Source: Pelagomonas calceolata
Taxonomy: Eukaryota
Assembly (NCBI GenBank): GCA_918797485.1
Contig: CAKKNE010000003.1
Location: forward strand, 1,488,001-1,552,000
Direction: 5' to 3'
Length of the DNA stretch: 64,000 bases
Shown: in pieces, positions 1 to 64,000 of the stretch
Layout: every line of letters starts with the position of its first letter
Numbering within the stretch: the first letter of the stretch is position 1
The notes under the pieces: generated by a model
The model's input: the letters and a program-made list of their open reading frames with translations, nothing else
Database searches by the model: none
Told to the model about the DNA's origin: nothing
Program-made: the position numbers and the translations under genes

Positions 1-3000
1 CCTGGCCGGCGGCGGCCCTGGCGGCGGCTCTGGCCGTCATCCTCTGGTCCCAACCAAGGGCCGGCGGCAGACGAGACCGCGGGCCGGTCGACCCCGGGGC
101 GGGCGCAGCCGCCGCGGCGCTGCTCGAGGCGACGGGCATCGACCCCGCGGCTCCGGTCTGGGGCGCGCCCTTCCGCGAGATGGCCGCGCTGTACGACGGC
201 GCCGACCCGCCGCTCGAGACTTTTGGCGTGTCGGCCAAATTCTCGAACGGGAAAGCCGCCACCGCGCGGTACTACGTCGCGCTGGAGCTCCCGGGCTCCG
301 GCGGGCACCTGCCGCGCGACGCCCAGCGCCGCGCGGCCGCGCGCACGGCCGCCGCGCTCAAGGCGCCGCCGCTCGTCGACGCCTGGCTCGCCGTGCTCGC
401 CGCGGAGGCGCCGCCGCCCGTCTACGGCTTCGGCGTTGACGCGGACGCCGGCGCCGCGAAGCTCTACGTCCAGAACCGCGACGGCGCGGCCCTGCCCCAG
501 CTACCGGCGGCCGCACAGGCGGCGATGCCGCCAGTATTTAGCAACGGCACGCGGGAGCCGCGGCAAGTGCTGTCGCTCGAATGGCACGTCGGCGAACCGA
601 CGACGGCGCTGCGTCGGTACGCCGTCGGGGCCACACCGGACGGCCCGCCGCGGGCGGCGCGCGACAGCTTCCTCGCAGTCGGCGGCGGCCAGCTGGCTGA
701 CGCGCTCGAGGCGGCGGCCGACGCGCACGCGGCATTGGTCTACGACGTGGCCGCGACCGGCTTCTTCCAGGCAGACGGCCCGGCGCCGCCCGCGCGCGCC
801 GAACGCGCCAAGGCCGGTCTCTCGTTCGTTCGGCAGCCAGACATCGAAGCGCTGACGCCGGTCTTCAAGGCCTTTGACGTCGATGCGAGCTTGGCGGCGC
901 GCTGGGTGCGAGATTCGGCGGACATAGGACACTCGATCACAAACGTGGAGGTCGGGCGCGGCGCCGTCGCGGTCTACCGCCACCCGACGCGCTTCGACTT
1001 CTTCGACGGCGCCGCGCCCGCGCTACACGCGCAACCAGCTGCGCCGCGCGGCGTGGCACCCTACGTGTGGCCGGCGCCACCGGCGGAGCTCATGATGCGC
1101 TCCGAGACGACGGTCGTCCGCGGCAGCCCGTCGGCTGGTTCCTGCGGTCGACGGGCGGCTTGGATCACTGGGACGAGTACGAAGCTGGCTGCTGGCTCGG
1201 GCTCGATTACCCCTTGGATTCGGAGGGACTCTACCCTGCTACTGACCGCTGCCACACCTGCCAATCGTCGTACCTGTGCTCCACGAACGTGGCCAAGGCC
1301 GCTCCGTCGCCCGCGCCGACGACGGCCGCGCCGACGGTGACGGCTGCGCCCACGATCGACGGTCTCGCGCTCGTGATCGACGGATCCAAAGACACGTTTT
1401 ACTACGACTCGCCTCTCTGGACGAACGACCAGCTCTACAACCGCGCCGGCGAGCTCAAGGCGCGCGCCTTCTTCGAGCCGACGAGCGAATTCACCGTCGT
1501 GATGGAATACGGCTCCGAGGAACGCTCGCTCACTATCGAGCTGGATCAGGAGAAAAGCCTGCAGGAGCTTTTCTCCGGCGACTATACCGCCACGGACGCC
1601 AGCGTCGACGCGTGGCGCTCCCTTGTTCCGGACGCGGGCTATGCAAACAACTGCAACCGGCAAGGCTTCAACACCGAATCAGATGGCTGCCACGTGGGCA
1701 TGTCGCACTGCCGCCTGCGGTTGGGCATCTGGTTCAACAACGAGGATGAATGTCATTCGTCAGACAGCTTCCTGGGCATCGGCGCTGCCGAGTTTTCGTC
1801 GGGCTCGAAATGTCACTACAACGGCGATGGCGGTGGGACCTGCGACACCAAAGCGACCGTCACGCGGATCTACGCCAGGGCCGCGCCGTCGCCCGCGCCG
1901 ACTGCGACGCTGAAGCCGTCCTTGTCGCCGGCGCCCACGATCAATGCGGTATGCGCCGCCGGCTACTACAGCTGCGCCAGCTGCTGCGACCAGGACGCGG
2001 ACTGCTCGTGCGACGGGCACGGCGGTGACGCCTACGAGCACGACTGGCGCACGCCCAAGTGCCCCGAAGGCTATTACGAGTGCCGCGATTGCTGCGACCG
2101 CGACGCGGACTGCGGCTGCGACGACCATTGCGAGTGGGGCGCGAACGCGGACTGCTCCCTCGCGTACGACGGCGACGCCAAGCCCGCGGGATGGTGCCCC
2201 GTGGGCTACCACGACTGCGGCCATCACGACTGCTGCGACTGGAACAGCGACTGTGCGTGCGACGGCGCGTGGCGGACGGGCAACGACGACGAGCACTGCG
2301 GCGTCGGGCCGACGGGCCACGATGGCGCGCTGCCGGACTTCGAGTGCAGCGTGCGCAAAGGCTCGACGTCTGCTGGCAGCGTGTCCCTCTACGAGGACAA
2401 GAGCCGCGGCTCGGAATGCGACGCGCTCGACTCTAGCGGAAATGTCGTGGACGCGGACTCCGCGGACCACTGCTGCCAGGGTGAGGCTTATTGTTGCAAT
2501 CACGTCCTCCCTCAAGCTTTGTACGTCTGGGGCGACTCTGGTGGCGCGGATTGCCCTGCGGATTCTGATATCATCGATACATATGAAGGGTGCCTAGCGG
2601 CAGTCGAATGGTTTGCGCAACAGGGCGTCTCCATGGCAGCAAGCTCGCTCGAGAATGTTGCGTGGGGAGGGCCACGCGGTTGCCACGCCCAGTCCGATGT
2701 GACCGGCACCACCGTGCACTTCCAATTCAACAGTAATATCGACGGTGGCACAAGAGCAGACGATCACACCATTCTGTGTCAAGTCTCAGGAGCTACCGCA
2801 GACGGTACTGGGTCGTGCACGTCCGACTCCGACGATTGCGGCTACCGGTTCCGCTGTGGCGGCTCTCCCGAACCCGTGGACGGCGCGTGCGACAGCATTC
2901 ACGTGCATTACGGCGTGGCCTGCAGCTCGGCGCACGGAGAGGCGCACGGCTGCCCGATCGTGAACGTCCCGCGAGAGACGTGGGATTACGATCTTTGGAG

Positions 3001-3247
3001 CTGCGACGACTTGTGCGGGCGAGTCGGCGGGTGGTGCGAGCGCGCGGCGTACATGAGCAACGATCACTGCGGGTCGGACGTCCACGAGGAGTACGAGCTC
3101 TCGTGCGATCAGGGCATTCGTGATTCGGGTTTGACGTATCCGTCCCACACTCTGTGCTGGTGCCGGGTCGAGGACACGCCTATGCCGACGGCCATGCCGA
3201 CGTCCGTGCCGACGTCGGCGCCAACGCCCACGTTCCAGCCGACGGTG

Positions 3248-3489
3248 GCGCCGACGAAAGTCCCGACGCCGGTGCCGACGTCGATGCCGTCTCGCGAGCC
3301 GACGACGGCGACAAATCGGCCGACGTCGACGCCGACGCACGTGCCGACGTCGCCGACGTCAGCGCCGACGAAAGTCCCGACGTCGACGCCGACGTCGATG
3401 CCGTCTCGCGAGCCGACGACGGCGACAAATCGGCCGACGTCGACGCCGACGCACGTGCCGACGTCGCCGACGTCAGCGCCGACGAAAGT
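3248..3489 (+). repeat. 114-bp-period coding tandem repeat (38-aa PT-rich mucin unit, ~2.1 copies)
   Basis: ccgacgaaagt recurs at 3251, 3365 and 3479; unit PTKVPT..TSMPSREPTTATNRPTSTPTHVPTSPTSA. Confidence 0.9.
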
Positions 3490-3947
3490 GCCCACCGCGC
3501 AGCCGTCGCTCGAGCCCAAAACCGAAACCCCAACGAGCGTTCCGACGTCGACGCCGACGACGCCGCCGACGCCCGAGCCGACGGCGACGCCAAGCGCGTT
3601 TCCGACGCCAAGCGAGCCGTCGCCGTCGCCCACGATTGAATATTTTGCGGCGCCAGGTGACAATCTGCAGACTGTGCTTGATTCGGCGCCCGATGGCAGC
3701 GAGATCGTACTCGCGGACGGGACGTATACCAGCGGACAGAGCCCAAATTTTCTATCCATCAGCAAAGACATCACAGTTCGTGCGCTGAACCCAAGGGGCG
3801 CGATCCTTGACGGGCAGAACGGTCGACGCCTCTTCTGCATCAGCACTAGCGGCACCGTCGTGATCGAGGGCCTGGACCTAGCTTGCGGTGCGGCGCGGAC
3901 GGGGCGGGCGAGGACCAGACCGTCACGATCTATTGCGGTCCGACGGC

Positions 3948-4190
3948 CCTGCCGACGGCGGCGCCAACGTCCGTGCCGACGCCATCGCCGAGCCCCGCGC
4001 CGAGCCGCCTGCCGACGACGGCGCCAACGTCCGTGCCGACGTTACCGCCGAGCCCCGCGCCGAGCCGCCTGCCGACGACGGCGCCAACGTCCGTGCCGAC
4101 GTTACCGCCGAGCCCCGCGCCGAGCCGCGTGCCGACGGTGGCACCAACGTCCTCGCCGACGTCTCCGCCGAGCCCCGCGCCGACAACTGC
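3948..4190 (+). repeat. 60-bp coding tandem repeat (APTSVPTLPPSPAPSRLPTT, ~4 copies)
   Basis: Lines starting at 3961, 4021, 4081 and 4141 are near-identical. Confidence 0.95.
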
Positions 4191-7100
4191 GGTGCCGTCG
4201 CCGGTGCCGTCGCTCGCGCCGACGACCATAAATTACCGCCTCGCGGACTTCTCGGCGACGGCGCCCGCGGAGCTGGCCGAGGCGGCCTTTACGGGGACGG
4301 CTCTCAAGGTAGAGCACCTGGTCGTCAACCTCACGGTCCCGGCGACCGAGCCCGTTCACGTGTCGCTGAGCGCGTGGGAGCAGGGCGGCGGAGGTTTTCG
4401 CGGCAGGCGGAGGAAGGGCGGCGGCGCCCTCCGCTTCTACGCCGAGGACCCAGATAACCCGGGCTACGCGCTCGTCTCCGACCGCGGAACAGCCTTCGTC
4501 ACAGAAAGTATCCCCGCTGGCGACACCATTCTTACCCTCGCCGCCGGCGCGCTCCGGGACCGCGTCAATAACGGCCAGAGCGTCGTGCAGACCATCACGG
4601 TCTCCCTCGACTCGGACGATCCGATCTACGGCCGCGAGCGAAACTTTGTCGGGTCGTTCGCCGTGACGGTGCTGGACGTCGACGAGTCGCTGATCGCGGT
4701 GAACAAATTCCTGGCGACGACGGACCCCGTCACCTCCGACGCGGCGGCCCTCACGGCGAAAGCAAAGGAGAACGCCGCGGCCTTCGTCTTCACGGCAGCG
4801 CTGACGAGCCGGCCGTTTTCCGCCGTGCACCTTGAGGTCAAGGGCGACGTCGACGCGTTTGCGAGCATCTCCGTCGACGGCGCCGACGGAGGGAACCGCA
4901 CGGTCGAGCCTGCCGACTGGGCCTCGGCCGTGACGTACGAGTTCCGCGTCGCCGACGACGCCGTGCTCTCCGGCGACCGCAACTACTCCGTATGGTTCGT
5001 GGCGCGCTCGGACGATGCTAATTATAACAGCGTTCGCTCGGCTACGATGACGTGCCAGGTGATAGAGGACGACGTCGCGTTCGCGACGGTCTCGGGCAAG
5101 CAATTGACGGTCGGGGCCGGCGTCAACGGTCCGACGTTCAGCGACGGCTACTGGATCACGCTCTTCGCGCCGCCGACGGCCAACGTCTTCGTGTCGCTCG
5201 CCTGCGCCGACACGAATGTGTTCTACACGAAGCGGCTCGTGTTCACGCCGGACAGCTGGGATCGGAAGTAGACGGGACCATCTCGGACCTGCTGCAGATC
5301 GAGCTCGGCGGCGAAGGCACCACGGTCAAGGTTGACAACCTCGCCGAACCCATCGTGTTCGACATCCCGTTCGACTACGACCCGGCGCTCGAGGATGGCT
5401 ACGACCCGGGCACGGACACGGGCGTGTGTTCGGATCAGTCTCAGGTCCTGACCTTCAACTGTGACGTGCCCACGACCTTCGACTGCGGCGGGTCTGAAGA
5501 CCCGCGCGACGTCACCGTGAATTGTCCCACCAAGGCGGCTTCGTGCTCGTTCTGGGATAATGCGACGAGAAGCTGGTCCTCCGACGGCTGTTCTGTCGTC
5601 GCGAACACGGCGTCCGGCGTGACGTGCGCGTGTACGCATCTGACCGACTTCGCCGCCTCGACGACCGCCCCGGACGCGGACGTCGTCGTGAGCGTCCGAT
5701 ATCCCACGCCATCGCCGACCACACCGTCACCGACGTCGAGCCCCACGACGTCGTCGCCGGGCCCCTCGCCGCGACCGACGCCGCGATCTAGCCCGGCGCC
5801 GACGCCCCTGCCCGGGCACCCCACGGCGGCGCCGGTCTTTGCTCCGACGCAGCGGCCCACACCAACGCCCACGCCGCGACCGACGCGAGCGCCGTCTCCC
5901 ATTCCCACGCCGATGCCGACGACCGAGCCGCCGTCGCCGTCGCCGACGCACCAGCCGACGCCGGCCCCCACGCCGGCGCCGACGCAAGCTCAGACGCTGG
6001 TCCAGGTCGCTTCGTCGGTGACGCTCGAGGGCGTCAACCCCGTCCTGTTTAACGCCGACAAGACCGGCAGGCAGGCGGCGTTCGCGCAGTCGATCATGGA
6101 CAGCGCCAACGATCTCTTCGACGAGATCATAGACATTGAGGCCGCCGGGCGGCGTCGCCTCGACGACGGCGCGGGCGTCGCGATCTCGTACACGGGCATC
6201 GCCCGCATCGACGGCACGGATAACGGCGAACAAGTCTCGGCGGAATTGCTGGAACAGTCCATGGACGCCCTGACGTTGGCAATTAACGACGGGAGTTTCT
6301 TGACCACGCTGCAGGCCGCGGATTCCGCGTTCGCCGCCGTGACCGTGGACGAGACGGCGACGTACGCGGCGATTGCGGCGGCCACGGTCGTCTTCGTCGT
6401 CACCACGCCGGCGCCGACTACGTCGCCGAGCCCGAGGCCCACGTCGGCGCCGTCCCTGCGGCCGACGCCAAAACCGTCCCCGCGGCCGACGGCCACACCT
6501 TCGAGCGGGGCACCTGGCGGCGCTGCCGGCGACGACGACGGCGCTGCCGACGACGGCGGTGCCGCCGCCGCCCCCGCCCCCGCCCCCGCCTCTGGCGGCG
6601 GGGGCTCCGACTCGGGCGGTGGCACTCTTATCATCATCATTGTGGTGTTGGTAGTTGTTATTTTGATGCTCCTGTCAGGCATCGGCGGCTACCTCGTGAG
6701 CACGCGGCGAGGAAACAAGATTTCTGCCGTGGCCGTCGCCGTCGCGCCTGTCGAGGACGGTGAGCTGACGACAGACCGCTGGGCGACCGCGCGCCGCGAG
6801 GAACGCTGTATGATGAAAGCCTCGCCGCGCGTGCTGCCCATGGTCACGCCTACAGACGCGGCCGCGACGCACTTTCCGCCCTCGGGCGCGCCGCGGAGGC
6901 AAGCCCCGGACCTCGAGGACCAAGTCTGATGAGGTACAATCCCCCCCCCCCCGTTTAGAATCCTTTGCTTGCGCGCTCGCTCGGGCCGACTGAGGCCGAC
7001 GGCGCACCCCATTTCCCCTTTCTTTCGTGTTTCATAAATACTGCTAGTATTGGATGCCGACCTCTTACGCTGGCGGGTAAAGACCCCGCACACTTTTCGA

Positions 7101-7250
7101 TAAACCCGTTTTCTCAAAGGCCCGGGGCCTTTTTTGCCAGTGAGAGGAAAAAGGGGTAGTAACCCGAACGACGTAGGAGAGAGGGGTGGTACCCCTTTGA
7201 CGACGTAAAAGAGGGGTGGGGTCTTTACGCACCAGCCTCTTACGCGCGCG

Positions 7251-8673
7251 TCAGGCCGGCGCCGCCTCCTTCCCCGGCTCCTCCGCGTCGCCCCCGCCGA
7301 GGCCGAACTCCTCGAGCTCCTCGGCGCGCACGGCGAGGTACGGGTTGTCCTCGCGCGGCCGGAACTTGTAGCCCGTCGCCGCGTAGAATAATAAAGTAGC
7401 GCCCTCGGCGAAGACGTAGCGCAGCCACAAAAACTCGAAGGGCAGCGTCGCCGCCAGCAGGAAGACGACGATGCGCGTGAAGTAGACGTAGGCCACGACC
7501 ATGACGTAGAACTGGCGGAAGAGCGTCAGCTTGCCGACCGTGTCCGCGGCCTTGCCGTCCGCCGCCGCCGCCTCGCGCAGGTGCCGGATCGACCACACGA
7601 TGGGCATGAGGATGGCCACGCAGCAGGCGATGTCCACGAGGTGCAGCACGTCGCGCCACGTGAGCCACGCGCGCGACCCCGGCGCCGCCTCCTCGAAGAC
7701 GACGAGCGCGAGGTTGTCGACGACCTGGAGGACGAGGACGACGACGACGATGCGCCGCTCCCGGCCGCTCAGGTAGGGCTTGACGATCGACCAGCCCGTG
7801 CCCACGAGCAAAATGACCTGCGCGCGCGGCGACCGGTGCGTCACCCGCCGAGCGGGCGTCGCGTCGATGGCGTGGACGCGCCGCCACGATGCGACTCTCG
7901 CGCCGCGCGCGCACCACGAACAGCATGACGCCCTTGAGCGACGCGAAGACGTAGTAGGCGTCGGCCCAGCCGCCGCCCGAGCCCGTTCTATCAATAGCGG
8001 CGTAGCGCGCGGCCCGCGCCGCGAGCGTGAGCGTCTTGAGGATGAGTAATACGCCCATGAGGGGATGCACGCGGTGCACGCGCTCCTTGCCTCCCCTGCA
8101 CAAAAGGAACCACCAGACGCAGGCGCAGAGCCCGAAGAGGCCCGCGAAGGCCGCAAAAACTTTTGGTAGGGCGGCCTCGCACGCTGATAAATAAGAGGGC
8201 CCCGGGTTGTAGAACTTGGCCTCGAGGTGGAAGGACGACGCGCCATCTTTAGATTCGTCGGGCGCGCAGCGCGCGTAGACGAGAGAATATAAACCCTCCT
8301 CGCCCGCCTTCACGACGTGTTTCAGCGTCTGCGTGTCCGCCCACTTGCTCCGGTCGCTCAGGTCCATCTCGAAGACGGCGCCGTCGCCCCTCGCGCCCTC
8401 GGTCCAGTCCAGGATGCAGGCCTCGGCCTCCAGGGACTCCTCGAGCTCCTGCTGCGCGGCGGACTCCGACGCCGCGCGCCGCATCGCGAAGCCCGCGCGC
8501 GGGTCGCCGCGGCCGTCGACGCGGAAGTCGCTCACGTCCAGCTCGAGCACGCCGCCCTCGACGAAGCAGAAGGACTCGATGCGGTACAGCGCGCGCCGGT
8601 CCTTGTCCACGACCAGGTCGTGGATGCTCGCGCTTGCGCCGGCCGCGAGGAGGAGCCAGCGGCGGGCGGCCAT
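7251..8673 (-). CDS. GPR107/GPR108-like (Lung 7TM/GOST family) membrane protein; exons 8673-7915 and 7817-7251, ~441 aa
   Basis: Signal peptide, EEGLYSLVY, NPGPSYLSACEAALP, VHRVHPLMGVL, LFVVILLVGTGWSIVKPYL, SIRHLREAAAADGKA, LTLFRQFYVMVVAYVYFTRIVV, GYKFRP..NPYL. GT-AG intron 7818-7914 restores the frame. Confidence 0.9.
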
Positions 8674-8813
8674 TATGGTGGGGGCGCGCTGCGGCTGTTG
8701 GTCTGTTTGTCGCTTCCTGTTACGCAGCCACCTTGTTGATGGCCTACTCGACCCTTACGCAGCCAGTGCCAGCCACCTCTGTGCTCCTTTGTGCGTTCGG
8801 AGGCAAATTATAT

Positions 8814-8837
8814 GCTAGTGTCTTACAGGACGCTAGC
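8814..8837. promoter_or_regulatory. CTAG-bounded intergenic motif copy (GCTAGTGTCTTACAGGACGCTAGC)
   Basis: Seen directly; ~140 bp upstream of the GPR107-like ATG. Regulatory function is inference. Confidence 0.55.
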
Positions 8838-9042
8838 ATTTTGCTGCTGCGAAGCGATCGGGCGCGGTAGTACGTCCATCGCGAAGAGCCAAGACCGCGG
8901 AGAGCAATAAACCCCCTGCAAGCGGGGGGACCCCGCGCCGCCAAGAGCCTGAGCCCGAGCCTGACGGGCTCGGACCCGTTGCCTAGATGCTACCTCGTAC
9001 AGTCTCACATATACGCGACGGCGGAATCGGGGGAGACGGCTC

Positions 9043-10074
9043 CTAGAGGCGACTCCTAGCACACCGCCGCCGCACCAGGTCCGCGAATTCGCCCGCGAGC
9101 CACGACGCGGTCGGCCGTTTTTCCCAGCGCGGGTCCAGCATCGCCTCCAGCAACTCGCCCTCGCGCGCCGGCTCGGCGCGGAGCCGGCACCGCGCCGCCT
9201 CGGCCGGGAGCGCCGCCGCGGCGAGCGTGGCGCCGACGCGGCGCCGCCTGAGCCGCTGCGCGAGCTCGCGGAAACGAGCTGCGAGACGATCCGGTCGCTC
9301 CTCGACGCCATGGCGGCGCGCGGTGTCGGGCCCGTGCGCGCACCGCAGGAGCAGGAAGACGAGCCCCGCGCCCCAGACGTCGCTCGCGGGCGTGAGGGCC
9401 ACGCGCCCCGCCTCCGGCGCCGCCGCCAGCGCGCCCGCGGTCGCCAGGCACCCCCCCGTTCCCGGCCGCGCGCCGGCCAGGCAGGCCCGCCCGAAGTCCG
9501 AGACCTTCCACCGCATGGCCGGCCCCGCGCCCTTGTACAGCAGGTTGCCGGCGTGGACGTCCTGGTTTACGATGCCGACGGCGTGCGCCGCCGCCAGGCC
9601 CCGCAGCATCTGGTGCACCGCCGTCAGAGCGAAGCACGCCCGGTCGCGGCGCGGCGGCACGAACCTGAGCGGGTCGGTGCCGTTCGTGGCCAGGAGGAGC
9701 TGGACCAGCGAACCGTCCATGCGCTCGTAGGTCGCGACGCGGGTCGCACCGCCGTCGAAGCACGCCGTCGCGGTCATCACGTGCGCGCCGGACACGTTCA
9801 GCAGGTTCGGGAGGAGGTCGTTCGCGAGATGAATCGCCATGCCACCGGGGGCCCGCTTCAGGACCACGCGCCGTTGCGTCTGCGCGTCCGTGGCCGCGTC
9901 GACGGTCAGGAAGACGCCCGTCCGGGGTCCGAGGGGCGACAGCCGCGTGCGATCGACGAAGCGCGCCTCGTCGAAGGTCTCGGCGCAGAAGCGGCCGAGG
10001 CCGTCGACCAGGCTCTCGTTCCAGTAGCGCGCGCGGCACCGGGTGCTTAGGAGCAATAGGACCCATCGACTCAT
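9043..10074 (-). CDS. Atypical Ser/Thr kinase-fold protein with predicted signal peptide
   Basis: VVLK, catalytic loop IVNQDVHAGNLL, WKVSDFG, AAPE, SDVWGAG, MLDPRWEKRPTA; hydrophobic N-terminus MSRWVLLLLS. Confidence 0.75.
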   Translation of the reverse strand: MSRWVLLLLSTRCRARYWNESLVDGLGRFCAETFDEARFVDRTRLSPLGPRTGVFLTVDAATDAQTQRRVVLKRAPGGMAIHLANDLLPNLLNVSGAHVMTATACFDGGATRVATYERMDGSLVQLLLATNGTDPLRFVPPRRDRACFALTAVHQMLRGLAAAHAVGIVNQDVHAGNLLYKGAGPAMRWKVSDFGRACLAGARPGTGGCLATAGALAAAPEAGRVALTPASDVWGAGLVFLLLRCAHGPDTARRHGVEERPDRLAARFRELAQRLRRRRVGATLAAAALPAEAARCRLRAEPAREGELLEAMLDPRWEKRPTASWLAGEFADLVRRRCARSRL

Positions 10075-10197
10075 GAATTAGGGCTGCCGCCCGGTGCCAC
10101 AACCTGTTAGGTTGTACAACTTCTTCCTGTAAGCACGGCTGCCCAGCCACCGCGAATGCCTCTGCAGGCATCCTTTGCGCACGCCCGAAGCCGGATG

Positions 10198-10221
10198 CCT
10201 AGTGTGTTACAGGCCGCTAGC
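10198..10221. promoter_or_regulatory. CTAG-bounded intergenic motif copy (CCTAGTGTGTTACAGGCCGCTAGC)
   Basis: In the divergent spacer between the kinase (ATG 10074) and the CRC gene (ATG 10690). Confidence 0.55.
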
Positions 10222-10689
10222 TTTGCATAACGCGGTTTGTTTAGATTTTTTGGCCGTCGGTGGCGCGGGTGCGACTTGCAAGGTTCGACTGACGACTGGT
10301 AGTTGGCGTCGGCGTGCTACGCGGACGGGACAAGACAGCAGCGCGCACCGTACCGTCGACGCGCGCGGGTTGACTCTCGCACTGCGCGGCGAACGGAGAG
10401 GGAAGCGAGCCGTGCCTTACATGCGAGGCGACCATTCACGCTTCTCGTATCTGAATTCTCCCGCAACCTACTAGAAAATTGAAAGTGTGGCATCTCAGCC
10501 CCAAAAAACGCCATCGCACGCCCGCCCAAGAGCCCAGATCAGCCCCACGAGCGGACCGAGGCCCGTCGCCAGCGATTTGCAAGCGACCAGCCAAAAAACG
10601 CGGACGCCAGCGGCGTTTTAGTCGATTTTGGCGCCTTGGCGCGAGAGCCCAGCCCAGCCCCTAGGCGCGGCGCGCGGCGCATACAGCTC

Positions 10690-20519: not shown

Positions 20520-21152
20520 CTACCATGAGTCGGGCAGCGCCGGCACGGAGCCGTCGACGTACGACGCCGCGAACATCGAGGCCGCGCCGATCATGGCCAG
20601 CCGGCCGTTGTTGAGCTCCATCTGGCGCTTGTTCGCCTTGACCTCCTCGGAGAGGCCGCCCATGAGGCCGACGGGGTCCCAGAGGCGCAGGCCGAAGGGG
20701 CCCGGGATCGAGCCGAGCTTGCCGCCCTTCATGTAGTGCGGCGACTGGAACTCGGAGGCCGTCTCGATCGCGCCGGCCGCGAGGAGGATCTGGAGCTTGC
20801 CCGCGTCGGGCACGTTCTCCCACGCCTGGACGCCCTTGCCGAGCGACGCAAAGGACACGCCCGAGGCGATGTCGCCGTCGAAGGTGATGCCCGCCTCGTT
20901 GATGATCCAGCCGACCGTGGCCGCCATGGCAACGCGCGAGTGCTTGATCTCGGCGGCGCGGAACCACGCGAGCGTCGCCGGCGTGCCGAGGTCCGCGAGG
21001 CCGGCGGGGTCCCAGCCGTCGGGGAAGGGGTTCGACGCGCCCTCCTTGAGGTCCGCGAGCGCCTGCCGGGGCGCGGCCTTCGGCGCCGGCGCCGACGGCG
21101 CCACGAGGCCCGCGGCGCCGCTGAGCGCGAGGGCGGCGATGAGCTTCTGCAT
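20520..21152 (-). CDS. Light-harvesting complex protein (fucoxanthin-chlorophyll a/c family)
   Basis: WDPAGLA, FRAAEIKHSRVAMAATVG, LWDPVGL, MELNNGRLAMIG; bipartite leader. Confidence 0.95.
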   Translation of the reverse strand: MQKLIAALALSGAAGLVAPSAPAPKAAPRQALADLKEGASNPFPDGWDPAGLADLGTPATLAWFRAAEIKHSRVAMAATVGWIINEAGITFDGDIASGVSFASLGKGVQAWENVPDAGKLQILLAAGAIETASEFQSPHYMKGGKLGSIPGPFGLRLWDPVGLMGGLSEEVKANKRQMELNNGRLAMIGAASMFAASYVDGSVPALPDSW

Positions 21153-22057
21153 CGTGACCTGTGTTTGACGGGGGAGGGTGAGGCGGGTGCGGCGCGGCGA
21201 CGTCGTGGCGAGTGGTTTTGGGGCGGCGTTCTCGGAGGTCTCGAGTCGGATGCGGGTGTGTCAAGAGCCGGCTCGGACCGTTTCGCGGCCCCAGCGCAGC
21301 CATGCGGCGGCACCGCGATGGAACACGGGCGCCGAGCCAGCCGGACGCGCCGTGCGCCAGCCGCGACCGCAGGCAGCTGGTCAGCTGGAGCAGGCTAAAA
21401 TCGGGCTGTGCGAATGCGCAAGAGCCGCGATTTTTGTGCACAGCTCGTGTCGAGTCACAACAGAAACCACTCGCAATTCGTTGTGTTAATTGGTTGAGGT
21501 ACCGACGCGGTAGAGTGCGATTAAACCCTCCGTGAACCGAGCCAAATCAAATCTAGTAGCTTCTTTCTTACTAGCTAATGACATATACATTACCGAGCGA
21601 TGCCAGCAACGTGGTTGACGTGGCAAGGGCTCGCCGCGGGTCGGGCAAGCCGCCGAACGCCGTCCAACTTAGTTAAAGGCCGACCGCGCGCGGTGGGCTG
21701 CCCCTCGAAAAGCGACGAAGGAGCCGTCGCCGCCGCCACCCCTACGCGACGCCTCCGCCGCGCCCCAAACCAACCTGCGGTATCTCGCGGCCGGCTCGCC
21801 GGTGCCGCAGGCATTTTTGGGCAGAGTGGCCTGCCAATTCGGCTGGCAAAAGTACGTCCGTTGCGGGCACCCCGGCGCGCGGCTTGCAGGAAGGAGTGCC
21901 CGGGACGCACCGAGTCGGAGAGGAACAGCGCTGCCCGCCGGCGGCGTCGCTCGGCCCACCTCTGCTGCCCACTTCCGCTGCCCCGTAGTCGCTCCGGCTG
22001 CTCGCCCGCCTCCGCTCGGCCCACTGCGGCCCCGGCGTGGCTTCCTCCGGCGGAGGC

Positions 22058-23527
22058 ATGGCCCACTTCGCCGCCGACACCAACACGAAGCCGGCCCGGC
22101 CGAACCCCTACCAGCGCCTGCGCTCGAACACGACGGAGTCGCCGTCCCACCGGAGTTTGAGGAGCGCCACGCCGGGCAACGAGTCGTCGACCTCCTTGGC
22201 CTCCGCGCTCTCGACGCACTCGAACCCGAAGTTCTCGTACAAAAAGGGCGAGAAGATCGGCAGCGGCGCCTTTGGGACCGTCTACCAGGGCCTCTGCGAG
22301 CAGACCGGATCCTTGGTCGCCATCAAGGAAACTACAGTAGCTTTGGGTGACAAGAACATCCCGAAATTAATCCAAGAGATCCAGCTCATGGCTCAGTTGT
22401 CCCACCCAAACATCGTCTTGTATCTGGGAGCGAAACATGACGAGGAACTCGGTGTCTTGCGGATCTACCAGGAGTGGGTGCCTGGGGGTTCTGTGGATGC
22501 TCTATTACGAAAGTACGGGCGACTGTCGGAAGTGATCGTCAAAAGGTATGCGTCGCATACCTTGGAGGCCCTGGACTATTTACATCGGAACAACATCATC
22601 CACCGCGACGTCAAGGGCGGCAACGTCCTCATCACGGACAAGGGCGACGTGAAATTGGCCGACTTCGGCACGAGCGTCATGATGGCGGGAGAAACGCAGG
22701 ACAACAACATCAAGGCGTTGTGCGGCACGCCCTACTTCATGGCGCCGGAGGTCATGACCGGCGAGACGTACGGGCGCAAGACCGACGTCTGGTCGCTTGG
22801 TGGGCTCTTGATCCAGATGGCGACGGGCGAGCCGCCCTGGAAGTGCTTGTCTTTCCAGGGCGTGCCCCAGTTGTTGTTGCACGTCGTCGCGGCGAAGAGT
22901 GCGCCGCCGCTCGATCATTATACCCATTTGTCGTCAGAATTGAGGGAGGCTATTTTGAGATGCTGCGACCCCGACCCCGACAAGCGGCCCTTCGCGCGCG
23001 ACGTGCTGGAATTGCCCTTCTTTCTGGATCGCGTCGACTCTCCACTCACGCCGGACACGCCAAATAGATTCTCGCAACAACCGGCGCCCTACGCTAGAAG
23101 GGTCCAGCCGCGGCCGTCCCAAAATCCGTACGCGCGCTCAAAATCTATCTTGGACCGCCTGGAAGCGGCGCCGGCGGAAGGATCTGTCTTGTTAAAGAGG
23201 AGGATTGAACGGCCGCAGCTTCTGGAAGCCGAAGAGGCGGAGTTTAACCAACTGGTCAACGGCCTCGACAGCGACGACGAGGAGTGCACGCCCAAATCGG
23301 ATGGCGAGTACACGACGACCTGGGAGTCCGAGGAACCTGTTGAACATTCACGCTTCCGGCCGACGATGCCGACGTCGCCGGAAGCTGTCGAAGAGGAGGA
23401 CGACGACGACGAGGAGATGACGATCGAAGACGCGCACATGCGCGGGTTCCTGACGGCCGCCGAGTACCAGAAGCGGCTCCACGCGGGGCACCACACGTTT
23501 ATCAGACGTAGTAATTCACAGACCTAG
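22058..23527 (+). CDS. STE-group MAP kinase kinase kinase (NPK1/STE11-like)
   Basis: KGEKIGSGAFGTVYQG, VAIKE, EWVPGGSV, HRDVKGGN, KLADFG, CGTPYFMAPE, DVWSLG...MATGEPPW. Confidence 0.9.
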   Translation: MAHFAADTNTKPARPNPYQRLRSNTTESPSHRSLRSATPGNESSTSLASALSTHSNPKFSYKKGEKIGSGAFGTVYQGLCEQTGSLVAIKETTVALGDKNIPKLIQEIQLMAQLSHPNIVLYLGAKHDEELGVLRIYQEWVPGGSVDALLRKYGRLSEVIVKRYASHTLEALDYLHRNNIIHRDVKGGNVLITDKGDVKLADFGTSVMMAGETQDNNIKALCGTPYFMAPEVMTGETYGRKTDVWSLGGLLIQMATGEPPWKCLSFQGVPQLLLHVVAAKSAPPLDHYTHLSSELREAILRCCDPDPDKRPFARDVLELPFFLDRVDSPLTPDTPNRFSQQPAPYARRVQPRPSQNPYARSKSILDRLEAAPAEGSVLLKRRIERPQLLEAEEAEFNQLVNGLDSDDEECTPKSDGEYTTTWESEEPVEHSRFRPTMPTSPEAVEEEDDDDEEMTIEDAHMRGFLTAAEYQKRLHAGHHTFIRRSNSQT

Positions 23528-24048
23528 TCACGTCTTACGTAGAACCCCTCCTCGCCGGGCTCGTACCACTCGGGCGCGAAGCCCGGCTTGTGGTTCGGCT
23601 TCGCTCGCGCCGGTTCCACGAGCTCCAAAGGCGCCTCGCCCTTGGCCACCTCGACCTCCGAGTTGCCCCGCGCCAGACCCCAGACCAGGTCGCGGTTCTC
23701 GAGGACGGGCTGCAGGAATTTGGCATGCGGCTCCAGGAGGTGACTCAGAGCTGTAAGGGCGCTTTCCGGCGGCGTCGCGAGGTCGTGGCCGATTTTCCCG
23801 ACGAACCACAACTTCGACGCGTCGCGGACGCCGCAGTAGACGTCCACGACGAAGGTGCCCCGTTCCCTTGCTTTCAATTCATCGAAGCGCTCGTGGGATT
23901 TCTCGAGAGCTTTCTTGGAGTACTCCTTCTTCGGGGGCGGCTTGGGCTTCGGCGCGCCGAAGCCGGCGCGCAGTTTTGTTTGTCGTCTCGTGGGTAATGG
24001 GTGCTGCAGCGCCGTTACTGTGGTGAATGCGAGGAGTGCGGTGTACAT
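23524..24048 (-). CDS. Hypothetical protein, probably plastid-targeted
   Basis: Signal-like MYTALLAFTTVTA followed by LRAGFG; compact 174-aa ORF. Confidence 0.65.
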   Translation of the reverse strand: MYTALLAFTTVTALQHPLPTRRQTKLRAGFGAPKPKPPPKKEYSKKALEKSHERFDELKARERGTFVVDVYCGVRDASKLWFVGKIGHDLATPPESALTALSHLLEPHAKFLQPVLENRDLVWGLARGNSEVEVAKGEAPLELVEPARAKPNHKPGFAPEWYEPGEEGFYVRRD

Positions 24049-24291
24049 GTTAACTGTTTGGCACCGCTGCGATGGCGTAATGAGGTTCTGCAGTGCTCAA
24101 GCGGCACCGCTGCGATTGCTTGATGAAGAGTGCTGCTGTAGGATGGATGCCTTTTGTGCAACGTTTGGCTGGCGAACCCCTACAGCGCTCGAACGGTAGA
24201 TCAAATGCGTGATCTGAGCTGGCTGGATCGCCCTGTAGCTAGATTACTCGCGAGTACTGCCTGCGTAGTAGTAGCTCTCCGTATGCTTGCT

Positions 24292-24316
24292 CTAGAGTGT
24301 CTTACATGCCGCTAGG
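24292..24316. promoter_or_regulatory. CTAG-bounded motif copy (CTAGAGTGTCTTACATGCCGCTAGG)
   Basis: ~245 bp upstream of the ATG at 24048. Confidence 0.5.
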
Positions 24317-24392
24317 TCGAGAGCCTGAGCCTGAGAGAATTCTCATTCTATAATATGCATCTTACACATAACAGGTTCCCCGGAAAACCCAA

Positions 24393-25691
24393 TCAAACGG
24401 AGAACTGGTTCGCGCGCCGCTGGGGCTGGTCGCGGGCGTACTTCTTCTGGACGGCGATGAGGAGCTCCGACGCGCCGACGCCGACGTCGCGGTACTTGGC
24501 GATCAAGGCGTCGACGTCCTGGACCTTGCTCGGGTTGTGTTCCCGGTAGAAGGCGATGATCTTGGCCCGTGCGGCCCGGTCATCATCCACATCATCATCA
24601 TCCACGTCATACGCCGACCGCGCCACGTCGACGCGCGCGCTCGAGCCGCGCGGCGTGCCGTACTGAAACGAACTGTTCGAGATGGCCGGCGAGGAATACC
24701 TTGACAAAGGCGGCGTCGGCGGCGGCGGCTCGGCGTAGCGCGGCGTCACGGCCGGCGGCGGCGGCTGTCCTAATAAAGACGCCTGGAGCTCGCGCGCGCG
24801 CTGCCTCAAGCTCAGGTCGTCGGGCGGGATCGCCCGGCAGCCCGCGGCTCGCAAGCCCCGCTCGAGCTGCGGCGTCGACAGCAGCTCGACGTCGCTCGCG
24901 AGAAACTCATCCAGAGCACTCTCGTCGCGCGACCGCGGCGGCGACGACGCTCTTACGAGAGCCTGGAGCGGCGCGCCGGCGCCGACGCGCGGCCGCGGCG
25001 ATTGCGAGTGATGGTGGTGGTGCGCCGGCGCCGCTTCCATAGGAGGAGGCGGCGCGCTCATGACGGCGACCTCGCGGCGCGCCGCGAGCGGCGTCGTCCG
25101 CGGCGACTGATAAGGGGGCGTCTCGGCCGCCTGGCGTGCAACGAAGGCGTCCCAGGACGCCTGCTCGGCGGGCGTCGGCTTGCGCTCGGCTGGCGGCGGC
25201 GACCGGCTCGGCTCGGCTGAGGGGCGTCGGCTCGGCGGCGCCTCGGAGAACTGGCGCGCCGGCGGTTGCCTCCGTTGCGGCGTCGGCGGCGTCTCTGCGG
25301 ACGAGCGCCGCCGCGGCGAGCGCGCCTTCTCGTCGCGGCGCGCCTTTGCTACCAACCTCCTCTCTCTCAGTGATAACTCCCAGTCGTCCAGCGACGGCTG
25401 GGGCCCGTCCTGCTTGCGCGGGTTCGCGACGGCCCTGAGTTGGTGCCTCCTTTTCGCATCGACCCAGAGCACGAGCTTCTCGCCCCGCCGCTCGATCTTC
25501 TGGAGGCCCTCGAGCAGGTCCATCGCCGCTCTAGGGGGCGCCGACGCCGGATCGGCGCCGGGGTCCACGTAGTAGAGTTTCGACTTGTGCGCCGTGAAGT
25601 ACTGCGTGCGCCACGTGCCGTCCGAGCCCTTCTTTTCCAGCAGGCCGCGGAGGCGCTTGAGCTGGAAGCCGGCGGTGGCTTGCGAGGCCAT
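24393..25691 (-). CDS. PH-domain protein with Pro-rich linker and C-terminal FYxxHNPxK helical domain
   Basis: LRGLLEKKG..WRTQYF..KLYY...LDDWELSL (PH-like); IIAFYREHNPSKVQDVDALIAKY. Confidence 0.7.
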   Translation of the reverse strand: MASQATAGFQLKRLRGLLEKKGSDGTWRTQYFTAHKSKLYYVDPGADPASAPPRAAMDLLEGLQKIERRGEKLVLWVDAKRRHQLRAVANPRKQDGPQPSLDDWELSLRERRLVAKARRDEKARSPRRRSSAETPPTPQRRQPPARQFSEAPPSRRPSAEPSRSPPPAERKPTPAEQASWDAFVARQAAETPPYQSPRTTPLAARREVAVMSAPPPPMEAAPAHHHHHSQSPRPRVGAGAPLQALVRASSPPRSRDESALDEFLASDVELLSTPQLERGLRAAGCRAIPPDDLSLRQRARELQASLLGQPPPPAVTPRYAEPPPPTPPLSRYSSPAISNSSFQYGTPRGSSARVDVARSAYDVDDDDVDDDRAARAKIIAFYREHNPSKVQDVDALIAKYRDVGVGASELLIAVQKKYARDQPQRRANQFSV

Positions 25692-26246
25692 GGTGTCGTT
25701 GTTTCGCGTTGATGGCGTGTCTGGCGGCGGTCAAAGCACTGCTTTGTCACGTGCGCGCGCGTAGCGTGGCAGCGTTGCTGTCGGCACCACGCCTGTTATC
25801 TCGCCGTGCGCGTCGATCTGCTTAGAAACCAACGTCGGTACCGGGAGCAATGATGGTTCGGGCCACAACGGCAGTGTACGGCCTAAATTTGAGCGGTCCT
25901 CCCCGAGCTACAGCAGCGCTTTTGTACGGTGTTTGCGCCGCAAAGACACTCTAGGTTGATTTCACGAGGGGACTCTTGCCCCTCCTCGTGGCTCCAGAGA
26001 AGTAGGCGCAGAACTCTCCAACAGGAAACGCACGCTTTCCTGCTTTTACGTGCGGGTTTTGCAGCACTCGGCTTTTTTCTTCTAAAACTTGGCCGCAGGG
26101 GCTGTTCGCGGCGCATAAAACTGCTCGTCGAGAGCTGTCTGTCGACAGCACATCGCTGCGCAAAGCGTTGCGCGCCTCGCGCTACATTTTAAAGCACAGC
26201 TCTCCCAGCTGGTGCTCTCTGAGGCAGACGGACCCGCACAGATAAA

Positions 26247-29200
26247 ATGTCGGTAAAAAAACTCCTCTACGGCGTGCTCCAGGACGCTTTAGGCGACTAC
26301 ATCGAGGGCCTCGCGCCCGAGTCGCTCAAGTTGGGGCTGTGGTCCGGTAAAATAGAACTGCAAAATCTACGCGTGAACACGAAGGCTGTCGATGAGTTGA
26401 GTCTGCCCGTGCGGATCGAGACTGGCACGGTCGGGAAGCTGTCGGTGGCCATTCCGTGGTCGTCGCTGGGCTCGACGCCAGTAAGGATCGCTATCGAAAA
26501 CGTCGACGTGACGCTCGCCTCACAGACGGACCCGGACCCTGACACGCTGCAGAAGGTCGTGGAGGACGCGTTGTCGGCGAAGTTGGAACGCGCCGACGCC
26601 GCGTGTCGACGCGCGCTCGAAGCGAAGACGGAAACAACCGAGACGGACCCGGGCTACATGCGTCGATTAGCAGCCAAGGTCGTGGACAACCTCGAGATTA
26701 GTATTACGAACGTCCGCGCGCGTATTACTGCTGCCGACTGCGCGTGCTCGCTGTGGTGTCAATCATTAAGCCTGCAGGCGTGCGACGCAAGTTGGACGCC
26801 ATGTTTCGTCGACCGCGGGTCTACCAAGGAATTGCTGAGAAATGCCGTCTCACTGCAAGGCTTCAGCGTGACCTTCAACAACGAGGACGTGTTAGCGCCC
26901 GTCTCGTCTACGCTCAAGTTGACGCGGAACCCCGGCTGCATCATTGGAGACACACCGCAGTACGACGTCGAGCTCTCCTTGAATGATGTGCGCACATCTA
27001 TAGAATCGAGGGCTTTGAGAGGGTCGACGAAATTGGTCGACGCGCTGACCCTCGCGGCGCGGCGCCAGAAATTACTCGATCAGCACCCCTACTACATCCT
27101 GGGGAGTCGCGCGAGACCCATCACCTCAAGTAACGCGCGCTGCTGGTGGCGCTACGCCGCTAGATTAGCTTGCCCGGCGCTCGACGCGAAAAAACGCGCG
27201 TCCGAGGCGCTGCTCGGCCTCGCGCGGTCCGCGAATGATAGAAGGACGTACCTCGATGCCTTACGGAATGAGGATCGGGCGACGATGCGACGGATTGAAA
27301 GAAAAGCGCCCTTCGAGGCGCTGCGCATGTGGCGCCGCGACGACGTCGTCGCCACGCTAGAACGGGAGCGGGCTGAAGCAAGGAAGGCCGAGACGCAGCA
27401 GCGGTCGTCCTGGTTCAGCTGGAGGCGGTCGTCCAAGAGTGAAGACGCCTTCGAGGACGACGGCAGCGACGAGGGGGACGTGACCACTGATGACATAGAA
27501 GCACTACTCGAGCGGGACGACGAGGGCGAATGTGCTACAGGAGGCGACTTTTTGAGGGTGCGCCTGTCCACGTCGCTCACCTGCACGGTGTCTCATGACA
27601 AGAACGACCTCGCATCCTTAAGCATGAGCGGGTCCATCAATGCCAAGGCCACGGCGGGCTTCGCGTCGGTCGACGCGACGGCTGATTTAACACAGTTCGT
27701 TTTGGGGGATACGACGGGCATGCTTTTGAAAAGCGGTGTCGCGAGCGGCGCGTGCATCACCAGACGGGGCGCGGCGCCTTTACGAGTTGTGTTCGCGAAA
27801 GTTGAGGATCGGACGTCGATCTCCGTCACGGGCGACTCCTACGACGTCGCCTACCACAAGCCCTGGCTCTCTCGCGTCGTGGAAGCGTTGACGTCCGACG
27901 CCACGGCGAAAGCAGCGAGAGCCGCGGCCGAGCAAGCTAGGCGCTACCGGTCCATCGTCGCTAAAGCAGCGGAAGGGGTGCTCCAGCGCCAGGGCGAGGC
28001 TTCATCCTTCGCCTGGGACCCGTCGAAACGCACGTTGATTATAACTGTAGACGTGGGCGCGCCGACCATACTCGTACCGATGCAGTGGGACCGCGACGCT
28101 GGGCTGCTCGTGATAGATACGGGTAGTGTCAATGTAGACGGCGGCGCGGCGGCCAATGGCCAGCGCTGGGACGTCGCCTTGATGGGCGCGACGGCGCGCG
28201 TCGGCGACCGCGACATCGTATTGTCGCCGCTGCGATTGGATATCAGGGTGGACTTGGCGAACGACGCGCCCCTCGACGCCTCGATCACGCTCTCGAAGTG
28301 TTCCTTGGGGATGGCGCCGGACGATATTAGGGACGTCCTGGGCGTCGTGGCGTCGCTGGGCAAGGCCGATGCCGTCGCCGTCGCTTCCGACGATGCTACT
28401 ACGGTGCCTCAACAACCGCAGGGCGTCGTGGGCCTCCGTTTACATGTGAGGGCGCCGCTCGTCGAGCTCGCGATCCTCGAGCCGGACCGGTCGAGGTGCA
28501 TGGTCCTCGCGATCACGGAACTCAAAGCATCCTTGGTGTCGGGCGGCAGCGGCCTTACGATAAACGCCCTGCTCGGCGGCATCAAACTCGCTCGATCAAA
28601 CGTGGCACTCATCGAGACGCGGGGCGACGCGCGCGCCGCCGACGCCATGCAGCTCGCTCGAACTGCTTTCGACGCGCTGCCGGCGCCGCCTTCTGACAAA
28701 GTGGACCGCACGGATTCGGTGCTCGCGGTGCGCTTCCGGTCCGTCCCCACGCCTTCGGACGACGCCTTCCATTCGGATATCGACGTCGAGTTCGCCACGT
28801 TACGTCTCGCCGTGGGCGCTATTGATTTAAAGCCGCTGGAGCCGTTCATGACAGCGGTGCGCGGTGGATTGGCGGGCTTCTCCGCTCCTGCGACGACAGT
28901 ACAACAACAACAAGTGGTGGAAGTCTCGACGAAGCGCCTGCGCGTCTCGTTGCGACTGGGCGAGCTCGCGTGCACGCTGCGCAACGACCAGGGGGATGTG
29001 GCGACGGCGGCGATCGTCGGACTAGGAGCATGTTACACAAAAAACGGCGACGCCCAGGCCACCTACGTGCGTCTGGCGAAAGTAGACGTGGCGGACACAC
29101 GCGATGCCACGTCTACAAACCATTTCCGGTCCATGGTCGTGCCCTGGATTTCATCAGATGATGCGCGAGGCGCGGCGCTCGACCGGCTCCTACAAGGATC

Positions 29201-32200
29201 GGCGGAGCTGCAGCTGCCCCCTTCCGATCTAATGCTTGCTGTCGATTATGGTGATGTGAGTGGCCGGAAGACCGTATCGCTGACAGCGAAGCCGATTACG
29301 GTGCAGTTACTCTTAGAACCGATCGGCGCCGCGATCGACGCGGCGTTGTCTACCATAAAACAAATTGTGGTCTTGGCCGTGGCCACACCTTCTGTTGATG
29401 ATGAGACACCCGTACACGTGCAAGAGGGGTCCATGAGTGTTCGAGTCGAGGTCCGGGCTTGTGAAGTGTTATTAGTCGAGGACGCGTCGTCACAAACGTC
29501 GCGCATGCTCTCCTTGAGGACCGGGGTCCTGTGTTCCTTGGATGGCAAGGACGACCAGAGCTTCTCAGAACAGCTTCTAAAGGTAAGTGTGAGGGATGTG
29601 GAGGCTGCTCTCATTGATGGTGTGGAGAAGAGTATATTGAAACCAACATCGTTACAACTTAACCTAGAGAAGCGCTTCGCGTCGTCCGAGTTATATGATT
29701 GGCGCTTGACTGGCGACGTCTCGCCCTTGAATCTGCGGTTGAGCTACCGGGACGTGTTAAGTGTTGCTTCTATAGCCAAAAAGGCGCCGTCCGCGGGGAG
29801 CACTGCCGTCGAGACCGAGGCAAAACCTCAGCCAAAGTCGAATCGCGTCGTCACGGCCTCGCTCAAATTCGACGTCTCAAGCATTAGCGTCGCGTTAGTG
29901 GACGACGCGAAGGGCCCAGCCGCGCCGCTCGTCGACCTCTCGCTCACGGACCTCTCCACGAATATCAACGGCCCGTCCACGGAGCTCGAAGGTCACGTGA
30001 CGACGACGCTGAAGGCGCGAGCCTTTGATTTGAGGAGTTTGAGGTTTGAACCTCTCATAGAACCCTACTCTATGACTTGTCACGTGAAAGCCAATGCAAC
30101 AGACAAGAGCTGGGACGTCACGACTTCATCGGAAGATGTCCTAGATGCCGTGTTATCCACGGCCTTCGCCGCACGTTTGATAAGGCTCCAGGGGAGTCTG
30201 CAAAAGGATTTGTCAATGAGCCGTACGATTCGGCAACGGGAGGCCTTCTCCCTAAGGAACGAGACCGGTCTGGTGTTAGATGTTAGAGCGGGCACGCGAG
30301 AGTGGACGCGCGTGGATGCAGGCGCTTCATTAGATCTGAGGAGTCCTACACAGATAGAATGCCGGTTGCCCGGCGGCCGCATTTTACCGGCGCTGCCGTG
30401 TAAGCGGCCCGCCGCCATGCACCTGGCGCACGGTTTAAGATGGTCCTGCGGCTTCGACGAGGACCAAGGGTTGATTGTTGGGACGCTTTCTCGCAGAGCG
30501 GCTGTGACGAACAAAACTCTCGAAACGTTCGACGTCGCATCAAGTGTCGAGGGCTATGGGGATTTCGAAGTTGTGTCGGTGAAGCCGGCCTCCCCAACTC
30601 AAGCGGGGCGCGGCGAAGGACACGCGACGCCCCTGCCTCCGTCGTTGTCCGGTGGTGCTTTACGATTGCGCCACGGAGACAAGTGGGGCCGCCCCCACGT
30701 ATCTGGAGACGGCAAGGTCGCCGTCAATTTCGACAATGCTTGTGTCGTAGCTCATTCTAAACAAGACGGGGGCGAGCCTTCTATTGTTCTCCACGCGCCG
30801 GTGGTGGTGGAGAACCGGTTGCCGTGCGGCGTTCTGGTGAGGATCCAGGCGAAAGCTAGAGAGGGGCGCTGCCGCGTCGAGCCGGGACGACGGTCTTCTT
30901 GTTGCGCCATCGACGTCCAGGAGGGCTGCTGGCTTGCATTAAGGGTCGGCAACCTGCGGGGTCGACTCAGGAAGCGCCTAGTACCGCAGGACCTGCCGAA
31001 CCACGCGCGCATGACGGCGACGGAAGCGAAGGGTCTCTACGAAGTGGCCTTGTCCGAAAATAGTGAAGATGTGTTGGCCGTGGCGATCCGGGCCGAGCGG
31101 CGCCACCGAGGTCTAGGTTTATTCGTAGTGATCGAGGCGCCGCTCTGGGTCGTGGACCGAACTGGATTACATTTAGATCTGGCGGCGGCGCCGGGCGGGT
31201 CCCTACTACCACCTGGCTTAGCCCGGAAGGCGTCCGAAGTTAGAAGAGCACTCCTGTCGTCTTCATCGTCAAAGCAGAGTTCTATCGGCGACGGCGAGAG
31301 AATTGTGGAGACCGCCTCGTCGAATTTGGTCAAGATCGTCACGGTGGCGAGCGCGCGAAGGCATTACCTCGCGAACCCGGCCAAGAGGGGCGATCGCTTG
31401 TATGCGGACGCCGACGCGTACGTCTTCGTAGCCTTACCTCCACCGTTGACGACGTGCCAGCGGTTGATCACGCACGACGCCCACAAGGCCATTGGGAGTC
31501 AGGCGTCGCAGTTATTTGGCCATGCTGCTAGATCTGTGGGAGAAAACACGGCCTCGTTTTTACTTGGGGATGAAGACAAACAGCGCTTTCTACATTTGGA
31601 GGCTGGTAGTCAGGGATTGGACCTGTATGTGGCGACCGACTCCCGAATCAACCGGCCGCCTTCTTGGGTCGTGGACCACTTCGAGAGGTGCCCGGAGCCG
31701 ATCGTAGCCGAGAAAAGGCGAGGCGCATTGGATTTTGGTGGTATTGACCAACGCAAATATGATGTGTGGGTGCGTCGTTTGGTCAAAGACGAAACCATAG
31801 ACCTAGGCCCGAACGAGCAGAAGACTCATTACCTCGTTTTTCTTGGAGAAGGTACGGCGTCCTCCTCATCAACACCAGATACGGTGATACTGGGCGACTG
31901 GGTTATGAATTGGCCGGGCTACGCCTGGGCCGATCCCCTCATTACGGGGAGAAGGTTGCTCGCGGCTAGAGACAATTCGTTGGCCGTCGGGTGCCGAGGG
32001 GCTTGGAGTTCGAGATATTCAGTGGGCGCGTCGGAGTTTCCCATCTTGTTGGATTGTAGGGATGGGAGACGGTTAGATTTAGAAGTCAGATCGCATGCTC
32101 TAGGTGGGGCCTTCGGACGAGGTGGTGGTCGTTCGGTCGAGGTCGCGCCGAGGTTAGCTCTGAGGAATGTGGATGACAAAGTGCAAATATTAGTAAGACG

Positions 32201-34172
32201 CCAGGACGATGCAAATGCGGAGAACTGGATGCAATTACCACCTTCAATGAAGCAGGCCCAGGCCTGGCACTGGCCCGCCGACGGAAGTTTAGTTGACAGA
32301 CGAAATGTTGTTGGAAGGGTCCAGTTCGGCGTCGGCGGCTTCTGGTCCGCGCCCGTGCCTCTGGATCGCGTTGCAGGACATGCTTTATTTGTAGAAAGAG
32401 CGGATGTTGTTATTAGAGTCGAAATTAGGGCCAATGATGACGTGTCAAAACCGCCCCACGAGGCCGTCACTGTAAGATGTGCTGTAGATAGAGTTGACAG
32501 GAGGCCCCTGTTCCTGGTGAGGAACCAGTCGTCGCAATACCTGCAGGTGAGGCACACGGACAAAAAGGTGGCTTCGCTAGAACCTTCCTCATGTAAAGTC
32601 GTGGGATTCGTGGACGTCGACGCTCCTCGTAGTTTAGAGGTCATCAGCCCCCAGTCGAAAGATTCTGTCGACGTCGGCTGCGTCTCGGGGCCGCTATCCT
32701 TGTCAGGATTGGACGCTCGCGTCGCGCTCGAGGACGGCGCGCGGGTCCTTGTGATAAATGACGGCGGCGAGGCCTTCGAGGAGAAGGATTTAAATGAAGA
32801 ATCTAGTGTACGACGCGCCTTGACGCTCAAGCTCAAAGAGGCGAGACTCCACGTCGTCGACGGTAGGGGCAAGAATCGGTCAGAAGTCCTCTCACTCATT
32901 GTGGGAGACATGCGCTACGCCCAGGCCACCGAAGGCTTAAATAGGGAGACGGAAGTGTCCATAAAGGCGCTGCAGGTCGACCAGTTCGCTCCGGAGACGC
33001 GGTGGCCCGTTTTATTACGAGGTAAGGACACACCGGTCTTCGAGGCGGCGTCGGCCTCGGAGGGCGCTACTCTCCGATACCTGGCGGCGAAGCTTTTACA
33101 GTTGGAGGTGGGCACGGATACCACCTCCTTACGAGCTTTGGGTAGAGTATGGACGACGTTGTCTGACGCGAGGACCGAAGCGCTGGATCGACGCGTTTCC
33201 ACCGATCCAGGCAGGTGGGCCGAGGCTCTACTCTTTTCCACCGATCCTCCAGAGTCGACCGAAGAAGCTAGAACGGCGACCTTCGAACCAAGAGGTGTAG
33301 TGGACGCGTTGGTCTTGCACCCCGTCCAACTTACGACCTCATTCTCTCCCGTATATAACGATGATGATGAAGGCGACGCGGCGGTCGAGCGCATGGGCTT
33401 CGGCGCGTTGGCGAACCTCGCGGAGATCGACCGAGCTGAGGTCCAGCTCAAGTCCTTCTGCGTCGAGAAGGCGGTGGAGGAGCCCGGGTTGCTCGCGAAG
33501 ACTATTAGAAGACACTACGTCCTCTCACTAGTACAGCAGCTCCATAAAGTGGTCGGTTCTCTGGCCTCGATCGGCCAGCCCCTGAATCTGGTATCGACCA
33601 TCGGCGGCGGCGTCAAGCAGTTCTTCTACGAGCCGTCGAAGGGTATTGTCGAAAGCCCGACAGCGTTTGCCAAGGGCGTGCATCGAGGGACATCAGCCTT
33701 AGCGTCTTCTGTCGTCGGTGGGTTTGCCACTTCGATCGGTGGTGTTGGGAATGTGCTCGCGAACAATGCCTCACTCTTGGCGGGCGACGCGTCGTACTCC
33801 CAACAGCGCGACGCGCGTCGACGCGCTTCCAAGGGCCAGAATATGGCCTCTTCCGCTGCTGGTGGTGCGGAGAGCGTCGTAAGGGGTGTAGGGGAAGGAG
33901 TGGCGGGCGTGTTCTTGCAGCCGGTGCGGGGTGCCCAAAAGGGCGGTGTCGGTGGGTTCTTCAAGGGCGTGGCGCGGGGCGTCGCCGGTGTGGTCGTGAA
34001 GCCCGTTGTTGGTGTGCTCGACGGCGCGACGCAGGTCGTCGAAGGGATCGGCACGGCGGCGGGCGGCGGCGCGGCGCCGCGCGCGTCGCATGTGACGGGG
34101 CCCCTGCGCTTCGTGCGGCTCCCCGACTCGGACGAGTGCGCGCTGCGCGGGACGGAGCCGCTCGGCGACTGA
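26247..34172 (+). CDS. VPS13: VPS13 family bridge-like lipid transfer protein, intronless, 2641 aa
   Basis: Chorein-N LGDYIEGL...LGLWSGKIELQNL...IPWSSLGSTPV, WWRYA, FEPLIEP, PVVVENRLP; C-terminal GVKQFFYEP...FAKGVHRG and PVRGAQKGGVGGFFKGVARGVAGVVVKPVVGVLD (ATG_C). Confidence 0.92.
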   Translation: MSVKKLLYGVLQDALGDYIEGLAPESLKLGLWSGKIELQNLRVNTKAVDELSLPVRIETGTVGKLSVAIPWSSLGSTPVRIAIENVDVTLASQTDPDPDTLQKVVEDALSAKLERADAACRRALEAKTETTETDPGYMRRLAAKVVDNLEISITNVRARITAADCACSLWCQSLSLQACDASWTPCFVDRGSTKELLRNAVSLQGFSVTFNNEDVLAPVSSTLKLTRNPGCIIGDTPQYDVELSLNDVRTSIESRALRGSTKLVDALTLAARRQKLLDQHPYYILGSRARPITSSNARCWWRYAARLACPALDAKKRASEALLGLARSANDRRTYLDALRNEDRATMRRIERKAPFEALRMWRRDDVVATLERERAEARKAETQQRSSWFSWRRSSKSEDAFEDDGSDEGDVTTDDIEALLERDDEGECATGGDFLRVRLSTSLTCTVSHDKNDLASLSMSGSINAKATAGFASVDATADLTQFVLGDTTGMLLKSGVASGACITRRGAAPLRVVFAKVEDRTSISVTGDSYDVAYHKPWLSRVVEALTSDATAKAARAAAEQARRYRSIVAKAAEGVLQRQGEASSFAWDPSKRTLIITVDVGAPTILVPMQWDRDAGLLVIDTGSVNVDGGAAANGQRWDVALMGATARVGDRDIVLSPLRLDIRVDLANDAPLDASITLSKCSLGMAPDDIRDVLGVVASLGKADAVAVASDDATTVPQQPQGVVGLRLHVRAPLVELAILEPDRSRCMVLAITELKASLVSGGSGLTINALLGGIKLARSNVALIETRGDARAADAMQLARTAFDALPAPPSDKVDRTDSVLAVRFRSVPTPSDDAFHSDIDVEFATLRLAVGAIDLKPLEPFMTAVRGGLAGFSAPATTVQQQQVVEVSTKRLRVSLRLGELACTLRNDQGDVATAAIVGLGACYTKNGDAQATYVRLAKVDVADTRDATSTNHFRSMVVPWISSDDARGAALDRLLQGSAELQLPPSDLMLAVDYGDVSGRKTVSLTAKPITVQLLLEPIGAAIDAALSTIKQIVVLAVATPSVDDETPVHVQEGSMSVRVEVRACEVLLVEDASSQTSRMLSLRTGVLCSLDGKDDQSFSEQLLKVSVRDVEAALIDGVEKSILKPTSLQLNLEKRFASSELYDWRLTGDVSPLNLRLSYRDVLSVASIAKKAPSAGSTAVETEAKPQPKSNRVVTASLKFDVSSISVALVDDAKGPAAPLVDLSLTDLSTNINGPSTELEGHVTTTLKARAFDLRSLRFEPLIEPYSMTCHVKANATDKSWDVTTSSEDVLDAVLSTAFAARLIRLQGSLQKDLSMSRTIRQREAFSLRNETGLVLDVRAGTREWTRVDAGASLDLRSPTQIECRLPGGRILPALPCKRPAAMHLAHGLRWSCGFDEDQGLIVGTLSRRAAVTNKTLETFDVASSVEGYGDFEVVSVKPASPTQAGRGEGHATPLPPSLSGGALRLRHGDKWGRPHVSGDGKVAVNFDNACVVAHSKQDGGEPSIVLHAPVVVENRLPCGVLVRIQAKAREGRCRVEPGRRSSCCAIDVQEGCWLALRVGNLRGRLRKRLVPQDLPNHARMTATEAKGLYEVALSENSEDVLAVAIRAERRHRGLGLFVVIEAPLWVVDRTGLHLDLAAAPGGSLLPPGLARKASEVRRALLSSSSSKQSSIGDGERIVETASSNLVKIVTVASARRHYLANPAKRGDRLYADADAYVFVALPPPLTTCQRLITHDAHKAIGSQASQLFGHAARSVGENTASFLLGDEDKQRFLHLEAGSQGLDLYVATDSRINRPPSWVVDHFERCPEPIVAEKRRGALDFGGIDQRKYDVWVRRLVKDETIDLGPNEQKTHYLVFLGEGTASSSSTPDTVILGDWVMNWPGYAWADPLITGRRLLAARDNSLAVGCRGAWSSRYSVGASEFPILLDCRDGRRLDLEVRSHALGGAFGRGGGRSVEVAPRLALRNVDDKVQILVRRQDDANAENWMQLPPSMKQAQAWHWPADGSLVDRRNVVGRVQFGVGGFWSAPVPLDRVAGHALFVERADVVIRVEIRANDDVSKPPHEAVTVRCAVDRVDRRPLFLVRNQSSQYLQVRHTDKKVASLEPSSCKVVGFVDVDAPRSLEVISPQSKDSVDVGCVSGPLSLSGLDARVALEDGARVLVINDGGEAFEEKDLNEESSVRRALTLKLKEARLHVVDGRGKNRSEVLSLIVGDMRYAQATEGLNRETEVSIKALQVDQFAPETRWPVLLRGKDTPVFEAASASEGATLRYLAAKLLQLEVGTDTTSLRALGRVWTTLSDARTEALDRRVSTDPGRWAEALLFSTDPPESTEEARTATFEPRGVVDALVLHPVQLTTSFSPVYNDDDEGDAAVERMGFGALANLAEIDRAEVQLKSFCVEKAVEEPGLLAKTIRRHYVLSLVQQLHKVVGSLASIGQPLNLVSTIGGGVKQFFYEPSKGIVESPTAFAKGVHRGTSALASSVVGGFATSIGGVGNVLANNASLLAGDASYSQQRDARRRASKGQNMASSAAGGAESVVRGVGEGVAGVFLQPVRGAQKGGVGGFFKGVARGVAGVVVKPVVGVLDGATQVVEGIGTAAGGGAAPRASHVTGPLRFVRLPDSDECALRGTEPLGD

Positions 34173-34288
34173 CGTGTGATTTTGCTTTCGTAATCTTGTG
34201 TGACTTTTATTGCTGCTATGTACACTTAACACTGCTCCGCGGGAACCCAGAATGCGCGCAGTCCTCTTTTCGCGAGAGGCTTGCGTCG

Positions 34289-35003
34289 TCAGAGCTCGGC
34301 CTTGCCCCCCATGTCCTCCCAGATGTCGTCGCGGAAGCCGAGGTAGTAGATCAGAATGCCGAGGATCGGAATGATCGCGAGGAGAGAAGGCGTGCTGAAC
34401 GCGGGCTCGGGGTCGGCCTCGGCGCTCAGGACCTCGACGTCGAAGAGTAACCACGAATCCGGCGGGATCGCGCCGCCCGCGCCGCGCTCGCCGTAGCCGT
34501 GCTCCGGCGCGATCAGGATGCGAGCACGCCTGTGTGGCCATCAACCCAGTGAGTTAGGTTATGGAGGTAGTAGGGCGCCCGAAATTTGATTCCCACACAG
34601 GCGTGCGCTCGCCGACCTTCATCGCGGCCACGGCGGCGTCCCAGCCCCCGATCACCTGGCGGTGGCCGACGACGAAGCTGAACGGCTGGCGGCCGCGCGA
34701 CGAGTCGAAGGGTCGCGCGCTCGTCGCCTGCTTTATTAAGGCATCATTGATCAGCGGCGCGGCGCTGTCCGCCGGCACCGGCGCGAGCCAACCGGTGTAA
34801 TGGACCTTGGCGCGCAGGTCCGGCGTCACGAGCGGCGTGATCTCCCTTACCAAACTGATCGTCTGCTTGGCGATGCGGAAGGAGCCGTCGCCGACGCAGT
34901 CGAGGGCTTTGTCGGCGTCGCGCGTCTGCAGCGCTTCGACGCGCGCCTCGTGGCGCTCGCGGCTCTGGGCGACGCGCATTGCGGCGAATTCATGGCTGCT
35001 CAT
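34289..35003 (-). CDS. FKBP-type peptidyl-prolyl isomerase with C-terminal TM; exons 35003-34609 and 34529-34289, ~211 aa
   Basis: KVHYTGWL, FDSSRGRQPFSFVVG..QVIGGWDAAVAAMKVGE|RARILIAPEHGYGERGAGGAIPPDSWLLFDVEVL; hydrophobic tail LLAIIPILGILIYYLG. Confidence 0.9.
34530..34600. mobile_element. Short divergent introner (71 bp); minus-strand intron 34530-34608 (GC-AG)
   Basis: Ends CTGTGTGGCCATCAA / TTGATTCCCACACAG resemble the family TIR; interior differs; TSD 5/8 identical (GCGCACGC vs GCGTGCTC on minus). Confidence 0.8.
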
Positions 35004-35205
35004 GGTGTCTTGCCTGCGTGTGGCGTTGCGGCGCTCTGCAGTGCAACAATTGCAGCAGTGCTGTATTTTACCACTGTAGTATCAGCTGTCTGAACGCAGT
35101 GCACCGCAGTAGCTGCTATTGTGAATCGTCGATATGCACTGCTGGTGGATAAAATCGGGTACGTAGGCCGTCGCGCGAGGCAAGTGCACGCCGCCGCACA
35201 GATTA

Positions 35206-35227
35206 GCTAGCGGCCTAAGACACTAGC
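35206..35227. promoter_or_regulatory. CTAG-bounded motif copy, reverse orientation (revcomp GCTAGTGTCTTAGGCCGCTAGC)
   Basis: ~200 bp upstream of the FKBP ATG. Confidence 0.55.
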
Positions 35228-35266
35228 AACCGATATACGCCATCGACGCGACAGGATTCATTCAGA

Positions 35267-37824
35267 TCAGAACTTATAAATCACAGAGGGGATCTCGGGC
35301 GACGTGGAGCCCGTCCGCTCGTCCTTGGTCTCCTCCGAGGAGACGGAACCGATGCCGGACAGCCGCTGCTCGTGGATGTAGTCCAGGAACTCGTTGTAGT
35401 CGACGCGCCCGCCGACGCCGGCGTGGGCCAGCGCCGCGTCGACTTCCGCGGTAGAACCGTACCGCTTCGCGTCGCGACCCATCGTGGCGACGACAGCTTC
35501 CCGCGTGATGTACCCCAATCCTTCGGAGTCGATGGCCTCGAAGGCCACGTGGAGCATCTTGTCATCTAATTCTACTCTTCGTACCAATGCGGCGGCGACG
35601 AACTCGTGAAAAGATAATGTCTGAGTGGCATCCACATCCGCGGCTGCGAATAATGCTTCCAGTTCCCTCTCGTCCACCTTCGCGTCGCCTAAGAATGAAC
35701 GCAGTTCCGCCAAGGATAGGACGCCATCTCCATCGAGGTCTGCCTTGGTGAAATCTTGTCGTAATTGTACTAACCTAGCTGGAGCTAAGTGAGCCGCCGC
35801 GACCTCGACGACCAACTTGGAGAAGGCGTTCAAGGCCGCGAAGGACCGCAAAGCATCTAAGAGCGGCGGCTCCTCTTCTTGGTCGGGAAGGATACCCTCC
35901 ACCAATCCAGAAACGGATCTCACGAGCGTCGCATAGAGCGAGAAGAAGGGGTGTTCTAGAGCTTGGTCCGCCGTGAGTCGTAGCTCCACATCTCTTTGTA
36001 ACAACCCTCTTACGAGTGATAGACCCTCGGACGACGTCGACCGGAACAATTCCGGAGGGAACTTGACCTCGGTACTTCGGACCCTGCGTGGGATGACTCT
36101 GAGACTCGCCGTCGGCGGTGTCGCGGGCGCGACCGAGACTCTCGCGCGGCCGCGTCGACGGCGTCTGGCGACACCTCCACGCCATCGACGCGTCATCGCC
36201 GCGAAGTAAACCTCGACATAACCACAAGGCATACATACCTCTTGAGGATCTCTTTATCAGAGCGGCCCCAGAAGGGCGGCGTCCCCGAGAAGAGCATGTA
36301 GGCGATGACGCCCAGCGACCATAGATCACATCTACGATCGTAGATGCCCTCGAGCACCTCAGGCGCGCAATAGTATGCTGAGCCTACCCTTTCATCAAAG
36401 TTGGTCTTGCTTCTCGTCTTGCTGAGATCGGGTCGTAGCGGACCGAACACTCTCGCGAGGCCAAAGTCCACCAATCTGAGAGTGGCGGTGTCGGGATCTG
36501 GCGAATCAAACAGCCAATTTTCCAATTTGAGATCTCTGTGGCAGACGCCGCAGGAGTGCATGTAGCGGACGACGCCGAGCATCTGCCTCAGGAGCTCCGC
36601 GGATCGCGATTCCGTGAAGGGCGGCCTTACACCCGGTCTTGCTCTCTTGTCGACTGCTTTGAAGAGCTCGCCTCCACTGCAGAGATCTGTTACTAGTAGA
36701 CAAGTTCTCCCTGTATCAGAGTAGAAGACCTCTCGTAATCGCACAATGTGGGGATGATCTAGAGCTTTGAGCGCGGCGATTTCTTCATGTAACCGCGCGA
36801 GGCCTTTGGCCGACAATCTTTTCAAGTCTAGTCGTTTACAGGCGAAGGCCTCCTGGTCCGCTCTACGGGTACATCCTAACACGACCCCATAACCGCCCCG
36901 TCCCAGGATTTCTCCGGTTAATGAATAGGCAGCGTCGAACGTGCGAGGATCTTCTGGCGAGTGCTCTAGCACGCAGTTCTCTAGTAGGTGCGACAATCTA
37001 CGAGCCCGCCAGCGCGCGTACCTCCTAGAAGCCTCGAGAGCGGGCGCGAGAGGTTTGCCGCCTAGTAACCGCACAATCTCCAGATGCAGAGCAGCTCTCT
37101 GGAATTGCCTCGCGGCGGCTCCTCGATCCCTGCGAGAAGCGGCCTCCTCGGCCGCCGCCAACAGCTCCGTGGCCGTGTTTTCTAGCAATTGGCGCGCCCC
37201 TGGCGTCAGTGACGCCTCGGCGGCGAGCTTACAATGCTCCGCGCCTCGCGCGAGGAAGTGGCCGTCCAGCTGCAACGTCTCTTCCGACCCCATCCGCTGG
37301 GGCTCGTGCTTGTTCGTTATCGGTGAGGCGCTATCAATGGACGAGCTCTCGGACTCCCGCCCATACCCGAGGCAGTCCAACCCGCCGCAGAACTCCGAGA
37401 AGTCCCAGAAGGCCCCGCAGCCGCGCACCGGCCGGTCGTCGGCCTCGTCCATGTCCACGGTGGGAGTATCTACGACTCCCGCATACGACGCGGCCTCGTC
37501 GCACTCGCGGATCGCTTGTCTTAGTTCTTCCGCGAAGCGTAGTAATCGGATGGAGTCTTTTGCACTGGCGCCCCCGCCGGTCCGCATGGCCGCCTCGCAC
37601 TCCTGGAGGGCGCACCGCAGGGCGCAGCCGGCGATCGTATGGCGCTGGCCGACGGGGCCCTCCTCGTTGTGGACCAATTCGGCGGCTCTTTTGACGTACG
37701 TCTCGGCGTTCGGCGTGAGGGTGGCGCTGCCCGTGGATTCTCTTAATATTCGCAACCGTTCTTGTAACGGCGATTCCGACGGCGGCGCCGGCGGCGGGCG
37801 GTCGGTCATCGCTACGTCCGGCAT
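35267..37824 (-). CDS. Calcium-dependent protein kinase with N-terminal Vta1-like MIT region; exons 37824-36239 and 36083-35267, ~800 aa
   Basis: LGRGGYGVV, HRDLKLENWLF, LVDFG, VGSAYYCAPE; EF-hands DLDGDGVLSLAE, DVDATQTLSFHE, DSEGLGYITRE; GT-AG intron 36084-36238 joins the frames. Confidence 0.88.
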
Positions 37825-38252
37825 GGTTTCTGCCCTTTTCCTAGGATTAACGCGGCGGCGGTCGGCGCGGTGCGGCCGCAAAGGTCGCGGTTACGGGCTG
37901 CGGTGTACTTCTTTTGCTTTCCGCTGGCTGCGCCACGGGTCGCGAGAGTCCTCGCGTCGCCGCGGCGCGTAGCCCCCGCAGAGCTGGTCTAGGTCGGGAT
38001 TGGATTTGAGCGCTCGCTCGTCTCCCGAGTTGACCCCTTCTGGCTCGACAGCGGATATTATTATACACCAAGTCGCCCGCAGCGCTACAAGCCCATCAAA
38101 CTCGTGGCAGCGGGCGAATAGGTGAATCCTGCTGGCAGCCAAGGACTTGGCCAATCGGTTGTGGGGCCCCAGGGCCCAACAGAATCGTGGCTAAGAGTCC
38201 TGCTCGGCCCGGGTCGGACGCCTGGCGACCCATTCGGCAGCTTTGCTCCCCG

Positions 38253-38278
38253 GCTAGTGTGTCTTACACCACGCTAGC
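38253..38278. promoter_or_regulatory. CTAG-bounded motif copy (GCTAGTGTGTCTTACACCACGCTAGC)
   Basis: Divergent spacer between CDPK and LysM genes. Confidence 0.5.
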
Positions 38279-38468
38279 TCCTACCCCAAGCGCTAGACGC
38301 GCAAAACGCAGCAAACGAGGGAGCCGAGTAACTCATCAGCAATCCCAGGCACCGATTTTGTGGCGTCCACGAAGAGAGCGCGAAAACCGGCATCCAGACG
38401 GCACTTTTGGGAGACCACCTCCAGTCTGCTGGACTCTTACACGACTCTACACGACATTACAATACACC

Positions 38469-39209
38469 ATGTCAGGCTACATCGGCGTAGGCAGCCTTAG
38501 CTCACCGCCACCGAGACAAGGAGACCCGAGGAACCAGCACCTCGTGTCTGGCGACGAGATCATGCGCCGAGCGCGCAGCTCGCTCCCGAACCCGCCTGCT
38601 GGCCAGCAGTGGATCCGCGTAAACAACGACTGGCAGCTCGTCAGCACGCCGGACGATGCCGACGCGCCGGCGCCGGCGCCAGAGCCCAGCGCGCCCCGCG
38701 AGCACGTCGTCTTGCCGAGCGACACGCTGCAGGGCCTCTGCCTCCGCTACAAAACAACAGCGCGCAAGCTCAAGCAGGCGAACCCGTCGCTGGACCTGGG
38801 CAACTCGTCGCTCCGCGGCGTCGCCGTGCTGCGCATTCCGGGCTCGGGGCCCGCGCAGCCGGTGACCGAGGAGGTGCAGATGGCGAGTCTGCGCGCCGCC
38901 GTGCCGTCGCTGTCGGCGGCCGAGGCGCGGTTCTACCTGTCGGTGGAGGCGACCGTCGAGGGAGCCGTCGCGAGAGCCCGCGCGGACGCCGCCTGGGAAC
39001 GCGGCCGAGGCGACTGGGCGACCGCCCCCCAGCCGGATCGCGGCGTCGAGGCAGCCGTCGCGAGCGCCGAGGCGTTCATCCGCCAGGCGCAACAGCCGGC
39101 CGTCGCCGTGCCGGTCGCCGACGCCGTCGTCGTCGAGGCCGTGCCCGTGGCGTCCCACGAGCCGGCCCGGTCGAACATATCTAGACAAAGGGACGTGTCG
39201 CTGTTGTAA
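38469..39209 (+). CDS. LysM-domain protein
   Basis: EHVVLPSDTLQGLCLRYKTTARKLKQAN...VLRIP. Confidence 0.85.
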   Translation: MSGYIGVGSLSSPPPRQGDPRNQHLVSGDEIMRRARSSLPNPPAGQQWIRVNNDWQLVSTPDDADAPAPAPEPSAPREHVVLPSDTLQGLCLRYKTTARKLKQANPSLDLGNSSLRGVAVLRIPGSGPAQPVTEEVQMASLRAAVPSLSAAEARFYLSVEATVEGAVARARADAAWERGRGDWATAPQPDRGVEAAVASAEAFIRQAQQPAVAVPVADAVVVEAVPVASHEPARSNISRQRDVSLL

Positions 39210-39366
39210 GTCGGCCGGCCCGCGGCCGGCGCACCCCAAACCCCTACCGTTTGAAGCCCTGTTTTGCGTGAATTTTAGTCACTACCCTAAGTATGTTCGT
39301 AGCAAGTTTCGACGTTACCACTTTCCCCCCGTGCTGCTGTAGCCTAGTAATGCTTCTTGTATAAAC

Positions 39367-40506
39367 TTAAAACACGCGGATGTCCCGCTTTGGTCGAGCC
39401 GGCGCCGGTGGCTCCGTCATAAAAGTTCGAGAAACCTCCTCCAACTCCCGTTTTTCGGCCTCCGCCATCTCCTCGCGCAGCTTCTGCCGCCGCCACCGGT
39501 CCGTCGAACACGTGTCGTCGTCGAGGCGCTTGAGCTCCCCCGTCTTCTTCATCGTCGCGTACAGTAGATCGAGGTCGTCGGGGAATCGAATATTAGTAGG
39601 CATGAAGCAGGGCGAGATGCGCTTGAAATCGCTATTCAACGACGTGTAGGGCCGCATCGACGGTTCGGGGGCTCTCCCACAGCGCCCGGGCGCGTTCCTC
39701 CAGCCCTTCAACTTTAAAGTGGTCGGCCAGTAGTCGTACATGCCTCGCGTGCTTGTCGACGCAAGCGACGACGTCGGTCGTTGAGACGGTGTCCGCTTCG
39801 ACAGTCGGGATCTTGCCCGCCCACGAGGCCCTCCATCAGGAGGGGTTTTGGGCCGGCCCGCCTGCAAGGTCGCCCTACCCGTCAGGCGCGCAAACTCGGC
39901 ACTCTCCACGCTATGCTGCTGGTCCACAAATCTGGGCACCTCGGACGCGAAAACGCTATGCGACTGCAATCCCCCGTACTCCTCGTCTATGCTTTTGCCG
40001 AGCCGCTTTTCCCTCTTCACCTGCTCGCGCCGCCTCTCCATGGCTTCATCCGTATACTCGAACCCCGGCTCTTCGTAGATGTGTTGGTCCGGCTTATACA
40101 GGCACATCTTGTCACTGACGAGCATCGGCCACGGTGCTTCCAGCAGATCACCCCTCTGGGACGCTCGGAAGGGCGCCTCACTACATAACGACGCGTCGTG
40201 GCCTCTACTCTTAAATTCGGCCTCCAAGACGTCTAGACCGGGGTAGTCCGCGTTATGTACTTTATGGGAGCGCCACCGCTTCACCGAATCCGCGAAGGGC
40301 GCGTTCATGTTGCTCTCGGCTAGTTCTTTGGGGTTGAGGAAGCTCCTATGGTCGCGGCCGTCGTAGTTCGACAGCTGCTGGAGGCCGTCGGACTCGAGGT
40401 CTCTCAATGCTGTGGTCAATGGAGGCCCCCACTTGAATGGGGGCCTCACTTGCGTCATGGTCATGAGGATGGGCTCGCCCCTCGCTCTACGACCTTCGCC
40501 GCCCAT
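39367..40506 (-). CDS. Hypothetical protein (start uncertain)
   Basis: Long ORF with normal amino-acid composition from MGGEGRR; no family recognised. Confidence 0.55.
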   Translation of the reverse strand: MGGEGRRARGEPILMTMTQVRPPFKWGPPLTTALRDLESDGLQQLSNYDGRDHRSFLNPKELAESNMNAPFADSVKRWRSHKVHNADYPGLDVLEAEFKSRGHDASLCSEAPFRASQRGDLLEAPWPMLVSDKMCLYKPDQHIYEEPGFEYTDEAMERRREQVKREKRLGKSIDEEYGGLQSHSVFASEVPRFVDQQHSVESAEFARLTGRATLQAGRPKTPPDGGPRGRARSRLSKRTPSQRPTSSLASTSTRGMYDYWPTTLKLKGWRNAPGRCGRAPEPSMRPYTSLNSDFKRISPCFMPTNIRFPDDLDLLYATMKKTGELKRLDDDTCSTDRWRRQKLREEMAEAEKRELEEVSRTFMTEPPAPARPKRDIRVF

Positions 40507-40977
40507 GGTAGTTGTTTGCTTGTCGCGGCGACGGCGTGCAGGTGAGCCCGAGTTGGGGAGGTGGAGAGGCTTGCTCCTATCTCTGGGCAGCGGGCAGCCG
40601 GCGCTGTGGTCCTGCGACGAGGCCGCTCTGCGCGCGACTCTCCGCAACAGCAATGCCACCGCGCGCCGCGCGAGAGGCCTATGCGATGCTGGCCTGAGAG
40701 CGCTGTTTTGTGCGGGGTCTCCGATCGACAGGCGAACGTGGCTCATTGTCTGGGGGGATCTGCCGAGGCGTGTCTGCTTCGACGGAAGTATGCCGTTACG
40801 AAGACGCGGCCCGCGACGAAGCGGATCTACGAAGCGGCGACGCGCGGTGGCAGATGCGTTGGCTCCCTCGACTTCTACGCCGCTGCACGCCATCGACGCG
40901 ACATCCTCCGCGGCGATGGCGTCTACGCCAGCTGCCATCGACGAATCGGCGACGAGTCCCAGCTGAGCAACAGACTC

Positions 40978-41838
40978 TTACCCCGCGAGTAATACCACCG
41001 CCCCGACCACAAACGAAGCGAACGCCACCGCACCTCTACCAACATCAAGCGCGGAGCTACAAGCGTCCCAGCCTAGCTTGCGCGTGCAGCACTCGAACCC
41101 TAGTGGCGGGCGCGTGTTCTTCGTCAACGGAATCGTGACCTCGTGCAAGCCGTCGGGGCCCTCGGGCACCCTCCTCCCCTTCGAGTCGACCTCGAGCTTG
41201 AACTCGATGGACTTCTTCTCGCAGCCGCCCGGCGCGGCAAACCGAGGTGTGCCGAACATACCTCCACACCCCCAGATGTAGAACAGCCGGTAATACTGCT
41301 GCTCGTCCCAGGTCGTGTGGGCGATGAGTCGCTCCATGTCCCTCGCGTCGCTCAGCTTCGCCTTCCAACAATAAAAACAGACGCGCTCCCACTTCTTCTC
41401 GACTCGCAGCCGTATGTTATCTTTGTTCACTTGGCCCCAGCCGACGGGGCAGGACATTCGCTCCGCGCCGCCGACCTGGCCCTCCCAGCGGACGGGCCCA
41501 ATCCCATTACGTTGCGTCGTCGTCATGGCCGGCCACCAGTGGTCCGGGTCCGGTGGGCTTTTTCTCCACCAACATCTAGGGCAGTGGTCCTCCTTGCCCT
41601 TGACGGTCGGGGCGGGCGTTTCGTCTTGTAGTATTCTAGAGACGTTGAACTGCGGCTTGTGGTCCCGGGCCCAGGCTCGTTCGTCCTCTTCGTAGAGGAA
41701 GCGCGTGCCGTTCGCGGACGCCTCGAATTGTCTGCGCAGGTCGGCCCAGATCTGCTGCTCGTCGGCGGCGAGCTGGCCTAATCGCGCGTGCGTTTGTCCG
41801 GCGGCGACAAGGAGGAGGGTGGTGCGCCGGGGGGCCAT
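40978..41838 (-). CDS. Secreted or membrane-anchored Cys/Trp-rich hypothetical protein
   Basis: Signal-like MAPRRTTLLLVAAG; C-terminal hydrophobic tail GAVAFASFVVGAVVLLAG (TM or GPI signal). Confidence 0.65.
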   Translation of the reverse strand: MAPRRTTLLLVAAGQTHARLGQLAADEQQIWADLRRQFEASANGTRFLYEEDERAWARDHKPQFNVSRILQDETPAPTVKGKEDHCPRCWWRKSPPDPDHWWPAMTTTQRNGIGPVRWEGQVGGAERMSCPVGWGQVNKDNIRLRVEKKWERVCFYCWKAKLSDARDMERLIAHTTWDEQQYYRLFYIWGCGGMFGTPRFAAPGGCEKKSIEFKLEVDSKGRRVPEGPDGLHEVTIPLTKNTRPPLGFECCTRKLGWDACSSALDVGRGAVAFASFVVGAVVLLAG

Positions 41839-41993
41839 GATGGGGCTGCCTCCCGTCGTCTGTGATCGGCGTGGGAGCGGGACCACGGCGTGGGGCTGCT
41901 ATTGGGGGCTGCACGTTTGCGATCTGCGTCCTCTCTGTGAGTTCTACCTCGCCCTTTCGGCGTTAGCGTACAGCGCAGCGTAAAGGTCGTCTT

Positions 41994-42018
41994 GCTAGTG
42001 TGTCTACAGGCCGCTAGC
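41994..42018. promoter_or_regulatory. CTAG-bounded motif copy (GCTAGTGTGTCTACAGGCCGCTAGC)
   Basis: Centred in a divergent spacer, ~156 bp from each flanking ATG (41838 and 42176). Confidence 0.6.
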
Positions 42019-42175
42019 ATTATTTGCTCTCCGTAGTATTGGGGCTGTTTTGAAGCCCCAGTGGGCTCAGAGAAGCAGTTGACAGTGGCGCGCAGCACTC
42101 AGCTAACCACAGGTCAGCCCTGGGACCGAGCCGCGCCTCCGACACGCCCCAAATCAGTCGTAACTCTAAGGCACG

Positions 42176-43840
42176 ATGGATCACGGCGTTTGGCACCAAG
42201 CGAGAGATGCGGGCGGTCGCCTCTATTTTTTCAACGACGCCGGTGAAACGCGCTGGGATTGGCCCGGCGGCGAGGCGGCGCCGCTGGCTGTGCAGAATGC
42301 CTTCGCGGGAGCGCTGCAGCAGCCCGTCGTCCCCGGGGGCAACGCGCCCATCTCGCGAGAGTTGGCGGAGAGATGCCTCGGGGAGATGCGGCGCGACAAA
42401 GCGGAGCTCGCGCGGCTCGAGGGAGAGCTCGCGGCCGCCGCCGACCGCGACTCGCAACTGGATGCCCAATTCGCGGCAGCCGTCGCCGACCGGGCCGCGC
42501 TCGCGACCGCCGCGGCCGAGAGCCGCCGCGCAGCCGCGGACCGCGCCCTCAGCTGCGCCACCGCTGCCTTGGCCGACGCGTGGCTCGCGACGGAGGCCCG
42601 TCTGCCCGACGTCGAGGCCGCCTGGGCCCGGGCCTGGCCCGCGCCCGCGCCCGCGCCGCCCCCGGACGACGACGACCTCCGGCAGCTGCTTGACGGCGAC
42701 GCCGCCGCGCCACCGGCGCCGATGGAGACGGACGACGACGACGACCTGGCCCGCGCCCTCGCCATGTCGCGCGAGGAGGCGCCGCCGCCGCCGCCTGAAG
42801 ACGAAGACATTGACGGCGACGGCATGGCCTTCGATCCCGCGCTCCTGCAACCGGCCACCCGGTGGCCGGGTCCCACCGGCGGCGACAGCACCGACGACGA
42901 CACGCCGCCGTCGCCCGCGCCCGCGCGGCCCACGCGCGCGCCGAAACGCCCCAAGAAGCTCGAGGACGCCGCGCCGGCGCCGAAGAAGCGGGCGCGTGTG
43001 TCGACGGACGGTGCGCCGCTAGCGCGCGATCCTCCCGGCGCCACGGCCGCGGCGCCGGACAGCATCATGGCCACGGTCCAGGGCCAGCTGTCGGACACGC
43101 TTTATAGCAAGAAGCAGATATTGGAGCTCATGCCCAACGGCCAGGGCTCGCACGTGCCCGCGGTCTACGCGGCAGGGGGCGTGATCTACGCGCTTTGCTT
43201 CTCCGAGGACTCGAACCCGGGCCTGCCGACCGTCGTCGAGATCTCCTGCGGCACGCAGCGCCGGAAGCAAGTGACCCAGTTTCAGGAGCTCCAGCGTCGC
43301 CGCGGGACTGTCCCTCTGTTCGTCTGCCTCAAGACGGCGCGCGGCCGCCTCGAGCTCCTACCGAGCGGCTCGGGTAGCAAGGGGTTCCGCTTCGCCGGCA
43401 TGCGCTCGGTTGTGTCCGTGGAGACACACTCGACGCCGAAAATGGTCGGCGGCGAAGCGAGGCAGGCGACCGTGACGCTGTCGGCGCCGACCGCGGGAGA
43501 AACATGCCCGCTGCAGGTCGCTGGCATCCCTCGAGCCATCCAGGTCGCGGGAGCGCCGGCGCCGGCGCCGGCTCCGCCCGCTGCGCCGCCCGTGACGCCG
43601 GCTCCGGCTCCTCCGCCGCGACCCGCGGCGCCAGTGACACCGGCCCAGCCGCGCATGGTGACCTCGGGGGCGGTGTGGAGTGAGGGTGCGGCGTCCGGCG
43701 TGATGGTCCGGTGCCCAGAAGGCGTCGGCGTCGGGCAGACTCTGATGTTCGAACACTCCGAGTCGGGCAGAAAATTCAAGGTCGTCGTGCCCGCCGGGGT
43801 CGCACCGGGGCAGGAGTTCCGCGTGCCCCTGCCCTCGTAA
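42176..43840 (+). CDS. WW-domain, coiled-coil and UIM protein with C-terminal VPxG..PG module
   Basis: WHQARDAGGRLYFFNDAGETRWDWP; DDDDLARALAMSREE; VVPAGVAPGQEFRV. Confidence 0.7.
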   Translation: MDHGVWHQARDAGGRLYFFNDAGETRWDWPGGEAAPLAVQNAFAGALQQPVVPGGNAPISRELAERCLGEMRRDKAELARLEGELAAAADRDSQLDAQFAAAVADRAALATAAAESRRAAADRALSCATAALADAWLATEARLPDVEAAWARAWPAPAPAPPPDDDDLRQLLDGDAAAPPAPMETDDDDDLARALAMSREEAPPPPPEDEDIDGDGMAFDPALLQPATRWPGPTGGDSTDDDTPPSPAPARPTRAPKRPKKLEDAAPAPKKRARVSTDGAPLARDPPGATAAAPDSIMATVQGQLSDTLYSKKQILELMPNGQGSHVPAVYAAGGVIYALCFSEDSNPGLPTVVEISCGTQRRKQVTQFQELQRRRGTVPLFVCLKTARGRLELLPSGSGSKGFRFAGMRSVVSVETHSTPKMVGGEARQATVTLSAPTAGETCPLQVAGIPRAIQVAGAPAPAPAPPAAPPVTPAPAPPPRPAAPVTPAQPRMVTSGAVWSEGAASGVMVRCPEGVGVGQTLMFEHSESGRKFKVVVPAGVAPGQEFRVPLPS

Positions 43841-43863
43841 GTAGACTGATTGTGCTAATAGAG

Positions 43864-44829
43864 TTACCTCGCGTCGCGCGTCCCCGGCAGAGCACCCACT
43901 GGATTCCCACCCACAAAGCGCGCCAGAGCCATCGCCGTGGGCAGGGGCTGCTCGAGGTGCGGGACGTGGCCGCACGCGTCGACGAAGCGGATGTCCGCGT
44001 CGGGCAGGGCGGACGCGAACTGGGGCAAAGCATCCGCGGGAGGCAAGATTTCATCAGAATCACCCCAGAGGATGAGCGTGTCCTCGTCGCGCAGCGCGGG
44101 CGCCACGATATCGGACACGGAGTAGCCGCCCCCCAGGAGCCAGGCCACGGCGTCGTCCTCCCACGCGTCGCGCTCGCAATGCAAGAGCCCGACGCGGATC
44201 GCGTCGAAGTTGCCCAACCTTTTGTCCTTGTACGCGATGACGTTCGCGAGGGCGCGCAGCGGCCAGCTTCGTAACACGCGGACGCCCAGGCGCGCGCCCC
44301 ACTCCGGCACCGGCGGCGCCCCGTCGATGAAGCACTGGGGCCCGATCAACGCTACTTTTTCGACGTTCTCCACCTGACCGTTCCGCAGCGCGTCGACGAC
44401 GACCGCGGCGCCCAGCGACGCGCCCGCGAGGACGCAGGGGCCCCGGACGACGTCTCTGACGAACTCCTCTATTTGTTTCCGCTTCGCTTCTATAGAAACG
44501 CCTTGCTTTGGTGTTGTTAAGCCCCATCCGACCAAATCGAGGGCGTAGGCCTCGACACCCTGTGCCTCGAGCTGAGGGAGCAATCTACGGTACTCGAATA
44601 ATGAAGAGTCGAAGCCGTGCAGGAGGACCAACGCCGGCGCGGCGCTCTTCGCATTCGTGCGCACGAACGTCGTCCGGGACGAGGGCAGGTCCACTTCCTC
44701 ATATTTCGCGGCGAGGTCGAGGGCCGCCGGCTCCTCGACCTCCGCGAGCTTCTCTCTTATTACGGACGTCACGGCGTTGGGCGCCAGGGCGTGGCTTGTT
44801 GCGGCGAGCAGCGCTAGTTTTGCAATCAT
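43864..44829 (-). CDS. Alpha/beta hydrolase, probably plastid-targeted
   Basis: VLLHGFDSSLFEYRRL, DLVGWG, GASLG nucleophile elbow, ILWGDSDEIL, CGHVPHLEQP. Confidence 0.9.
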   Translation of the reverse strand: MIAKLALLAATSHALAPNAVTSVIREKLAEVEEPAALDLAAKYEEVDLPSSRTTFVRTNAKSAAPALVLLHGFDSSLFEYRRLLPQLEAQGVEAYALDLVGWGLTTPKQGVSIEAKRKQIEEFVRDVVRGPCVLAGASLGAAVVVDALRNGQVENVEKVALIGPQCFIDGAPPVPEWGARLGVRVLRSWPLRALANVIAYKDKRLGNFDAIRVGLLHCERDAWEDDAVAWLLGGGYSVSDIVAPALRDEDTLILWGDSDEILPPADALPQFASALPDADIRFVDACGHVPHLEQPLPTAMALARFVGGNPVGALPGTRDAR

Positions 44830-45182
44830 TTTGCTGCTAGCTTGCAAAATGCAAAGCTGTGAGTGGATATTGCAAAAACTGCTGCAATAAAGCGCTTGCA
44901 ATGCAGTGGTTTGCAAGCGACGACCGCGATAGCGTCAGAGACGACCAGTTTACTGCAAGCGCAGTCGTATTGGCCGCAAGCTCGCCTGCATCCAATTGTG
45001 AGATGAATGACAAGCCATCTCCCAAAGGCGGGTTTTCGCGACAGGTGCCAGGGACACAGTGGGCTGCCACGATGTGCTCAACTGCGCGCTGGCGGCATAG
45101 GTGGCGGAACCCACTAGAGTTGCTCGAAGCCCCGACCAGTGTCCATCAGTTTGGTCTTTGGCAGCCCAAAAACGCCGCAACG

Positions 45183-46169
45183 ATGCTGCCCCAGCGGCAG
45201 AGCGGCACGCCGACGGCGCTGCAACGCGCCGTACGCGCGCGCGAAGCCGCGAAACCCAAGAAGCAGCGACGCAAATGGAACATACAGCCGGTGCGGCTTG
45301 CTGCTGCGGACCGGGTGGCCTACCCGCCGGGCCAGCGGCCGGCGCCGCGCCCGCGCACGCCGGCCGCGCCGAGCGAGAAGACGTCGGTGCCGCGCGCGCG
45401 CACGCCGGCGGTCGACGCACCCAAATCGTCGCGCACGCCCCGCGTGACACCCCCCAAAACAGCAATCACGAGCCACGCGGCGCTCGCGGCCAAGCGCGCG
45501 CGCCACCTCGCCGCGGGCGACGCCACGCCGCGGCATCAGCCCGCGCCGGCGCTGGCGTCGGTGCCGGCGCCGAAGGCACTGATACCCGAGGAGCAGCCCG
45601 TCCGCGGCGCCGCCCAGGCGCGCGCCGTGACGCCCGACGAGGGCTCTCATCAGAGGCGGGACCTGCGGGCCGTCGTCTACGACGCCGAGAAAAAAACACT
45701 GCTGTGGCAGGCGCCGGAAGGTGTACAACCGGTGCCGTACGGGGAGGCACTCACTATGGCGCGGCCGCCGCGCTACGTGCGCGCATTCTACGACGTCGCC
45801 TCGGGTGAGACCTGCTGGACGGCCGACGAGCGCGTTCCGGCGGCCGCGCCCGACGCGGCCGACGCCTCGGAGGACGCCTCGGAGGACGCCGCGTCCGACG
45901 CCTGCATCGACGCGCGCGGCACGGCGGCGTCGCCCGTCGCGTCGCCCGCGGCGTCTTCGGAGTATTCCGAGGCCTTCGAGACGGACGACGAGAGCTTCGC
46001 GGTCGACGATGCGGAGGTCGGCGCGTCCTGCTTCTTCGACGACGTGTGCAACCACGGCGTCGCGGAGAAGCGACGACACCTGGCCCTCGACGGCGGCATG
46101 GAGGAGATGCGGCGGCGCATCGAGCGCATGGAGGTGTCGCTCCGCGAGGGGGGCATCGTACCTGCGTAA
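45183..46169 (+). CDS. Hypothetical protein
   Basis: ORF divergent from the hydrolase; two short beta-motifs (VYDAEKKTLLW, FYDVASGETCW); acidic tail. Confidence 0.5.
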   Translation: MLPQRQSGTPTALQRAVRAREAAKPKKQRRKWNIQPVRLAAADRVAYPPGQRPAPRPRTPAAPSEKTSVPRARTPAVDAPKSSRTPRVTPPKTAITSHAALAAKRARHLAAGDATPRHQPAPALASVPAPKALIPEEQPVRGAAQARAVTPDEGSHQRRDLRAVVYDAEKKTLLWQAPEGVQPVPYGEALTMARPPRYVRAFYDVASGETCWTADERVPAAAPDAADASEDASEDAASDACIDARGTAASPVASPAASSEYSEAFETDDESFAVDDAEVGASCFFDDVCNHGVAEKRRHLALDGGMEEMRRRIERMEVSLREGGIVPA

Positions 46170-46372
46170 TGATTCCAACGAGTGACTCCCGAGGACGACG
46201 GACACGATTCACGCGAAACCCCGGCGCTGCTGCGGCGATGGCGTGCCGGTGAACTCGCGTCGACTCGGACCACTTGCACGCCATCGAAGCGACGACGGCG
46301 TCGCCGTCGAACGCCATCGACGCGTAGCGATGGCGTGGAGTCGTGGACGTGACGATTCGAGTAGCGGTCATA

Positions 46373-47479
46373 CTATGAGGACCTTACGTCGATCTTCCCC
46401 TGCGTCTCGATCCCGTGGTCCCCCGGCGTCGCGTTCGGGTTCAGCGCGGCACCCAAATAAGAAAACGACACGACGCCCTTCGCGCCCTTCCGGTACACGT
46501 CGAAGACCTTGCGGAACTCGTCCGTGTTCCAGATCTTGAACTTCTTGGGCTTCGAGCCGTCGCCCTTATCGAACACTAGGATCACTTTCACCTTCTCCGC
46601 CGGCTTCGCCTGCGCCTTCGGCGAGGCGCGCTTCTTCTTGGCTGGCGCCGCTGCTGGACTCTTGGCCGGCGACGGCTGCGCGGGGCCCTCGCCCGGCCGC
46701 GGCCGCTTCCTTCCCCTGGGAGGAGCCTTGCAGTCGATCATGTCCTCGGACTCCATGTCCAACGCTCGAGGTTTGCTACCGGCGCCGACGACCTCCCCAT
46801 CGAACACAAACTTGCAATCATAAGCGTTGACGCCTCGATCACACGCATACCGTTCGAACAACTCGGCGAAGGGCTCGTCCTCCCGGATCTCGTAATCTAG
46901 GGGCTTGCCGTCGCCCTCGGTCCGGATCTTGATCTTGAGCAAAGCGCCGCCGTACTTCGGGGCTGCCGGCTTCGGCGGCGCCTCCACCTGAACGCGCCGC
47001 CGTCTCGTCGGTTGCGCCACGACGGGCTCGTCGTCGCTCTCGGCCAGATTCTCGACCTTGCGCTCGGCTTGTCTCATCGCTTCCCGCGCAGCTCTCGACT
47101 CCCTCAACATCCGCAGCCGCCGCTTCGTGTCCTCGTCGGCGTCGTCGTCGTCATCAGACGATTCTTGCTTCTTGCGAGCCTTCTTTTTTTTGGGCGGAGA
47201 TGGCTTTGTAGGCTCATCATCATCCACGTTAATGGCGGGCGCAAAGGCCTCGACGTCGTCATCGATCTCTATCGTTTCGTGTTGCTTTTTGCGCGTCGGT
47301 GCCTTGGTCTTGGCGGGGCTCTTCTTCGGCTTCTTGCCCTTTTTTTCCTTGGCCTCGGCCTCGGCCCGCCGCTGGCGCTCCAATTCGCGCTCGAACTCGC
47401 CGTCGCTGACGTCGTCGTCGCTTGAGCTCGAGCTTTCTCCGCCGCCGAAGGCCTTGGCCTTGTACTGGAAGACGGACAT
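46373..47479 (-). CDS. Rad60/Esc2/NIP45-like protein with tandem SUMO-like domains
   Basis: Acidic/basic N-terminus; KIKIRT..YEIREDEPFAELFERY..KFVFDGE..LDMESEDMID; second Ubl FSYLGAALNPNATPGDHGIETQGKIDV lacking a C-terminal diGly. Confidence 0.8.
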   Translation of the reverse strand: MSVFQYKAKAFGGGESSSSSDDDVSDGEFERELERQRRAEAEAKEKKGKKPKKSPAKTKAPTRKKQHETIEIDDDVEAFAPAINVDDDEPTKPSPPKKKKARKKQESSDDDDDADEDTKRRLRMLRESRAAREAMRQAERKVENLAESDDEPVVAQPTRRRRVQVEAPPKPAAPKYGGALLKIKIRTEGDGKPLDYEIREDEPFAELFERYACDRGVNAYDCKFVFDGEVVGAGSKPRALDMESEDMIDCKAPPRGRKRPRPGEGPAQPSPAKSPAAAPAKKKRASPKAQAKPAEKVKVILVFDKGDGSKPKKFKIWNTDEFRKVFDVYRKGAKGVVSFSYLGAALNPNATPGDHGIETQGKIDVRSS

Positions 47480-47654
47480 CTCTGGCCGCGCGTTGCCAAC
47501 AGTGGCTGATATGCTGTTTTGGCTTTTGCAGGGCTGCTAGGCCCGAACCACTCGCACAGCGCTGCTTGGGTGGTTATGTACGAGTGCTGGCGCTGCTTTC
47601 TGGCGTCGCGCGCGCCCAGCTACGCTAAAAGACGCTAAAAATAATCGCAGCCGC

Positions 47655-47677
47655 CTAACGCTCTGTAACATACTAGC
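47655..47677. promoter_or_regulatory. CTAG-bounded motif copy, reverse and degenerate (revcomp GCTAGTATGTTACAGAGCGTTAG)
   Basis: Divergent spacer between the Rad60-like gene and MAD2. Confidence 0.45.
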
Positions 47678-47915
47678 TCCGCAGCCAGAGGCGCCAGTTC
47701 ACGTCTCGTGTGCGCTAGATAGCGCGCTTACCTACCGACCGCGGCTCTCGGAGGAGCCAGCCGATCCATCGCGAGCGGACGGCCGCGGCAACCGGCGCCC
47801 TCGAGACGCAGCGGCACCGCTACAAGCCGAACAACGAGCAGCGCGCAAAAGCCGCCGGCGCAGCGCGTAGACCTACCGCGGCACGCCGTCGACGCGCCGA
47901 CGCGCCGACGACACC

Positions 47916-48729
47916 ATGGCCGACGGCGCCACGTCCACCATTTCGCTGAGAGGCAGCGTCGACCTCGTCCAGGAGTTCTTCGAGTACGCGATTAACTCGA
48001 TCCTGTACCAGCGCGGCATCTACCCGCCCGAGGAGTTTCGGAGGGTGGCAAAGTACGGGCTGAGCATGATGGTCGCTAGTGATGACGGCCTCCAGACCTA
48101 CCTGAAGAAGATTTTGGCCCAACTCAAGACGTGGCTTGAGGAGGGCGACGTCCAGCGATTAGTCGTCGTCGTGACCTGTGTGGAAATCAACCATGTCGGG
48201 TGCACCCGACAATTCTTCACTAAGTAATTTCTCGGCGATGACGCGGCCGACCTGGCTCGGTCGAGCGGCGAGGAACCGGCATCGCCACGCCGTCGAGCAG
48301 GTGTCGCGTCGATGGCGTGGAGGGCGACGCGACGATTCAGGACGAACGCGCCGTAAAATTTTGATTTCCACACAGGTCGTGACGGGCGTCGAGACCAACG
48401 AAACGCTAGAACGGTGGACCTTCGCCGTGAACGCCTGCGACACGGAGAACGCCGCGCCATCAACCGCGGGAGACATCAAGGCCATTACCAAACAGATCCA
48501 GGCCATCATCCGCCAGATTACCGCAAGCGTGACGTTCCTGCCTTTACTAGACGAGGCCTGCGCCTTCGATCTGCTCGTGTACACGCGGAAGACGGCGGCC
48601 GTGCCGGGCGCGTGGGAGGACTCGGACCCGAAGTACATCGCCGACTCGCAAGAAGTGAAATTGCGGTCGTTCACGACGTCCGTGCACTCCGTCGAGGCGG
48701 CGGTGGCGTACAAGGACCACGACGCCTGA
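47916..48729 (+). CDS. MAD2: Mitotic spindle checkpoint protein MAD2 (HORMA); exons 47916-48167 and 48376-48729, 201 aa
   Basis: ISLRGSVDLVQEFFEYAINSILYQRGIYPPEEF..KYGL; LERWTF; IQAIIRQITASVTFLPLL; VKLRSFTTSVH. Confidence 0.97.
48176..48375. mobile_element. Introner element copy (200 bp); TSD GTCGTGAC; intron 48168-48375
   Basis: Intact TIRs; identical 8-mers at 48168-48175 and 48376-48383. Confidence 0.95.
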
Positions 48730-48937
48730 GTAGTCGTGGGCTAAGGTCGAAGTGTTTTATATATCGTGGTTCCGCGTCGAGGGGGGCAGCACCTGCCGGC
48801 GGCACGTCGCTGATGAGAGAGATATAGTTTAAACTATTACAACAGCACTCCGTGTTGCGGAGACAGAGACTGGATCGACCCGCCGCCGGCCCGAAGGCGC
48901 GCGAACGCCAACAGGGCGCAGGCCAAATCCAATCCGA

Positions 48938-51385
48938 TCAGCAATGCCGCTTGGCGGCGGGCTCGTCGCGCGGGCCGTTCTCGGCCAGCGCGCGCCGCCG
49001 CGGCGACGGCGCGGCGACGGCGCACGGCGCCGGAGCCGGAGCAGAAGCCGCCGAGAGGAGGTCGCGAAAGACGGCCTCCGGGATGCACGGGACGCGGTGC
49101 TTCCGCGCGGCCTTGACCGCGCCGCATTCCTTACTGAGATGACCGTAGACGAGAAAGTCCGTCTTCTTCGTGACGCTCTTGTGGACCGTGGCGCCGAGGC
49201 GCTGGATCTCCGCGCGGACCTGGTGCAGAGTTAGGCCCGTCACGCCGCCCGTCCGCGCGACGCCCTTGCCGCGCAGGGCCTGGGGCGTCAACCGGTCATC
49301 GCACCAGACGATCGGCGTCGCTTCCAGGCGCGCCACGCGCGCCGCCTTCGCCCGCTCGATCGCACCCTCCTCCAGGAGCGACATGAAGTAGTCGACGTCG
49401 ACGAGGCGGTTGCCGGCCTTCGTGACGTTGCCGTCGCCCGAGCCAATGCGTCCGATGACGTAGTGCGTGTCGCCGCTCGTGGCGCGTGTGACCGCCTCGA
49501 CGTGCAGGAGCTCCACCAGAACGTCTTTCAGCTTCTGCTTCGATGCGGGCAGATCCCCCCCAGAGATCACGACGCGCTTGTCGCGGAAGTCCTGCAACGA
49601 GGGCCGCACTTCCGTCGGCGGCGGCGGCGCGCGGGGGCGTGACGGCAGCGTGACGGCGGCGCGGGCGCCGCCGCCGGCCTCGGCCTCGATGCCGCGCTGA
49701 AACGCCGCGAGCAGCTTCGGCATGCGCTGGGCGCACTGCTTTGCCGACCGCGTGCCGACGCGCTTCGCGGCGGTGTTCGTCCATAAGTGCATCGTGCCGT
49801 TGTTGGTCGCTTTGTAGGCCTCCCAAAGTAGGGCGTCCTCGTCGGGCAACCACTTTCGGTAAGGCGACGGCGTGGCGTCCGGAGAAGCGGTAGACGGCGA
49901 CGGCGCGGCGGGCAGCAGCGCGGGCAGCGGTTCAGGAGCGACGGCAGCAGCGGCGGCGAGCGGCGTCAGAACGGAGGGCGGCGAGGACGGCGGAGACGGC
50001 ACGGAGACGGACGTCTTCTTGCGAGGGCGGCTGCGCGGCCGAGGTGCCATGCACTCCTTCACGGCCTTCTCGAGGAGCGGGCCCGACAAATCGAGGACCG
50101 GCGAGGGCTGCTTCTTGAGGAAGGCTTCCAAGCGCTTCTTGAGGCCGCCGTTCAACTTGTTCTTGATGAAGTGGTCCGTCCGGCCCGGGAGTCGCTTGGC
50201 AATTGCGCCCGGGCCCTTCTTGCGGGATACTTCGGATAATACTATCCTGAGCTCCTCCTTCGTGAGCGGCACCTTCGACATGTTCGGGTCCAACTCGTAC
50301 TTCCAGCGGCGGCGGCACTGCTTGTCCGTTCTATCGGGCATCGTCGCGGCGACCTTCGGCCAATAACCATGGCGGCCAGATGTGGACGGGGGCGGGCCCG
50401 CCACAAAGACGGCCCGCCTCAGCGCCGCGTCCTGCTCGCCCGTCCACACCTCGCCGTAGCGCACGTGCGTCGCAGCTTGCGTCGACCGCGCCGCCGCGAG
50501 CGCCGCCGCGTCCGCGCACGCCTTCTCGATCGCGTCGCGGTCCTCCCGCGGGAAGTGGCCGAGGTCGACGACGGCCAGACCATGACCGCGCCCGGCGCCA
50601 ATGCCGCCGGAGACGCCCGGCGCGGGGCCGAGCGGCGCGTCGGCGCGTCGCAGCGCGAGCGCGCCGTAAGTGTTGCCGCAGGCGCTAGGCGAGCGCACCA
50701 CGCCCGGGAACCGCGCGTTAACGAGCGCGGCGACGGCATCCCAGTAGCCGGTGCCGCCCTGCGCCTTGACGACCTCAACGAGGAAGTCCTGCGCCTCTAG
50801 CGACCACCGGACATTGGTGATGCCGGTGTAGCCAGGCACAAGTGTGCCATCTCGCAGGGCCAGCTGGTACAGGTCGCGCGTGCCGTCAAACGTGCCGGCG
50901 GGCACGGTCGAGCAGCAGCAGTACAGGACGAGCGAGCCATCGTCGTCCTTGTGCACGCTGGCGCCGCAGAGGTTGATGTTCAGCTCGTCAAAGCCCTGGC
51001 CGAAGAGCTGGCGCAGCGCCTTCACGACGGCCCGGCGCCAGGTCTCCTCGGCGCCGACGCCGTCGGCGTACGCCTTGCCGTCGGCCTTGTAACCCTGGAG
51101 GTTCTTGACCTTGACGGCGAACGTGAACATCTGCGCGTCGCCGTCCTCGAGGCCCTCGAGGCCGAGGTTGTTGAGGGGCATCGAGTGCACGCCGATGATG
51201 CTCTTGGCGGCGACCCAGTGCTTGGAGCCGCCCAAATAGACGCTTTTGAGCTTGAAACCGGCCTCGTGAAGCCTGCGGACGACGTCAGCGGCCACTGATG
51301 TGATGGCCTCGCCGAGGTACTCGACTTCAAAGAGTTGCACGTTGCGGCCGCGCAGCGTGGAGGACATGGTCACGTGGAAGGACAT
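48938..51385 (-). CDS. Multi-Myb/SANT protein with two C-terminal BRCT domains
   Basis: WTGEQDAALRRAV..WPKVAATMPDRTDKQCRRRWKYELDP..IAKRLPGRTDHFIKN; two further Myb-like repeats; BRCT LRGKGVARTG...LGATVHKSVTKKTDFLVYG...KAARKHRVPCI. Confidence 0.8.
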   Translation of the reverse strand: MSFHVTMSSTLRGRNVQLFEVEYLGEAITSVAADVVRRLHEAGFKLKSVYLGGSKHWVAAKSIIGVHSMPLNNLGLEGLEDGDAQMFTFAVKVKNLQGYKADGKAYADGVGAEETWRRAVVKALRQLFGQGFDELNINLCGASVHKDDDGSLVLYCCCSTVPAGTFDGTRDLYQLALRDGTLVPGYTGITNVRWSLEAQDFLVEVVKAQGGTGYWDAVAALVNARFPGVVRSPSACGNTYGALALRRADAPLGPAPGVSGGIGAGRGHGLAVVDLGHFPREDRDAIEKACADAAALAAARSTQAATHVRYGEVWTGEQDAALRRAVFVAGPPPSTSGRHGYWPKVAATMPDRTDKQCRRRWKYELDPNMSKVPLTKEELRIVLSEVSRKKGPGAIAKRLPGRTDHFIKNKLNGGLKKRLEAFLKKQPSPVLDLSGPLLEKAVKECMAPRPRSRPRKKTSVSVPSPPSSPPSVLTPLAAAAAVAPEPLPALLPAAPSPSTASPDATPSPYRKWLPDEDALLWEAYKATNNGTMHLWTNTAAKRVGTRSAKQCAQRMPKLLAAFQRGIEAEAGGGARAAVTLPSRPRAPPPPTEVRPSLQDFRDKRVVISGGDLPASKQKLKDVLVELLHVEAVTRATSGDTHYVIGRIGSGDGNVTKAGNRLVDVDYFMSLLEEGAIERAKAARVARLEATPIVWCDDRLTPQALRGKGVARTGGVTGLTLHQVRAEIQRLGATVHKSVTKKTDFLVYGHLSKECGAVKAARKHRVPCIPEAVFRDLLSAASAPAPAPCAVAAPSPRRRALAENGPRDEPAAKRHC

Positions 51386-52355
51386 GTTTCAATCGGGGCG
51401 GCGGCGAGCAGCTGCGGAGCTGCTGCTCGCTCTGGCGCCTGCGCGAGCGGAGCGCAGCGCTGCAGTACCGGGTGGGGTCTGGGAGCTGGCCGAATGCCTG
51501 CGCGCGGGCGAAACGGCGCGTTTGCGCTGCGTTTTTTAGGGAGCCTGTTAGCTAACGATGTTCCCCCTATCATCCGCGTGCCCGCAAAAAACGAAAATCT
51601 GCGGGACTACGCCTCGCTTCCCCGCCGGCGGGGAGAGGGTCCGCGGGAGATACCTAGCAGTCGTTATCTCCGAGTATGGTCCATCGAATGCTCTGGCCTT
51701 GCGACGGCCTTCTCTCGTCATAAGCGGGGCGTTCTGGACGGCTGGGGAGCTTTGTGAGGAGGAGTACCGCGCAGCGCCCTCAACTTCGCCTGCCAAAAAA
51801 GTCTCGTTTGCCCAGCGAAGCGCAAGCTAAAAAACGCTCTACGGAGCACAAAATCGCGCGGCGCAGCGTCCTGCGACATTCATCAGAGTACCAGACCTGG
51901 CGCGGCACTACTGCGCGCTGGGCGCAGCGTCGCGGCGCGTTTTCGCGCAGCGCTGGACGATTTCGTGGCTGTGGTCTGTTTAGGCCAGTGTGCGGCGCGC
52001 GCGCCCGCGCGGGGCACGGGAACCCGCCTCAAGCAATTGAGTGCTACCGGATACCCCGTGGGCGCGCCGCCACCGCCGCCTACACACGCGCGCGCGTTCC
52101 AACACCCGTGCGCGCGCCGACGCCACCCGTTGGGCGTGCCGCCGCCGCGCGCCGCGCGCCCGCCCGCAACTGGCAGCGCACCGCGCCGCGCGCGGCGGCG
52201 TGCACGCGCTGCGCGGGCCGCCGCCGCCGCCGCAAACACACAAAACACAACCCCGCGGCGCGCCGAGCCACGGTTTCACCCGGTCGCCCCACCGCAGGTC
52301 GTTAACTCGACAAAAAAACACCACAACCGAACACCACAAGAAGAACACCACCAGA

Positions 52356-53786
52356 ATGTCGGCCATGAAAGCGCTACGCGACAAGAACGCCGACCTCGCC
52401 GACCTCGAGAAGATCCTGAACCCGACCGACGTGAAGAGTTCCGTGATGCCGCGCTGGCAGCGCAAGGCCCTCCAACGGTCTGATAGCTCGACGTCGAACG
52501 ACCGCTTCATCCCGACGCGGTCGGCCATCGACTTCGACCAGGCGGGCCACGTCATGTCCTCGTCGGAGAACTCGTCTTCGTCGGAGGGCGAGTCCGATGA
52601 ATCGAAGGAGGCGCGCCAAGTACACGCTGATAGACTCAAGGCCGGCCTCTTGGATGCCGAAAGTCGCGTGCTCGCGTACAAACAAAAGGCACCCGCACCA
52701 AAAGCCGGCTACGTGAACTCGTTGAAAGTGTTGTACACGGCGCACGGCTCCCAGCAAGTGCGGAAGGCGAAATCCACAAGACACATTCCGAGCGCGCCTT
52801 CTCGAGTCCTGGACGCTCCGGACCTCTTGGACGACTACTACCTCAACTTGACGTCCTGGGGCGCGAACAACTGCGTCGCCGTGGCCTTGGGCCCGACGGT
52901 CTACGTCTGGAACGCCGGCACGGGCGCCATCACGGAGTTACTGACCTTAGACGAAGGTGACGATTACGTCTGCTCCGTGTCGTGGCTGCCGGGCGAGACG
53001 GGCGCCGGCCACTTGGCCGTCGGGACGTCTGCCGGTTCCACGGAGCTCTGGGACGTCGCGGCGTCGCGAGCGTTGCGGCGCATGGACGGCCACGCGGCGC
53101 GCGTGTCTTGCTTGGCCTGGAACGGGCATTGCCTGTCTTCGGCTGGTAGAGATGCTACCATCGTCCACCACGACGTGAGGATCCGGGACCACGCGACCGG
53201 TTCGTGTGTTGGTCATCAACAGGAGATCTGCGGGCTGTCCTGGTCGCCTGATGGCACTACCTTAGCTTCCGGCGCGAACGATAATTGTGTGATGCTCTGG
53301 AGCGCCGCGCAGACGGGCGTGCGGTCACAAGCGCCGGCTCATTCGTTGACGGACCACACGGCGGCCGTGAAGGCGTTAGCTTGGAGCCCGCACGACCGCC
53401 ACGTACTGGCGTCGGGCGGCGGCACGGCCGACCGGTGCATCAAGCTCTGGAACGCTTCTACCGGAATCAATCTCAACAGTGTGGACACGGGCTCGCAAGT
53501 CTGCGCGCTCGCGTGGAACCCTAGGGAGAAGGAGTTATTGTCTGGACACGGCTACGCCGAGAACCAGCTGTCGCTCTGGAAGTACCCTGCCATGGCGCGC
53601 GTCAAAGATCTCAAAGGACATACTGGAAGAGTGTTGGCTTTATGTACGTCGCCTGATGGTTCTACCGTGTTATCCGCGGGCGCCGACGAGACCTTACGGT
53701 TCTGGGACTGCTTCGGCACCGCGCCGGCGAAGAAGGGCAAGAGCCGCGCCGCCGCTTTAAGCAAGGGCGTCGTGTGCATCCGGTGA
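52356..53786 (+). CDS. CDC20: APC/C activator CDC20/Fizzy
   Basis: C-box DRFIPTR, MIM-like RVLAYK, RVLDAPDLLDDYYLNL, WD40 repeats (LASGGGTADRCIKLWN), IR tail. Confidence 0.95.
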   Translation: MSAMKALRDKNADLADLEKILNPTDVKSSVMPRWQRKALQRSDSSTSNDRFIPTRSAIDFDQAGHVMSSSENSSSSEGESDESKEARQVHADRLKAGLLDAESRVLAYKQKAPAPKAGYVNSLKVLYTAHGSQQVRKAKSTRHIPSAPSRVLDAPDLLDDYYLNLTSWGANNCVAVALGPTVYVWNAGTGAITELLTLDEGDDYVCSVSWLPGETGAGHLAVGTSAGSTELWDVAASRALRRMDGHAARVSCLAWNGHCLSSAGRDATIVHHDVRIRDHATGSCVGHQQEICGLSWSPDGTTLASGANDNCVMLWSAAQTGVRSQAPAHSLTDHTAAVKALAWSPHDRHVLASGGGTADRCIKLWNASTGINLNSVDTGSQVCALAWNPREKELLSGHGYAENQLSLWKYPAMARVKDLKGHTGRVLALCTSPDGSTVLSAGADETLRFWDCFGTAPAKKGKSRAAALSKGVVCIR

Positions 53787-54247
53787 AGTTCTCGCGTTGG
53801 TGTCCTCTGTTTTTCCCTACGCAGGCAACGCGTCGATTTTCGTTCGTTCGCGAGAGCGGGGGGTGGTTGTGGGGGTATCGCATCGCGGGGACTTCAGTTG
53901 GACCGACCCGCCTTGAGCCTTTGCTCGGCACTTTTCCTTTCACCGGTGTCTTCGGGCACCCCACTTGTACATCGAAGTTGTCGACGCGCCGACGGCGTCC
54001 AGGGCTGCCGACGCCGACGACTTCACGAGACCTCCGAGTCCCCGAGCAGGCCCGCCCCCACGAGAATGTTTTAAGGTTAGGTAAAACTATATACAGGGAC
54101 TAGAAATATGGACAAGATAAACAGTGGCAGGTTGCAACAGGTAACGATCGGTCTTGGGTGGTGATCGCGATATGTACAGACAGCGTGTCCCTCTGTAAAG
54201 AGACACGCAAGATGCAGTGCGCGGCGTCGCACTACGTCAAATAAACT

Positions 54248-55306
54248 TCAGAGGTCGGCCCAGGGCTCCAGCAGCGCGGCGATGCCGTCGAGCTCGTCGT
54301 CATTAATGTCGAGCGACGGCGCTTGCGTCGAGCAGACGGGGAAGGCGCCCGCGAAGGATGAGTTGGGGTTCGCGAGGGCGTCCCGCAGCCGCTGCTTGAG
54401 CACGCCCTTGAGGCCCTCCGTCGACAGGCCCCGAGACGCGAGCTGCGCTCGTAACTCGTGGACTTTCAACGCAGGAGGTCTCGAGGGCCGGTGGCGCTTC
54501 TTCTTCTCGCCCGTAGCAGGTAGGGGACGCTTCAGAGAAGGTGGAGATGGCGGTACGGAGGTCGAGAGCGGCGGCTTCGGTCTGGGGGGAGGCGCCTCGA
54601 CGCACTCCTCCGTCACGCCGGACTCGGCCGCGGCCTCGCGCCGGAAGGCGGCTCGGCAGCGCTCCAACCTTAATAATGAATCGGGCGGGCACTCCTCGAC
54701 GCGGCGAAACACCAACTTCCCGATGGACTGGCCGGCGGCGTACTTTTTACTGATGCGCATCCTTTCACATCTCAGCTCCGCAGCCAGAAAAGCTCGTAAG
54801 GTCGTCCCTTCGCGGCAGCCCGGGACGCGCCCGGCCTTGAAGAGCTCGATGAGTAACTCCGCGAGCGCGACCTCCGTAGCGGACCACTTGCCCCTCCTCA
54901 TGGGCTGGACGACCTTTCTGGGTGGTGGCGGCAAGGCTAATGTGTCGTCGGAAGTCGACCTTGAAACAGGATTGGGCACGAGGCTGTCTCCGCTCACCTT
55001 GTAGAGCTCGGGCAGCTCCACAAAAGAAGTAGAGCGGCTGACCACCGGGTGTAGGAGCGGCGCCGCGTAGTGCGTCGGCGGCGACGGGCTCGCGCTGACG
55101 ACGGGACCGGCCTCGGGGTCCGGCTCGGCGTCCGACGACTCGGGGGTCACCTTGACGTTGGTTTGGGCGAGCGCCCTCACAAAATTCGGGTGCCCCGCGG
55201 GCACCAGGGCCTCGGGCCTAGTGGTGAAGGGGCTGGTCGCGTGCCCGCCGGCCGCCGGCGCCGCCAGCCCCTCGTTGAAGGGGTTGCATAAAAGGGGGGA
55301 GGCCAT
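54248..55306 (-). CDS. SAP-domain protein with RRGKW..LRxFL..RISKK putative DNA-binding domain
   Basis: LKVHELRAQLASRGLSTEGLKGVLKQRL (SAP); MRRGKWSATEVALAELLIELF..LRCERMRISKKY. Confidence 0.75.
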   Translation of the reverse strand: MASPLLCNPFNEGLAAPAAGGHATSPFTTRPEALVPAGHPNFVRALAQTNVKVTPESSDAEPDPEAGPVVSASPSPPTHYAAPLLHPVVSRSTSFVELPELYKVSGDSLVPNPVSRSTSDDTLALPPPPRKVVQPMRRGKWSATEVALAELLIELFKAGRVPGCREGTTLRAFLAAELRCERMRISKKYAAGQSIGKLVFRRVEECPPDSLLRLERCRAAFRREAAAESGVTEECVEAPPPRPKPPLSTSVPPSPPSLKRPLPATGEKKKRHRPSRPPALKVHELRAQLASRGLSTEGLKGVLKQRLRDALANPNSSFAGAFPVCSTQAPSLDINDDELDGIAALLEPWADL

Positions 55307-55462
55307 CGCCGCGGGCCGCCCTGCCTGTCTATCCGTTTTTGTAAAACCGGTGTGGACCCACCGGTGGCGCTGCCCCGCCCGGCGGCGGGCTGCCTGCCTC
55401 CTGCTGCGCGCTGGCAATGGCAATCGCTGTGCTCCCAACCGGGGCTGCCTAGCAGAGTGGCT

Positions 55463-55472
55463 GCTAGTGTCT
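55463..55472. promoter_or_regulatory. Half copy of the CTAG motif (GCTAGTGTCT)
   Basis: ~157 bp upstream of the SAP gene ATG. Confidence 0.35.
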
Positions 55473-55530
55473 GGAAAAAATCTCCGGAACCCTGGGAACC
55501 CTGGGAACATAGGTATAAAAACAAACCTTT

Positions 55531-56148
55531 TTAGAGCGCTTGGAGAGGGCTACTTTTCGCGTCCTCCGCGTTCTCCCGCACGAAGGGCGCCACGGACTTG
55601 AAATGAGGGTGCTTCGAGTCTTTCAGTAATTGGAAGACCACCGCCTCCGAGGTAGACAACACGGCGCCCGCGCCCGCCAACCTCTTCAAAGCAACGGATC
55701 GGTCGAACGGCCGTTGGGACGACACGGCGTCGCACGCAATGTGGACATGTAATCCTTGATCTAACAAATCCAACGTCGTCTGCAGCACACAGACGTGCGT
55801 CTCCAACCCACATAAAACGCAGGACTCAATACCCATCGAAGACAGATGAGACATGACCTCCGGCGTCGCCATCGAGAACATGGTCTTCTCGAACGTTCGA
55901 TTTTTTTCCTTCTGCTGGATTAATGTAGAAAGTTCAGGCACGGTCTGTTTGAATGCTTTCGGATATTGTTCAGTGCACACGACCGGCAGATCTAACGCGT
56001 TCGCGACCTTCACTAAATAAGACGAACACTTCACGAGCTCCTGGAACCCAAAGATGATCTCCGTGAAGCGCTGCTGGACGTCGCAGACGAGCACGCAGGT
56101 CGTGGCGGGGTTCAGCTTCTGCACACTGGCTTTGAGCATGGTGGCCAT
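55531..56148 (-). CDS. Isochorismatase-domain protein (ISOC1/2-like)
   Basis: VCDVQQRF, TEQYPKAF, EKTMFSM, CGLETHVCVLQTTLDLL, DAVSS. Confidence 0.93.
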   Translation of the reverse strand: MATMLKASVQKLNPATTCVLVCDVQQRFTEIIFGFQELVKCSSYLVKVANALDLPVVCTEQYPKAFKQTVPELSTLIQQKEKNRTFEKTMFSMATPEVMSHLSSMGIESCVLCGLETHVCVLQTTLDLLDQGLHVHIACDAVSSQRPFDRSVALKRLAGAGAVLSTSEAVVFQLLKDSKHPHFKSVAPFVRENAEDAKSSPLQAL

Positions 56149-56285
56149 GGTTTCTCGTCTTCCGATCGCTGTGGTCTTTTGAGAATGCTTCGTGGCGAGC
56201 GCTGTGGTCTTTTTTGGCGTATTTTTGCGTCCCAGCGCTCTGCTATGGCCTTCGTAGGGCTGGTTTTTGGCTCGAGGGGCTGGTT

Positions 56286-56308
56286 GCTAGTATGTGACCG
56301 CCGCTAGC
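56286..56308. promoter_or_regulatory. CTAG-bounded motif copy (GCTAGTATGTGACCGCCGCTAGC)
   Basis: Divergent spacer between ISOC and DeSI genes. Confidence 0.5.
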
Positions 56309-56564
56309 TGCGGCTGATTATGGGAATCGGTGCCAGCGCTGTGCGAAGAGCGTAAACGTTGGCGTTGGCAGCTCTCTGGATCTCTGAGAACCCACCGTAA
56401 CGCACTCGCATCCACGCGGAGCCCTGGGGACGGCTGCCAGAGGCACAGTGGCTGCAGCCTGTTCAGACGCCCGACGCCGACGGCGCGCAAGCTATACAGA
56501 TTACACAGGGGCGGAGGCGACAGCAGATCTGAGGCCCAGCAACTCCAGCTGAAAGACAAGAGTC

Positions 56565-57671
56565 ATGTCGTACCAGGTCCAGGTACCGAACTACGACACG
56601 ACGACCGGCGCGCCGCTGCCGGCGGGCTGGGTCCGCTGGGTCGATCCAGAGAGCGACGAGTTCTACTATCACAACGAGACGACGGGCGAGACGACCTGGG
56701 ACGACCCCACGCGCTGGAAGGTGGGCCTGCTCTTCGATCGACTCAGAGGCGAACCACCGAAGGATGCACCTCTGTATAGGCCGCGGACGATCGAGTGCGC
56801 CTTCGCGGAGTACTCTTCTGCTGATACTGATGAAAGCGACGGCGACGCGCCCGTCACGCTGCGCGTCTACGACGTGAGTTTTAGGGGTGCGGGAGCGCTC
56901 AATTCATTGCTGAATGGCTCGTCTGGAGCGTTCCATACGGCCATCGAGGTGCACGGGCTAGAGTGGTCATTTGGCGCCACAGCAGACGACGACGACGACA
57001 CGAGCGGCATTTTTTGTTGCGACCCGGCGTCGGCCCAGCCGCACCGCTACCGCGAGGCCATCTCGTTGGGCCGCACGAAGAAGTCGCCCGTCGACGTGTT
57101 CAATATCCTGCTGCGGCTCGCGCCGTTCTGGCTCGGGAAGTCGTATGACGTGCTGCGGAAGAACTGCAACTCGTTCTGCATCCTGTTTTCCGGCGAGCTG
57201 GGCGCCGACGCGCCGCCGCCGTGGACGCACCGATTGGGCGACGGCGCCGCGGCTTTAGATGACCGGGTCTCGCGGCTGCTGGAGACGACAGGCTTGGGTG
57301 GTGGGGACGAGCCGCGCGCCGACGGGCCGGCGGCGGTGGTCTGGGACCATCCTCAGTGGTGTGCGCGCCACTTCGACTCGTTGGCAGAAGCGGAACGTTT
57401 GTGGGCCGCCCTGCCGCTCGCGCACGCGGCTTGTTTTTTCGTGCGGGACGCTCCCTCATTAACTATAGACGGCGCCGACGCGCCGGCCGTCGAGTGGACC
57501 CTGCACAAATCTTATGGGTTGCCCCACGCGACGGCGCGCATCCGAGACCGGTTCGCGTCCACGCGCGCGCTGCGGCGGCGCGCGCCGCCGCCCGTCCGGC
57601 CCGCGGCGAACCTACTGCGACCGCCGCGACGGCCTCTGGGAGCTAGCGAGTCGAAGGAGGTAGAATTGTAA
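56565..57671 (+). CDS. WW-domain PPPDE/DeSI (peptidase C97) deSUMOylase/deubiquitinase
   Basis: LPAGW..FYYHNETTGETTWDDP; LRVYDV, AFHTAIEVHGLEWSFG, YDVLRKNCNSF. Confidence 0.9.
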   Translation: MSYQVQVPNYDTTTGAPLPAGWVRWVDPESDEFYYHNETTGETTWDDPTRWKVGLLFDRLRGEPPKDAPLYRPRTIECAFAEYSSADTDESDGDAPVTLRVYDVSFRGAGALNSLLNGSSGAFHTAIEVHGLEWSFGATADDDDDTSGIFCCDPASAQPHRYREAISLGRTKKSPVDVFNILLRLAPFWLGKSYDVLRKNCNSFCILFSGELGADAPPPWTHRLGDGAAALDDRVSRLLETTGLGGGDEPRADGPAAVVWDHPQWCARHFDSLAEAERLWAALPLAHAACFFVRDAPSLTIDGADAPAVEWTLHKSYGLPHATARIRDRFASTRALRRRAPPPVRPAANLLRPPRRPLGASESKEVEL

Positions 57672-57769
57672 GTTCCTTGTTGTGTACCTTGTTTGCGAAG
57701 AACACTCCCGAGGGGCGACGGCGTATGAGGGTGTGCGGTCGCGCGGCGGGGAGATTGTTCAAGTTCAAG

Positions 57770-58975
57770 TTATAGAAGCTTAAAGTTGAACTTGAACGAC
57801 GTACGCCGTCGAACGGCAGGATCCTCCGGGTCCATGACGTACCCCAGCGCCTCACTGATCCCCCGCCACTTGCCCTCGCGGGCCCTCAGCTCGGCCTGCG
57901 CGAAGCGGATGTCTTTCGGGTCCATCTCCCTTGTGTACGAGTGCTCGGCCCCGAACGCGCGCCGCACGGTCCCATATGTCTCCTCCATCGTTGCCACGGC
58001 CTCGCGAATGTCGTCGAGCGTGGCGTCGGGGGCCCGGTAGAGAAAGAGCCCGTAGCTCCACCGCAGCCGGATCACGTCGATGTTGCCTTTGCCGAGGACG
58101 CGCCGCGCGACGGGAATCACCTTGCGCAGCAGCGCCTTGCCTTCGTCGAAGCGCCGTGTTCTGTACAGGCTATTCGCAAGGTAGCCTGCGGACCAAATGG
58201 TCTCTTGATGGTTCTCGCCGTGGAGCTTCAACCGTCCAGAGTACACGTCTCGTTGCAGGGGCAGGCCCTCTTCATGCCGTCCAAGAGCATTATACGAGTA
58301 CCCAACGCGCGTTTGCACCCTAAGCATGTGGTCTCCCGGCGCGCCGACGCGCTTCATCAGAGACAACTCGGCTTGTCTCGCGAGTAGCGCGTCCTCGTGG
58401 TCGCCCGCATCGAATAACACGTTCCCGAGCAGCCGGGTTGCGGACAACCGGATTTGGTCCGTCTCCGACCGCCCCAAGTACGTCTTCCAGCACGCCCACC
58501 CAAGCGCACATGCCACGATGCCGTGGTAATTTTGCTCGCACTGGCCGCACTTGTGCCACCGCTCCCACCTCTTCTCCAACGCTCTGTCGTCCAAATTGTT
58601 CTCCTCGACCTCGTCCATCAAAATCTTCGCTTGCTCCATCAGGCACGACACGTGCGCGAAGCCCGCCGTCCCGCGGCACGCGCACATGCGCACGAGGCCT
58701 TCTTTGTCGTCGCCACAGATGTAGCACGTCTGGCCCTTCGCGTCCTCCTTACACGCCTCCGCCGCGACCGTCACGGCCTCCTTAAATTTGGTATCGGCGT
58801 GATACTGTTCGGCGCCGCCTCCTTTTCTGATCTTCCTACAGAGCTTGTCGTGGCCGCCTTGCTCCCAGTGCTGTTTCTGGCAGGTCGGCGAGCAGTAGAG
58901 CGTCTTGCAGCGGCTGCATTGCTTCGCCGGGTGTGGGAGCGGGGCAGCGCAGCAGGCGCAGTTAATGAGGACCAT
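57770..58975 (-). CDS. MYND zinc finger + RINGv + kinesin-light-chain-type TPR protein
   Basis: CACC..CSRCKTLYCSPTCQKQHW..HDKLC; CYIC..CACRGTAGFAHVSC..CGQC; ARRVLG-type repeats. Confidence 0.88.
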   Translation of the reverse strand: MVLINCACCAAPLPHPAKQCSRCKTLYCSPTCQKQHWEQGGHDKLCRKIRKGGGAEQYHADTKFKEAVTVAAEACKEDAKGQTCYICGDDKEGLVRMCACRGTAGFAHVSCLMEQAKILMDEVEENNLDDRALEKRWERWHKCGQCEQNYHGIVACALGWACWKTYLGRSETDQIRLSATRLLGNVLFDAGDHEDALLARQAELSLMKRVGAPGDHMLRVQTRVGYSYNALGRHEEGLPLQRDVYSGRLKLHGENHQETIWSAGYLANSLYRTRRFDEGKALLRKVIPVARRVLGKGNIDVIRLRWSYGLFLYRAPDATLDDIREAVATMEETYGTVRRAFGAEHSYTREMDPKDIRFAQAELRAREGKWRGISEALGYVMDPEDPAVRRRTSFKFNFKLL

Positions 58976-59047
58976 CTGTCTTTATATAGGCTGCCCCAAT
59001 TCGTTATTTGTGTATCCTGGGGCGCTGGCTCGGATTCCTTCTTTCTC

Positions 59048-59070
59048 GCTAGTGTCTTTCCGCCGCTAGC
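59048..59070. promoter_or_regulatory. CTAG-bounded motif copy (GCTAGTGTCTTTCCGCCGCTAGC)
   Basis: Divergent spacer between the MYND gene and the pseudouridine synthase. Confidence 0.55.
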
Positions 59071-59251
59071 TAGCTGCTGCGCTGCTCGGGTGCACTTTGT
59101 GTATGTGTAGCTAAGAAGTAGCACAGACAATAGCTAGACACTTGTGCGAGACGCCATCGCCGCGACAACCGGTACCGACGACGTATTATTGCACACAATC
59201 CAGCATCAGCTCTGCAGGCTGTGCGGCAGCCTCGGGACGCGAGGCGGCAAA

Positions 59252-60007
59252 ATGCTGCTATACACATCGACACTGCTCGCGCTCGGCGCACGCATCCCAG
59301 TGCTGCTCTACAAAGACCGCTACGTCGCCGTGAACAAGCCGCCCGGCATCTCGACGCACCGCTCGTTCGACACTGGTAGACGAAGGGTATTAACGACGCA
59401 GCTGCAGCGCCAGTTCCGCAGGAAGGTCTACACGGTCCACCGCCTCGACCACCGGACGAGCGGCTGCATTTTGTTCGGCTTCGACGGCGAGGCAGCGGGC
59501 GAGTGCCACGGCCGGCTGCGCGACGGCGTCAAGGAGTACGTGGCTCTGCTGCGCGGCTTCGACGAGCGCGACGCCGTGGGGAGCGAAGTGGTGGTCGAGA
59601 AGCCCATCAAGGGCGATGACGGCGAGCCTCGACCCGCGAAGACGACGTTTCGCAAATTGGCGGGCCAGGAAGAGCCGCGGTGTACGCTGGTTATTGCGAC
59701 GCCGCACACGGGCCGCCCGCACCAAATAAGACGCCACGCGCAAGCGCTCTCGATGCCGATCATCGGGGACAGCGCTCATGGGGATTCAAAAGTGAACCGG
59801 TGGTGGCGACAGGAGCGCGGCCTCGACCGCCTGGCGCTGCACTGCCTGTCGATCGCGCTGCCCGACCCGGCCGAGACGATCGTCGCGCCGCTCGAGGGGT
59901 CGCTTGCCGAGGTCCTGCGCGCGGAGACGCTCTGGGCGGAGGCGCTCGAACGCGAGCCTCGCTTGGATCTGGCGCCGGTGGACGACCGGTCGGGGTCGCG
60001 GGGTTGA
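59252..60007 (+). CDS. RluA/TruC family RNA pseudouridine synthase
   Basis: VAVNKPPG, VHRLDHRTSG, KEYVAL, TGRPHQIRRH, PIIGDSAHG, RLALH. Confidence 0.92.
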   Translation: MLLYTSTLLALGARIPVLLYKDRYVAVNKPPGISTHRSFDTGRRRVLTTQLQRQFRRKVYTVHRLDHRTSGCILFGFDGEAAGECHGRLRDGVKEYVALLRGFDERDAVGSEVVVEKPIKGDDGEPRPAKTTFRKLAGQEEPRCTLVIATPHTGRPHQIRRHAQALSMPIIGDSAHGDSKVNRWWRQERGLDRLALHCLSIALPDPAETIVAPLEGSLAEVLRAETLWAEALEREPRLDLAPVDDRSGSRG

Positions 60008-60108
60008 TAGTAATGTGCTAGTTGTTGTTACTCTCAAAATACGCCATCGTGCTGTCTGTCTCGTGCTTATCAGCCGCACGCGACCCGAGTGGAGGAATAA
60101 TGGGTTTC

Positions 60109-60131
60109 GCTAGTGTCTTACCGACGCTAGC
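60109..60131. promoter_or_regulatory. CTAG-bounded motif copy (GCTAGTGTCTTACCGACGCTAGC)
   Basis: ~190 bp upstream of the TLC gene ATG. Confidence 0.55.
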
Positions 60132-60318
60132 TTGGATATTGAACGCATACGTATCGCGCTGTTATCGCGGGCGTGGGAGAACGTCTGCAAGCTGGAAAAG
60201 CTCTAAAAGTAGCCTTGCAGCCTCCAGGACCAGTAGCACGGGTCAAAGTTGCAAGCGCAGACGCTCAGGCACCCTGCAACCCAAAAGGACCCAAAACGCA
60301 TCCTTGCAAAAGGCAAAG

Positions 60319-61404
60319 ATGACGCCCCTGCAGGAGGGCCTCCTCGGCACTATCATAATCGCGATAGCTATATGGAGTGAACCGCTCGCCATCAAAATAG
60401 GCTACCTCGACGAAGACTTCACGTCGCGGCTCTTCGACGCGGCCCCACCCGCGGAGACCTGGGGCACGATGTTCGCGCCCGCGCGGGGCTTCGAGCGTTA
60501 CATTGCCTACGAGATGTTAAGGGCATTAGCGACGCACCTCGGCGCCTTTTATTTACTCGGCGCCGTGCGCGACAAGTGGGCCGCGGCGAAGACGGCGGAC
60601 AAGCGCCAAATCCTGTCAAGGGGCGTCATGAACGTGCTGTTTTTGGCGGCCTGCGGGTATCGAGGCCTCATGATGTGGCGGGGCTGGTACGTCGAAGCGG
60701 GGTGGCCCTCGATCCCGGCAGCTTTACAGCACGTCCACTCCGCATTAACGGTGGGCTGCACCGCTACGGAGGGAAACTGGATGACCTTCTGGAAGTCCAG
60801 TGATGGTACCGGCTGCGCCCCTCTCAGATTTGTGCCCCAGACGGCGCACGAGCGGTTATATGACTACGACGCCGACTTCCAAAGGTTATCCGTGGTCATG
60901 TTCGCCTTCCAGTGGAAGAATTTGTTGGATTCGGTCTATTTCGACGACGGGTTGATCTTTGTGATCCACCACAGCGTGGTCATTGTGGTGTCATTATTTG
61001 CGCTACACCCCTTCTCGCATTTATATGGGTCCTTCTTCTTCGGCGTGTCCGAGGTGTCTACGACGGTGCTGGCTGTTGTCGCATTATTTGATGCCGAGCA
61101 CGGCGTCGAGGAGCTCGAGCGGGACTTTCCCAATACACGGCTCGTGATTGGTGGCGTTTTTGCCGTCTCATTTTTCATAGTACGCGGGATCATCTGGCCC
61201 TACCTCACGTACTTTTACTGTCGGGACGGCTTCCGCATTTTGGATAATGACCCGGACATCCACTCGCGGTTTTTGGTCAAGCTCTTCATGGGCGGCCTTC
61301 TGACGCTCAGCGTGATGCAGGTCATCTGGCTCGGGCAGATCGTGCTGAAATTGCGGGAGGAGCTCGGGGGCATGTTGTCGTCGTCGAAGGCGAAGGCGGC
61401 GTAG
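60319..61404 (+). CDS. TLC (TRAM/LAG1/CLN8)-domain membrane protein
   Basis: FVIHHSVV, FFFGVSEVST, FAVSFFIVRGIIWP, QVIWL; multiple TM segments. Confidence 0.85.
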   Translation: MTPLQEGLLGTIIIAIAIWSEPLAIKIGYLDEDFTSRLFDAAPPAETWGTMFAPARGFERYIAYEMLRALATHLGAFYLLGAVRDKWAAAKTADKRQILSRGVMNVLFLAACGYRGLMMWRGWYVEAGWPSIPAALQHVHSALTVGCTATEGNWMTFWKSSDGTGCAPLRFVPQTAHERLYDYDADFQRLSVVMFAFQWKNLLDSVYFDDGLIFVIHHSVVIVVSLFALHPFSHLYGSFFFGVSEVSTTVLAVVALFDAEHGVEELERDFPNTRLVIGGVFAVSFFIVRGIIWPYLTYFYCRDGFRILDNDPDIHSRFLVKLFMGGLLTLSVMQVIWLGQIVLKLREELGGMLSSSKAKAA

Positions 61405-61908
61405 GGCGCGTAAGTATGCTATAGAGCAGCTCCCGCGTTGGCGTTAACAATCGATGTTACGGTGCTAGGACTAGTGGGCGGAGCCCCTGGGGGGGAGACA
61501 CCGCGCGTCGCCGATTCATCGGCGGCCCGCGTATGGCGTCGCTCGCCGGCGGCGTCGATACCCGACCGTCGCGATTCCGCGTACCCACCCACAGACTCCT
61601 CCAAGAGCAGCTCACCGGTCCACGGACCGGGTCCGCGGGGGACCGCGCGCCTCAAGACTGGAAGCACTTGCCCTGCCCTCGCCGTGCCGCGCGTTCGTGC
61701 GCGCGCCGAAGCCAACGGCAACAATAGTGCTCGTCCAGTCGCGTCACAGCCGCGCGCCGGCAGCGTGCATTGCGACAAAATTGTCCACAGCGCCGCGCAC
61801 AGAGTGATAGCTCTTCTGGGGGGAGGGCAGCCCTGAGCGCCCTTTATCCGCGCCGACCGAGCACGGGAAAGAAGGCCGCCGTCGACCGAGCAGGTCGCGC
61901 GGCCCGAG

Positions 61909-62733
61909 ATGGAGCTCGTGCACGCGTCTCCGTTAGTCAAGGGCGGCGACGGCCACGCCGACTGCAACATGGTCGACATCGGGGGCGGCAACGTGGTGGT
62001 GGACCGGCAGCCGCGCGCGCGGCAGGACCCCTTTGAGGAGCGGTTGTTGCAAGTCAGGCAGGAATTTGCGGCGCAGGAGCTGTGCGGCCTGGAGGCCCGG
62101 AACAACTACTTTATTACGTCGGCGATCGATGGAAGGCAGATGTTACATGCCGCGGAGGAGTCTGATTGTTTGGAACGGATCTTTTGCCGCCTGTGTCGGG
62201 GCCTGACGATGAACATCACGCTCAATGACAAGAATGGCCCGTCGCGCCTCAAATTAGTAAAGCACTGGCACTGGCCGCAGTGCCCCTGGCCGCTCTGGCT
62301 GCACCCCTTGGTTTGGTTTTATGTTTTACCTAGACAATGTCTCTGTCGCGACGACGCGGCGGAGTTTTCCGTGTATGACGGCGAGAAATTGATTGGGAGG
62401 GTGCGCGACAACGCGGCGTCGACCGTTCGATGCGTGGGCCGGGCTACTGTATTGGATAGCGCGGGCGCGTACGCCTTGCAACTCGGCCCCGTCGAGCACT
62501 GCTCCGGCGCCGTCTGCTGCCCCTGCGTCTGGGGCGAGCGCGTGCCCGTGCACGACGCTTCCGGTGCATCGGAATTGGCAGAGATCAACCGGCCGCCCCT
62601 GACCTGCGCCGAGCTCTGCGGCCACACGAACCGGTTCGTCGTCGACCTCGGAGGCGTCGGCGGCGAGTACCGCAAGCTCCTGCTCGCGGCGGGGCTCCTC
62701 TGGGACCTCACGCACTGGGAGGTGCAGGGGTAA
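61909..62733 (+). CDS. Phospholipid scramblase-like protein
   Basis: VRQE..ELCGLEARNNY, AAEESDCLERIFC..RGLTM, EL...NRFVVDL...RKLLLAAGLLWDL. Confidence 0.85.
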   Translation: MELVHASPLVKGGDGHADCNMVDIGGGNVVVDRQPRARQDPFEERLLQVRQEFAAQELCGLEARNNYFITSAIDGRQMLHAAEESDCLERIFCRLCRGLTMNITLNDKNGPSRLKLVKHWHWPQCPWPLWLHPLVWFYVLPRQCLCRDDAAEFSVYDGEKLIGRVRDNAASTVRCVGRATVLDSAGAYALQLGPVEHCSGAVCCPCVWGERVPVHDASGASELAEINRPPLTCAELCGHTNRFVVDLGGVGGEYRKLLLAAGLLWDLTHWEVQG

Positions 62734-62760
62734 CACTAACTATCATTGTATCACAACTTG

Positions 62761-63935
62761 TTAGGGAGCTACCTCTTCCTTCTCCGGCTTCGCCGCCGGC
62801 CGCACGACGTCCGACGCCTGCCGCGCCGCCGACGCGAGCGTCTCGCCGACGCCGCCCGCGCCGTGCGCGCGCTCCGCCGCTCTGTCGAGCACAGCTGCGG
62901 CGAAGCGCCGTCCCACGAGGCCCGCGCGGCGCGCCGTCTCCGGCGTCGCGACGCTGCGCAGGTCCACGTCCGACGTAGATAGCGCCTCGACGACCTTCTG
63001 AGGGTCGACAGAGCCCTCTCCATCCCCACTCACCAGGCCACCGATCTTCTCGGCGGCGCCCAGCACCTTGCGGTCGCGCTCGTCGGCCTTGACCAGCGGC
63101 GCCACGGCCTCCGCCAGGGCCGCGGCGGCCTCGACGCCACCGGTCAGAGGTAACAAAGCGGCGCGCGCGGGCCCAGGCAGGTTCCGCAGGCCCGCGATGG
63201 CCGACCGTAGCGGCCCGTCGTCGGCCTCGCCCGATAATTTGTGAGGCAACAAGGGCGTCGCGTCGATGGCGTCCGTGAGTGCGGCTCGCACGGAAGCATC
63301 TAGCAGGGACGCCGCCTCCTTGACGACCGTCTCTTGCACGAGGTTGCTATCCTCGGCGAACAACACGTCGGCGACCAGCTCGCGCTGCGCCTCTTGCGAG
63401 GCCTTGTCCGAGTCCGCCAGGACGACCTCCGTCGACGCGTCCGATAGACCCGCGCCGCTCGTCGCCGACGTGTACGACGCGAAGCCGTCGATCATCTCCT
63501 GCGTGGAAATCAACCAGTGCGTCGGGTGCACTAAGTCATTTCTCGGCGATGACGCGGCCGCCCTGGCTCTGTCGAGCGGTGAGGAACCGGCATCACCACG
63601 CCATCGAGCAGGCGTCGCGTCGATGGCGTGGAGGACGACGCGACGATTCAGCACGAACGCGCCGTAAAATTTTGATTTCCACACCGTCGCGGACCGAGAA
63701 CTTTTCCACGTCCACTCCATTGTTGGGGTCCTTGCCGTAGATCATCGCAGATAAAGCTGCGCGTGCCCTAGGCGAGTCATCTTTAAATAGGCGACGGGCT
63801 AAATACGGGTAGCACTCCTTCAATATCGCGTACGAGTCGTCCACCGACAACCCAATGCCCTCGAGCGTCGAGAAAGCCCTAACGACGTACAGCACCCACG
63901 TCGGTAATTGAAAGAGCTCCCGGTTCCGCCGCGAC
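62761..63935 (-). CDS. ABC1/UbiB atypical kinase (ABC1K), 3' part; exons 63935-63695 and 63498-62761; 5' end beyond the window
   Basis: LFQLPTWVLYVVRAFSTLEGIGL..YAILKECYPYLARRLF.DDSPRARAAL..MIYG. Confidence 0.85.
63499..63686. mobile_element. Introner element copy lacking a TSD; minus-strand intron 63499-63694 (GT-AG)
   Basis: Family body near-intact with a short internal deletion; flanks ATCATCTC and TCGCGGAC do not match; spliced VEKFS|EMIDGF. Confidence 0.85.
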
Positions 63936-64000
63936 CTGTGTGGAAATCAAAATTTACGGCGCGTTCGTGCTGAATCGTCGCGTCAACCTCTACGCCATCG
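63936..64000. mobile_element. Introner element copy truncated by the window edge
   Basis: CTGTGTGGAAATCAAAATTTACGGCGCGTTCGTGCTGAATC...; supplies the acceptor AG for the ABC1K exon. Confidence 0.9.

What the first reader, a model, noticed from the sequence alone, without database searches (positions are those of the whole stretch)
8814..60131. Unexplained ~24-bp CTAG-bounded element confined to promoter-containing spacers
Seen: a motif with consensus GCTAGTGTCTTACAGGCCGCTAGC (two CTAG palindromes 10-16 bp apart, with a TGTCTTAC core and GCCG) occurs at 8814, 10198, 20347, 24292, 35206 (rev), 38253, 41994, 47655 (rev, degenerate), 56286, 59048 and 60109, plus a half copy at 55463. Every copy is intergenic and ~70-250 bp from the nearest start codon, one copy per spacer. 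At 41994 it is centred between two divergent ATGs. I saw no full copy in coding sequence or in any tail-to-tail spacer. The flanking genes are functionally unrelated. Inference: a general, orientation-independent promoter or chromatin-organising element (general regulatory factor site, nucleosome-phasing barrier or replication origin), or the footprint of a promoter-targeting mobile element. I know of no description of it.
Basis: partly seen in the sequence, partly recalled or inferred. Interest (0 to 1): 0.85.

Follow-up and report, generated by a model that had tools for sequence, protein, structure and literature searches.

The report
Two-way promoter element in Pelagomonas
A 24-base DNA element with two mirror-image ends sits about 20-35 bases upstream of transcript starts, in either orientation, at many unrelated genes of an abundant marine alga, and is likely the binding site of a general factor that sets where transcription begins.

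Summary
All 12 listed sites are there, and the two-ended pattern occurs 10 times against 0.91 by chance. The organism is inferred to be Pelagomonas calceolata. A metagenome scan gave 122 further loci (about 4,600 estimated). None lies in predicted coding sequence. Of 43 with both neighbours called, 22 are head-head, 20 tandem (11:9 by orientation) and 1 tail-tail. Stranded RNA reads add the key fact: 5' read pile-ups lie 21-35 bp outside the element, on either side, mostly one base after a pyrimidine-purine step. No TATA box is present. The two half-sites are better kept than the middle (96% vs 77%), second copies are rare, and there is no target-site duplication or base-pair covariation. Best reading: a bipartite site for a general promoter factor, at the TATA-box position, probably spread by a short mobile repeat whose ~35-bp extension survives on 10 of 122 copies. 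Against: 8 of 19 promoter spacers lack it, and the one unselected ortholog pair shows it degenerate. Protein binding is untested. I found no description in print.

The parts
8814..8837 (+). full copy, tandem spacer, 140 bp from the ATG of the leftward gene
10198..10221 (+). full copy, divergent spacer (123/468 bp to ATGs)
20347..20366 (+). copy with 4-bp deletion, tandem spacer
24292..24316 (+). copy with 2-bp insertion, tandem spacer
25939..25956 (-). possible degenerate left half in a divergent spacer; below profile threshold, not counted
   Evidence: read from sequence
35206..35227 (-). full copy, tandem spacer, about 40 bp past the upstream gene's stop
38253..38278 (+). full copy, divergent spacer; rightward 5' pile-ups at 38306 and 38309 (27 and 30 bp gap); leftward pile-up at 38122 is 130 bp away
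41994..42018 (+). full copy centred between divergent ATGs; leftward 5' pile-up at 41968 in two runs (25 bp gap)
47655..47677 (-). degenerate copy (13.5 bits), divergent spacer; leftward RNA contigs end at 47629 and 47649
55463..55473 (+). left half only, followed by sequence resembling the extension block; leftward 5' pile-up at 55429 (33 bp gap)
56286..56308 (+). full copy between divergent transcripts: pile-up at 56264 (21 bp gap) and RNA contig start at 56333
59048..59070 (+). full copy between divergent transcripts: pile-ups at 59012 and 59017 (35 and 30 bp gap) and RNA contig start at 59095
60109..60131 (+). full copy, tandem spacer; upstream RNA contig ends at 60017, downstream contig starts at 60179; RNA depth about 1 in that bin

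Best explanation
This is a genome-wide, orientation-independent element in Pelagomonas promoters, made of two inverted half-sites (CTAGTG and CGCTAG) about 10 bp apart, that likely binds a general sequence-specific factor which would position RNA polymerase II starts about 20-35 bp outside either arm. Shown: the sequence, its abundance, its confinement to head-containing spacers, one copy per spacer, better conservation of the half-sites than the middle, and its position beside mapped 5' ends at the place where a TATA box would be. Inferred: a dimeric or two-domain protein binds the double strand, keeps a short (about 70-80 bp) stretch free of nucleosomes and recruits the initiation complex on one or both sides. 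Also inferred: the copies were spread by copying of a 65-70-bp repeat (T-rich left flank, core, ~35-bp right extension), after which the extension decayed and the half-sites were kept.
For: Position: 0 of 122 metagenome copies in predicted CDS; head-head 22, tandem 20, tail-tail 1 of 43 with both neighbours called; length-corrected p=0.003. Unselected spacers in the same loci: 5 copies in 21 head spacers, 0 in 36 tail-tail, 0 in 136.7 kb CDS. Start-site coupling: 7 of 8 read pile-ups next to an element are 21-35 bp from its edge while 5' UTRs run 37-163 nt; 5 of 6 genes within a 20-40-bp band, p=2e-4 (band chosen after seeing the data). 7 of the 9 pile-ups upstream of an ATG follow a YR step (p=0.0015; 7 of all 11 listed, p=0.009), as real starts would. 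No TATA in 12 of 12 upstream 60-mers. Constraint: with uniform weights, 25 unselected copies keep 289 of 300 half-site bases vs 193 of 250 middle bases, p=5e-12. Second copy within 150 bp in 3 of 122 loci vs 25-39 expected. Three ortholog pairs keep 22-23 of 24 bases while 40-bp flanks keep 47-83%. Copying origin: extension on 7 of 19 right-tail vs 1 of 50 right-head flanks, p=3e-4; head-to-tail units in L067 and L076.
Against: No binding protein, chromatin map or mutant was tested. 8 of 19 head spacers in the window lack a full copy and two such genes are transcribed (5' ends near 44986 and 40668-40688). At 38253 the leftward pile-up is 130 bp away. One RNA contig bridges the 41994 copy and two contigs end 6-9 bp from an element. 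The three conserved ortholog pairs were all found through the motif; the single pair not so selected (L097/L039) shows the element replaced by a degenerate two-CTAG sequence while flanks stay about 80% alike. Two of 11 listed pile-ups lie inside coding sequence, so pile-ups include noise. Sub-family variation could also lower conservation of the middle. RNA data come from at most two samples per lay.
Confidence: 0.66

Rival explanations
1. The copies are neutral relics of a tiny mobile element that inserts into the open stretch between start sites, as fission-yeast Tf1 targets promoters; position reflects targeting, not function.
For: A 24-30-bp motif is too long to arise independently thousands of times (inference). 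Shared one-sided extension on 10 of 122 loci and tandem units. Many small indels. Absent from 8 of 19 head spacers. Degenerate in the unselected ortholog pair. A related 70-bp dispersed repeat with 98.6% identity exists in the genome.
Against: No target-site duplication in 120 flank pairs. Half-sites far better kept than the middle. Second copies about ten times rarer than independent insertion predicts. No empty site seen in L039. No longer parent element or transposase beside any copy examined.
Confidence: 0.2
2. It is a boundary or roadblock site that separates closely packed transcription units; nearness to start sites is secondary.
For: In tandem spacers the upstream transcript ends before the element (60017, 55522-55534, 35271-35289); median 88-118 bp to the stop codon.
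Against: Nearly absent from tail-tail spacers (1 of 43 seeds, 0 of 36 unselected, 0 of 11 in the window) and commonest between two gene heads (22 of 43).
Confidence: 0.07
3. It acts as a hairpin in RNA or a cruciform in DNA.
For: Pseudo-palindrome; 3 of 11 copies fold with z below -3.6; invariant T opposite G could be a wobble pair.
Against: 8 of 11 copies fold no better than z=-2; 0 of 5 pairs show a compensatory change in 23 copies; the element lies outside most mapped transcripts; no credible Rfam match in 8 loci.
Confidence: 0.04
4. It marks replication origins.
For: Intergenic, orientation-independent, one per spacer.
Against: About one copy per 6 kb and tight coupling to transcript starts fit a promoter role better; no origin data were available.
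Confidence: 0.03

Closest known systems
Yeast general regulatory factors Abf1, Rap1, Reb1 (PMC3064788, passages read; Reb1 detail recalled)
   Same: One site at promoters of many unrelated genes; Abf1 affects nucleosome occupancy upstream of about 63% of ORFs; bipartite site and orientation independence (recalled).
   Different: Abf1 sites lie mostly 100-200 bp and Rap1 sites 100-600 bp upstream of the start; this element is 21-35 bp away, is longer, tolerates spacer indels and shows signs of having been copied. No factor identified.
Oomycete core promoter elements INR, FPR, DPEP (PMC3599244, passages read)
   Same: Stramenopile, TATA-less promoters, element close to the start site.
   Different: Those are biased to the sense orientation (forward:reverse 1.8-5.9), short, and each in 7-18% of promoters; this one is unbiased (11:9), upstream of the start, and in 24-58% of head spacers sampled.
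Transposon-spread binding sites and domesticated transposases, e.g. CSB-PGBD3 with MER85 (PMC3459987, search listing and abstract start only); Drosophila DRE/DREF and Helitron-spread sites (recalled)
   Same: A long site distributed by a mobile repeat and kept after the rest decays.
   Different: No parent element, transposase partner or target-site duplication found here; scale would be thousands of core promoters.
Promoter-targeting retrotransposon Tf1 of fission yeast (PMC5741268, search listing only)
   Same: Confined to polymerase II promoter spacers.
   Different: Tf1 relics are long terminal repeats of hundreds of bases with duplications (recalled); this is 24 bp with none.
Replitrons and Helitrons (PMC10288648, passages read)
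   Same: Replitron proteins are reported from Pelagophyceae; short terminal direct repeats; tandem copies.
   Different: No HUH gene or long element linked to any copy; hairpin weak and not covarying.

Membership tests
General regulatory factor site (Abf1/Rap1/Reb1 type) | Present at promoters of many unrelated genes | tested here: met
General regulatory factor site (Abf1/Rap1/Reb1 type) | Works in either orientation | tested here: met
   11:9 in tandem spacers, p=0.82; medians 157 and 180 bp to ATG on the two sides. Occurrence only, not activity.
General regulatory factor site (Abf1/Rap1/Reb1 type) | Site 100 bp or more upstream of the start | tested here: not met
   21-35 bp in 7 of 8 pile-ups vs 100-200 bp for Abf1
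General regulatory factor site (Abf1/Rap1/Reb1 type) | Bound by a factor that excludes nucleosomes | not testable with these tools
   no chromatin or binding data
Core promoter element (TATA, INR, FPR, DPEP) | Fixed short distance to the start site | tested here: met
   RNA-seq pile-ups, not CAGE; one exception at 130 bp
Core promoter element (TATA, INR, FPR, DPEP) | Sense-strand orientation bias | tested here: not met
Core promoter element (TATA, INR, FPR, DPEP) | Bound by TFIID or TFIIB | not testable with these tools
   none
MITE / small DNA transposon | Target-site duplication | tested here: not met
   120 flank pairs, no excess over shuffled pairs
MITE / small DNA transposon | Terminal inverted repeats | tested here: inconclusive
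   only 6-7-bp imperfect inverted half-sites; no outward extension
MITE / small DNA transposon | Presence/absence polymorphism | tested here: inconclusive
   DNA run X4 identical over three copies; L039/L097 shows replacement, not an empty site
Helitron / Replitron | Long element with HUH gene or consistent terminal hairpin | tested here: not met
   flank comparisons show no shared long element; folding weak in 8 of 11
Structured RNA element | Transcribed | tested here: not met
   lies between mapped transcripts at six copies; one contig bridges 41994
Structured RNA element | Covarying base pairs | tested here: not met
   0 of 5 pairs in 23 copies; Rfam none credible in 8 loci
Replication origin | Initiates replication / binds ORC | not testable with these tools
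   none

The most novel reading that the evidence does not exclude
Pelagomonas has rebuilt a large share of its core promoters from a mobile repeat: a transposon-born, two-way element stands at the TATA-box position of thousands of genes, is read by a dedicated (perhaps domesticated) protein in place of TATA recognition, and is still being installed and lost at promoters by copying.
Probability: 0.2. Interest if true: 0.9.

Novelty: new variant of a known kind. Interest (0 to 1): 0.66.

Why it matters
Pelagomonas calceolata is an abundant open-ocean alga, and I found no promoter element described for it. A single recognisable sequence at an estimated few thousand promoters (about 5,600 if the window's density holds) would explain how a gene-dense genome drives divergent genes from spacers with starts only 70-80 bp apart. 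It gives a direct handle for finding the factor, improving start-site annotation and building a compact two-way promoter. If the mobile origin holds, it would be a large case of core promoters spread by copying.

Tried and rejected
No whole genome was held and metagenome contigs could not be extended, so no genome-wide scan and no test in other pelagophytes. Viral contigs: 0 matches to the strict core and 0 to the extension; 4 matches to a looser pattern in low-GC phage contigs, read as chance. Prokaryote genomes: 3 matches, all in marine MAG contigs, two near ends of short contigs, read as contamination or chance. Strain polymorphism: the DNA run laid was identical to the window. Splice-acceptor reading of the TTACAG part rejected: the AG is missing in many copies. 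Retroposon 3'-end reading (hairpin plus microsatellite tail) considered: no duplications, no progressive shared extension. Insert-in-CTAG reading: no lone empty sites upstream of the two motif-less starts. CTAG methylation by the Aureococcus virus (PMC12700378, passages) gave no link to host promoters. Earlier findings: three look-ups returned nothing.

Full report
Observation. The pattern CTAG-N8-18-CGCTAG occurs 10 times against 0.91 in 100 shuffles. A gapped profile separates 10 copies at 25 bits or more and one at 13.5 bits from background, with 0.0 hits at 25 bits in 20 locally shuffled windows. With spacers curated by hand, 11 of 19 head-containing spacers carry exactly one copy and 0 of 11 tail-tail spacers do. 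Tail-tail spacers are only 17% of spacer length, so the window alone does not prove avoidance (p=0.12). Flanking genes are unrelated (22 proteins scanned).

Organism. No genome was held. Six window proteins are on a 5.39-Mb NCBI contig, with names withheld. Proteins beside the same element in metagenome loci are identical to, or cluster with, proteins named Pelagomonas calceolata (L023, L050; L058), and those loci share the window's intron repeat family. The species is therefore an inference. Only 3 of the 122 loci were tied to a species name.

Wider sample. A strict 21-base pattern found 122 loci in 2 of 64 parts of the metagenome collection, about 4,600 estimated in all. The 123 matches all have different flanks. 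Bases outside the pattern are also biased: T at -1 and -2 in 78% and 74%, C at +1 in 90%. I trained a codon-based gene caller on the window and applied it to each locus: 0 of 122 copies fall in predicted CDS; 43 have both neighbours called (22 head-head, 11 head-tail, 9 tail-head, 1 tail-tail), 49 have one, 30 have none. One tail-tail in 43 is below the 17% expected by length (p=0.003). Orientation is free (11:9) and median distances to the ATG are 157 bp left and 180 bp right. In spacers not used for selection (loci over 700 bp), 5 copies lie in 21 head spacers, none in 36 tail-tail spacers and none in 136.7 kb of CDS. Head-spacer occupancy is thus 24% there and 58% in the window.

Transcript starts. 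I laid stranded poly(A) reads and RNA contigs on 55100-60500 and 34900-48100. 5' pile-ups lie at 55429, 56264, 59012, 59017, 41968, 38306 and 38309, that is 33, 21, 35, 30, 25, 27 and 30 bp from the nearest element edge; one more, 38122, is 130 bp away. At 41968, 16 and 15 molecules end at the same base in two runs. RNA contigs start at 56333, 59095 and 60179, 24, 24 and 47 bp from the edge. At 56286 and 59048 the element sits between two divergent transcripts whose ends are about 70-80 bp apart. 5' UTR lengths vary from 37 to 232 nt, so starts follow the element, not the ATG (5 of 6 genes with pile-ups in a 20-40-bp band, p=2e-4; 8 of 10 with contigs, p=2e-6; band chosen after the fact). Seven of the 9 pile-ups upstream of an ATG fall one base after a YR step (p=0.0015); two further listed pile-ups are inside CDS and lack it (7 of 11, p=0.009), and 4 rows of that table were not shown. 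No TATA-like word lies within 60 bp of 12 of 12 ends. Against a strict rule: one RNA contig bridges the 41994 copy, two contigs end 6-9 bp from an element, and two genes with 5' ends near 44986 and 40668-40688 have no copy.

Anatomy. The element is two inverted half-sites, CTAGTG and CGCTAG, usually 10 bp apart. Scoring all positions equally, 25 copies not chosen by the strict pattern (about 3-4 expected by chance; L002 looks like one) keep 289 of 300 half-site bases and 193 of 250 middle bases, and most deletions fall in the middle. A second copy within 150 bp occurs in 3 of 122 loci against 25-39 expected under independent placement. It is not a conserved hairpin: 3 of 11 copies fold well, 0 of 5 pairs covary in 23 copies, and Rfam has no credible match in 8 loci. 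There is no target-site duplication in 120 flank pairs.

Conservation. Three ortholog pairs, from lineages with mostly 88-98% protein identity (one partial match 52%), keep 22-23 of 24 element bases while adjacent 40-mers keep 47-83%. These pairs were found through the motif, so they are biased. In the only pair not selected on both sides (L097 against L039) the element is replaced by a longer degenerate stretch that still has two CTAGs. The element therefore turns over. A DNA run laid on three copies was identical to the window.

Origin. Ten of 122 loci carry a ~35-bp block right of the core at 0-60 bp: 7 of 19 flanks facing a gene tail, 1 of 50 facing a head, 2 unclassified; 0 of 13 left flanks facing a tail, and one loose left-side match (L013) that I left out of the test. 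L067 holds a 64-bp unit head to tail and L076 a degenerate second core. The half copy at 55463 is followed by similar sequence and also faces a tail. This points to a 65-70-bp repeat as the source. No longer parent element emerged from flank comparisons.

Mechanism. Shown: sequence, distribution, start-site coupling, half-site constraint. Inferred: a two-fold protein binds the half-sites on double-stranded DNA, keeps a short gap free of nucleosomes and positions initiation outside either arm; in tandem spacers no stable antisense poly(A) RNA was seen from the unused side of 60109. I put this at 0.66, a neutral promoter-targeted relic at 0.2, a boundary site at 0.07, a hairpin at 0.04 and an origin at 0.03.

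Comparison. It works like a general regulatory factor site but lies far closer to the start than Abf1 or Rap1 sites (PMC3064788, passages). It sits where a core element would but lacks the sense bias of oomycete INR, FPR and DPEP (PMC3599244, passages). It fails the MITE test on duplications. It is not filed as a member of any of these.

Novelty. Nine literature searches (listings only unless stated) gave no description; the 13-base core appears in one unrelated paper (not opened). The genome paper PMC9481584 has no occurrence of 'motif' or 'promoter' in its main text (passages); in its supplements CTAG does not occur, but file 5 was unreadable and file 4 was cut. Subscription journals, theses and preprint supplements were not searchable. 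The pattern is absent from viral contigs and near chance in prokaryote genomes. Other pelagophytes were not testable. Verdict: real, genome-wide, apparently undescribed; new variant of a known kind; interest 0.66.

Noticed in passing
window 13557-13763, 13966-14051, 17781-17984, 18113-18318, 19707-19915, 48176-48377, 63498-63684, 63934-64000: Copies of a ~205-bp intron repeat (introner-like), 80-96% alike to copies in L026, L027, L069 and L005; the genome paper notes an intron peak near 210 bp.
   Followed up: no
window 61455-61526; L058 2094-2213; L059 2391-2456; L044 1880-1943; L003 2-30: A second ~70-bp dispersed spacer repeat, up to 98.6% alike between unlinked loci, with two CTAGs, a stretch resembling the extension block and a terminal palindrome; partly tandem in L058. 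May be a young relative of the element's source.
   Followed up: partly
L019 about 2080-2215 and L057 1-72: A ~130-bp repeat with 13-bp inverted ends and TTAA-like flanks that contains its own CTAGTG-N10-CACTAG site, the same geometry as the element.
   Followed up: partly
L019 about 2280-2350: Degenerate telomere-like hexamer repeats right after the element and extension, in the only tail-tail case.
   Followed up: no
PMC9481584 supplementary file 4 (about 14,640 of 16,667 gene rows held): No TATA-binding protein (PF00352, K03120) or TFIIB (K03124) row in the part held, though TAFs, TFIIE, TFIIF, TFIIH and BRF1 are there. Both may lie in the unseen part of chromosome 6.
   Followed up: partly
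window 21553-21575 and L039 3894-3911: Two similar degenerate two-CTAG sequences in divergent spacers that lack the standard element; possibly a variant class.
   Followed up: no
window 57770-58975: zf-MYND/RINGv/TPR gene from a large paralog family; many related reads and contigs map to it.
   Followed up: no
window 26247-34172: A 2,641-aa intronless ORF (VPS13-like by recall) in a lower-GC stretch, 56-65%.
   Followed up: no
window 35267-35289: Reads and contigs of the calcium-dependent kinase transcript end at 35271-35289, just before the predicted stop at 35267; unexplained.
   Followed up: no
L123 1-4000: A Spirochaeta MAG contig carries a perfect element 200 bp before an alga-like ORF; probably a chimeric assembly.
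   Followed up: no
L038 298-427: Two full copies in inverted orientation 80 bp apart, one of 3 double cases among 122 loci.
   Followed up: no
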